Source: Mobula hypostoma (lineage: Eukaryota). From it: 64,000 nucleotides of DNA. Shown here in pieces: positions 1-64,000 of this stretch. The DNA lies in contig NC_086108.1 in the NCBI RefSeq assembly GCF_963921235.1, positions 62,064,001 to 62,128,000 of the forward strand, in the 5' to 3' direction. Each line of letters opens with the position of its first letter. Position 1 is the stretch's first letter. The notes under the pieces are model-generated. The model made no database searches. It saw nothing but the letters and a program-made list of their open reading frames with translations, and was not told the DNA's origin. The position numbers were made by a program, and so were the translations under genes.

Positions 1-216
1 TGGACATTGAACTCGCGCACAGTTTTTAAATATATTATTTGTTTTTTGTATGACTTTTAATCTATTCAATATACGTATATTGTAATTGATTTAATTATTT
101 GTTTACTATTATTATTTTTTTCTTCTTCTACTTCTATATTATGTATTGCATTGAAATGCTGCTGCAAAGTTAACAAATTTCATAACACATGCCGGTGACA
201 ATAAACCTGATTCTGA
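1..216 (+). mobile_element. 3' end of Rex1/Babar-like LINE
   Basis: Closely similar to 4710-4930; AATAAA followed by a GATTCT tail unit. Confidence 0.8.
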
Positions 217-310
217 AATATTACCCGTAATTGGTCATAAAATAATTTTTTTGTATAATTCAATAAACATTTACAAACCAAGGTACAAAATTTTGTGGAA
301 GACACTTTAC

Positions 311-385
311 CCTAGCAGCAAGTTGTAGTCCAATCTCATCAGCTTCAATCTCCAGTTTTCGACTGTAGGGTCTATCAAACATGTA
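311..385 (-). CDS. OMA1: OMA1 coding exon 6 (third zinc ligand Glu); gene continues beyond the left edge
   Basis: ttgcag|TAC...AGG|gtaaag; 75 nt. [25 protein letters not shown]. Not in the ORF track; read by hand. Confidence 0.96.
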
Positions 386-1914
386 CTGCAAGTAATAAAT
401 ATATTATTAATAAAAAGAACTGATAATATTATGCTTCAAGTCTGATCCATATTAATAAAACAGGTAGAGCAATACTACATGATAATTTCCAACTCCCTTT
501 AGCTCTAAGTATGCTTTCAGAAAATATTTTCTGGTATATTAACATTGAAATTCCATAAATTAGAGTCAGTATCTCATCACAATGAGATCTAAACTCTCAA
601 ACATCCTAGTGCAAAGTAACACTAAGCAGCTAATGTTCCAGATTTCTATTATAAAGAGTGCTTTGCTTTTTCACAATAATTAGGTATATAAGATAAATAT
701 TACATCAGGGTATGGAGTAATGATACTATTTTTTCTCATTAGGCTTCAATTTAATTAAAGCAGATCCTCCATTTAAACTGCTGCCACTCTGATTTATCAT
801 TCAAATTCAGGTAAAAGCAGGAAATGAAACATCACATTGCAGAATTGGACTCCAGTAGGAAATGTTATGTAAAAACCATAAATAGTAATAGCTACTGCAG
901 GTGCATTTTCTACACATCACAAAGAGCTAACTAACCCTTAGAGCAAATGTATCAATTAAATTACTACACACTAACTTGAGGGTGCAATTTACTAGGCCCA
1001 CCAAATTAAGCATCTTTTGAACATGTAACTGGCATTAGTTTCCATGGTCTGAGTAGAACATAACATTATGGGAGGGTTCAGAAGAACCTTCACACAGAAG
1101 CTGTACTTATCTCAAGAGTTCCACTATTTAAGTTCCACAGACTTGAACTATCTACATAGTTCATTAACTTTTTTTTAATCCAGTGTTGTCATACCCATGT
1201 CTGTTGTTCTTTTCCTCCCGGATCTGTCTTGTTCACTTGGCTTGCATTTTTTTTTAGATTTTTGTGTTTTTTTGGGACCCTATCAGCTGGGAAATGGTGA
1301 ACAGTCTAGCAGAAGGGGTTTGTATGTTTCAATCTACAATGAAGCTAAAAAAGTGTCTTATGTCGCTATTACAGAGCTGTTCGTCTATCTAACCCCAGTC
1401 ACAGTGCCATGTTTTATTTATTTACAAGTGACTGCCACCAGTGGTTCTGGATTGGCTGGAGCTCCAGCTATCTCACCAGTGTTAAATTCTTCTAGTTAGC
1501 CCTGTCTGCCTCAGACGGCGAAACAGTCCAAACCAAAGCCACAAATGAGATGAGGGCACTTTGACTCAGATCCTCGTACTTCCCCTGTCTCATCTTCCTC
1601 GTTATTCAGTCTGTGTAGTAGCTGGCATTGCCTGAACTCTCCTCACCCGCTGTCTTATACCCATCTGGCATCCACACAGCCCTCAGCATCTTCCAAAGTC
1701 TCCAAGCCCTCCACTGATAATGACAACTCAAAAATAACCTGATATGTAAAAGTGGTGAGTATCATGTTGGAATGCAGAACTCATTTAAAAGTATGATTTC
1801 AAAGCTTTAAGGTTAAAAGTGAAGAGGTTATTAAAAGTTTTATCTCAAACTTACCAACAGTTTCAATAACAAAAGCTTTGTACAGAAACATTTTCAAACG
1901 GTATACTGAGTACA

Positions 1915-4900
1915 GCTTCTATGCCCACTTTGAAAGGGAGAATATAACTACAGTTGTGAAGATCCCTGCTGCACCTGGTGACCCCGTGATCTCAGAGGAC
2001 GATGTTAGGCTGTCTTTAAAGACAGTGAACTCTTGTGAGGCAGAAGGCCCTGACAGAGTACCTGGTAAGGCTCTGAAAATTTGTGCCAATCAACTGGCGG
2101 GAGTATTCAAGGACACTTTTAACCTCTCACTGTTATGGGCGCAAGTTCCCACTTGCTTCAAAAAAGGCAATAAATTTACCAGTGCTTATGAAAAATAACG
2201 TGAGCTGCCTTAATGACTATCGTCCAGTAGCACTCACATCGACAGTGATGAAATGCTTTGAGAGGTTGGTCATGACTAGACTGAACTCCTGCCTCAGCAA
2301 GGACCTGGACCCATTGCAATCTGCCTATTGCCACAATTGGTCAACAGCAGACACAATTTCAATGGCTCTCCACATGGCTTTAGACCACCTGGACAACACA
2401 AACACCTATGTTAGGATGCTGTTCATCGACTATAGCTCCGCATTTAACACCATCATTCCCACAATCCTGATTGATAAGTTACATAACCTGGACCTCTGTA
2501 CCTCCCTCTGTAACTGGATCCTTGACTTCCAAACCAGAAGTCCACAATCTGTGTGGATTGGTGATAACATCTCCTCCATGCTGACGATAAACACTGGTGC
2601 ACCTCAGGGGTGTGTGCTTAGCCCACTGCTCTACTCTCTCTATACCCATGACTGTGTGGCTAGGCATAGCTCAAATACCATCTATAAATTTGGTGATGAT
2701 ACTACCATTGTTGGTAGAATCTCAGATGGAGACGAGAGGGCGTACAGGAGTGAGATATGCCAACTACTGGACTGGTGTCACAGCAACAACCTGGCACTTA
2801 ATGTCAGTAAGACGGAAGAGCTGATTGTGGACTTCAGGAAGGGTAAGATGAAGGAACACATACCAATCCTCACAGAGGGATCAGAAGTGGAGAGAGTGAG
2901 TAGTTTCAAGTTCCTAAATGTCAAGATCTCTGAGGACCTAACCTGGTCCCAATGTAGCAATGCAGCTATAAAGAAGGTAAGACAACGACTATATTTCATT
3001 ATGAGCTTGAAGAGATTCGGTATGTCAACAAAAACAACTCAAAAAGCTTCCTGCACCCGTGCTGAACTCATCAATTTCATCTACTTTGCCTCCAACTTCC
3101 ACCCTGCCTTCAAATTCACCTGGTCCTTTTCCGACACTTCCCTTCACTTCCTCGGTCTGTCTCTATCTCCGGAGACAGCTTATCCACCAATGTCTATTAT
3201 AAAACAACAGACTTTCACAGCTTCCTTGACTATACCTCATCCCACCCTGCCACTAGTAAAAACTCCATTCCCTTCTCTCAATTCCTCCGTCTCTGCCGCA
3301 TCTGCTCTCAGAATGAGGTTTTTTATTCTAGAATGAAGAAGATGTCCTCCTTTTTCAAAGAAAGGGGCTTCCCTTCCTCCACCATCAACGCTGCCCTCAA
3401 CCGCATCTCTTCTATTTCATGCACATCTGCTCTTACCCCATCCTCCCACCACACTACCAGGGATAGGGTTCGTCATATCCTCACCTACCACTCCACCAGC
3501 CTCTGCATCCAGCACATAATCCTCTGAAACTTCCACCACCTCCAAATGGATCCCACCACCAAACACTTCTTTCCCTCCCCCCCACCCCTTCTGCAGGGAT
3601 CAGTCCCTATGTGATTGCCTTGCCCATTCATCCCTTCCAACTGATCTCCCTCCTGGCACTTATCCTTGCAAGTGGAACAAGTGCTACACCTGCCCCTACA
3701 CCTCCTCCCTCATGACCATTCAAGGCCCCAAACAGTCCGTCCAGGTGAGGTGACACTTCACCTGTGAATCTGTTGGGGTCAGTGCTCCCAGTGTGGGCTC
3801 TTGTATGTCAGTGAGACCAAATGTGGATTGAGAGACTGTTTTGCCAAGCATCTAAGCTCCGTCCGCCAGAACAAGTGGGATCTCCCAGTGGCCACCCATT
3901 TTAGTTCCATTTCCTATTCCCATTCTGATATATCCATCCATGGCCTCCTCCACTGACGAGGTAAAACCACACTTAGGTTGGAGGAACAACATCTTATATT
4001 TCATTTGGGTAGCCTCCAACCTGATGGCAAGAAGATTGATTTCTCAAACATCCGGTAATACCTGCCCCTCCCCCCTTCACCATTTCCAATCCCCTTTTCC
4101 CTGTCTCATGCCCGCTTATCGCCTCCCTGTAGTGCTCTTTCCCCCTCCCTTTTTTTCTTTCTTGCTTGGCCTTCTGTCTCGTTCACCAATCAACTTTCTA
4201 GCTCTTAGTTTCATCCCTTCCCCTCCAAGTTTCATCTATGATCTGGTAGTACTCTCTCCCATCTCCCCACCTTTCAAATCTACTCCTCAGCCTTTTCTCC
4301 AGTCCTACCGAAGGGTCAGCTGTACTTTCTTCCATAGATGCTGCCTGGCCTCCTGAGTTCCTCCAGCATTTTGTGTGTGTTGCAAAAACTTCTACAGATG
4401 TACCGTGGAGACCATTCTGACAAGCTGCATCACTGTCTGGTATGGGGGGTGAGGGCATTGCACAGGACCCAAAGAAGCTGCAGAGGGTTATAAATTTAGT
4501 CAGCTTCATCTTGGGTACTAGCCTACAAAGTATCTAGAACATCTTCAGGGAGTGGTGTCTCAGAAAGGCAGTGTCCATACTGAGGACCTCCAGCACCCAG
4601 GGCATGCCCTTTTCTCACTGTTACCATCAGGTAGGAGCTACAGAAGCCTGAAGACACACACTCAGCGATTCAGGAACAGCTTCTTCCCCTCTGCCATCCG
4701 ATTCCTAAATGGACATTGAATCCATGAACACTACCTCACCTTTTTTAAATAAATATTATTTCTGATTTTGCATGATTTTTAATCTATTCAATACACATAT
4801 ATGGTAATTTATTTATTATTATTTTTTCTCTTTCTTCTTCTATATTATGTATTGCATTGAACTGCTGCTGCTAAGTTAACAAATTTCACGTCACATGCTG

Positions 4901-4930
4901 GTGATAATAAACCTGATTCTGATTCTGATT
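1915..4930 (+). mobile_element. 5'-truncated Rex1/Babar-like LINE (RT), split by a Penelope insertion
   Basis: [41 protein letters not shown] (FADD mutated). Resumes after 4383 with NFYRCTVE..LTSCITVWYG; ends AATAAA + (GATTCT)n. Confidence 0.9.
3046..4382 (+). mobile_element. 5'-truncated Penelope-like element nested in the Rex1 LINE
   Basis: [23 protein letters not shown]-like and RLEEQHL-like segments, 3' pLTR; flanked by CAAAAA at 3040-3045 and 4383-4388. Confidence 0.88.
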
Positions 4931-6056
4931 CAAGATGCAGGGCAAACATCGGAATCAGTCCCAATAACAACAGTGTGTGACAGTGAAATTAGAAGGGGGT
5001 AGAACTGGACATCTGGTAGGAAAAACTAAAAGTACACTTTAAACCATTATTAAAATGTTAGAAAAATATATCACATCCTGCTCTTTAACTGTGTTCCATT
5101 GAAAACATGGTTCACAGCTGGACTATTCTATTCTGGAAAATATTAAATTGGTTTCCGCATGACTACTAAAACATCTCACCAGTTTTTATTAAAATACATA
5201 ACTATTCTGTAACACTTTAAGATAACACAATACTCCCAACATGGCAGTGATGAAATGTATCACCCCACTAATGAACTAGTCATATTGATTTCAGATCTGT
5301 ACTAGGTTAGCTTATATCAATATGAAGAGAAGAAGGGTTGTTACAATGGCAATAACACAACTGTTCCGAAGAGGAAGGGAAACAGAAAAAGGTGATTTCA
5401 TTCAACTCACTTTCTACAGAAGATAAATGAGTGGCTAGGGAACTCCGGGAATCGGAGTCCAACATGAGTTAATTCCTTGGAGTGAGATAGGAACGATATA
5501 AAAAGGTAAGCCACATTTGATCAAATTGATTTTCATCAGTCCAGTGTCATTACTGTTCTGTATCATTACTCCTGCTCTCTACCATTTTCTGATCTCAGAG
5601 CAGGCTTGGAAGAAAATTGCATAAGTTGGCTTATCATATGTTGTGGACACAATGTTAGGCATTGCTTTAAAGACATTATTGCAAGGCACTTAGAAGAATT
5701 AATAATGAGGCAAAGACAAAAGAGGGATTAATTAGATGGAATCCTTTTAAGAAGTATCTTTAGGTGGATGAAGGAGAACTCAGAATTCCAGAAGGCATTT
5801 GATAAGATGCTGCAACAAAACTCAGATGGGTATGCACAAAAGGTTGGATGCTAAAACAAATTGAAAGTAGGGATAAGTTGATCTTTCTTTAATTGGTAAG
5901 TGTGACAAGTACTGGGACCTCAGCTTTTTACCATTTATATTAACAACCTGGAGGAAGGCACCAGGGGTATGATTGCTGAGTTTGTTGGTGACACAAAGAC
6001 AGTTACGCAAGTTCTGACAGGACACAATAAGGTTTACAGGGATATAGATTAAATGA

Positions 6057-6790
6057 GCTTGGTATAATGGAAATAAGTGCCAAGAAAACCAAGCTCATGG
6101 CAAATGCCAACAGTGCCATAACAACAGACATCTCAGTCCATGGTCAGAAACTTGAGACAGTGCAGCAGTTCAAATACCTGGGGGCAATCATCACTGATGA
6201 AGGATCAAGACCAGAAGTGCTGGCAAGAACCGCACAGACAATGACTGCACTATCCAAACTCAGGACAATATGGAGGGACAGCAACATCACCATGAAGTAC
6301 AAGACCAGACTCCTGCGTGCGTTGGTATTCTCCATCTTCCTGTACGCATGTGAGACATGGACCCTCACAGCAGAGCTACAGAGGAAGATACAGGCATTGG
6401 ATATGAGATGCTATCACAACATCTTGGGCATCTCATCCTTGGACCACATCACAAACCAGCAGGTTACAAGACCATCCAGCACCACATTGGCTCCCATGAA
6501 GACCTTCTCACAACAGTGAAGAAAAGAAAGCTGAGATGGTATGGCCACGTAACAAGATCCAGTGGCCTTTCAAAGACCGTTCTACAAGGAACTGTGGAGG
6601 GGAAAATAAGGAGAGGTAGACAGAGGAAAAGATGGATGGACAACATTAAAGAATGGACAGGGAAAACATTTGCGGTGACCCAGGCTCTGGCACACAACCG
6701 CGACAGATGGAACAGACTGGTGCAAAGCTTGTCATGACGGCGCCCCGACGACTCCACCAGGAGTTAAGGGCGCAAGGAAGGAAGGAAGGA
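6057..6790 (+). mobile_element. 5'-truncated RTE-clade LINE
   Basis: EISAKKTK, FKYLG, LYACETWTL, RKLRWYGHV, RRGRQRKRW; (GAAG)n tail; 11-bp TSD AGATTAAATGA at 6046-6056 and 6791-6801; one frameshift. Confidence 0.92.
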
Positions 6791-6849
6791 AGATTAAATG
6801 ACTGGGCAGCAATCTGGCAAAAGTAGTATACTGTGATAACTGTAAAATT

Positions 6850-7861
6850 ACAAATGAGAAAATCTGTAGATGCTGGAAACCCGAGCAACACACACAAAAT
6901 GCTGGAGCAACTCAGCAGGCCAGGCAGCATCTGTAGAAAAGTACAGTCCACATTTCAGGCCAACACCCTTCGGCAGGACTGGAGAAAAAAAGCTGAGAAG
7001 TAGATTTGAAAGGTGGGGGCAGGGGAGAGAGAAATGCCAGGCGATGGGAGAAACTTGGAGCGGGAGGGATGAAGCAAAGAGCTAGGAAGTTGATTGGTGA
7101 AAGAGACAAAAGGCCATGGAAGAAAGAAAAAAAGTGGGCACGCAAGGAGATAATATGAGAGAGGGAAAAGGGGATGGGAAATGGTGGAGTAGGGACACAT
7201 TACTGGAAGTTTGAGAAATCAATGTTCATCCAATCAGAATAGAGTGTGTTGTTCCTCCAATCTAAGTGTGTCCTTATCAGGACAGTGGAGGAGGCCATGA
7301 ATGGACATATCGGAATGGGAATGGGAAGTGGAATTAAAATAGGTGGTCACTGGGAGACCCTGCCTGTTCCGGCAGATGGAGCATAGATGCTTGGTGAAGC
7401 AGTCTCTCAATCTACGCCTGCGTCTCACCGATATACAGCAGGTCACACCCAGGAGCTCTGAACACAGTATATGATGCACAGCTGAAGTGTTGCCTCACCT
7501 GGAAGGACTGTTTGGGGCCCTGAATGGTAGTGAGGGAGGAGCTGTAGCACTTGTTCCTCTTGCAAGGATAGGCGCCACGAGGGAGATCAGTGGGGAGGGA
7601 TGAATGGACAAGGGAGTCCTGTAGGGAGCAATCCCTGTGTAAAGTGGAAAGTGGTGGGGAGGGAAAGATGTGTTTGGTGGGCGGATCCAATTGGGGGTGG
7701 CAGAAGTTTTGGAGAATTATGTGCTGGATGCGGAAGCTGGTGTGGTGGTAGGTAAGGACAAGAGGAACCCTATCCCTGGTAGGGTGGAGGGTGGATGGGG
7801 GTAAGAGCAGACGTGCATGAAATGCAAGAGATGCAGTTGAGGGCAGCGTTGATGGTGAAGG
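6850..7861 (-). mobile_element. Penelope-like 3' fragment (GIY-YIG + pLTR)
   Basis: RVPLVLTYHH, CKRNKCY, LLYIGET; TSD AA(C/T)TGTAAAATT at 6838-6849 and 7862-7873. Confidence 0.88.
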
Positions 7862-9024
7862 AATTGTAAAATTGTCTATTATGGCAGAAACCATAAAAAA
7901 GCAAATTATCTGAATGAACAACAACTGCAGAACTCTTAGAATCAGGAGTTCCGGGTGTCCTGGTACACGATTCATAAAAGGCAGTTATGTTGGTGCTAAA
8001 AGTAATTTGGAAAGCTAATAGTATTATTGTTAAGAGAAGTAAACATAAAAGTTGGGAAGTTGTACTTCAGTTATATAGAACATGACATGCCATATCTGTG
8101 TATAATATCAGTCCATTCACTCAAGTATATTAATGAGTTGATAGCCAATTCTGAGAAGGCTTGCTAGACTGATTCCTCCAAAGGGAAGAGTATCTAATGA
8201 GGAAAGATTAGACAAGGCTTACGCCTGCTGGTTCAGGACAGCGAGAAAGAACTTGAAACATCTAAGTGATCTTGACTAGATCAAAGTCAAGTTCAATTTC
8301 AATTATTCAACCGTACATGAATGTAGCCAAATGAAAAGCGATCCTACAGGGCCAAGGTGCAAAACAGCATACAGTATACTGCACATAGCACATATAGTTA
8401 CAATTTCAGAAAAACAGAGTCACAAAGAAAATAAAATATAGGCCAAGTCCCTGAATGTCCAGCTTGTTCTTTCACCAAGAGCATGGAGCAAGCACTGGAG
8501 AGCGGCACCCAACTCAGAACGGATTCCAGGAGGACTCAACCCCACTCCACCTCGGAGTCTCCTCTCCTGGGCGACTACAACAAGCGACCCCACAGCCTAG
8601 GGCTAGTTCTTGCCACAATCGAGGCAACGCAGCTCCCCCACCATCAGTCTTGTCAATGAACCAGCGAACCTGGCTTGCAGTGTTCTACACTACCGATGTC
8701 CAACAATAAATCACAATAAATAAAGACTGACGCAGAGATTGTTTCCTCTCATGGAAGGAGTCGCTGCTTAACATAAAGACAGAAATGAAATGAATTTTGT
8801 TTCCTTCAGAACATCTTGAGCCTTTGGAGCTGTCTTCCTTAAACAGCGGCTTTCAACGAGTAGTAAGGTTCTTTATAAGGAAGGGGATGGAAGGTTATTG
8901 AAAATGTACTGGATCAGCTTTGATCTTCCTGAATGATGAAGCAGACTAGAAGGGCTGAGTAACCTGCTCCACGTCCTAAGGTTAGTTCAGAACTAATATG
9001 CAAAAGTTTTGGAAGTAGTCTCAC

Positions 9025-9153
9025 CTGAATTAGCTTGCCTTGGATCCACTGCCCCAGAAGAGCAAGGCTATCCCGTGGGAACACAGCCCAAGTAAGCGTC
9101 AGAAATACGAGGGACACGAAGTCAAGGAGTTGAATAATACTTGCATGTTCTGC
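9025..9153 (-). CDS. OMA1: OMA1 coding exon 5
   Basis: ttgcag|GCA...CAG|gtgaga; 129 nt. [43 protein letters not shown]. Confidence 0.96.
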
Positions 9154-10421
9154 CTGCAACAATAGGCGAGTTAGTGCTCATTCACTACAGAAATGCTTAG
9201 AAACATCGAAATAATCCTCCCACACTCCCACCTGTGTAATGAAATCCCCCTCAGTTATACTCCAATTATCCACGGTCTACTGACACCAACCCATTTCCTT
9301 TCTGATATAAATTAATCTAATAAGCCATTAAAAAAATTAAATTACATTTATTTGTACTGCATTTGTCTTTATTCCAATGTATTACTGCATCAAGTAATGT
9401 TGTTTCATAATCAAAAATTAAATCTCAGATGGCTATAAAATGTCTGGTTAACAAGCAGAATTAAAATAAACTACTGAACAACTAAGGACTTGTCACACAT
9501 CAGCCCATTTCTTGAATATCTGTAACAGAAAGGTTTGGTCATTTACTACAGGAAGGGGTTGGTGCACAGCCTCCCGTTAACATCAATGGCGCTGAGGTCT
9601 AGAGGCTGAGCACCTCAAATTCCCAACAGTGAATCTCAGCAATAGTCTGTCCTGGTCCAACTACATGGACAGAGGCAGCACGGTGTGACAACTGATCTGC
9701 TAGAGTTGTGAACACAGCTCAGCACATCACAGAAACCACCCTCCCTTCCAAGGACTCTGTCTACACCTCACCCTGCATCAATAAACCAAACACGATCTCT
9801 TTCTCTCTTCTCTCCTCCTCCCATTGGGCAGAAGATACAAATAGCAGAAAACACCAAGCTCAAGGATGGCTTCCATCCCATTGTTATAACACTACTAAAC
9901 AGCTCTCTAATATGATAAAATGGACCATCGAACACATCATCTACTTTCTTATGGCGTTGCACCATATAGGGCATGAAGGGATATGGGGAGAAGACAGGAG
10001 ATTGGGGCTGAGAGGTAAAATGGATCAGCCATGATGAAATGGTGGAGCATACTCGATGGGCCTAATGGCCTAATTCTGCTCCTATATCTTATGGTCTTCA
10101 CTCTCTCTGTGATCGATTTACAGAGGAAGTATCACTTTATCAGTAGAATAACAGTGAGTAAGTGCATCACTTTATTCTTCTCGTTGTATGACTTCAATGC
10201 ACTGATGAGATAGACCTGTATGTTTGGCATGCAAAATAACGTTCATCATGTATGTGTGACAATTATTAACATTCCTCTTGACGAAGCCTTCATGATTTTA
10301 AATACCCATCAGGTCCCCACTCAGCTGATTATGTCCAAGGAAACCACCCCTTCAACAGTCAACACACATCAAAGTTACTGGTGAACGCAGCAGGCCAGGC
10401 AGCATCTCTAGGAAGAGGTAC

Positions 10422-10457
10422 AGTCGACGTTTCAGGCCGAGACCCTTCATCAGGACT
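10422..10457 (-). ncRNA. Minimal type I hammerhead ribozyme motif in Penelope pLTR (sense to OMA1 intron)
   Basis: Minus strand AGUC CUGAUGA A GGGU CUCG GCCU GAA ACGU C/GACU: conserved core, stem I AGUC/GACU, stem II, palindromic ACGU, GUC cleavage triplet. Confidence 0.82.
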
Positions 10458-12924
10458 AACTGAAAGAAGAGCTAGTAAGAGATTTGAAAGTGGGAGGGGG
10501 AGGGGGAGATCCAAAATGATAGGAGAAAACAGGAGGGGGAGGAATGGAGCCAAGAGCTGGACAGATGATTGGCAAAAGGGATATGGGAGTATCATGGGAC
10601 AGGAGGCCCAGGGAGAAGGAAAAGAGGGAGGGGGGGGAAAAATCCAGAGGATGGGCAAGGGGTATAGTCAGAGGGACAGAGGGAGAAAAAGGAGAGTGAG
10701 AGAAAGAATGTGTGTATATAAATAACAGATGGGGTACGAGGGGGAGGTGGGGCATTAGCGGAAGTTAGAGAAGTCAATGTTCATGCCATCAGGTTGGAGG
10801 CTACCCAGACGGAATACAAGGTGTTGTTCCTCCAACCTGAATGTGGCTTCATCTTTACAGTAGAGGAGGCCGTGGATAGACATGTCAGAATGGGAATGGG
10901 ATGTGGAATTAAAATATGTGGCCACTGGGAGATCCTGCTTTCTCTGGCGACCAGAGCATAGGTGTTCAGCAAAACGATCTCCCAGTCTGCGTCGGGTCTT
11001 GCTAATATATAGAAGGCCACATCGGGAGCACCGGACGCAGTATATCACCCCAGCCAACTCACAGGTGAAGTGTCGCCTCACCTGGAAGGACTGTCTGGGG
11101 CCCTGAATGGTGGTAAGGGAGGAGTGTAAGGGCATGTGTAGCACTTGTTCTGCTTACAAAGATAAGTGCCAGGAGGGAGATCAGTGGGGAGGGATGGGGG
11201 AGACGAATGGACAAGGGAGTCGCGTAGGGAGCGATCCCTGCTGAAAGCCGGGGAGGGGGGGAAGGGAAAGATGTGCTTAGTGGTGGGATCCCGTTGGAGG
11301 TGGCGGAAGTTACGGAGAATAATATGTTCGACCCGGAGGCTGGTGGGGTGGTAGGTGAGGACCAGGGGAACCCTATTCCTAGCGGGGTGGTGGGAGGATG
11401 GAGTGAGAGCAGATGTGCATGAAATGGGGGAGATGCATTTGAGAGCAGAGTTGATGGTGGAGGAAGGGAAGCCCCTTTCTTTAAAAAAAAGGAGGACATC
11501 TCCCTCGTCCTGGAATGAAAAGCCTCATCCTGAGAGCAGATGCGGCGGAGATGGAGGAATTGCGAGAAGGGGATGGCATTTTTGCAAGAGACAGGGTGAG
11601 AAGAGGAATAGTCCAGATAGCTGCGAGAGTCTGTAGCCTTATAGTAGACATCAGTAGATAAGCTGTCTCCAGAGACAGAGACAGAAAGATCTAGAAAGGG
11701 GAGGGGGGTATCAGAAATGGACCAGGTAAACTTGAGGGCAGGGTGAAAGTTGGAGGCAAAGTTAATAAAGTCAATGAGCTCAGCAGGAAGCAGCGCCAAT
11801 GCAGTCGTCGATGCAGTGAAGGAAAAGTGGGGGACAGATACCAGAATGGGTTCAGAACATAGATTGTTATTGTTCCACAAAGCCAACAAAAAGGCAGGCA
11901 TAGCTAGGACCCATACGGGTGCCCATGGCTACACCTTTAGTTTGGAGGAAGTGGGAGGAGCCAAAGGAGAAATAATTAAGAGTAAGGACTAATTCCGCTA
12001 GACGGAGCAGAGTGGTGGTAGAGGGGAACTGATTAGGTCTGGAATCCAAAAAGAAGCGGAGAGCTTTGAGACCTTCCTGATGGGCAATGGAAGTATATAG
12101 GGACTGGACATCCATGGTGAAAATAAAGTGGTGGGGCAAGGGAACTTAAAATCATCGAAAAGTTTACATAGGTAGGAAGGGATTGAACAAGGGGGGATAA
12201 AACAGTGTCGAGGTATGCAGAAACGAGTTCGGTGGGGCAGGAGCAAGCTGAGACAATAGGTCAGCCAGGACAGGCTGGTTTGTGGATCTTGGGTAGAAGG
12301 TAGAAATGGGAAGTGCGAGGTGTGGGAACTATAAGGTTGATAGCAGTGGATGGGAGATCCCCTGAGCGGATAAAGTTGGTAATGGTGTGGGAGACAATGG
12401 CCTGGTGCTCCTTAGTGGGGTCACGATTGAGGGGTAAATAAGAGGAGGTATCCGCGAGCTGTTGCTGTGCCTCGGCAAGGTAGAGATCAGTGCGCCAGAC
12501 TACAACAGCACCCCCCCTATCGGCCGGTTTTATAGTAAGGTTAGGATTAGTGCAGAGGGAGTGGAGAGCAGAGCGTTCAGAAGGAGTGAGGTTGGAATGG
12601 GAACAAGGTGCGGTGAAGTCAAGACGGTCGATGTCCCGTCGGCAGTTCTCAATAAAGAGATCCAGGGCAGGCAGAAGACCAGTGCGGGGTGTTCATGAAG
12701 AGGAGGAGGGTTGAAGACAGGAGAAGGGGTCATCAGTGGGGGTGGAAGAGTCCTTGCCGAAGAAGTAGGCTCGGAGACGGCGGAAGAACAGTTCCGCGTC
12801 ATGGCGAATGCGGAACTCGCTGAGGTGTGGGCAAAGGGGGACAAAGGTGAGGCCCTTACTGAGGACAGAGTGTCCTGCCTCAGACAGCTGAAGGTCGGAG
12901 GGGATGGTAAAGACCCGGCACGGA

Positions 12925-13327
12925 TGAGAGCTGGGATCAGAGGGGGGAAGCTGGGGGTGTCAGTGGAGAGGGGAGGGTTGGGGTGAGAGGAAGATGGAGC
13001 CTCTGAGGGCCTAGGAGCTGACGGTGGGATCTGAGGAAGACGGGGTTGCAGAGTGGTGGTGGGGGAAGGGGAGACGGGAGTCACAACAGCAGCACATAAA
13101 GACCCGGCCTGGAGTTCAAGGTTCGAATCTTGAGAGCTGGGATCAGAGGCGGGAGGCTGGGGGTGTCAATGGAGAGGGGAGGGTTGGGGTGAGAGGAAGA
13201 TGGAGCCTCTGAGTACCCAGGAGCTGACGATGGGATCTGAAGGAGACGGGGTTGCGGAGTAGTGGTGGGGGAAGGGGAGACAGGAGTCACAACAGCAGCA
13301 CATAAAGACCCGGTCTGGAGTTCAAGG
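12925..13327. repeat. Two-copy ~197-bp tandem duplication inside the Penelope N-terminal region
   Basis: 12925-13121 and 13131-13327 are highly similar; the minus strand encodes a Pro/Ser-rich TPVSPSPTTT...SSSHPNPPLS..TPS.PPLIPAL unit twice. Confidence 0.9.
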
Positions 13328-14009
13328 CTAGAGTCGCAGTTGGTGGTTGCGCAATCGCTTTGAAGGTGTCCAAGGTCGTTGCTGGAGTCCGGGTTTTGAA
13401 TATGCCCTGAGGTGTTGCAGCCAGCGAGATCAATGGCAGAGGCTGCAATCTGAAGTTCATGCCTGCTAGCAACCGGGCCAGCAGGCTCTGGGGTCTGCAG
13501 ATGGAAGATCTTGCAATCCTTGCCTAACATGACAAAGTCAAAAAAATGGCGATCGCAGGCATGGATCCGACGGAAGATGAAATAACGGGTAGGACCATTA
13601 CAGACGGCGAAGAAAGTGTCCCGAAGGTGTGGGAGGGTCTGCGATAGGGACACCAAATACCTCCTCATGGCGGAGAGGGTCGTCTTCAGAGCTTGATGGG
13701 TCCGAAGGTGTGGAAGGGTCTGGGATAGGGACACCAACAACAGTCTATCTATGCAAATGAAGTTCTTCAACCATAAAATTAATCTAGCAAATTCTTCTAA
13801 AACCAACATACATCTTCTAATGTAAAGAGCTACCAATATGACACAACCTAATAAAATGCACAAGTAGATGTTGGCAGATCCAATGTTTTAACCTGATGTG
13901 GCCCAATAGAGCTTATTTCTTCCCATTTTGATCCATTTATCTCCCCATTCCAGTTCCTTAATCATTTACATCTGTGGCACCTCTGATGTTCTCTGCCTGT
14001 TGATGACTT

Positions 14010-15790
14010 ATAGTCCCAGACAGTTCATTTTCACAATGGGCAAACAATCCCTCAAAACCTCAATCCCAAACTAGGATGATCTGAGAACCTTTCATAATCT
14101 CCTTGAACAAAGACCCTACCAATCCTCTCCACCACCACCACCCTCCTCATTCACCTGAATACGCACCACCACCCTCCACCCTCACCTGAATCCCCTCCAC
14201 CCTCCTTCACCTGAATCCCCTCCACCACTACCCTCCTCCACCCAAATCCCCTCCACCCCTTCCTTCACCCGAATTCCCTCCACCCTCCTTCACCTGAATC
14301 CCCTCCACCCTCCTTCTTCACCTGAATCTCTTCCACTGCCTCCTCTCCACCACCCCCTCTTTTACCTTAATCCCCTCCACCACCCTCCTTCACCTGACTG
14401 AGCTCACTTTTGCATTAATATTTACTTCAACTCCACTCACTTCACCCAAATCAAAGTTGTTGCCATGGGAAACTATAATCATTCAAGACTTGAGCAGAGT
14501 TGTCTCTGCAGGATATCCATAACTTTTTTTTTAATTGATCCTATTCAGACCCCTTTCCTCAAATCTTCTTCCATTATATTGTGTATATTGTTGATGCTGT
14601 TTCTTAAACATGCACAGAACTGAAAACGTTCATTACTTCTGCTGCCAATTTTCATCCTGCTCTTACTTTGACATGGTCAGCATTTAACTCTTCCTTCCTC
14701 CTTGTCTTCTTCATCTCACAGGGTAGCCCAAAAATAATATCTATCAAAACCAACAAACTCCCACTGCTAAATTAACAATGATTCCTCTCAGTACTTTCTG
14801 TAAGAACCCCAGTCTCTCATCTCAGTTCAATCTACTCTGATGAGACTTTCCATACTACTGCTTTGATATGTCTTCTTTCCTGTCAGCTGTGACTTCCCTT
14901 TCACCATAGTTGTTAGTGCTCCTAACCATATCTATTTCCCACACTTCTGTTCTAATTTTCACCCACCCCAATAGGAACACAGATAGAGCTTCCTTAGTCC
15001 TCAATTTCCACCCACAATGAATCATTCTCTGTATTTTCCACCACTTTGAAGAATATTCCACCACTAAACATATTTTCCTCTCTTCTCGCCTTTCAGCATT
15101 TTGAAGTGGCTGTTCCTTCAATTCCCTGGCTCATTCTTACAATCCCACCTATGCTCCCCACTTTCCCATTCAACCACAGCAGACAACACCTGACTTCTGC
15201 CTCTTTCCTTCCACCCAGGGACCTGAAGAGTCCTTGTACGTGAAGTAGCAATTCACTTGGACTTCCAATTTTGTATATGGCAGTCAGTGCTCACAATGTG
15301 TATGTAGAAGGCAGACAGAAATTAGGTGACCACTAATCCAACCACCTCCATTCCATCCTCAGGGACAATTGTAAATTTCCAATCACTAACCACTTGAATT
15401 CTTCACCCCATCCCCACCTCCCTGTTTTTAGTTTCTTTGGAAAAGCACTTCGCTTTTGATCTGGGTATGTTTCATTCTTCATGGCTCAATGATGAATTTA
15501 ACAATTTTTGGTAAACAACCTGTTGTTCCTCTCTATGGATACAGTTGCACATTTTCATTTTAATTTGCTGCATTCTTCTTCCTCTTTGACTCGAATTGTC
15601 TATTTTTAAAACAATTACCTGGACAACTTGATCTTCACCTATCACAAGCATTCCCTTGGTTTACTTCACCCTTGTGACTTACTTTTTGAGTGCTGTCAAA
15701 TGGTCCTCAGCTTGAAAAATCAACTCCCTCTTCTTCCCCCTCGAATGCTGCCTGACCTGCTGAGCAATTCTAACATTTTCTGCTTTGGGT
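14010..15790 (+). mobile_element. Old, heavily decayed Penelope-like element
   Basis: Remnants of FTMD.QSL, Q.K.VAMG, ANFHPALT.TW, GIY-YIG region and pLTR tail in the expected order. Confidence 0.7.
14128..14397. repeat. C-rich minisatellite, ~25-bp unit CACCTGAATCCCCTCCACCCTCCTT, about 9-10 imperfect copies
   Basis: Direct reading of the tandem units. Confidence 0.85.
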
Positions 15791-16106
15791 GTAAAAACAT
15801 CACTCAATATTGATTTAAATCTAATTTTGAAGCCTCTAACGGCAATAATTGTTCATTGCTTTCCCAGATGGTAACAGGTTTGACCAATAAACAAAACCTA
15901 AATCCAGTCCTCTTGTACATCCTAGTGATGTGAAACCAGTTTTGATAATGAATTTACTTTGAACTTTGAACCAAGTTGTCCCATTCTAACACCAAAACAG
16001 TTACTGCATTGTCTCTAAAATGTGAATTACTTTGTAAATGGTTTATTACTTTAAATCCAAGGACTTTCTCTATCCAAGCCACCAAATATATAGAAGCTAC
16101 ACTCAC

Positions 16107-16214
16107 CCCATGTGCCAGAAGGCAATGAGCCATCTCATGACCAAGAATACATGCCAGTTGATCAGTGTCTGCCACAGCTTTCAGCAACCCAGTTAAAACA
16201 AACACCTGCCCATT
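16107..16214 (-). CDS. OMA1: OMA1 coding exon 4 with HExxH zinc-binding motif
   Basis: gcacag|AAT...GGG|gtgagt; 108 nt. NGQVFVLTGLLKAVADTDQLACILGHEMAHCLLAHG. Confidence 0.97.
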
Positions 16215-16666
16215 CTGTGCCAGGAGAAACAGACATTAGGATAGCCTATATCATCTGCTGAGATGCTAAATCAGAATAAGCAAGCACCAAATGCTCACGA
16301 ATCAACCTAATGTTGAACTAGTCTCTCAGCATTTTATTTGACAGCATAAAGTAAATGAATTACTCTGTCAGGACTCCAACAACACATTACATAGTGTTAC
16401 ATTACAAACTATAGACAGTTTGCTATTTTTGTACAGTTAGAAATAAAATTAACTGGTTATATTTAAATGTTGAAATTTATGCAATTGTTTCGAGGGAGCT
16501 TGCTGTTCATCAACAACTCCCACATGGGGGACAGGCAGTTTGTTTAAGATCTACTGTAGACAAGATTCTGGATCAATAACCAAGAGAAAATGGTTAATCA
16601 TTTAGGGAAGCTAAAAGCAATCAGTTGTAATACACAGGATTTTATGAAAGGCAAATTAGGTTTGAC

Positions 16667-16850
16667 AAACACAGAAAGAAACTGGAGGAATTCAGCAGGT
16701 CAAGCAGCATCTATGAAGGAAAATGGACAGTCGATGTTTCTGAAACCTCAGCTGTCTATTTCCCTCCATAGGTGCTGCCTAACCTGCTGAGGTCCTCCAG
16801 ATGCTTTGCGCGTTGCTCCAGATTTCTAGCATCTGCAGTTCCTTGTGTCT
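16667..16850. mobile_element. Fold-back Penelope pLTR mini-element inside a CR1 fragment
   Basis: CTGGAGGAATTCAGCAGGTCAAGCAGCATCTATG arm, followed by the inverted arm CATAGGTGCTGCCTAACCTGCTGAGGTCCTCCAG; ribozyme core deleted at the apex. Confidence 0.8.
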
Positions 16851-17036
16851 CCATTATATTTGAAAGATTTGCTCGAATTCTTGGTGAATAAGACATGGAG
16901 AGTTGGTGGAGAGGAGCCTGGAGATGTAATATACTTATGTTTCCAAAAGACATTTGACAAGGTGCCACACAAGAACTTGAAACAAAAATTAAAAGCCCAA
17001 GTTCTTGGAAGAGTGTATTAACATGGATTGAAAACT

Positions 17037-17599
17037 CAGACATTCCACCTCTCCTGGAAGTTCCGGGAGTCTCCCGCATATTAATAGTGGCTCCCCAATG
17101 GCCGCAAATTGTATACAATGTCCCAGAAGTCAATTTTTCTGAGAGCGAGCAAGCGTGAGAGAGACCACGAGAGCGAGAGAGACCATGAGAGTGAGAGAGA
17201 GCGAGCGCGAGAGACGAGAGTGAGAGAGAGCGAGACGAGAGTGAGAGAGAGAGCGCGCCATGGGAGAGTGTTCCAAAAAAAATATAAAATGTACGTCACC
17301 CCAGACTACACTAAAGTGTACCCCTGCCTAATAGGGGTCAAAAATAATGACAGTGTTGCTCGTTGCACTGTTTGCAACAGTGACTTTTCTATCGCCCATG
17401 GTGGGTTAGGACTGTAAAAGACATGTTGAGGTGAGTTTAACAGGTGTTATTCGTTCATTAGCAATAGCTAAGGTTATTTAAACCAGCTGGCTAGCTGCTA
17501 AGGAGCTACTCTATTGCAGACATCCCACCTCTCCCGGAGCCTCCCGCAAATTGATGGTGCTACCTCCCTGAAATGAGTTTTTGCAGGGTGGGATGTCTG
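17037..17599 (+). mobile_element. Non-autonomous hAT-like DNA transposon with N-terminal zinc-finger remnant
   Basis: TIRs CAGACAT(T/C)CCACC; 6-bp TSD AAAACT at 17031-17036 and 17600-17605; internal ARCTVCNSDFSIAHGG (BED-like finger); (GA)-rich tract 17140-17255. Confidence 0.85.
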
Positions 17600-18216
17600 A
17601 AAACTGGCTGTCACAAAGAAAAGAGAGAATTGTAACAAATGGATCATTTCAGGCTAGACAGATGCAATGTGAAGTAGCCCGGGAATCAAGTCTCAACCTC
17701 AATTATTTACATTACTGATGAGGAGGAGGGAACAAAAATGCACGCTTTCCAAGTTTATATAATATGAAAATAATTCTTGAATAACTTGTGCAAATCACTA
17801 TAAATAATAAAAATTAAATATTATTTATCCACTATTTTGTCCGCCTTATCCACAACTCAGCTGTAAATTTTTAAATTCATCCTGACATTTAGGTAAAGCT
17901 TTTATAAATGCTACATGGTATTTCATTGTTTGTGCAGAATACAGCATCAAATATAGAATTGTGGTGATTCTGAATCAAATTAAATGTGAAATGAAAACTT
18001 TTCACTATTAAATACAATTATATATTAACTGTAGGATAAAACTAACATGAAGGTTACAAAAGGGTATAGCGGAGAAATTATTTTACACCTGTAAAGCTGA
18101 ATTTATAAGAAAATTAGTTGCCATAATTTTGATTATATGGTCTTTAGAATAGATATATATACTACATTAACAATTCTATATATTAAGTTTGAAATTTATC
18201 AGGAATTGTTTCTTAC

Positions 18217-18390
18217 AGGCAAGACAAAGGCATTTATCTCTGGATCTTCCACAACGTTAATAATCCACTTGGTCTCAGAAACACCTGGTATATCTTTGTT
18301 TCTCTCAATTAACTGGTTGAAAACAAACTGAATGGCCTTATAGATTGGATCATCATTAGGCAAAAATTTATCCTTATACTTTTCCAGCAC
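18217..18390 (-). CDS. OMA1: OMA1 coding exon 3
   Basis: ccacag|GTG...CCT|gtaaga; 174 nt. VLEKYKDKFLP...WIINVVEDPEINAFVLP (M48 NAF motif). Confidence 0.96.
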
Positions 18391-19364
18391 CTGTGGAAAA
18401 AGAGGCACTAATCATAAATAGCATTCCAGTATCCTCATGCATGATAAAGTACATTTAACAATTCACTTCAAAGAAGATCAAGAGATAATCAAAAGGATTT
18501 GCTGAGTGTCTTGTTTTGCCATCCTCAAGCCTGTTTGATCACCCAGCCCTGAGCTGTAACGCTGCCACCATAAGCCGGATACCTGAAGATGTGAAACAGG
18601 CTTGAAGGGACTCTCCCTTTGACAGCTTTCACCAACAGCACAGTTATATTCAGAAATACAATCCCAGATCTCAGCTCTCTCACTCGCACCATTGGAACCC
18701 AATTTTGTGGATTTCCTTGTTGTCTAAACTTGACCATGTCATCCATGCAGTCAGTCCATACACTCTTTGGATCATTGAGCATTTGTCCACAGGCTCTCCA
18801 TCCTTCACTAAAACACCCTCTCTGCTTTCAAAACCTCATTATCTATCTGTACACTAAATGCTTATCTTCTCTTCTTCAATCTCCTAATTACAGAATTGCA
18901 AAGTAACACTTCTTATCGTATAAATAGCAGTCTGTGATAGCACGTCAGTGTGCAATACTAGACTTCCCTTACATCTGTTCAGTCTGTCTGGACTTAGCAG
19001 CATCACTAATCCATGTAACAAAAAGAGGTAATTGTAATAATGCCCACTGCATTATTTAATATTTTTGAATGAAATATTGAGTTAATACTGCAGATGACAC
19101 TGGGTTCAATTTATACACTTACGCAAATATGCAAAGCAAATGATTCAGGATCAATGCATATTTTCCTCAATGTATCAATTACAGAAGGCAAGTATAATTT
19201 GTGAAGATAATTTTCAAAAGAATCATCTGCAAAGAACACAGTCATCACTTACTTTGATTATTACTATTTAATTCCTCTCATTTTAAAAACAACCACTTAC
19301 TGTTTCATGCCTTTGCAATCTTTCCTACTTCAATTGCAACACAGCATTTTTTAAAATTCAAGAG

Positions 19365-20010
19365 TTTGAAAGGTGTTGGTGTGTAGAGGATCCTGAATGT
19401 CCTTGTAGACAAATCTTTGAAAGTTAGTGTGCAGAATCAGCAAGCAATTAGGAGGACAGTGGTATGCAGATATTTATTACAAGAGGACTTCAATACAAAA
19501 TACAGAAGTCTGACTGCAATTATATACAACCCAGGTGAGAGCACATCTGCAATACTGTGTACAATCCTAGTCTCTCTACCCAAAGAAGAATACACACGGG
19601 AGAAGTATTCCAATGTAAGTGATGGCAGATCTGTCATATGAAGAAACATTAAGCAGACATGGCCTTTGGTCTCTTGCGTTCAGAACAAGGGGAGGTGATC
19701 TCACAGAAACATACAAATTTCTCATAGGGTTTAACTGTTTAAATGCCAGGATGATGTTTCCCCAGGCTGGGAAATCTGAAACCATGGGTTACAGCCTGAA
19801 AATAAGGGTAAAGCCACTCGGCAGAGGCATGCATAAATTTCTTCACTGACAGTAAAATCAGGAATTCTTTATTCAAATGGACTACAGAGGCTCAGTCGCT
19901 AAGTATATTTTGAGACATCGATTGAAAGAGTTTTGAAATGAAGGAAAGCATATTACTGCAGGGAAATGTGGTCAGGATCAGCCATGCCCTTTCTGAATTG
20001 TAGACCAGGC
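19365..20010 (+). mobile_element. CR1 LINE 3' fragment
   Basis: R(P)HL.YCVQ.WS, GDLTETYK, RMMFP segments. Confidence 0.8.
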
Positions 20011-20676
20011 ACAAGGCGATCAGGCACAAATGTTGAAATATCCTGGGTACTTGTGCTTTTGGTTTAGTGAAGAAAACTTTCAAAACTTTGGATGGTTTAA
20101 AGAAATTCCACAGCTACTAAAGTTTTGTTGTTATCGCACCATTTTTTGGTAAATTTCCTTTCACTTTTTATATAATGTAACTTGAAAGAAAATTGTGTGA
20201 AACTTTACTGGTGCTTCGTACAAAGCTTAATGCATTCATATTGCACTCACAACTTGACAGACAAGCTGTTATTTTTGAGTTTGGGGTCATCACTCCATTA
20301 CGCAGCAAGTCATTTCTGGTAAATAATATATAATCGTAAGTGCTTTGTGGAGTGATTTCACCTTTAGAACATGGGAAAGACTTTTTCTTATTTAAACAAT
20401 AGCCTACAGCAAAAACAAAAGGGAAATTTATGGCTTCTCAGTCAGTGAATGGAAGATGCATTTAAAATGCACTTAAAATGTATACACATTTTTCCAATGC
20501 AAGGATTAATCATTGCCATTTTCAAATATTGCAGGTATTTTTTGTTGCCTTAAACTTTCAATTATGAAAATAGCTGCTGCACCCTGAATTGATACGGACT
20601 TTAAGTAATTCTCCAATTTAAGAACACCGATAAATCCTTTCTCAGAGGTTAAACCCTATTCTTGTTTCTTGTATTT

Positions 20677-21360
20677 CAAGTTCAAGTTCAGTGTATTGTC
20701 ATTCAACCATATACATTTGTACCTCCAAACGAAACAACATTCCCCGGAATCAAGGTGCACAACACAGTACATATAACTCACACGTGCAACTCATAAAGTA
20801 ATATTACCCCAAACAAATCAACAAATAATAATGTACATTTATGACACAAATTTAAAACTAAACAGTATAACAATACAGGCGCTTCATACGTGATGAGACC
20901 CAAGTGGTGGCAGTAAGTTCAGTAGCCTTACATCCCGGGGGAAGAAGCTGCTTCCCATCCTAACAGTTCTTGTCCTAACACTGTGGTACCTCCTGCCTGA
21001 TGGTAGGGAGTCAAAGAGATTGCTGGACAGATGGCAGGGATCATTGACAATGCTAAGGGCTATGCGCGCGCAGTGCTCCAAACAAGTATCTCTGATGGGT
21101 GCAAGAGAAACCCCAATAATCCTCTCAGCAGTTCTCGCAATCCTTTGCGGGGACTTGCAGTCCAATGCTTTGCAATTCCTATACCAGATGGTGATGCAGC
21201 TGGTCAGGACACTCTCAATGGTGCTCCTGTAAAAATTGGTTAGAACGAGGAAGGGAGAAGCCTCACTCTCCTCAAGAAGTAGAGCTGCAGCTGCACTGTC
21301 TTGACAAAAGAGGTGGGCTTTGAGGGACCAGGTGAGATCATTTGTTATGAGCACTCTCCC
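20677..21360 (-). mobile_element. Rex1/Babar-like LINE 3' fragment
   Basis: NFYRSTIESVLTSCITIWY, LPSGRRY, SFFP; (TTGAAC)n tail. Confidence 0.85.
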
Positions 21361-21364
21361 ATGA

Positions 21365-23450
21365 AGTCAAGGTCTAATCCAATTTACTACCCCATCCTGA
21401 GTGGCAAGTGGCTGAACCCTCTTGAATAACGCCCCATGCAAGACCTTGTCAAAGGCCTTGATGACATCCATATAGACATCATCTACCGCCTTGCCTTCAT
21501 AAATTTTCCTGTTAACTTCCTTGAAAAGATATACAAGTTTGGTTATATATGACCTACCATGTTGACTACCCTTAATCAGCCCCTGTCGATCCAAATATTT
21601 ATATATCTGGCCCCTTAGAACATTTTCCAATTACTTGCCCACAGCTGATGACAGGCTCACTATCGTTTAGAGCGTATTTTTAGAGACTTTCTTAAACAAT
21701 CGAACAAAATTAACGATCATCCAATCCTCTGGCACTTCACCTGTTGCTCAGGGTATTTTAAATATCTCTGCTAGGGTCCCTGAAATTTTTCCACTAGCCT
21801 CCCAAAAGGTCCAAGGGAACACAAGTCAGGCTCTAGGAATTTATCCCCCCTCATTTGCCTCAAGACAGCAAACACCACCTCCTCTGAAATCTGTATACAG
21901 TCCATGATCTCACTACTGCTTGGCCTCACATCTATAGACTGTGTCCATCTCTTGGGTAAATACAGATGCAAAAAATGCATCTCCCCATCTCTTTTTGCTC
22001 CATGTATAGATGGCCACTTTGATCTTCAAGAGGACCAATTTTGCCCTTTTGCTCTTAATATCTGTAGAAGCTCTTGGGATTCTCCTTCATCTTGTCTGCT
22101 AGAGCAACCTCACACCTTCTTTTAGCCCTCTTGATTTTCTTCCTAAGTGTTCTCTTTCATTTCTTATAATCTTACACCTGCTATGTGCCTTCTTCTTCTT
22201 AACCAAGCCTCAATATCCAACAAAAACCAGTTTCTTAAACCTGTTATCTTTACCTTCTACTCTGACAGGAACGTACAAACTCTGTACTCTCAAAATTTCA
22301 CTTATGAAGGACTCCCACTTACCAAGTACACCTTTGCCAGAAAAAAACCTGTTCCAATCCACATTCGACAGATCCCTTTGGATACCATCAAAACTGTCTT
22401 TTCTCTAATTTAGAATTTCAACGCAAGGACCAGACCTATCCTTCTCCATGATCACAATGGATTCTGGTTAATTGGGACACATCAGGACCAGCACATTTTG
22501 GCCCAATTAAGCAGCTGCCCTAATTAGCCAAAGTTTCATGGAGATGGTTAAAAAGGTGTGCATTAGTTCGTAAAACTGTGTATTAGTTCATAGCTATCGA
22601 CGGCAGAATTCTTCCAGTATACATTGTGCTGTTTTAGTCCATTGCCTGTAAATGAACAAAACCAGCACAAACGCCAGGTAATTTTTCGGGCTAGCGTCAA
22701 ATCTGCCCGTGGCATCTTGCCTAGATTAAAATTTTTTTAAGTCAAAAAGGCAAAATGATCAAATATCACTGCTTTTGAATCAGCATCCATCAGCCCAAAT
22801 GGATAATTAATCGAAGGCCAGTGAATCCATTACATACAGAAACTATGAACTCTAGATGCAAGTGTTCCTCTACACAATCTTCTGTCACTTACCCTGTCTC
22901 ATTCTGTCACAGCAGACCTGGTATTGCGCTCCCCCTGGCTGGGACCTCTATTAAAGATACTTTCCTCAGCACGTTTGACAATCCCTACCCCATCCAGCCC
23001 TTCTACAGTATGGGAATCCCAGTCAACATGAGGAAAGTTAAAATCACCAAATATGATAACATTATATTCATGCAATAGCCTGTGATCTCTCTACAAATTT
23101 GCTCCTCTAAATCCCAGACTTTTGGGTTGTCTATACTATAATCCAACTAAAGTGGCAATTCATTTCTTATTCCTCAAATCCACACATAAAGCCTCAAAAA
23201 ATGAGCTCTCTAATCTGTCCTGTCAGAGCACCTCTGTGACGTTTTCTCTAACTAGTATTGCCACCCCTACCCCTTTGATCCCTCCCTCTCTATCATGTCT
23301 AAAACAATGAAGCCCTGGAACACTGAGCTGCCAGTCCTACCCCTCCGGCAATCAAGTCACACTAACGACTACAATGTCATAATTCTACGTGCAGGTCCAT
23401 GCCATAAGCTCCTACAATCCCCCTTGCATTGAAATATACGCAACTCGAAA
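21365..23450 (-). mobile_element. Internally deleted CR1 LINE ORF2 remnant
   Basis: VDDVYMD..KAFDKV.H and upstream endonuclease-region remnants. Confidence 0.8.
22455..22835. mobile_element. Tigger/TcMar-like non-autonomous element fragment inside CR1
   Basis: Begins CAATGGATTCTGGTTAATTGGGAC; similar to the element at 57888-58564. Confidence 0.6.
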
Positions 23451-23559
23451 TGAATGACAGTCTTCACATAGGTCCAGCATAAAAAGAATGACAAAGTACT
23501 GAAATAGTTGATGGATCAATTATGTAAAGTGTAGACAGTATACTAAACATCTGGTGAAG

Positions 23560-24200
23560 TTCAAAGGGGGTGGATGAGGCAGGCATTTTGAACAGTGAGG
23601 GAAATCAGATTGAACATCGTCTGTTTCAGTGGATCCATTGCAAGCTCTTGCAGTCCTCGCATTTAGCCTCACATGTGCAATCTCTACGGCCAGTTTTCAA
23701 ATAGGCATAATATTCGACTGCAGTGGAATGCTGCTCTCTAACTATGGATTCTGCAAAGATGGGAGTGGGAAAGTGCTTCCAGGGATCAGAGGGACCTAGA
23801 GACAAACAAAAACATAAAAGGCAGATTCTTTGTGTTCAAGGGAGACGAGAATCCCTCCAGGACTATAGGCAGATTGTTTGCAGGAGTCTATCAGTTCCCA
23901 AGGATCAGTTCCATCTCCAAAGACTAAGCATCGGGGAAATCTGCCTATTTCTGTGACCTCGAGAAAAGTGGATGAAATCTCCGCTCCTCGAGTGTGAAGT
24001 TGGGGTAATCTCCCTAATGTGACAGTGAGCTCCTTCTGAGATGTGGAATAAATCAGCATCAGCTGCCAGGGAATTATCTTGAAGCAACAAAGCAGAAAAA
24101 TGCCTGTGACGTTCATCTCCATGGTCAGAGCAGTCAAGATACATGTATTAAGTTATATTTAATGCCAAAGGTTGGTTACAGGTCTCAGCAGGGACAAAGG
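23560..24200 (-). pseudogene. Strongly decayed PIF/Harbinger (HARBI1-like) transposase
   Basis: Across frames: TAL..EM.VT, ADLFHISEGAHCHIREIT...RSGDFIHF, FP...ID, PGST, in Harbinger order. Recognised from memory, not aligned. Confidence 0.5.
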
Positions 24201-25760
24201 ACGCAGATTTAGTGATAGCACTTTGAAAGCTCATATTCAAGTGAATGCTGGTTAGCTAAATGTAGTTGAAAATCACACAGGTCACCAATAATGCACATTA
24301 TTACACTGCTGAGAAAGGTACTTGGGATTTGTATGCAACAAAAAAATCCCACTGAGAAAAGAAACAAATTTCCTGACAGGCACAGAAATGAGCTCAATGC
24401 TGCTGTCCATGGTTAAGCCCTTTTCCAACAACAGTCTTATTTTTTGAAGCTGTGCAAAAGAGTTCCTACCTTGGATTATGCTTGTATTGCAGAAAGTAAT
24501 CTTCTCAAGACTATAAAACAGTATAAAATTAATGCTCACCATAAAAAATACAGGTTAATTAAAGAAATGCACTGTGGACTCTTAAAGCAAGTCATGTACT
24601 ACAAAGTTGTTTGAAGTTGGAATAGAATAAAAGTCATTTGATGATCTTGGAATCAGTATATAGGTTCTGGACTTGGCACAAGATCAGATTCTAGTTAGAT
24701 AGCAGTGCGTTCGATTTATGGGGTCAACCAAAGTTATTATTGTCATTTTCTAATGTATTTTTATGATCACAAGACCTTGCTGGACATTAAGAAGTTGAAG
24801 TACTGCAGGTTACCCCATCACAGAGTTGTTCATTGGCAGTGAAACTGAAGGAGCTGGATTCAGTGCGGATCGTACTGCCGCCTGCACCAGAGAGGAATCA
24901 GAGAAGTCGGTGCACGAAGGCGGTGTGCAGTCTAACAGCATCTAGTTTGTTTTTGTGTGATCGCAAAACCCTGCTGGACATTGTTAATGTGGAACACTGC
25001 AAGTCCAATTCACTGATTTACTGGTGGACAGTGGGGTTCAGTGTCTGAGCTGGTTCATTGTCCAGAGACAGAAACACTTACTGAGATGATCACAGGCATC
25101 AAAGATGTCAACTTTTAAAAGAGGCAAGAATTTTCTTTTGCTGTTATTACTAAAAATGCAAAAAGGAGATTGAACAGATGAGTTTGAAATTCAGGGGCAC
25201 TTACATAAATTGGCCCCAAGCAACCATGGGGGAATAACTATGTTGGAGCATAATATAAAAGGAGAAATTACAGTGGGAGCCACAAGAGTGGAGGTGGGGA
25301 CCTCCCGATTTCTGTCTCTGGATGCCAGGAGTATGAATGAAACAGAAACAATTAAAAGTGGGAGTCAGAAATTTGAAAACACTCTGTACACAAGATAAAA
25401 CTGACATCACAGTGGAGGAGAGGTCAGGTGGCATGGCATGCCATTAGTGGCAGGAAACTTGAATTTCCAGTCACAACCAGATGCATGACAGGAATTCAGA
25501 AAGAGCTCCGTCTACTGAAAGCACAAGGAAGTGATACAAATGTGAGTCACAGTCACCAGCAAACACACAGAACATTTCAATGGAATGCACAGCTCAGTAC
25601 CAATTTCAATATACTTTTTGAAAGCTATATTCTTGGATCATAAAAACTGACATTAAAAATTGAACAAAATGACAAAATACATTCTTTGATCTGACAATAT
25701 TCCCAAAATGGGTCAGCAAGAAGCCACAGGGCTTTGGTTAAACATAGGAGGCAAGCTTAC

Positions 25761-25989
25761 CGACTGATACTCAAATTCAGCCAGCTTCAGGTATTGTCGT
25801 TTGCTGAACACCAGTAGGCGACGGCGTCCTGTAATTGGACTCTTGTCCAGGTGGGTCAAGAAATACAATCCAATCACCCCTGACATGCCACACAGGCCAA
25901 ACAAAATTCTCCACTTATTCTTTTTCACCCTATCCTTGAGCAGCTCCTGTTGTTCACTTGGAAGTTCATTCCACCATTTCCGAATACTC
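25761..25989 (-). CDS. OMA1: OMA1 coding exon 2 (transmembrane region)
   Basis: ttctcag|G...TCG|gtaagc; 229 nt, completes the phase-2 Arg. SIRKWWNELP...YFLTHLDKSPITGRRRLLVFS...EFEYQS (TGR motif). Confidence 0.96.
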
Positions 25990-27534
25990 CTGAGAAAAAT
26001 ACAAAACAATTTTATTATGACTGTGGATCAGAGGGGATTCATTGCATTGAGTTTTGAAATTCCTTACCTAGACTTCTATAGTCGTTCCCAATTGCAGTCC
26101 AGCTGACAGACTTCCATGTGCTTTAGTTTCATGTTGGCAGTTTTACTTTTGGACTCAAACTTTCTCACATAAAGACTTATCACAGCCCTACTCGAGTGTA
26201 AAATTTAATAAAAATTGGAAGCTGGCAGTTTAAACTACCCATCTGAAGTGAATGATCTGGCAATTATCTCATGATTTAACAATAAAAAAAGTAAAATCTA
26301 AGGGTAACTTTAGAGCAAAATAGTGATGAAAACTAAAGCAAATCAAGAGTCATTAATTCAAATATATACCAGCAATAAAGCAAAACACCTCAAAGAAATA
26401 AAAAAGTTTCTTTTTGCATGCTTATATCACAAAATTCCATCTGAATCACTGACATGAGACCAAAATTATACAACAAAGCAGATTCTTTTCAATATTCAGG
26501 TTTGTCTCATGCCTCCATCAGGAGAGTCCTATCATCTCAGGGAAGCTCAAACTCTAGGAATATCTCCAGAAAATACAGGAGTGAAATAAAACATTCACCA
26601 AGGCAAAGGAAGATATACATAAATAATTCTCATGAAAGGTTATCAAACTGTAATCTTAACTGTTTCCTTCTCTCAATAGTTGCTGCCAAAACCTGCTAGA
26701 TATATGCAGTATTTTTTTTCAGGTGACAGCAACTATTGTGTTTCATACTTTGTAGTTTAGCACTGTTTTTTGTTGTCAGTTGTGGAGCTCGTTGCCACAT
26801 GCTCATGTACGTGTGTGTACAAGTGCAATGAAAACTTGCTTGTTGTAGCATCACTGCAAGAAGATGCCATGGTCTGGATTGTGGGCACCTTAGAAAATAG
26901 ATATTGCTTTCTTCTGGCAGCCCCACATGCAGACACCACTGGTGGTGAGGATAGATGTACCAGTAATGTATCACTACTCTTCAGCTTCTACTCAACTCTC
27001 TCCACATTCATCACCTTCACGTACTGTAGGGATCTTGTGACTATCAATCGACATGTTAACTGTTTCCTGTGAGAAAGACGCTTTCTGACCTTCCAAGTAT
27101 TTTCAGCATTTTCAGTTTTAATTGCATTTTAAAAATTTGCAAACAGAATCATAGCAAACTCCAGGATGATTTCTGAATAAATAAAAGAAATAAAGATCAC
27201 AAAAGGACAAATGGCCGAATGTAGACTAAATTTACATAGCATGGAGAGGTGAAAAATAAGTAAAATTGTAAATGAATGCCTTGCATCTGCCTTCACAGAA
27301 AATCTGATTGTTATGGATAGCGAGAAGGAATAGGCTTGGGGTTGAGAGGCTTCCTGTTGTTTGACAAGACACTGTTTCTGCTAGATGATGATGCATACTG
27401 AAAATCACCTTATTCACGCTGAAGTTATCAGACACAACCATTGAAATATTTTATTTCTAATTTTATCATTCCTATGAAACTAGAGAGAAAACATGAGCAG
27501 GATGTCATGTAGCTCAGGGGTTTTCAACACATAG

Positions 27535-29165
27535 TACACCTGTTGGCTTTATCTATGTCTCTCATAATTTAATAAACTTCTATCAGGTCTCTAAGCTTTT
27601 GCATCTCCAGAGGCAACAATACTGGTTTATCCACACTTTCCACTAATCCAGGAAGCATCCTCGTAGACTTCTTCTGAATCCTCTCCATAGCCTCTATCTC
27701 CTTCCCATAATGAGGCAGCAGAGCTGAATGCAACATTCCAAACACAGCCTAATCAGACAATTATAAAGCTGTAACTTCTTGATTCTAGAACAATGCCTTG
27801 CCTAATAAAGGGAAGTATGCCATGCACCTTCTTTCAACGTGTAATGACTTTCAGGGAGCTATAGATGTGAACCAAGATCCCTCTGTACATTAATGCTGTG
27901 AAGGGTCCTGCAATCACTGTGCACCTACCCTTCACTCCCAAACCGCAACACCCCACAACTGCTCGGACTAAACTCCATCTGCCATTTCTCTGACTACATC
28001 TGCAACTGATCCATAACTCAATGTATCCTTTGGTAATCTGCTACATAATCCACAATGCCACCAATTTTTGTATCATCTGCAAACTTGCTAACCCACGCAT
28101 CTATGTTTGCATTTATATAATTTATACATTCCACAAACAGCAGAGGTCCCAGTACCAGTCTGATGCTAGTCACAGACCCCCAGCTAGAATGTCCTATTAA
28201 CCACTACCCTCTATCCTCTATGGACAACCAATTCTGATTACAAATGGCCAAGTCACTGTAGATCCCATGCACCTTAATCTTCTGGATGAGCCTACTATAA
28301 GGGACATTGTCAAAAGCCTTACAAAAATTACTGCTCTATCCTCATCTATCACCACTGTCACCTCCTCAAAAAAACTCAATCAAATTAGAAAGGCATGACC
28401 TGCCTCATGCAAAGCTGTGCATTTACAAATGCTCATAAATCCTATCCATAAAAATCCTCTCCAACAGCTTTCCTACTACTGACGTGAGGCTCACTGGTCT
28501 AATCCCTATTTCCACTTTTGAACAAAAGAACGACATTAGTTACTCACCAGTCCTTCTGGACTAGCCTGGAGCTAGAGAGATTGCAAAGATATTGGTCGAG
28601 GCTGGCAATCTCATCTATTGCCTCTCTCTGTAATCTAGTGTATACCCCCATCCAGCCCTGGGGGCTTACCCACCTAATGTTCTTAGATCCAATACATCAT
28701 CTTTCTTTATTGCAAAACGCTAAAGCATATTGATATGCTCCACATTGATTATCACTATACTCTATGTCCTTCTTTTTGGTAACTACTGATGCAAAGTACT
28801 CATTTAGTACATCGCCCACATCCTCTGCTCCCAAGCACATTTCCATCCTTATCGTTGCATGGTCCTACCCGCTCCCTAATTATCCTCTTGCTCTTCATGA
28901 TTGCATTCAATGCCTTGGGAATCCCTTTAATTCTGCTTGCCAAGGGCTTCTTCTGGCTCTCCCAATTCCCTTCTTGAGGTCTTGCCTGGCTTCTTTATAT
29001 TCCTTAATCAGAATCAGAATCCTTTATTATCGCCAAGTATGTGGACACATACAGGGAATTTGATGCCGATTTCCCTGAGCTCTCGCTGTACAGAATCAAA
29101 AAGCAAACAAGGGTCCTGTTTGATTAGTTCCTCCTCAGCACATATGCTTCCTTTTGCATCTTGAT
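27535..29165 (-). mobile_element. CR1 LINE remnant
   Basis: Minus-strand KFADDTKIGG, KAFD.V and RPVSLTSVVGK remnants plus CR1 3' end. Confidence 0.8.
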
Positions 29166-29741
29166 GAAATTCAGTTACCTGAAAAATGGGAGAAACAAAA
29201 ATAGGTGCAGATTCTGTCAATCTGTAATAAAAATAGAAATTGCTGGAAATATTCAGCAAGTCAGGAGGTATCTGTGGAAAGAGATACTAAGTTAACTTTT
29301 CAAGTTGCAGACACCTGTCAGAATTGAAAATGAAACATTAACTGTTTCTCTTTCTACAGATGATGTCTGACTTTTTGACTATTTGCTGCAGTTATTTATT
29401 AATTAGGACAGTACAATTATTTGTTACAAGTGCAATGTTGCTACTCATTGAAACTTTGAGTATGTTATGAATTACCAGTGAAATAGGAAAACTTGAGCAA
29501 CTCATGCAATTTTCTCATAATTGATTATTTGTGTTTCCAACAACTCCACATATTCACTTAATAAATTCTTTATAATTAAAACTACATATAATGTATTGAA
29601 AACCACATGATTTCAGGTGCTATCTAGTAAGTGTGGGATTTTAAGAATAATGAAGTCCTAGCCAGCAGAGCTTTTTTCCTAAGTTCAATTTCATTGTCCA
29701 CTTTCTCACCTGCTTCCTCAGTCATTCCTTTTCTAAAATTA

Positions 29742-32390
29742 AGACCATAGACCATAAGACAAAGGAGCAGAGTTAGGCCATTTGGCCCAGCAAGTCTGCT
29801 CCACCATTTTATCATGGGTACTCCAACTTTCCTCTTAGCCTTAATCTCCTGCCTTCTCCCCGTATCCCTTCGTGCCCTGACCAATCAAGAATCTATCAAC
29901 CTCTGCCTTAAATATACATAAAGACTTACCCTCCACAGCAGCCTGTAGCAAAGAATTCCACAGATTTACCACTCTCTGACTAAAGAAATTCCTCATCTCG
30001 GTTCTAAATAGATGCCCCTCTATTCTGACGCTGTGTCCTCTGGTCTTAGACTCTCACACCATACGAAACATCCTCTCCACATCAACCCTATCAAGGCCTT
30101 TCACAGTTCAATAGGTTTCAATGAGGTCATCCCTCATTCTTCTGAATTCCAGTGAATACAGCCCCAGAGTCATCAGACGCTCTTCATACGACAAGCCATC
30201 TAATCCTGGAATAATTTTTGTGAACCTTCTTTGAACCCTCTCCAGTTTCAGCATATCCTTTCTAAGATAAGGGACCCAAAACTGCTCACAATACTCCATG
30301 TGAGGCCTCACAAGTGCTTTAGAAAGTCTCAGCATTACGTACTTGGTTTTACATTCTAATCCTCTTGAAATGAATGCTAACATTGCATTTGCGTTCCTCA
30401 CCACAGGATCAACCTGCAAATTAACTTGGGAAATCCTACACAAGGACTCCTAAGTCCCTTTGCACCTCAGTTTTTTGTATTTTCTCTCCACTTAAAAAAT
30501 AGTATACCCTTTCATTTCTTCTGTCAAAGTGTATTGTCAAATAATTCCCGACACTGTATTCCATCTGCCACTTCTTTGCCTGTTCTCCTAATCTAAGTTC
30601 CTCTGTAACCTCTCTACTTCCTCAAAACTGCCTGCACCTCTACCTATCTTCATATCATTTGCAAACTTTGCAATAAAGCTGTCAATTCCATTATCCAAAT
30701 TATTGACATGTAACACAAAAAGAACTGGTCCCACCACAGACAAATGTGAAACGCCACTAGTCAATGGCAGCCAAACAGAAATGGCTCCCTTTATTCCCAC
30801 TTTTTTCCTCCTGCCAATCAGCCACATGCTAATATCTGTCCTATAATATCATGGGCTCGTAATTTGTTAAGTAGTCTCATGTGTAGCACCTTCTGAAAAT
30901 CCAAGTACACAACATCAGCTGATTCTCCTTTATCTATCCTGCTTAATATGTCTTCAAAAAGTTTTAGCAGATTTGTCAGGCAAGATTTTCCCTCACTGTC
31001 TATGGCCTATTTTATCATGTGCCTCCATATACCCTTAGACCTCATCCATAATAATCAATTCCAACATCTTCCCAACAATGAGTATCAATGACTAACTGGC
31101 CCATAGTTTCTTTTCTTCTGTCTCTCTCCCTTCTTGAAGAATGGAGTAACATTTGCAATTTTTCAGTTACCAGAACTATTCCAGAATCTAGTGATTCTTG
31201 AAGATTCAATATTAATGCCTCCACAATCTCTTTAGCCACCTCCTTCAGAACTCTGTGTATATACCATCCAGTCCAGGTGACTTAACTACCTTCAGACCTT
31301 TCAGTTTCCAAAGAACCTTCTCTCTAGTAAAGGTAAGTTCACACACTTTGTGACTCCCGACACCTAGAACTTGCACTATACTGCTAGTGTCTTCCACAGT
31401 GAAGACTGATGCCAAATATTTATTCAATTCAACTGCCATTTCCTTGTCCCCCATTACTACCTCTCCAGCATTGTTTTCCCGTGGTCCAATATCCATTCTC
31501 GCCTCTCTTTTACACTTCATGTATCTGAAGAAACTTCTGGTATCCTCTTTAATATTGTTGGCTAGCTTATTCCACCTTTACTTTCTGAATGACTTTTTTA
31601 GTTGCTTTCTGTTGGTTTTTAAGAAACTTCCCAATCCTCTAACTTCCCACTAATTTTTGCTTCATTATATGCTCTGTCTTTGCTTTTATGTCGACTTTGA
31701 CTTCTCCTGTTAGCCATGGTTGTGTCATCTTTCCTTGAGAATACTTCTTTAGGCTGGCTGGTGGTGTAGTGGCATCAGCGCCGGACTTCGGTGTGAAGGC
31801 TCCCAAGTTCAAACCCAGGCACGCTTTCCATCCATGCTGGGTTGAGCATCGAGCTAGCAACTCGACCTCATAAAAAAGAAATTGCCTACTACAGAAACAT
31901 CAACAGCAAAAAAAGTTGATGGCCTATGCTCTCTCATGAGTTTAAAAGGCAATTTCCTTTTCTTTCCACTTCTTCTTTAGATGTATTTATACTGTGCCTT
32001 CTGAATTGCTTCCAGAAATTCTAGCCATTGCTGCTCTGCTGTTAACCCTGCCAGTGTACTTTTCCAATCAACTCTAGCCAATTCCTCTCTCATGCCTCTG
32101 TCATTCCCTTTACTCTACTGTTATATGGATACATCTGACTTTAGCTTCTCCTCAAATTTCAGGGGGAACTCAATCATATTTCCCCTAAGGGTTATTTTAC
32201 CTTAAGCTCTATAATCAATTACGGTTCATTACAACATTCAATCCAGAATAGCTGATTTTCTCGTGGGCTCAACCACGAGCTGCTCTAAAATGCCATCTCA
32301 TACGCACTCTAGAACTTACCCCCTTGGAAGCCAGCACCAACCTGATTTTTCTTATCTACTTGCATATTGAAATCCCCCATGACTACTGCA
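29742..32390 (-). mobile_element. CR1 LINE (ORF2 to 3' tail)
   Basis: LVRPHMEYCEQFW.PYLRKD, KFANDMKIG, KSPGLDGI; (TATGGTCT)-type tail at 29742. Confidence 0.9.
31753..31971 (+). mobile_element. tRNA-derived SINE inserted in CR1
   Basis: A box TGGTGTAGTGG, B box GTTCAAACC, T/C-rich tail; 9-bp TSD CTTCTTTAG at 31744-31752 and 31972-31980. Confidence 0.85.
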
Positions 32391-33190
32391 TTATGGATTT
32401 GGAGCTGGAACTTGATGAACTCCAGATCATTCGGAAGGCTGAGGGGGTGATAGATAGGACATATAGAGAGGTAGCTTCACTCAGGGTGCACGACGCAGAC
32501 AACTTAGGTGAAAGTCAGGAAGGGGAAAGGGTTGAAGGAGCCAGTACAGAGCACCCCCGTGGCCATCCCCCTCAACAACAGGTATGTCACTTTGGATACC
32601 ATTAGGGAGGATGACCTAATGGAGGGCAGTCGCAGTCTCTGGCACTGAGTCTGGCTCTATGACTCAGAAGGGAAGGGAGGAGAAGCATGCTGTGGTGGTC
32701 GGGGATTCCTTAGTTAGGGGAACAGGCAGAAAGTTCTGTGGGCGAGAACGAGATTCCCGAATGGTATGTTGCCTCCTGGGTACCAGGGTCCAGGATACCT
32801 CGACTCAAGTCTTCATTATTCTTAAGTGGGAGGGCGTACAGCCAGAATTCATGGTCCATGTAGGTACCAGTGACATGGGTAGGGTGAGTGACGAGGTTCT
32901 GCATAGGGAGTTCAGGGAGTTAGGTGCTAAGGTAAAGGGCAGGACCTCCAGGGTTGTGATCTCAGGATTACTACGCATGCCATGTGCTAGTGAGGCTAGA
33001 ACTAGGAAGATTATAAAGTTTATTGCATGGCTAAGGAGTTGGTGTGGAAGGGAAGGCATATCAAAACAGGGCATAAGGTTTTTGGATCATTGGAGGAGAT
33101 CTAATATCCTAGTGGGGAGGTTTGTTATACCGCACAGTGGAGGTTAAACTAGAGATGCGGGGGATGGGAACCAGAGTGCCAGAGCAGCAA
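32390..33190 (+). mobile_element. CR1 ORF1 (SGNH/GDSL esterase) fragment
   Basis: ORF 32659-33147: VVVGDSLVRG...MVCCL.G..V.D...VHVGTSD...VVISGLL..P. Confidence 0.88.
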
Positions 33191-33689
33191 GCAAGTCTCA
33201 AGGTTGTATAATTCATACAATTTCTGATCATAAGTGAGTCTTGAATCTTGATTCTTAGCCTACAAGTTAACCTTTAGGGAACTCTGCATGAGGTGTCTGA
33301 AGTCCTGTTGCACTTGATTTTTGCATTCTCTCCCTGTTTAGAAAATAGTCTATGCTTTTATTCCTTCTACAAATATTCTACATCTTAAAATACAACCAAC
33401 TGTTTCTTCATGTACATATTTTGGAAAGATTTCTGAAGTTTATTATCCACCATTTCCAAACTGTCCACTCACATTTCTATTGTGGTTTGAATGTGATATC
33501 CCAAATCAATTTGAAATCAATCACCCCATACGAAAACATCTAGGAAGTCAAATTAAAATCTCTTTTCCCAAGACAGTATGTCTACTCTCCTTACATTTTA
33601 CTTACTTTCCCCTGTACTATCCAAAGCTATCTTGACTTCACCTAACATGAAAGGACATATCCAATTTAACAAAACTCCCACGTTTATAC

Positions 33690-34548
33690 TGTGACGAGAA
33701 TACATATAAATTAAGATGTTTGCTGGCCTGGGCTAGCATCAGTGGCCTCAGCAGTTGGTCTGCCACCTGTCCTCAGGGGAAGGAGAGATAAGGAACAATG
33801 AAGCAGCATCTGGAGATGTGTAATGAAGGGATGGGAGAGAGAGCTGTCTGGAGCGGCTCCCCCTTTGAACGCTGAACTGTTTGAAGTGATGGACAGGCGA
33901 TACCCCAGCAGGGGGATAAAAAGGGACAGGTTCGCTAAGGCAGGACACACACGACACCCGAGGTAACGAGACCCTGGAAGCGGTGCGCCTCTCACGAGTC
34001 GGTGGGAAGTACCGGACCTTAAACGCACAGGGTGGAAAGGTACGATCAGCGGGAACCCGGTGTGTGTCCACCCTCGCTTGGGTGCCGGGTTCACTGCAGA
34101 GGATCGACCGCATCTGGAGGAGGGGTCACAGTCGGTGACCTCAGGTGACATCACAAAGGACCCGCCCGAAAGCTGCTTGTGAGCAATATCGCCGGTCTGT
34201 GAGTGAAGCCGTTCTGAATGATCAGTTGTTCTCATTCTCTCTCTCCCTCCCCCCACGTTGTCCATCGCCATGGCAATGATTACTGCAAACTGAACTAAAT
34301 CGAACTGGACTTTTGTGTCACTTTGAAATTGGTCATTTACCCCTAGACAACGATAGAGCTTGATTGATGCTGTTATCTTAATTCTGTGCACCTGTGTGTT
34401 TATCATTGCTGAACTGTTGCATTTATTATCCTTTCGATTACTGTGTTGCTTGTTTCTTTAATAAAACTTTCTTAGTTCTAGTACTCCAGACTCCAACTGA
34501 GTGATCCATTTCTGCTGGTTTGGCAACCCAGTTACGGGGTATGTAACA
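33690..34548 (+). mobile_element. Solo LTR (Gypsy-like), 859 bp
   Basis: TGTGAC...GTAACA termini; 4-bp flanks ATAC/ATGC; GATAAAA TATA-like box at ~33915; AATAAA at 34460-34465; CpG retained. Confidence 0.8.
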
Positions 34549-34893
34549 ATGCATACTCTCCCCTGCAATTCTAGCTTTCTTCACAACTGCAGGTAAGCTC
34601 AGTGTTCCCAGTTTCACATTCTGCAATTAACTCGTTGTACTGATAGATAATCCCCAGTAGTCTGTGCTTTGAGCCGTATTTAGAATCTCGAACCACGTCA
34701 TTGTAACAAAATGCACTATGAAAAAAAATAGACTAGCATTCATCTTTTAACTCCAATCTGACCTTTCCATAAAGCGATATTGTCAAGAGAAACACTTTCT
34801 CCTGCCATGTACTTCTGTGTTTAAAATACCATATTATGCTTGGGTTCAGCATGAACTCTATCCCCTCAGATGCTTACACATCCACCAACTTAC

Positions 34894-35366
34894 CTGCCAA
34901 GAAACATGGCTGCAACTTTCTTGAGGGGCTTCAGCAGAATCAAAAACAAAGGGATCGGCAAGGCTAAGACCCGAGAAGTAGTGTGGAAGTCATTATGTAG
35001 GTCAGTGGTTTCTTTAGCAATAAAAAGTTTTGTTGAAAAGATATAAGCAGGCCTCCATCTGGTGCAGTGAGAAAAGTCTCTGAAGGAGGGTTGGCTTGGG
35101 ATGATGGCTGATGGCCTTTTAGATGGAAGTCCTACATTGTGTACAAAATTTCTGAAGACTGAGTGATGTCTTGTGCAAGGTAGTAACACCACATTAGGTT
35201 TAATCCAGGTCTGCCAGACTTCTGAATCTCTACCTAAACAGCACAGACTACTTGTTAATCTCTGATGCTTCATCTCTGGGAGTGGTGATATGCTTTGTTG
35301 ATAATTGTAGTTTTGCCAGTTCAACAGGTGCCTCCTAGCAACCTGAAACCAGAATCCAGTCTTCAT
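34894..35366 (-). CDS. OMA1: OMA1 first coding exon (N-terminal targeting region)
   Basis: ATG at 35366 just after a CAGCAG acceptor. Translates MKTGFWFQVARRHLL...FHTTSRVLALPIPLFLILLKPLKKVAAMFLG(R), matching the vertebrate OMA1 FHTS..A.P.PL..ILKP..K...I.GR segment. Ends AG|gtaagt; 473 nt, phase 2. Confidence 0.92.
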
Positions 35367-36039
35367 TTCTGCTGACAGATAAAAACAAGAACACCATGAA
35401 GAAATACTTGAAAGATTATCAAGATTCCCAGGAGGAAATTTCAAAGCAAATGAAATCTCGATTTCCTCCTATTGTGTACAAACATGATAAAGTAAGACAA
35501 TAAATGGGAGGTGACAGCTGCTGAAAGATTTCACAGCTGAAACTGTAAAGGATCTGATATAACCTTCCTGGGGCTCAGAAACAGTATATTGTTGGGTGCT
35601 GGAGGCATATTAACAAAAGTGTATAACCAGCACCATACTACTAATGTAAGGGCAGCCTAATACTGAAGATATTTCTTTTGAAGTACTAGGGATACCACAG
35701 CAGCATTCTAGAAACAATGTCTCCCATTCTTCTTATCAATGTGCACCAGTAGTTTTCAAAAATAATGATCAATTTTGGAGACATACAGATACAATCTTTA
35801 CAAATAGAATCCATAAAAAACAATCCATAAAAAGATCTCAACGAGCGGTTGTGTGTTGCTTTTTGTATAAGTCCTCAAATACGTATAAAATCTTGAGAAA
35901 GGATGTGCTTGTACCTCAACTCTAACAAAAAGAAATCCAGCAACATCACAGGCCTCTTCAGATCATCTCCAAATCCTTTACCTGCTATTCTATTACGTAT
36001 GCTATCAGATATCCCAAGGCGATTTCACATCTTTTCAAC

Positions 36040-36112
36040 CAGGGGTTCCCAACCTGGGTCCATGAACCCCTTGCTTAATGGTCCACAGCATAAAAAAGGT
36101 TGGGAACCCCTG
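36040..36112. mobile_element. 73-bp hAT/Charlie-type MITE
   Basis: Perfect 16-bp TIR CAGGGGTTCCCAACCT; 8-bp flanks TTTTCAAC/TTTTAGAC. Confidence 0.85.
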
Positions 36113-36633
36113 TTTTAGACAGTAAAGACACAACTATCAGCTTCAAATGTCTTTGGAATCAGCAAGAGGTACAGGAACAATATTCTGATTTGCAGATAAT
36201 TATTGTTCAGTGATTTCTTCAGGAAAATGTTAGTTGAGTACAGAGCAGAGGCAGAATTAACCTCTTCATGATGTTCCTAGACTGTCAATTGAAGATGCTA
36301 AAGACTGTCCATGCCGTAACTGGAGGAACTCAGCAGGTCCAGCAACATATGGGGAAGCAAAAAGGATTGTCAACATTTCGGGTTCAGGCCTGCTTTAGGA
36401 CTGACCATCAACTGCCCACTTACCTCATATTCAGAAAACAGTGTGCATTAAATGCTTCCTGTACTGATTACTCACAAGAATAGAAGACAATTTAGGATGG
36501 ACAAACTTACTTTACTGAAACAAATCTTGGACTAGCTGCTTTGAATTTGCACTATAATCTTCTTTGTAGATTACCGATAACCTGTTGACCTGTGTACCTG
36601 ATGATAACCTGTAACTATACAATAAGGTTAAGA

Positions 36634-36742
36634 TCAGTTAGGCCTGATGAAGGGTCCCAGCCCGAAACGTCGACTGTACCTCTTCCTATAGATGCTGCCT
36701 GGCCTGCTGCATTCCACCAGCATTTTGTGTGTGTGTTGGTTG
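36634..36742 (+). mobile_element. 109-bp Penelope pLTR insertion made of the hammerhead plus 3' tail
   Basis: CTGATGA AGGG..CCC GAAACGTC GACT at 36644-36675; 13-bp TSD AATAAG(G/A)TTAAGA at 36621-36633 and 36743-36755. Confidence 0.85.
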
Positions 36743-38188
36743 AATAAGATTAAGAGACTGTTTTAGTGAATATCTCAGCAGTTCACACCTGCAAGTTTCA
36801 CTGCCTTGTCAATTCAACAATCTCTCACCCTCTAGCAGTTGCACCTTTGACCTTTGAAAATATTTCTAAACAGGCACTACTCAAGCGTCAATGACAGTAC
36901 CTCATCTTCCTCCCTGATATCTTTAATGGTACCTCTGGTCTGAACTTTTAATGTTACGAACTTGAGGCTATTTTATATCCTGACACATCTATTACCATTA
37001 CTTGAATTGGAAATGTCAAACACCTGGAATGGGTCCAACATTTTATTTTAGAGCTGGGTTAGCTCCTTGGAAGTACAGTAAAACTTCAATTATCTGACAT
37101 GCTGGTGGTGCCACACAGATTTTCTGCAGTATTCGATATTGCTCCTATTAATACAGCTACACATTTAATTTGCTATTTTGTTTTGATGTTAGTTAATAAT
37201 TAGTAAAATGCTAGTATAATACATATAAAAGTGAATCAGATGAGTTCCCGGGGAGCATGGGAAGAGAACCCAGTGAGTCAGATGCCAAGCCATCAGGAAT
37301 TTTGAATAAGCAGGTTAGCAGTTTAACCGCTTCTGAATATCAGAAATAGTGAATTCGCTCATATTCGCTCTCCTGAACTTTCTGATCCTGAATGCATTCA
37401 GAATCTGATTCATCATCACTGATATATGTCGAGAAATTCGTTGTTTTGGGGCAGCAGTAGAGAGCAATACATAGAAATTTACTATCATTTACAAAGAAAA
37501 ATATACAAAAAGCGAAAAAAAAGCAAAATATTTTGGTTGGTTCATGAACCGTTCAGAAATATAATGGCCGAGGAGAAGAAACTGTCCCTAAAACGTTGAG
37601 TGTGCGTCTTCGGGTTCCTGTATCTCCTCCCCGATAGCAATAATAAGAGGGCATGTTCTGGGTGGGTGAGGGTCCCGTTTTACCATTTTCCTTGGAAGCC
37701 TCCAATATCTTCCATCCCGTGAGTTCTAATATCTCATACGGCAGTTTCCTGCTTTGCATTTGCACTGAAGAACATTTGGAAGACAATTAAATTTCCTCGG
37801 ACTGCCACCTCTATTATTGCTGTTTACTGTGCGCGTGAGGCACTATTTAGGGACTTCCTAACTTTTCAATGTTCCTTTCTGAAGAACAACCATCGTATTT
37901 CAAAAAACACTGTGGATCTGAACCACCCTAATGCATTCTGAGGTGCTGCGAAACTCTGTATAAACTCTCTCGGGGGGTGGGGGGGTGAGGGGTCATGTTA
38001 CTGAAAGGTTAAGGTGCCCTTGATGTCTCTGAACTTACAGCAGCTTGCCGAGGAAGTTTCATTTTGTAGCTCTGAGTCCAACTGCTAAACTGCTAGCTAC
38101 AAAATCAATCGCAACCACCGTTGTCGAACTGCGAGAGGATCAAATGCCATGAAACAAGCAACTGCTAGGCCCAGGCAATGTCATTTAC

Positions 38189-38460
38189 CTTCTTCCGCGC
38201 ACGATCTCGCCCGCAGTGAAGCAGTTCGTATCACAGATCACCAACAACTACCTTCCGACTGACGACCGGAGACTCAGTCCCTGGCCAGGGCTTTTCCCGG
38301 GACCACCCCCCGGTCCACTCGCCGAATCTCACTCATTAAGACCGCCTGACATTCAGGAAATGATCGCTCCGCACTGTGGTGTCTCAGTAAACCGGATCCG
38401 GACGCCCTCGCTCCCAGGACAAATCGCTACAAGGTTGTGGCTGCAGCAGCGAGCTACCTT
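38189..38460 (-). promoter_or_regulatory. OMA1: Probable OMA1 CpG-rich promoter and non-coding exon 1
   Basis: CpG-dense non-repeat patch 2.8 kb upstream of the ATG exon. Minus-strand donor GAAGAAG|gtaaat at 38189/38188; ETS-like CGGAAG motifs. TSS cannot be placed. Confidence 0.65.
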
Positions 38461-38656
38461 TTGATTGTTGCTGACTTTCCTTGCTTCTGCTTGTTTCTCC
38501 ATACGCTAAAATGCAATTCTGGGGGCTTTTATTCTGCAGAGTCGTCAAAGAAGGCACTGATTATTGAACAGTTTTTTCCAAATGCCTTTAGTGGAGCATT
38601 TTAAAATGTAATAACTTCAGTCAGCGTGAAATGAGTTTGCAAGGATTCATTTGTTT

Positions 38657-40100
38657 CCATAAGACGTAGGAGCAGAATTAGGTCATCTGGCCCATCTAAT
38701 CTGCTCCGCCATTCAATCACGGCGGATCTTTTTTTCTTCTCCTCCTCAACCCCAGTTCCCGGCCTTTTCCCGGTAACCTTTGATGCCATGTCAAATCAAG
38801 AACCTATCAATCTCTGCACGAGGACTCCCAAGTCCCTTTGAACCTCAGGTTTTTGGATTTTCTCCCCATTTAGAAAATAGTCCGCACACTTATTTCTACT
38901 ACCAAAGTGCATGACCATGCATTTTCCAACATTGTATTTCATTTGCCACTTCCTTGCACATTCTCTTGATCTAAGTCCTTCTGTATCCTGCCTGTTTCCT
39001 CAACACTACCTGCCCCTCCACCAATCTTTGTATCACCTGAAAACTTGGCAACAAAGCCATCTATTCCATCTTCTAAATCACTTATATACAGCGTAAAGAA
39101 GTGGTCCCAACACTGACCCCTGCGGAACACCACTAGTCACTGACAGCCAACCAGAAAAGGATCCTTTTATTCCCACTCACTGCCTCCTACCAATCAGCTA
39201 ATGCTCTAACCATGTTAGTAACTTTCCTGTAATACCATGGGCTCTTAACTTGGTAAGCAGCCTCATGTGTGGCACCTTGTCAAAGGCCTTCGGAAAGTAA
39301 AAAATATACAAAACCCACTGACTCCCCTTTATCTATCCTACTTGAAACCTCCTCAAAAAATTCCAACGGGTCCATGAGGCAGGATTTTCTCTGAAGGAAA
39401 CCATGCTGACTTTGTACTATCTCGTCCTGTGTCACCAAGTACTCCATCACCTCATCCTTAACAATTGACTCTAACATCTTCCCAACCACTGAAGTCAGGT
39501 TAACTGGTCTATAATTTCTTTTCTGCTGCCTTCCTCCTTTCTTAAAGAGTGGAGTGACATTTGCAATTTTCCAGTCCTCTGGCAACATGCCAGAATCCAA
39601 TGATTTTTGAAAGATCATTTCTAATGCCACCACAGTCTCGAACACTACCTCTTTCAGAACCCTAGGGTGCAGCTCATCTGGACCAGGTGACTTGTGTACC
39701 TTTAGGTCTTTCAGCTTTTTGAGCACCTTCTCTCTTGTAATAGTAACTGCACCCACTTCTCTTCCTTCACACACTACCACATCTGGCATACTGCTTGTGT
39801 CTTCCACAGTGATACAAAATACTCATTTAGTTCATCAGTCATCTCCTTGTCCCCCGTTATTATTTGTCCTGCCTCATTTCCTAGTGGTCCTGTATCCACT
39901 CATTTCTCTTTTATTTTTAACATACTTGTAAAAACTTTTACTATCCTCTTTGATATTGTTTGCTAGCTTGCTTTCATGTTTCATCTTTTCCTTTCTAATG
40001 ATTTTTATAGTTGCTCTCTGTAGGTTTTTAAAAACTTATTAATCCTCTATCTCCCATTAATTTTTACTTTGTTGTATGCCTTTATATGTCCTAATTTTTG
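38657..40100 (-). mobile_element. CR1 LINE directly upstream of the OMA1 promoter
   Basis: KSPGPDELHPRVLKE, DWKIANVTPLFKKG, NYRPVNLTSVVGK, KFSGDTKIGG; CR1 3' tail. Confidence 0.92.
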
Positions 40101-40394
40101 CTTCGTTGTTACTGAGTAAATGTTGGCGGCACAATAACAATCAGCTGCAAGACTGTACGGTAGCTAATATTCCCACATTCTAAAAGGGCTGTGGTAATAA
40201 GCCAAGAAATTACAGGCCAGTAAGCTGTAATCAGTAGTAGGAAAACTACTGGAAAAAAATCTGAGGGATAGGATTTATGATCATAGGAGAGGCATGGACT
40301 GATTACATAGTCAGCATAGTTTTTGAACAGAGAAATACTACCTCAAAATCTGAGTGAACCTTTCAGAGGTTTTCTGAGAAGAAAAAAATAAATA

Positions 40395-41585
40395 GAGAGA
40401 GAGGGAAAGAGAGAGAGAGAGAGAACTTTATTGTCGTCGCTGACAAATTACTCCATTCAGTACAAAGCATCATAGTTGCAATTCAATGACTAAAAACAAA
40501 ATAACTACATTTAAAATAATGTTTTGGATTATTTAGAATGACAACTAAATTACAAATGAATTAAAAACAATTAAAATTAAAAGAAACAGTGGCTGTCCCT
40601 TCAAGTGCTGCATTTGCCTGTTATAAAATACAATGATTAAATATAAAATAGCATTGAGAATTAAAGCTGAGGTTTTAAAAAAAAGCTCTGAAATCAAAGG
40701 AAGGCAGCTGCCTCATTTAAACCCAAATATTGCACATACCATGTATTGCACGTAGATTACCCATAGTGCCTATGGACTATGGGTGGGCGTGGTGACATCA
40801 CTCACAATACGCTGGAGGAACTCAGCAGGTTGAGCAGAATCCGTGGAAATGATCAGTCAACATTTTGGGCCAGAACCCTTCGTCAGGACCGTAGAGGGAA
40901 GGGGCAGAGGCCCTATAAAGAAGGTGGGGGGAAGGTGGGAAGGAGAAGGCTGGTAGGTTCCAGGTGAAAAACCAGTAAGGGAAAAGACAAAGGCGGGGGG
41001 GGAGGGAAAGCAGGGAGGGGATAGGTAGGAAAGGTGAAGAAGGAATAGTGTAGTAGAAGGAGGCGGAACCATGAGGGAGGTAGTAGGCAGCTGGGGGGGG
41101 GCAGAGTGAAATAGGGATAGGGGAAGGGAGGGGGAGGTAATTACTGGAAGTTGGAGAAATCAATGTTCATACAAGGGGCGTGGTGATATTGTTCAGTTGC
41201 ACAACAGCCCTCAGGGAAGAAGGCTGTTTTTCACTCTGGATGGCTGCGCAGAGACGTTTGTGTAGATTGAACAGTTGATTACTGGACTGGGATGAATCTA
41301 TCACGATGTTGTGAGCCTGCCATAAATAGCGTGAGTTGTAGATGGTTTCCGTACCTGGTAGTTGTGTCTCAATGGTGTTCTGTGCAGTCCTGATCACTTG
41401 TTGACTACACAGAACATCACTGGGACACAACTACCAAATATGGAAAGCACCTACAAATCATGCTGTCTATGGTGGGGTTGTAACATTGTGATGGACTCAT
41501 CCCACCCCAGCAAGCAGCTGTTCAATCTCCTACTACCCAGCAGGAGATACAGAAACATCTCTGTACAGACATCCAGACTGAAAAA
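40395..41585 (-). mobile_element. Rex1-like LINE 3' part with an adjacent inverted related fragment; interrupted by Penelope
   Basis: Minus VIRTAQNTIETQLP..IY..R; plus-strand mirror at 41406-41585 (QNITGTQLP...SHPS..LF.LLLPSRRYR); (TC)n tail near 40400. Confidence 0.7.
40799..41175 (-). mobile_element. Penelope 3'UTR/pLTR fragment
   Basis: IDFSNF* end, degenerate hammerhead at ~40855-40890; 14-bp TSD GGGCGTGGTGA(C/T)AT at 40785-40798 and 41176-41189. Confidence 0.85.
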
Positions 41586-41594
41586 AAAGAATTG

Positions 41595-42780
41595 AAGGCA
41601 AGCTGGTAGATACGATATATATGGACTTTAACAAAGCTTTTGACAAGGTACTGCATGATAGGCTGGTTCAGAGAGTTCAAGCATATGGAATCCAAAGTGT
41701 TTTGGCAAACTGGATCCAAACTTGGCTTGTTGATAGAAGAAAGAGAGTAGTGGTGGAGGAATTTTTTTTGACTACAGAGATCAGTCTTGGGACCTTTGCT
41801 GTTTCTCATTTGTTTTAATGATTCGAATAAGAATGTGATATGAAATGGAGTTGTAGATTGCAAGGGTGGTTGCTAAATGATGGGGGAGGGGGAGGAAATC
41901 ATAGATCATCTGGAAAATTGAGCCAAACACAGTGGACAGAATTTAATCAACAGAAGAGTAATGCATTGAGTCATCTAATATTGGTTGGATGTACACAATA
42001 ACTGTCAGGCCTCCATACGTGCTGCCTGGCCTGCTGAGTTCCTCCAGCATTTTGTGGGGGTTACAGTGAAGCAGGAGTTAAGTTTGCTTGCCTTTGTTGG
42101 TAGGGATTTTGAGAATAAAAGTTGACACAAATTGCACCTACATAAGACAGTTTAGCCAACAACACACATAAAAGTTGCTGGTGAACGCAGCAGGCCAGGC
42201 AGCATCTATAGGAAGAGGTGCAGTCGACGTTTCAGGCCGAGACCCTTCGTCAGGACTAACTGAAGGAAGAGTGAGTAAGGGATTTGAAAGTTGGAGGGGG
42301 AGGGGGAGATCCAAAATGATAGGAGAAGACAGGAGGGGGAGGGATGGAGCCAAGAGCTGGACAGGTGATAGGCAAAAGGGATACGAGAGGATCATGGGAC
42401 AGGAGGTCCGGGAAGAAAGACAAGGGGCGGGGGACCCAGAGGATGGGCAAGGGGTATATTAGAGGGACAGAGGGAGAAAAAGGAGAGTGAGAGAAAGAAT
42501 GTGTGTATAAAAATAAGTAACAGATGGGGTACGAGGGGGAGGTGGGGCACCAGCGGAAGTTAGAGAACTCCAGTTTAGGCAACACTTGGATTATAGTGTG
42601 CAGTTCTGATCACCACACTAAAGGTAGGATGAGGTGGTGCTAGAGAGAGTGCAGAGGAGATTCATTGGGATGTTGCTGGGAATAGAGGGTGTTAGTTATA
42701 ATAAATGTTTGGACAGGTAGCAATTGTTCTCGCTATAACTTGGGAGGCTGAGGGGTTATAAAGTTCTGAGGGACATGATG
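41595..42780 (+). mobile_element. CR1 fragment interrupted by Penelope
   Basis: MDFNKAFDKVLHDRL; later L.Y.VQF.SPH..KD...LERVQRRF. Confidence 0.8.
42162..42570 (-). mobile_element. Young Penelope 3'UTR/pLTR copy with intact hammerhead (42222-42257)
   Basis: Nearly identical to 10361-10770; TSD CAGTTTAG(C/G)CAACA at 42148-42161 and 42571-42584. Confidence 0.9.
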
Positions 42781-43130
42781 GAAGGTATGACTGAATTTGG
42801 GGTACAGGTCAGACAAAATGTTGTCTGTTCCCAGATATTTTGCTGAATCCAGTTCTGCCAGTGTTATCATATGGAGTGAATTGTTTCAGATAGTCATTCC
42901 TGGTAGTTTATGCCTATATGATACTCACTTGTACAAGCTGAAGCCTGAATATTGCGGTTGTTTTGCTGTGTGCAGGCTTGCACTGTTACATTTGCTGAGG
43001 CTCGAAAGGCCCTGAATATAATGCAGTCATCAGTGAGCATCTCCCATCTTCACTTTGGGCATTGCCTTCAGGAACACCTGCAGTAACATCCTGGGTCTGG
43101 GACGACTGACTTCCAACAACTAAATTCACT

Positions 43131-44132
43131 AATATGAGAAATTCCGCAGATGCTGGAAATCCAGAGCAACAAACACAAAATGCCAGAGGAACGCAGCAGG
43201 TCAGGCAGCATCCATGGAAATGAAATTGACATTTCAGGCCAAGATCCTTATTCAAAACTGGAAAGGAAGGCGAAAATACCAGAATAAGAAGGTGGGGAGG
43301 GGAAGGAGGATTAGCTAGAAGGTGACAGGTGAAACCAGGTGGGTAAGAAAGGTAAAAAGCTGGAGAGGAAGAAATCCAATAGGAGATGAGAGTGGACCAG
43401 AGAAGAAAGGGAAGGAGGGGAGAAGAGGTAAGGGGCCAGAGTGTTGAACAGAAAAGAGGGAAGGGGAGAGAAAATTTGTTTGCTCGGGGAAATAATAGTC
43501 ATGCCATCAGGTTGGAGGCTACCCAGACGGAATATACTGTGTTGCTCCTCCACCCTGAGAGTTGCCTCTTCATGGCTCAAGAGGCGGCCATGGACCGATA
43601 TGTAGGAATAGGAATGAGAAACAGAATTAACATGTTTGTCACCAGGAAATTTTGCATTTGTCGGACGGAGCAGAGGTGCTCGATGAAACAGTCCCCTAGT
43701 TTACCATAGATCTCACTCATGTAGAGGCTATATCAGGAGCACCAGACACAATAGATGACCCCAGCAGATTTGCTGGTGAAGTGCTGCCTCACCTGGAAGG
43801 AATGTTCAGGGGCCTGAATGGAGGTACTGGAGGAGGTGAATGGGCTGGGCTAATACTTTGGTCACTTGCAGGGATGTGCCAGGAGGGAGATTAGTGGGGA
43901 GGGATGAATAGGCAAGGGAATCAGGGAGGGAGCGATCCCTGCATAAAGTGGAGAGAGGGGGATGTAACAATATGTTTGGTGGTAGGATTCCTTTGAAGTT
44001 GGCATTTTATGGAGAATGATGTGTTGGTTGCGGCTGCAGGGATAAGTGCTGGGAGAGAGAATAGCAGAGATGGACAAATGGGCAAGGGAATCACTTGCAG
44101 GGTTAAGTACTGGGAGAGATTAGTAGGAACCC
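43131..44132 (-). mobile_element. Penelope 3' fragment (older subfamily)
   Basis: EATLRVEEQH.IFRLGSLQPDGM; TSD AATTCACT at 43123-43130 and 44133-44140. Confidence 0.85.
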
Positions 44133-44733
44133 AATTCACTTAACATTAGATGAGCTAATGATGCCAATGATTGGAGCGTTTTCCCTTCATGCTAGTTGTC
44201 TTCAGTTGAACATGGACTTTTTGAAATAGCAACTTCATACCACTTCTGGAATTCAGCTCTTTGGTCCACATTTGCAATGCTTCACAATGGTTGAGCAGTC
44301 CAGCTTCCAAAAAAAAGGCACTGCCTTGAGGGACTGGGAATAGCTCCACAGATGTCTCAGGGTGACAGCATTTCTGTTGATGGAAAGGCACTCTGCCAGC
44401 CTGTCAGTCATTCTCAGGATCCTGTCCCAGGCCCTACCTCTGACTGTAGCCCACACTGTCAGCAGAGATTGCTGCTCCTCAGAATAAAATGTCTCTAATA
44501 GAGCCCTCTTGAACAACCTATCGTCATCTCCAACACAACCTACAGTCTCCATAGTGTTCCACCAGCCATGTTGCAGCTGCTGTGTAGCAAGGCATACTGT
44601 AGTCATCCTAAGCCCCTGGATGCACACCCCCTTCTGGCCAGAAACGGAGGCAGAAAACATACAATACTGACAATGACCTATTTGCATAGCCAGGTAAGTC
44701 TAATATCTGTTTAAGGTTGCCAGTGCAATATTG

Positions 44734-45240
44734 GCACAAGATACTCTGCAGACACTCGAAGTTTGAGCAACATATACAAAATGCTGGAGGAATTCAGTGA
44801 GTCAGGCAACATCTATGGAGGAAAACAGTCCAGACTAGAAAGGAAGGGGGCAGAAGATAGAATAAGAAGGTGAGGGGAGGGGGAGGAGCACAAGCTGGTT
44901 GATGTCAGGTGATATCAGGGATCAGGAAAATGGGTGGCTGGGAGAAAGGGGATGATGTAAGAAGCTGGGAAGTGATAGGTAGAAGAGATACATAAACAGC
45001 TGAAGAAGGAGGCATCTAATAGGAGAGGACAGTGGAATAAAGGGGAGGTGAGGCACTGGAGGGAAATGGTAGCCCCCCCCCTCACCTTTCAAAGGGTATT
45101 CTTCCCCTCCCCAACCTTATTCTGCCTTCTGCCACTTCCTTTCTAGTCCAGATGAAGATTCTCATCCCAAAATGTCCACTGTTCATTTCCTTCTATTGAT
45201 ACTGAGCTTCTGATTACCTCCAGCATTTTGTGTACGTTGT
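44734..45240. mobile_element. Fold-back Penelope element (pLTR + inverted pLTR)
   Basis: Opposed pLTR arms; imperfect 14-bp TSD CCA(G/A)TGCAA(T/G)ATTG at 44720-44733 and 45241-45254. Confidence 0.78.
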
Positions 45241-46393
45241 CCAATGCAAGATTGTTTGACCATAATGCAGTGAAATTGGACTACTGCACCAAATGATACC
45301 AAAAATATACCTTTTGAATTTAGTTAGCAAGTAGGACTAATAGAAGAGGAAAAGGCAAAATGTACTCCTATACAGTATGCAGAATAAGTTTTCTGTGTAA
45401 GTGTAAAGCTGCAAAGGCAATTATACCCAATTTTATAAAAGCAAGAGTGCCTCGCTCCAGAGGCATTCTGTAAAAAATACAAATCCTCTCTTCTACTAAA
45501 TGCCAAGTTCAGGCTCATGACTTTTCAGGTGCTGTTTATTCCTCTTTCATTCCTCCAGTCTTTCTTTAGCTTTGATACTGTACAACATGTTTTCTTATTT
45601 AATTACAAGAAAGCAAGGGGATTGATTACAAAGAATACGAGAATACAAAGAATCCTTCGGCAATTTGTGATAAAGACGCATGGTGTGCAAAGTTGCTGCA
45701 TAACTTCCACTGGTCCGCCACTGGTTACTGAAAACATCATCTTGCACCAACTTAACTACTGGGTTTCATCTGATTTGGTAGTTACATATTAACTGGTTAT
45801 TAAGTTCACTATAGGAGGATGTTAGGGAATTAATAAACAAGTACTGTACACTTTCAATGTAGTGATATTTGTAATTACTAATTAACTTCTTCTAACTCAG
45901 AAATAAATAATTCAAATATGGAGTCTTGCTTTCCTTTACTGAAAAAAGTCAGCTTTTGCTCTACCTGATTTAACATGGAGCTCATCCGTTGCCTTTCTCT
46001 TCCCATGTTTATTTTTCAATTCTTATCTTTAACGAGTTAAGAAATCTTCCATTATTCACGAAGATCCCAGTTGTCATTGTGAGTTCACAATTCTACTATC
46101 TCAAAACATTTTTTTAGATAAAATTTCAACAACAATTCAAGATTTTGCGAAGTCCTGGTGCAGCAAATTTTTAGCGCAGCATGTTTCGCTAAAGATTAAT
46201 TATATTAAGAAAACTTAATTTAAACAGTTTAACAATTATCAAACATTTTTAAAAATCCCGCATTTTGTTTTTATTGATACAAATATTCATATCAGGGATA
46301 ATACTGTATATACAGACAACAAACTTTGCTTATTGAATACTCACAATGCACTGGAGGAACTCAGCAGGTCAGTCAGCATCAGTTGAAAAGATT

Positions 46394-46429
46394 AGTCGAC
46401 GTTTCGGGCCGAAACCCTTCGTCAGGACG
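46394..46429 (-). ncRNA. Hammerhead ribozyme motif
   Basis: GUC CUGACGA A GGGU UUCG GCCC GAA ACGU C/GAC; UUCG-capped stem II. Confidence 0.82.
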
Positions 46430-47901
46430 GAAGGAGGAACTTTGGGGAGGGTTTGAAGAATGCTGGTAGTCGAAAAAAACAGTAATTTTAAAGACAAAGT
46501 GGTGGGGGAGGGGAAGCGGGGAGGTGATTGGCAGGAGAACAATGCGAAGTAGTAGAAGGAGGCGGAACTATGAGGGAGGTGATGTGAAAAAGGGATAGAG
46601 GAAAGGGGGGGGGGTGGGAATTACTGGAAGTTGGAGAATTCTATGTTCACACCAAGGGGCTGGAGACTACCTAGACAGTATATGAGGTGTTGCTCCTCCA
46701 ACCTGAGTTGAGCCTCATCATGGCAGTAGAGGAGGCCATGTATGGACATATCTGAATGGGAATGGGAAGCAGAGTTGAAGTGGGTGGCAACCGAGAGATC
46801 CTGTCTGTTGTGGCGGATGGAGGAGAGGGGAGGTGCTCGACGAAGCGGTCCCCCAATCTGTGTCGGGTTTCACTGATGTAGAGGAGGCCACACCGGGAGC
46901 ACCGGATGCAATAGATGACCCCAACAGATTTGCAAGTGAATTGTTGCCTCACCTGGAAGGACTGTTTGGAGCCCTGAATGGTGACAAGAGAGGAGGTGTA
47001 GGGACAGGTGTAGCACTTACGCTTACAGGGATGTGCCGGCTGGGAGATCTGTGGGGATGGACTTGCGGATAAGTGAGTTGCGGAGGGATCGATCCCTGCG
47101 GAAAGCAGAGAGGGGTGGAGAGGGAAAGATGTGCTTAGTGGTGGGGCCCTGTTGAAGGTGGTGAAAGTTGCGGAGGATAACGTGCTGGATCCGGAGGCTG
47201 GTGGGGTGGTAGGTGAGGACAAGGGGAACTCTGTCCCTGTTGTGGTGGCGGGAAGATGGGGTGAGGGCTGAAGTGCGGGAAATGGAGGAGATGCGGGTGA
47301 GGGCATCATTGATCACCGTAGAAGGGAAACCACGATCCTTAAAGAAAGAGGACACTTGAGATGTCCTGGAACGGAAAGCCTCATCCTGGGAGCAGATGCG
47401 GTGGAGATGGAGAAACTGGGAACAGGGAATGGCATTTTTGCATGTGGTGGGGTGGGAAGAGGTATAGTCGAGGTAGTTATGAGAGTCAGTGGGCTTGTAG
47501 AAGATGTCAGTGGACAGTCTGTCTCCAGAGATGGAGACTGAGACATCGAGAAAGGGGAGAGAAGTGTCAGAGATAGACCAATTGAATTTGAGGGCTGGGT
47601 GGAAGTTTGAAGTAAAGTCGATGAAATTGACGAGCTCAGCATGGGTGCAGGAAGCAGCACCAATGTATCGAAGGGAAAGTTGGGGAGCAGTACCAGAATA
47701 GGTTTGGAGCACAGACTGTTCCACATAACCAACGAAGAGGCAGGCGTAGCTGGGTCCCATGTGAGTTCCCATAGCTACACCCTTAGTCTGAAGAAAGTGG
47801 GAAGAGCCACCCTGCTTCCCCTCCCCCACCCCTTTGTCTTTAAAATTACTGTTTTTTTCAACTACCAGCATTCTTCAAACCCTCCACAAAGTTCTTCCTT
47901 C

Positions 47902-47937
47902 AGTCCTGATGAAGGGTTTCGGCCCGAAACGTCGACT
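47902..47937 (+). ncRNA. Hammerhead ribozyme motif
   Basis: AGUC CUGAUGA A GGGU UUCG GCCC GAA ACGU C/GACU; predicted cut after C47933. Confidence 0.85.
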
Positions 47938-49109
47938 AATCTTTTCAATTGATGCTGACTGACCTGCTGAGTTCCTCCAGCACATTGTGAGTGTTCCTTT
48001 GACAACAGCATCTGCAGATTATTTCGTGTTAAACTTTGCTTATTGGCAGTAAGTGTAGCTTGATACAATACATAAACCAAACAGGTAGAAAACAGCATTC
48101 CTGTACAAAATTGATTTATTAATACTGTAGTTTAAACATTTTAACTCTTCAATTCTTTAATTACAACATGAAACTGCAACAAGCAAGATTACACAACCTT
48201 TCCTAAGTCAAAGAGCAGTGCACAAATATGATCACATATGCTGTATATACTTTTGATTTCAACCTCACAAATGGTCAAATATTTTAACTATGAAAAATAC
48301 AGACATTGTTCTAGAAAAATATGTACAGTATGCTACCATGCAGTAATATTGTCAATACATTTATTGTACTTTGATTTTAACTAAATCTATACATTGCAAC
48401 TTATGAGAAACTGAAAGGTAAGAGACATAGACGAATGCAGAGTATCCATGAACCATGTATCATATAATTTGAAGCACGGGAATAAACAATAAGTTGTAGC
48501 TGATGGTCCAACTTGATTTACCATCACCTATTTTCAGAGCAACTCTCTGAAATTATTGCCTTGAGTTAAAAGAAAATCAGTTCAAGATGTCTCAAAACTT
48601 TGGGATCTTTCAACCTGCATTGGCTCAAGCTATGACCAAATACCTTCCAAGTAGCTCACTTAATGTCATCTGCAAAGGTACTGAAATACTAATTCCTTGT
48701 TTTATTAATTGTTATATCTTTATACGTCCCATTTCTTAATTTACTCTTGGAGAATAAGAGTACATAATTCTCATGAAGGCACCAAGAACCTGGGACTGTG
48801 CCAGAGTGGTTTTGAGCATTGTTAAACATCAGTAAGCTATTTAAAATTGTTGAATTATCCTATAGTAGTATTTTGGGTTATCTCAGATTTATAATTTAAA
48901 TATGCCTCAATTTAAATATGCAGCATATACAAAACGGTTCAAAGAGATCAGAAGAACTAGGAATTTTAAGAATTTAACATAAGTTTCTGAAGTTAAACGA
49001 CAAGAGCAAACCTTGAATTGCTCATGTAGTTTTTGATCTGTGAGATCATGCTGCATTATGCAAAACAATCACAAAAATATGAAGGTATTTTTATTGTTTA
49101 TTCAAAAGA

Positions 49110-49610
49110 TGTAAAGATGTAAATAAGGTTGAAAGAGTACAGAGAAAATTTACAAGGATGTTGCTCGGACTGGAGGACACAAGTTATAAGGAAAGATTGA
49201 ATAGGTTAGGGCTATATTCCTTGAAATGTAGAAGACTTGTGGGGGGGGGAGATTTGTTAAAGGCATAAACAATTATGAAGGGTTAATATAGCATAAATGC
49301 AAGCAGGCTTTTTCACTGAGGTTGGGTGGGACTACAATCAGAAAACGGGTTAAGATGAGAAATTTAAGGGGAACGTGAGGGGAGACTTCTTCATTCAGAG
49401 GATCGTGAGAGTGTGGAACGTACTGCCAGTGCAAGGGGTGCATGCAAGCTTAATTTCAACGTTGAAGAGAAGTTAGAAAAGGCACATGGATGGTAGGGGT
49501 ATGGAAGGCTATGGTCCCAGTGCAGGTCTATAGGAAGAGGCAGTGCAGGTCTAGAGGAAGATCGGCTGAAGGGCCAGTTTCTGTGTTGCACCTTTCAATA
49601 ACTCTAAATA
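49110..49610 (+). mobile_element. CR1 3' end
   Basis: ERVQRKFTRML.GLED.SYKERL.RLGLYSL; CR1 terminal sequence. Confidence 0.82.
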
Positions 49611-51983
49611 GAATAAACAGAACCTGTTTTACTTCAATTCCTTGTGAACCAAATGGAAACAAAGCTGCTTCTTTCAACATCTGTGGAAGTTAATCTGATT
49701 TTTTTAATGTTGCAAAATGCACCTGTCACAAAATAATTCACTTTTATATTTCCCATGCAGTTTTGATTTGAATTGTTTACATTACATAAGGAATATGACT
49801 ATAAATTCCTTCATTTTTAAATTGGCAACATTTATACATTTACACATCATGAAAATGTTTGATAAAGTACATTATCACTAACATAAAAAGTCAATCTTTT
49901 ATTTCTTTGTACAGTCCAAGTCCATCAAAGACAGATACAATGAACTTCCTTTCAGTTTCCAACACAAATACACTGCAAACCTGGGAAAAGAGCTGGATTT
50001 TTTTTAAAAAGCACCAAAAATGTTGGTTCCTGTATGTTACTGGGAGGAAAATGTGGACTCTTACAAAAACTACGACTTCCACGCTGTCTTAATGTAGCTA
50101 CTGATGTACAAATAGAACTGAAGACTTTTACTGTTGAAAATTTCTGTGTTCTTGGTTCCTCAGATTAGCATATTTTTGAAGGTCAGTAAACTCATTGTCA
50201 AGATAAAATAAAATATTTGGAGCAATGGATGACAGAATCATTTGTTGATTAGGATGACCTCTTATAAAGTTTTATTCTGAAAAATTATATTATTTTGATT
50301 ATTAGCACTACATGTTGCTGGATGTTCCAATCAAAACACTGAAGACGTTCCATGCTCACCAATAAACTGCACCAAAAATAAAACAAAATGCAGTTTTCTT
50401 GTTGTCACTCTCATGCTTTCTTTAGATTTTAGAAGAAGCCCGGAGAAGATCTAATCTTTACATACATGAGATTTTGTTATGGAGAAACAATGGACTGCAG
50501 GTGTTGGAATCAGAAGCAACAACTAACTGCTGCAGGAACTCAGTAGCTCAAACAACATTAGAGGGGGTAGGAGGTGGGGAAGGAATTGCTGACGTTACAG
50601 GTATCACGACTGTATACAAATTGTTATAACTGCAACAAAGGGCATTTGCTCACTCCAGTCATCTTTGTTATATAAAATGTCATGATTTCTTAATTTAGAA
50701 GAGTAGTCCAAGTTACATAGAAACATAGAAAACCTACAGCACAATACAGGCCTTTCGGCCCACAAAGTTGTGCCAAACATATACTTAGAAATTACATAGG
50801 GTTCCCCATAGCTGTCTATTTTTCTAAGCTCCATGTACCTATCCAGGAGTCTCTTAAAAGACCCTGGATAGTTTTCTGTACAAGATGACCAAATGAAGAC
50901 CTATCACCATGGTTCTCATACCAAAAATGTAATTAAACAGATAACGAATGTGAAGAATTTTCTCTCACATGACCTAAAATAAACATGGAATCGTCAACTT
51001 CCTGATTCTAAAACTTGCTTCCAAGTTATAATAATTCATATAGATTCCAGTAATCTAAGGAATTTCCTAATGAGCAGTAATAAAATCACAGGATCCTAAA
51101 ATGCAATCTCTAAGCCAATTGCTTAGAAGTTACATTATCTTTAATTTGCATTGTGGTTGTTTCTTTGAAGGCAGCAAATGTCTGTGTTAACAACTGTGAC
51201 AGAATTGCTACAGTTATACCAAGAAAATACACTACTAGTTTATGTGATTTCCATTGATGACTACTTTATCTGCCTCATAAAGCAGTTACCTCGACCAGGA
51301 GTATTAAAGATGCATCCAACACCATGGGACACCTAAAATATTCTTAAATTTCCAGGGAACGCTCTCTCAGCCATTGCAAACACTAATACAATGTTATATA
51401 CAATATTTAATACTTTACATGGTGCAAGGGGTTTCGACTATTTTGCAATAACTGGTTTCAACTGAGTTTATCAATAAATTGTTAATCCAACCATAGATTC
51501 AACACCTGACTTTGGTATCAAACACTTTCTATGCAGTCTGCCATATTTATTATTTCAACTGTTACTTCCATCTTAACCCTGAAACTATGAATATCCTTTG
51601 ACATTATTGCAAATAGTATTCTCCATTCTTCTTAAAACACAGAAGTAGGAGGAAAACTAAGTAGCATCATGACTATTTATGGTTTTAGGGAAACATATAG
51701 GAAAGATGATCAGTTCTGAATAAGCACTTAACTGCCACTTCAGATCAGTATCTAAATAATGAAATAAAACATGCACTTCTGCTCACAGTTCAGATTTCAG
51801 GAACAGGAGTCCACATGTCACTGTATTAGCTAAAATCTGAGGCTTATAAGCCAGATGTCACATATTATATTTCAAAACAATACCTTTGGTCTGGCATTGC
51901 AAGAGAAAATGATGCTGTTTAGAGCATAGCAGAAAAACTGGATTGCTGCACAGAACCTTTCTGGAAATGCTCCTTAAACTCTT

Positions 51984-52176
51984 TATCAACACAAGTGAAT
52001 CTGTAAATGCTGGACGTCCAGGGTGACACATACAGAAGGGCAGCATCTATGGAAAGAATAAACAGTCGATGTTTCAAGTCCTGATGAAGGGTCCAGGCCG
52101 GAAATGTTGAATATTTATTGTTTTTCATAGATTCTGCCTGGCCTGCTGTTCCTCCAGTATTTTGTTTGTGTTACTG
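51984..52176. mobile_element. Fold-back pLTR mini-element downstream of the MYSM1 stop
   Basis: Opposed arms around CTGATGAAGGG..GAAA (52081-52104); perfect 10-bp TSD TTAAACTCTT at 51974-51983 and 52177-52186. Confidence 0.82.
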
Positions 52177-52734
52177 TTAAACTCTTCGTTCCTTTTAAAA
52201 TAAACGCAGCCTTACTTGTGCCACCAAGATCATTGTTGAAATCTCAGGTACGGTAACTGTGACGTTCTACTTAACAAAAATGGAAACATCACGGAAGGCC
52301 ACATTCAACTGCAAAATATGGAAGTTGGTGAAATCTGAGAAGACAAAAGACACCTTGGATGCAGATTTTCTTGCTGAGATCCCAGGCTCCAGTAACTATC
52401 CAGAAGCAGTCAAAATAGTTTTAAACTATAGCACCTGCTGTTTCTGTTTGAATTTTTTTTCAATGGCCCCATAAACAACTTAATTTTTGTAATAATACTC
52501 CAATACAGCAGGAAAAACTGTTAAAGAAATTCTGAGTAGTTAATCTTTAAAAAAAATTGTTGTATCTCATGGACTTTCTTTCTTATTTATTTTCCTTTAC
52601 AAACAAGCCAAATTGTACTAAAAATTCCACTGGCTCTTTCACTACAACATTGGGCCATCTTTCTAAAAATGCCATTAGATTTTTGAAAGTGAAATATCAG
52701 ACACTAATATCAGTACAAATACATGCAGAAGGAA

Positions 52735-52899
52735 TTAATTACTGGATTCTACTGGAAGCTCAGCAATAGCTTCAAATTTATTGTTCCTGTCTTCAACAGT
52801 ATAACCTGAAAGGAACAAATCTTCAATCTGGGCCAGAAACTCTTCAGTGACTGCAGTATTCCACTGATTTTCCAATGTTTTCCGCATGGATTCAAGCAG
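52735..52899 (-). CDS. MYSM1: MYSM1 last coding exon (to TAA)
   Basis: tactacag|CTG. LLESMRKTLENQWNTAVTEEFLAQIEDLFLSGYTVEDRNNKFEAIAELPVESSN*, matching MYSM1 LLE.MRKTL...EEFL..IE.LFLS.Y; in frame with the preceding exon. Confidence 0.9.
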   Translation of the reverse strand: MLESMRKTLENQWNTAVTEEFLAQIEDLFLSGYTVEDRNNKFEAIAELPVESSN

Positions 52900-53069
52900 C
52901 TGTAGTACAAGAGAAGTTAAAAATATATTTATACATTTTGAGTTCTTTAGCTAAAACAGTGATAACTACATTCTAAATATTAAATTATTCCAATACATAA
53001 GAGCGTGTTTACTATTACAAGAAAAACTTTTAGCTTTATATTTTCTTTAAGAATTATGATCATCTCAAG

Positions 53070-54300
53070 ACATCACCAAATAAAATTTGATATCTGGACT
53101 GAGAAGCAGACTTTATGGAGCATCTTAGATGAAAGAAGACAGGTAAAGAATCCAAGGGACTGAATTCTAAAGTTTAAGGCTGAAGCAATTGAAAGCATTA
53201 CCATCACTACTGGAGTGACTGAATTCAAGAGAGAAATAGGTGAGCAGATATCTTACAGTCTTAGGGTTAGAGGAAATTATAGTCACAGAAGAGTGATACC
53301 ATGGAGGAATTTGAAAGTAATTTTAAAAGTTGATACATTGCTTAACTGTTGGTCAGTCTAAATTGACACATGAATAGCTGAATTTTGCTTGGCCTCGTCT
53401 TTTAAGAAGGAGGAATGAGAGAGAGTTTCAGAGAAACGAGCGTATTAAGGATCAGTCCTTGGAGAACACCAAGGCAAAATATAAGAATAGGAAGAGTAGA
53501 CATTGGAAGTTACTCCTTGCTATGATTAAATTACTACGAAAGGAATAAAGTGACAGTGATCCTCTTCAACTGAATGATAGTCGAGCAGACTAACATTAGA
53601 AAAGGATGATTTGGCCAGCCCTGTGAAAAGATGCAGATAGGCAAAGAAGGACTGATCACATATCCAAAGTGAGACAAAATTTCATTACTGATTTCAATGC
53701 TATGGCATGACTGAAATATGATGGAAGGGTCTAAACATGTAGAGTCGAGGCAGGTGGATAGGTGTTTGAAGGGAAAAAGATAGTGAAGAAAGGGCACGTT
53801 TAAGAATCGAAGGGTCAATGAAGAGAGATAAAGCAATGTTAGAACCATGGGAAAAGTCAATGAAGAAAGTAACCATTGATATCAGCTAACATGGGGCTAG
53901 AAAGCAAACTGAGTGCTTAGCAGTTCTGCTAAATTGGTTTAAAGGAGAAGGAAGTGGGTTTTATTAATAAACTCAGCCAGGATACAACAGGAGAGAAAGA
54001 TACAAATCTGGGAAAAGGACTTGGGTGAAGGGAACAACATAAGAATAAACCTCTTTGGTTCTGGAAGTTGCACAGGCACCATGATAGACAAGGCAGGAAA
54101 AGTGGTGGGAGGTGGAGCCAAATGGGTAGGTAATATTTAGGGGTAGCTTATCAAGATTTGCATTTAAAAATTGATGTTGATGTAATTATCTACAATAAAT
54201 ATTGGACGGCAAAGTAACAAATGATGCATATGGATGGGAGGGTTGTAGGGATTTAAAGGATGTGAAGAGTTGGTCATAATTGATAGGCTAGTAAAAATTA
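53070..54300 (-). mobile_element. Decayed L2-like LINE in the last MYSM1 intron
   Basis: Purine-rich + strand resembling the reverse complement of an L2 RT/3' region (GVLQG.IL remnant at ~53470); weak. Confidence 0.5.
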
Positions 54301-54774
54301 TAGTCTCTAGGGAGACCCATTTAACCAGATTTCCAACTTAATAAGTGATGAATGTCTTCAGATTTCCACAGCCACATACAATTGATGCTAATCCAAGGGC
54401 TCATAGGCATGAAATCAAGAGGCATAGAAGTTTAATGCCTCTATGTATCATGGGGGACACCACTGGCCTTCAGGGGGTTGTTAACACTCCACTTTTTTCA
54501 TCCTGTCAGCAAATCTTTGGCAGATTTAAAAAGCAGTCTCTTTGGCCTTTATCATAAAAAAATTGTGTAAATGTTTCTGACTGTAACAATGGTTAGTAAA
54601 GTGCAAAACGGAAACATTAAAATATAATAGAATAAATAGGCGCTGTTCCCATTAAATACATATTTTCCAAGTATAAGATGTTATACTTCTAAATTTCAGT
54701 CACAGTTTTACCCCCATCTATTCGACAATATTATAGATAAAACAGCTTTAACATTCTGTTTTTTCTAAACATAC

Positions 54775-54832
54775 CTTCTGCAGACATGTTAAGTTGGAGT
54801 GTCTATGAAACATTCGAAGCATTGGCACACTA
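54775..54832 (-). CDS. MYSM1: MYSM1 penultimate coding exon
   Basis: ttttacag|T...AAG|gtatgt; 58 nt. SVPMLRMFHRHSNLTCLQK resembles the MYSM1 C-terminal SVPM..IF..DS.LTCLQK. Synteny with OMA1 agrees. Confidence 0.9.
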
Positions 54833-55902
54833 CTGTAAAAGGGATAAAAGTAAACCCTTCAGTAATTGTTTGTTCTTAAACATATCTAAAATGTTTTATT
54901 GCTTACATTAACAAGCTGGTGACTATCAAAAACTCATTTAAATCAGTAGCTAAACAGATGTTTATAAAATAGTAGCCAGAATATTATTGATACTTTCATT
55001 TTTCACCTGTATTTCTAACATTGGTACATTTCCACAACCACCCCGCCTCCCCATCCACCAAAGTAAAATTTCATTTGGAGGATCATCATGTTGTACACTC
55101 ACAGGTTCTTCAGCCCTTCAAGTCTGACCACTTTTGTATCTCTCTATACTATTCCCATTTACCCACTTCAGGCCCATAACCTTCTATATCTTGATGAATT
55201 TAGTAATGTCCAGATACTTCTTAAATGTTTCAAGATCATCTGCTTCTACAACCTCTTCAGACAGCATGTTCCAGATTCCAGTCATGCTCTGTATGAAAAA
55301 ATCTCCCTCAGATTCCCTGTAAACTTCCTATCTTTCACTTGAAGCCTATGCTCTCGTCTTAGATATCCCCAATATGGGAAAATATTATTATTGCCCTTAT
55401 CCATCTGCCTCAATTATATAGACCTCTATTAGGTCATTCCTCCAGAGAAATAAAAATCTAGCCTATCCTGACTCTCCAAATAATTGAAATGCTTGATGCC
55501 GAGTAACATTCTTGTGATTCTCCTTTGCACCTTCGCCATTGTAGCTAGGACTTCAACAATTTAGCTTTACAATGACTTCTATTTCATTGGTCTGCATCCA
55601 TCTCCCTACTAGTATCATCACCGAGCCAGTACAGATCCATGATTACCCACATACAAAATTCTACTAGTCAAGAGTGACTATTGACCAAGAATGTTAGTGT
55701 CTCACTAGATACCAATCAGGAGAGGAACCCTGAATGATATGCCTTCTGTGAGTGAGGAGCATGAAGTCTAATTGTGCTGATTCTATTTTTAACTTGGTTG
55801 CGATCTATCAAGCATTTTTATTTCTATTTTAATTTATCCATCTTCTTGTCCGCCCATTTATTTATGGGTGTGACCATTGCTGGTAAACATTAACTCACTG
55901 GA

Positions 55903-56110
55903 GCACAAACATGAGGAAATCTGCAGATGCTGGAAATTCAAGCCACACACACAAAAAATGCTGGTGAACGCAGCAGACCAGGCAGCGTCTATAGGAAGAG
56001 GTACAGTCGACGTTTCAGGTCCTGATGAAGGGTCTCGGCCCGAAACGTCGACTGTACCGTTTCCTATAAATGCTGTCTGGTCTGCTGTGTTCACCAGCAT
56101 TTTCTGTGTG
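55903..56110. mobile_element. 208-bp fold-back pLTR mini-element with intact hammerhead (56018-56053, +)
   Basis: Arms ~55948-56017 and ~56041-56110 are inverted copies; 14-bp TSD ATTAACTC(A/T)CTGGA at 55889-55902 and 56111-56124. Confidence 0.9.
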
Positions 56111-56160
56111 ATTAACTCTCTGGATATACTTATTCAGACAACAACCACATTATACATATA

Positions 56161-57861
56161 TATTCGCAAGAAAAAGTTTGTGAACCTTTTGCAGTTAACT
56201 GGTTTACTGCATTAACGTGGTCTGATCTTTATCTAAGTCAGAATTATATACAAACATAATCTGCCTAAACTAATAACACACACACATACACACACACAAT
56301 TGCACTTCTTCTCATCAATACTAAGTACACCATTTAAATAATCACAATCTAGGTTCAAAAAGGACGTGAATCTCTGGGGTAATGCCTTCTACAAAAGCTA
56401 TTCGGAGTTAGATGTTTCAATCAATGAGATGAGATCGGAGGTGTGGATTGTAGAGGTGCCCCCGCCCTATAAAAAATACACAATGCCAAGTTACTGACAG
56501 AGCCTGCTCTTCTCAAGAAAGATCCATTTATGTACACAATGCCTCAATCAAAACAACTTTCAGAAGACCTTAGAAGGAGAATTACAGAGATGCATGAAGC
56601 TGGAAAAAGCTGCAAAAGCATTTTTAAAGACTTGAGCAACACACACAAAATGCTGGAGGAAGTCAGCAAGCCAGACAGCATCTATGGAAAAAAGTAGTTA
56701 ATGTTTCCACCTGAAACCCTTCGGCACTGTAAGAGAAATTGTCTACAAATGGAGGAAATTCAGTACTGTTGCTACTTTCCCTAGGAGTGGGTGTCCTGCA
56801 AAGATCACATCAAGAGCACACCATACAATGGTGAAGGAGGAGAAAAAGGACACAAGGGTGACAGTAAAAGACCAGCAGAAATCTCTAGAACTTGCTAAAG
56901 TCTCTGTTCATGTGTCCACTACCAAAAAAATACTGAACAAGAATGGTGTTCATGGAAGGGCAGCACGGAGGAAACCACTGCTCTCCAAAAAAAAAATATT
57001 GTTCCATATCTCAAGTTTGCAAAAGACTGCAGTATTTGGGTGTTCCACAATGCTTCTGGGACAGTGTTTTGTGAACAGATGAGACAAAAGTTGAACTTTT
57101 TGGCAGAACTGCACACCACAATGCTTGAAAGAAAATGGGCACTGCACACCAACACTAAAAGCTCATCCTTACTGTAAAGTACGTTGGAAGGAGAATCATC
57201 GGGTTGGGGCTGCTTTGTTGCCTCAGAGGCTGAACAGTTTGCAATCGTTGAGGGAACACAGAATTCCAAATTGAATCAAGACATTTTACAGGAGAAAATC
57301 AGGATAGCAGTCCGTCACCTGAAGCTTAATAGAAATTGCATAATGTAGCAAGACAATAATCCGAAAGACAAGAATAAACCAACAACAGAATGGTTTAAAA
57401 AGAAGAAAATTTGTATATTGGAATGGCTGAGTCAGAGTCCAGACCTTAATGCAATTGAGATGCTATGGCATGAACTGAAGACGGTTGTTCAAGCAAGATG
57501 TCCCAGAAATACAGATGAACTGAAACTTTTGTATGAAGGAATAGTCTAAAATTCTTCTTCGCCGTTGTGCAGGTCTGATCAGCAACTACAGGAAAGGTTT
57601 GGTGGAGGTTATTGCTGCTAAAGGAGGCTCTACCAATTATTAAATACAAGGGTTCACATACTTTTTCCAGCCTGGACTGTGAATGACGAAACAATATGTT
57701 CAATAAAGACATGAAAAGTACAATTGTTTGTGTCTTAGTAGTTTAGGCAGATTGTGTTTGTCTATTATTGTGACTTAGATGAAAATCAGACCACATTTTA
57801 TGAGTAATTAATGCAGAAAACCAGGTAATTGCAAAGGTTCACAAACTTGTTCTTGCAACTG
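56161..57861 (+). mobile_element. Full-length decayed Tc1 (DD34E, IR/DR type) transposon
   Basis: ~200-bp TIRs (GCAAGAAAAAGTTTGTGAACC / GGTTCACAAACTTGTTCTTGCAACTG). Transposase from ATG 56539 (MPQSKQLSEDLRRRI) to TAA 57643 with ARRKPLL, DETK, QDN, W.SQSPDLN.IE; frameshifts; pLTR fragment inserted at ~56633-56726. Confidence 0.93.
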
Positions 57862-57887
57862 GATATAAAGATGTATTTTCACATGCA

Positions 57888-58564
57888 TAGTGGATTCCAG
57901 TTAATTGTGACACAGGGCAAGAATATTTTGGTCAATTATGTGGCTGCCCCAATTATCCAAAATTTCATGGAAATAGTTAAGAAGATATAAAAAAGAGAGA
58001 CTACCATTTAACTGAGTAACAAATTGTACATTTAAATGAAATACCTAACAAATTAGAAGCCCACCAATACTACAGTACTATAAAACTGTCTATTAGCTGG
58101 TAATAGTTATCAATAGAGGAATTCATACAGAGTACACTGCCATGCTCTTTTGATTGACTGTAAATTGACAAAATCAGCAAATACTCTTAGGGTAATTTTT
58201 TTGGCTAGTGTCAAATCATTTGGTGGCATCGTGCCAAGGATAGGAATTTTTTAAAGTCAAAATAAAAAACAAAGTTATCAAAAATCACTGCTTTCTGATT
58301 CGGCATCCGTTGGCCCAAATGGATAACATAATACAAGCACACACAACTGATGGTACTTAAAAAACTTTGCTTTAAGCATGGGGTAGTGTTTAACAGCCAC
58401 ACAACTGTTCGGCAACAGTATCCTGTCCCAATTAAGCAGAACAGTGTCCCAATTAATCAAAGGGAAACTTGGCTATTTTCTCAATTAGTTTTTGTCCTTT
58501 AAGGTTCACCCCAAATATGCAGCTATCCTGATTAATCAATGGCCCAATTAACAGGAATTCATTG
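57888..58564. mobile_element. Tigger/TcMar-like non-autonomous element
   Basis: Imperfect TIRs (T)AGTGGATTCCAGTTAATTG / CCCAATTAACAGGAATTCATTG followed by TA; repeated CCCAATTAA subterminal motifs. Confidence 0.7.
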
Positions 58565-59374
58565 TATATAGAGAGAGATCTCCATCAAGATACCAAATTG
58601 AACATAGGATGTTCCAGTTCTATAAAGTCACAGTTCAGTGAAAACAGTATTACATATAAAAAAAGACAAGTGACTGGAAGAACCTACTGGACCAATCAGC
58701 ATTTGTGGAGGCAAGAAGATGGTCATAGTTTCAGGTTGAGACCCTGCACCAGTCCTGAGAAAGGGTTTTATCCCAAAGTGTTCATCATTGCTACCTCTAC
58801 AGTTGCTGCTTGATCAGCTGAATTTTTCCAACCGTTTGTTTTTCATACGCAATACTTTTACTGCAATAGAAGGTTAATAAATCAGCAACGATGGAATGGC
58901 AGAGCTGACTCAATGGGCCAAGTGGCCTAACTTTCTTCGAAGTTTTATGGTCTTATAGTTTATTTTTTGCTTCAGATTTGACAATTCGCAGTCTCTTGCA
59001 ATACACAAAGAGATGGAGGAACTCAGCAGGTCAGGCAGCATCTATGGACGAAACTAGAGTTGACATTTTGGGCTGAGACTCCTCATCCACACATCTGCAG
59101 TCTCTTGTTCCACATACAGCATATACATATAGTTAAGACATTTTCAGTTCTATTACCATAATATCATATACTTTCTCATTTATTATTTACTGCACATATC
59201 AAGCAACATAAAAGCACTGTCAGAGAAGTAAACAGTGCTCTTTTTCTGATGGTGTAATATACTGTATGTAGAAATAATTCATATTCTGCTACATCACAGC
59301 TAGAAATTGAAAGGCTGCAGTTGCTTCAAATCTAGAATAATAAGAATATGGGGGGAAAATATCCTTAAGTAACA

Positions 59375-60545
59375 CTAATAAAATGCTGGAGGAACCTCAG
59401 CAGGTCAGGCAGCATCTATGGAACTGAAAAAAACAGGCAGAAACATGTCATCAGGTCAGAAAGGAAGAGGGAAAATGCCAGAATAATAAGGTGGGGGGAG
59501 GGAAAAGGGGTGATAGATGAAGACAGGTGGGTGGGGAGGGGGAATGAAGTAAGAAGCTGGGAGGTGATGGGGGAAAAGGGCAAAGGAAAGGAGGAGGGGC
59601 ACCAGGTGAGATGATAAACATGTGAGGAGAAGAGATAAGCGACCACATTGGGGAAATGAGGAAGCGGGAAGGAGGAGGAGAAAAAAAAATAGCAGAAGTT
59701 GGAGAAATCGATGCTCATGTCATCAGGTTGGAGGCTACCTAGACGGAATATAAGGCCAACCCGAGAGTGGCCTCAGCATGGCAGAACAGGAGGCCATGGA
59801 CCGACATGTCAGAATGGGAATAGGGATAGAAAGTGAAATGGTTGGCCACCAGGAAATTCCTCTTTTTGTGGATGGAGCTGAAGTGCTTGCCAAAGCAGTC
59901 CCCCAATGTATGTCATATCTCACCAAGTAGAGGAGGCTGCATCGGGAGCACCAGACGTAGTAAATGACCCCAGCAGATTCGCAGGTGAATTGTTGCCTCA
60001 CCAGAAGGATCGCTTGGACCACTGAACAGAGGTGAGGGAGGAGGTGAATGGACAGATGTAGCACTTCTGCTGCTTGCAGGGATCAGTGCCAGGAGAGAGA
60101 TTGGTGGGGAGGGATGGATGGACAAGGGAATCATAGAGGGAGTAATCCCTGCAGAAAGCAGAAAGTGGGGGTATGGAAAGATGTGTTTGGTATTCAGGTC
60201 CCGTTAAAAATGGCGGAAGATGCAGAAGCTCATGGGGTGGTAGGTGAGGACAAGAGGAACTGTTAAGGCAGTGGGAATGAGGTGAATGTGAATGAGGGCA
60301 GCATTGATAGTGGAGGAAGAGAAACCTTGTTCTTTGAAGGAGGAGGATATCTCTGATGCCCTGGAAAGGAAGCCTTCATCCTGGGAACAAATGTGGCAGA
60401 GACAAAGGAACTGATAAGAGGGATCAGCATTTTTACAGGAGACAAGGCGGGAAGAGGTATAGTCAATATACAGTAGCCGTAAGAATCAGTGGGTTTATAA
60501 CAGATATCAGTAGACAGCTTGTCTCCAGTGATGGAAATGGAAAGT
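59375..60545 (-). mobile_element. Penelope 3' fragment
   Basis: VRQQFTCESAGVIYYVWCSRCSLLY, MSIDFSNF, pLTR. Confidence 0.85.
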
Positions 60546-62444
60546 AAAATCCCGAAGTTACAAGTTTATTCACTATTTTTTCTGGAAATCCTAAAATTGT
60601 TATTAGCTTGTGAGAAAAATTGCTCTTTGGATCAAGTCAGATATGATAACAAACTCAAATGCCTCAGGAAGATTGCAAACAAAGATGATATTCAGTTGTT
60701 ACTTTCTCTGATATTCATGCCATATTCATCTCCTGTCAGAATCACCTTATGTAGAGATATTCCTGTGCCTAATGTCTATTAATGGATATACAAGCAATTT
60801 ACGTATATAAGCCATCTTACATATTTATATTTAATGTGTTGTTAATTATTATTGTGTCTTAATCTTATTGTGTTATTTTGAACTGCATTGGATCCGGAGT
60901 AACAATTATTTTGTTCTCTTTTACACTTGTGTACTGGAAATGATAATGAATAATCTTGAGTCTTGAATGATACTGCCGTTGTCATTATTTACCAAATGTA
61001 GATCAATAAAGCTAAACCTACTGCAATTAATGTAGCCGGCTGCATTACAAGCAGTCTGTAGCTAGGCAAGCCTAATTAATAAATTTGGAAAAGACCTGTT
61101 ATTTGCAAATTTTGCAATATCCACATCCCAATGATGTATATATTTAAATAAATAACCGCTTTCAAACAACATCAGTAAAATACATCATAAGCTTGTTTAT
61201 CATCCATTTGTCAATCAACTATCATGTCTGCAAAGCAAACATACATTTTTTTCTACAACAGAGAACATGTTAAGAATATTTAATTTGCTGTAAATCATCA
61301 TGGACCATTTTATAACAGAAAGATAAACTTTTTCATACAGTACTATAAATCTGTTTGGTTCAGAATCAACTTATTATATTTTACAGCTGTCTTCAATGTT
61401 GCTGAAAACATGCTGGACAGCTTGTAATATTTTAGTCACTTAGATTTTTAAAATAACCAATTTCAACACTGTGTCTCAGGGTTTCCCAACTATTACTTAC
61501 ATCATGTCGTTATGTGAGGTGTATGGTATATAATCATGACTTATGAACATGACCACCACCCCATCAACAGACTGCAAATGACAAGGGGGTCAAATCTATC
61601 CGTGCAACAATTTTACTTTGCCAGATCTAGCTCAATTAGGTCAAATGTATGCATTGAAATTGAAGGAGGCCTTTGCCTCTTAAATTCTTGAAAAGATATG
61701 TCACTGTTAGAAATGGTACTAAATCTCCAGATAGCATTTATAGTTTGCAAATTAGCCTACATAATGATACAAATCACCAATTCAGAGAATTGTTATGATG
61801 GAAAGTGCTATGAAACTACTGTACCTACAGTACTGTGCTGGGATCTTAGTGCGGTGGTTCATGAAATTCAGAAGGTAAAGGTAGAATTATAGTAAGTACT
61901 TAAGAAAGTAATTAGTGGGTTACTCTTACTTTCAAACATGTTGTTCAAAGTTCATTGCTGAAAATGTACAAGGTTATGGTGTGACCTTACCATCGAGTAG
62001 AGACACTGGACTGATTTCTGGGATGTGGAGATCACACTGTGAGAAGAAATTGGCTGTGATATGCACACTAGAACTTAGAAGAGTAAGAGATGACACAAAC
62101 AAGATTCTGAGAGTGTGTGACAGAGCTGCATGCTCCTTCCTCAAGACCAAAAATGGGAACATTAAAGGTCAGTTATTGAGGATTGGAATAAAGAAAAAAA
62201 TATTTAAGCAGAGAATTGTAAATCTTTCAAATTCTATACCTCAAAGGCCAGAGGGTGCTTATCACTTTGGGAATGCAAGGCTGGGATTAATAAATTTTCA
62301 AACACTAAGAGGATCACAAAAAAGGGGAATCGACCAAAATGGCTTGAGGCATTGAGTTAGTCAAGGTCTAAATGACTAGAAAAGCAAGTTCAAAGAGGTG
62401 CATGGCTTACTCCTGCTTCTAATTATTATGCTCTTAGCATTTCA

Positions 62445-62860
62445 TCAAAAGTCAAAGTGAAATTTATTATCAAAGAATGTATATGTTAACATATACCACA
62501 ATGAGATTCATTTTCTTGCAGGCATTGACAGAAAAATAAAAAATACAATAGAATTTACAAAAAAATATACATAATCAAAGACTAACAAACAATTGATGTG
62601 CAAAAGAAGACAAGTTGTACAAACAAAAAATAATAGTAAGAACATGGATTGTAAAGAGTCCTTGGAAGTAAGTCTGTAGGTTGTAGTATCAGTTCAGAGA
62701 TGTGCTAAGTGAAGTTATCCATGCAGAACCTACGTGAACCTATAAGAAAGTAGAGGTACTGTCGTGCCTTCTTTATGATGGCACTTACATACTGGTCCTA
62801 GGACAGATCCTACGATATGATAATGCAAAGAATTTAAAGCTACTGACCCTCTCCATCATA
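62445..62860 (-). mobile_element. Rex1-like LINE 3' end
   Basis: Minus-strand AATAAA + (TTTGAC)-type tail; upstream RT C-terminal remnant. Confidence 0.6.
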
Positions 62861-62928
62861 TTTACCATAAATATTGTCCAAGCTACAGTGTACTAGCATT
62901 ATGACCCAAAACAGATCCTACATCCATT

Positions 62929-64000
62929 CAACAGGAATTCTGCAGATGCTGGAAATTCAAGCAACACACATCAAAGTTGCTGGTGAACGCAGCAGGCCAG
63001 GCAGCATCAGTAGGAAGAGGTACAGTCGATGTTTCAGGCCGAGACCCTTCGTCAGGACTAACTGAAGGAAGAGTGAGTAAGGGATTTGAAAGTTGGAGGG
63101 GGAGGGGGAGATCCAAAATGATAGGAGAAGACAGGAGGGGGAGGGATAGAGCCAAGAGCTGGACAGGTGATAGGCAAAAGGGGATACGAGAGGATCATGG
63201 GATAGGAGGTCCGGGAAGAAAGACAAGGGGGGGGGGACCCAGAGGTTGGGCAAGAGGTATATTCAGAGGGACAGAGGGAGAAAAAGGAGAGTGAGAGAAA
63301 GAATGGGTGCATAAAAATAAGTAACAGATGGGGTACGAGGGGGAGGTGGGGCCTTAGCGGAAGTTAGAGAAGTCGATGTTCATGCCATCAGGTTGGAGGC
63401 TACCCAGACAGAATATAAGGTGTTGTTCCTCCAACCTGAGTGTGGCTTCATCTTTACAGTAGAGGAGGCCGTGGATAGACATGTCAGAATGGGAATGGGA
63501 TGTGGAATTAAAATGTGTGGCCACTGGGAGATCCTGCTTTCTCTGGCGGACAGAGTGTAGATGTTCAGCAAAGCGGTCTCCCAGTCTGCGTCGGGTCTCG
63601 CCAATATATAAAAGGCCTCATCGGGAGCACCGGACGCAGTATATCACCCCAGTCGACTCACAGGTCAAGGGTTGCCTCACCTGGAAGGCCTGTTTGGGGC
63701 CGTGAATGGTGGTAAGGGAGGAAGTGTAAGGGCATGTGTAGCACTTGTTCCGCTTACACGGATAAGTGCCAGGAGGGAGATCAGTGGGGAGGGATGGGGG
63801 GGACGAATGGACAAGGGAGTTGCATAGGGAGCGATCCCTGCGGAATGCAGAGAGAGGGGGGGAGGGAAAGATGTGCTTAGTGGTGGGATCCCATTGGAGG
63901 TGGCGGAAGTTACGGAGAATAATATGTTGGACCCGGAGGCTGGTGGGGTGGTAGGTGAGGACCAGGGGAACCCTATTCCTAGTGGGGTGGCAGGAGGATG
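62929..64000 (-). mobile_element. Young Penelope element running off the right edge (inside a MYSM1 intron)
   Basis: Highly similar to 10361-11400; GIY-YIG LLYIGETRRRLGDRFAEH; hammerhead at 63024-63059 with ACGU changed to ACAU. Confidence 0.92.

Follow-up and report, generated by a model that had tools for sequence, protein, structure and literature searches.

Minimal type I hammerheads within pseudo-LTRs of a Neptune-type Penelope-like element of Mobula hypostoma

The window, i.e., the whole stretch of 64 kb analyzed here, carries many copies of a repeated 36-base motif, which, judging from its sequence, belongs to the minimal type I hammerheads and lies within the pseudo-LTR (pLTR) of a Penelope-like element (PLE). 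All seven near-intact sites listed by the sequence-only reading are present at those coordinates and on those strands, and all nine sites listed as decayed can be aligned to a real copy with scores of 63–116, above the shuffled maximum of 43.5 (Table 1). The structural descriptor, consisting of the hammerhead core boxes and paired stems I and II, accepted six out of seven near-intact copies and no other site in the window, while 30 dinucleotide shuffles of the window yielded 0.03 matches on average and one at most; the boxes required were CUGANGA, GAAA, and UH, with stem I closing the core. The hammerhead search suggested earlier as a check was positive with the descriptor and negative with the Rfam models, as cmscan of the window at E ≤ 1 returned five matches, none of them to hammerhead families. 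These five, including miRNA, are chance matches or fold-back relics, one relic (16675..16781) giving spurious miRNA matches.

Table 1. Hammerhead motifs and PLE copies in the window. Offsets are counted from the hammerhead motif.
Feature	Position	Strand	Comment
Decayed pLTR end	4296..4372	+	tail kept, core rearranged; closes older copy 3046-4383
Decayed motif, A6C subfamily	6945..6980	-	closes older copy 6857-7916
Broken 5'-truncated young Neptune-type PLE copy	10360..13737	-	~90% DNA identity to L107 unit
Hammerhead motif, young subfamily, U11.1	10422..10457	-	3' pLTR of long copy
Fold-back relic	16675..16781	.	two truncated tails, start near offset +18; additional to the nine decayed sites, also delimited as 16675-16742
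Solo mini-insertion carrying the 36640 motif	36634-36745		imperfect target duplication
Hammerhead motif	36640..36675	+	stem I mismatch, hence descriptor failure
Decayed motif, subfamily E	40855..40890	-	
Intact hammerhead motif	42222..42257	-	in 411-bp truncated young copy 42160-42570
Decayed motif	43224..43259	-	closes older copy 43137-44110
Strongly decayed motif	45145..45180	+	
Complete head-to-head PLE insertion	46321..48045	.	15-bp target-site duplication 46321-46335 / 48031-48045
Subfamily B hammerhead motif	46394..46429	-	3' end of long arm, head-to-head insertion
Subfamily B hammerhead motif	47902..47937	+	inverted short arm, head-to-head insertion
Decayed motif beginning at offset -4	52077..52112	+	inverted tail precedes
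Hammerhead motif beginning at offset -3	56018..56053	+	fused to inverted copy 55906-56019; fold-back mini-insertion
Decayed motif, C at position 6	56695..56726	-	
Strongly decayed motif	58721..58756	-	
Decayed motif	59058..59087	-	downstream of old copy 59690-60544
Young PLE copy, 96% to L107 unit	62929..64000	-	extends past window edge; 63024 motif = 3' end
Hammerhead motif, long tail	63024..63059	-	ACGU palindrome lost (G16.2 to A)

The long copy ending in the 10422 motif aligns with amino acids 92–1016 of the intact ORF described below and holds the RT, the Cys linker, GIY-YIG, the 3' UTR, the hammerhead, and a short tail. The copy cut by the window edge continues in L018 for ~2.5 kb up to a terminal 5' arm in inverted orientation, which carries a separate hammerhead. 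In the short arm of the head-to-head insertion, C47933 is the H17 base, and the predicted cut lies 3' of it. The Pfam search with the PLE fragments of the window gave no matches.

On the evidence of its coding sequence, the host element is a young, hugely amplified Neptune-type PLE. The full 3.5-kb unit comprises the hammerhead, the tail, ATG at +166, the ORF up to +3214, and the next hammerhead at ~+3514; in 10 out of 20 loci, motifs are found in both flanking repeats, at 0 and at ~+3501 to +3706. Stop-free frames of 1041–1043 codons occur in four out of 20 loci (L093, L101, L105, L107), in L093 with compensating frameshifts. The intact ORF of L101 (1016 aa) contains RVT_1 (507–669) and GIY-YIG (919–993), both scoring below the curated Pfam cut-offs, with a Cx4CxxC linker between RT and EN. 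The CX2-5CxxC linker, as defined by Craig et al. (2021) (PMC8557442), is common to Neptune and Nematis, and we assigned the element to Neptune by the linker motif and the domain order rather than by an RT tree. According to that paper, the single ORF with RT, linker, and C-terminal GIY-YIG is shared with Neptune-clade EN+ PLEs, as are partial tandems, the inverted 5'-truncated arm, and the optional 30–40 bp tail, and we found all three of the latter features among the genome copies. The ORF of anole Poseidon_Ac begins inside stem II, as described by Frangieh et al. (2024) (PMC11167929), whereas here the first in-frame ATG with a conserved N-terminus is the one at +166, beyond the tail. The earlier placement of the motif in a PLE 3' repeat is supported.

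The claim that the genome is densely seeded with the motif also holds. We observed 45,197 exact matches to the 35-nt ribozyme pattern and 76,625 exact matches to the tail, with no matches for either reversed control; the copies, near-identical and numbering tens of thousands, are mostly dead truncated fragments. This minimum compares with ~4,000 copies in coelacanth and ~9,000 in Xenopus, counted by descriptor in the work of Cervera and De la Pena (2014; PMC4209133). Minimal hammerheads as a class were already described there from metazoan PLE pLTRs, with Xena, Poseidon, and Neptune of fish among them. They share with the motif studied here the type I topology, the 4-bp stem I, the unpaired base between 9 and 10.1, the palindromic 15.2–16.2 without loop 3, the presence in both flanking repeats, and the genome-wide prevalence of solo copies or opposite-strand pairs. 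Stem II has 4 bp with a G-U pair here, and 7–8 bp in the Schistosoma motifs of that paper. Our literature search, which covered main texts, yielded no paper on hammerhead ribozymes in elasmobranch retrotransposons; supplements may contain related fish motifs.

The unpaired nucleotide between 9 and 10.1 is A in 180 out of 181 young copies and in six out of six subfamily majorities; this extra A, previously taken for a family signature, is general to metazoan minimal hammerheads. The palindrome ACGU at 15.1–16.1, without a real stem III, has C15.2 in 173 and G16.2 in 167 out of 181 young copies. U11.1, found in 142 out of 181 young copies, is a master-level state that replaces the G10.1–C11.1 pair, C11.1 being retained in four out of six subfamily majorities; this pair is highly conserved according to PMC4209133, and the dominant master here differs in this respect from the minimal hammerheads presented there. 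Copy-to-copy variation had been read as falling mostly at tolerated positions. Instead, it is largely CpG decay, essential positions included: among 181 young copies, it strikes G16.2 (14), G1.1 (13), C17 (10), G8 (6), and G12 (5) about as frequently as N7 (14).

Comparison of the core with its flanks, put forward earlier as a possible refutation, did not refute the reading. The identity between subfamily majorities is 1.00 for the 5' strand of stem I and 0.85 for the ribozyme, against 0.54 and 0.59 for the adjoining upstream flank and spacer, and the motif was therefore under selection in master elements. The tail (0.83) is conserved to about the same degree as the ribozyme, so that conservation by itself is not specific evidence of catalysis. 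No compensatory pair changes occurred among the six subfamily majorities, the stems being invariant, and thus the hammerhead fold is supported by invariance and likeness to published motifs.

In predicted monomer folds, G5-A6-N7-G8 are paired with the cleavage strand in six out of seven window copies, and motif monomers are predicted to misfold; no cleavage was observed for a published minimal hammerhead monomer. Two adjacent mini-tandem units folded into a long cross-paired hairpin, the dimer fold being impossible to represent by nested folding. An older subfamily with the A6C core has 2,840 pattern matches genome-wide, and 17 out of 20 checked copies are not point mutants of the young family; A6 is kept in five out of six subfamilies, and the remaining catalytic positions are invariant across subfamilies. 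In another hammerhead, A6C lowers Mg2+ rates by orders of magnitude, while Mn2+-supported cleavage is retained (PMC7151607). No paper on A6C in PLEs was found by a literature search of main texts.

The 5' ends of insertions pile up at a sharp boundary, namely the outer edge, or first base, of the motif: junction counts are 2019 at -4, 1693 at -3, 732 at -2, 462 at -8, 291 at -6, 289 at +3, and 61 at -11, and in contigs from four public runs similarity ends exactly at -4 and +32. Different upstream subfamilies slightly inflate the -4 count (clearly so in one out of 30 loci). We rejected a splice-acceptor origin, since the counts at -6 and -2 are below those at -4/-3 and no shared upstream exon was found across 30 loci; neither do all full-length templates start at -4, as 50 out of 60 read-through copies continue past -9. 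Such a pile-up at a PLE hammerhead was not found in the main texts of the papers searched.

The boundary raises a tentative alternative, for which we see a limited chance, that the hammerhead acts less as a cutter and more as an RNA 5' boundary and template-switch hairpin. In its fuller form, which we hold to be about equally doubtful, the motif is now retained chiefly for structure or as a promoter (RNA 5' end, RT stop, or template-switch hairpin), catalysis being vestigial in this lineage. The -4/-3 peak, the predicted pairing of the core, U11.1 in the dominant young master, and the spread of the A6C subfamily are consistent with it, but the retention of A6 in five out of six subfamilies, the invariance of the other catalytic positions, and the Mn2+-dependent activity of A6C hammerheads are not readily explained in this way; besides, only 10 out of 60 read-through copies stop at -9 to +13, full-length templates mostly starting further upstream.

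At the cut site, +28, there are 498 apparent junctions, compared with 77, 186, and 161 at neighboring positions (161–186 at +29/+30). We dissected 52 junction loci at +28 and 30 at each of +29 and +30. The +28 set included 34 inversions, many passing through GAC/GACT microhomology, nine direct or indel junctions, and approximately six true flank joints; scaled, the latter amount to ~57 at +28 versus 37 and 38 at +29/+30, three, five, and one rows classed as "flank" by the script having been reassigned by eye to element-derived before scaling. Thus, inversion and indel junctions account for most of the raw excess, and the residual excess may be up to about twofold. Of 63 read-through copies reaching +48, 61 extend across the cut site, and that position is the start of none; likewise, none of 81 read-through copies starts at +28. 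Neither the +28 junctions nor the read-through copies contain a clear cleavage footprint; the RNA templates of insertions probably remained uncleaved there, and the record of insertions speaks against cut RNA having commonly served as template. Read-through copies are also expected from cleaved and re-ligated circular RNA.

These data bear on the model given in PMC4209133, in which tandem hammerheads cut as a dimer and the unit RNA is ligated and copied by rolling RT, yielding partial tandems. The motif in both pLTRs, the lower pLTR divergence within insertions (0.005 vs. 0.014 between insertions, n = 6), and the raw +28 excess agree with it; however, we consider it unlikely here given the dissected junctions, the read-through starts, and the report that hammerhead mutants of the anole element had no effect on in vitro insertion (PMC11167929).

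The 3' ends are two-step, at +83 to +103 and +122 to +128 (the reference limit for their mapping) in 100 out of 100 anchored copies, and 92 out of 100 tail-anchored copies reach upstream of +25. The steps correspond to two internal RT start sites of the anole element, and Poseidon_Ac also shares the two-step tail downstream of the hammerhead and the apparent dominance of uncleaved RNA as a template (PMC11167929). We consider it probable that the motif is a PLE minimal hammerhead spread via tail-initiated RT and that its dispersed copies are inert relics. RT likely starts in the tail, 60–100 nt downstream of the motif, so that almost all insertions, even very short ones, would receive a copy of it. 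In master tandem transcripts, by analogy with other PLEs, the ribozyme may be weak, dimer- or protein-assisted, while dispersed copies likely decay neutrally. The -4/-3 pile-up likely corresponds either to an RNA start at the first base of the motif or to cDNA release after copying of the 36-nt hairpin.

The earlier wording, "self-cleaving-RNA cassettes," goes further than this: the copies are truncated relics, their insertions read through the cut site, and cleavage is putative. That dispersed copies are active cassettes acting on host transcripts is very improbable in our view: the core is intact in tens of thousands of copies, but CpG sites decay irrespective of function, the published monomer did not cleave, and the 64-kb window contains no direct tandem hammerhead pair. 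In this the window copies differ from non-LTR retrozymes derived from PLE pLTRs, which are one-hammerhead tandem units (bioRxiv 10.64898/2026.07.22.740005). Similar tandems occur in this genome at a few other loci, e.g., L091 (310 bp × 4.1, 99%, one hammerhead per unit). The junctions of 16 observed mini-units mostly differ, and hence mini-tandems look like independent by-products arising repeatedly in the genome rather than an amplified family.

The function of hammerheads in EN+ PLEs was called still unclear (PMC8557442). The value of the present family is its scale, as more than 45,000 intact motifs provide statistical power on this role, with A6 and C6 subfamilies forming a natural in-genome comparison. 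If the boundary and hairpin reading is true, the lengths of thousands of mini-insertions would be set by the start site or by cDNA release, and retrozyme-like tandems would be seeded by the hammerhead hairpin. Even masters whose cores are weakened (A6C, U11.1) could then still reach copy numbers in the thousands or tens of thousands.

Positions in the motif are given as offsets from C3 of the CUGANGA box (offset 0), with stem I formed by -4 to -1 (5' strand) and +28 to +31 (3' strand), and the predicted cut falling between +27 and +28. All seven near-intact motifs reported by the sequence-only reading were recovered, at 10422(-), 36640(+), 42222(-), 46394(-), 47902(+), 56018(+), and 63024(-); six of them pass a descriptor combining core boxes and paired stems, which hits no other site in the window and gives a mean of 0.03 passes in 30 shuffles. 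The nine decayed sites likewise hold up, each aligning to a real copy with scores of 63-116 against a null maximum of 43.5, and an Rfam search of the window returned no model matching the hammerhead motif. Every window motif terminates a fragment of a single retroelement family, which occupies 10,437 of the 64,000 bases (see the table). The fetched locus L016 holds, at 9480(+), a minimal hammerhead of another sort, whose stem II is longer and whose flanks are unrelated; it possibly belongs to another PLE family. Fold-back relics of the PLE tail, one of which lies in the window, might be mis-annotated as miRNA hairpins.

Coordinates of PLE-derived and other features (window positions, unless a fetched locus is named)
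Feature	Position	Strand	Basis or description
Longest PLE copy	10360-13737	-	5'-truncated, broken
Internal duplication in the long copy	12956-13701	-	~200 bp; proline/serine-rich N-terminal region
Decayed motif with C6	6945-6980	-	alignment to real copy
Decayed motif with C6	56695-56726	-	alignment to real copy
Mini-tandem array, locus L091	4474-5736		310 bp, 4.1 copies, 99%
Divergent PLE remnant	14417-15508	+	37-61% aa identity to young ORF
Purine-rich repeat	~14120-14420	-	adjoins divergent PLE remnant
LINE reverse-transcriptase fragment	1797-3336	+	RVT_1, E 4e-26; continues into older PLE fragment at 3046
LINE-like ORF fragment	6031-6737	+	by eye from translation; no Pfam match
LINE-like ORF fragment	32620-33147	+	by eye from translation; no Pfam match
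LINE-like ORF fragment	39280-39822	-	by eye from translation; no Pfam match
Tc1/Tc3-type transposase fragment	56702-57082	+	HTH_Tnp_Tc3_2, E 1.5e-7; adjoins decayed hammerhead on opposite strand
Fold-back PLE tail relic	16701-16781		miRNA-like Rfam score, below gathering score

In the 3.48-Gb genome of the host, which we take to be a cartilaginous fish, 389 copies continue through the tail into the element interior. Twenty of these read-through copies, fetched at 10 kb each, define a unit of ~3,514 bp, in which the motif and tail are followed by an ATG at +166, an ORF reaching +3214, a 300-nt 3' UTR, and the next motif. The frame is stop-free in four of the 20 loci, one of them with compensating frameshifts. 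The 1016-aa protein of one locus (L101) matches RT and, at its C terminus, a GIY-YIG domain, both below curated cut-offs, and carries a Cx4CxxC linker, a type described as a mark of Neptune and Nematis (PMC8557442); judged by its linker and domain order, the element appears to be Neptune-type. The 35-nt ribozyme and tail patterns have 45,197 and 76,625 exact genomic matches, respectively, with none for either reversed control. Motifs of this kind have been known since 2014, and the exact count is at least fivefold above the descriptor counts of ~4,000 for coelacanth and ~9,000 for Xenopus (PMC4209133).

Two features of the motif had been read differently from the sequence alone. The extra A, proposed as a family signature, is a general trait: the features listed for all metazoan minimal hammerheads include a nucleotide that is conserved between positions 9 and 10.1 (PMC4209133). 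Nor is variation restricted mostly to tolerated positions: in 181 young copies (at most three substitutions each), G8, G12, G16.2, C17, and G1.1 are also changed. Substitutions cluster at CpGs: N7 has become U in 14 copies, G8 has become A in 6, and G12 A in 5, while C15.2 is now U in 8, G16.2 is A in 14, C17 is U in 10, and G1.1 is A in 13. For comparison, 26 of the 181 are altered at a control CpG in the tail, and the CpG-centred changes fit neutral decay. U11.1, found in 142 of 181 in place of the G10.1-C11.1 pair, is a master state. In the predicted monomer fold of six of the seven window copies, G5-A6-N7-G8 pairs with C15.2-G16.2-U16.1-C17, a modelled long hairpin that would be inactive.

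At the level of masters, the motif is conserved. A search for the tail in 161 of the fetched sequences, 1.24 Mb in all, yielded 364 anchors, of which 260 with a recognisable ribozyme region were kept and 104 were dropped. Among six subfamily groups (171, 15, 10, 4, 3, and 2 copies), the 5' strand of stem I has a mean majority identity of 1.00 and the remainder of the motif 0.85; the values are 0.54 for upstream sequence, 0.59 for the spacer, and 0.83 for the tail, and compensatory stem changes among the six groups were not found. Since motif identity (0.85-1.00) exceeds that of the flanks (0.54-0.59), and similarity in contigs from four public runs ends at -4 and +32, the motif is more conserved between subfamilies than the sequence next to it, so the computational outcome that was to refute the sequence-only reading did not arise. 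This result is to be read with several groups small, compensatory changes lacking, the anchor filter favouring recognisable motifs, and the tail as conserved as the motif.

An older subfamily with C at position 6 has 2,840 genomic matches to a pattern permitting transitions only. Three of 20 such loci (L253-L272) are young-family point mutants; most of the other 17 have distinctive flanks in common, and six carry endonuclease sequence upstream. A phage hammerhead with natural A6C is described as having low Mg2+ activity and preferring Mn2+ (PMC3088659, PMC7151607). Mini-units, in which a 5' region (mostly +198 to +304) is joined to the 3' repeat, make up 16 of 81 read-through copies, 11 of the 16 junctions lying at -4 to -23. 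Mini-tandem units (L091, L092, L096, L098, and other loci) measure ~290-420 bp with mostly differing junctions; the L091 array, one of the 16, resembles PLE-derived retrozymes as these are outlined in a preprint (bioRxiv 10.64898/2026.07.22.740005).

Insertions carry no clear trace of a cut at +28. Of 100 copies anchored on the tail, in which duplicated tails make four 5' ends count double, 92 reach upstream of +25 and two begin at +28. With three mismatching bases in the flank taken as the mark of an apparent junction, counts across the genome are 77 at +27, 498 at +28, 186 at +29, and 161 at +30. Dissection of 52 loci at +28 gave 34 inversions, often via GAC/GACT microhomology, nine direct or indel cases, and ~6 true flank joints, compared with ~6 of 30 loci at +29 and ~7 of 30 at +30; scaled, true flank joints amount to ~57, ~37, and ~38, respectively. 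As, moreover, none of 81 read-through copies begins at +28 and 61 of the 63 reaching +48 pass it, linear cut RNA is a rare template at most. Re-ligated circular RNA is a possible though less likely template, in line with pLTR divergence of 0.005 within insertions vs. 0.014 between them (n = 6). In an anole element, the hammerhead is reported to have cleaved only with protein and to have been dispensable for insertion in vitro (PMC11167929). At the inversion junctions of L121, L144, L158, and L159, two GAC repeats (+2 to +4 and +28 to +30) bound a stretch of 26 nt that is missing from the forward arm, and the core and stem II are lost with it.

The 5' ends pile up at the motif edge. Of the copies reaching +13, 33 of 91 end between +13 and -9, but only 10 of 60 read-through copies stop at -9 to +13. 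Genome-wide junctions number 61 at -11, 462 at -8, 291 at -6, 2019 at -4, 1693 at -3, 732 at -2, and 289 at +3; these counts are raw, and flank probabilities and anchors differ between offsets, which is insufficient to explain a 30-fold range. Thirty loci at -4 were joined to an inverted copy (20), a direct copy (one), or flank (nine, four with a script-detected target duplication). The -4/-3 boundary fits an RNA start, with A at -4 and, weakly, at -8 in an initiator-like context, YYANWY being the initiator consensus; Drosophila Penelope is described as having an internal promoter (PMC2377424). It also fits cDNA release once the hairpin from -4 to +31 is complete. Five loci (L226, L228, L230, L246, L251) carry a few extra bases resembling +2 to +6 ahead of the -4 end, as if RT had run off the template end and re-primed inside the motif.

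Reverse transcription would initiate internally, in the tail, which would explain why nearly all fragments carry the motif. In the tandem RNAs of master elements, the predicted catalysis is probably weak and conditional; in the dispersed copies, it is probably negligible.
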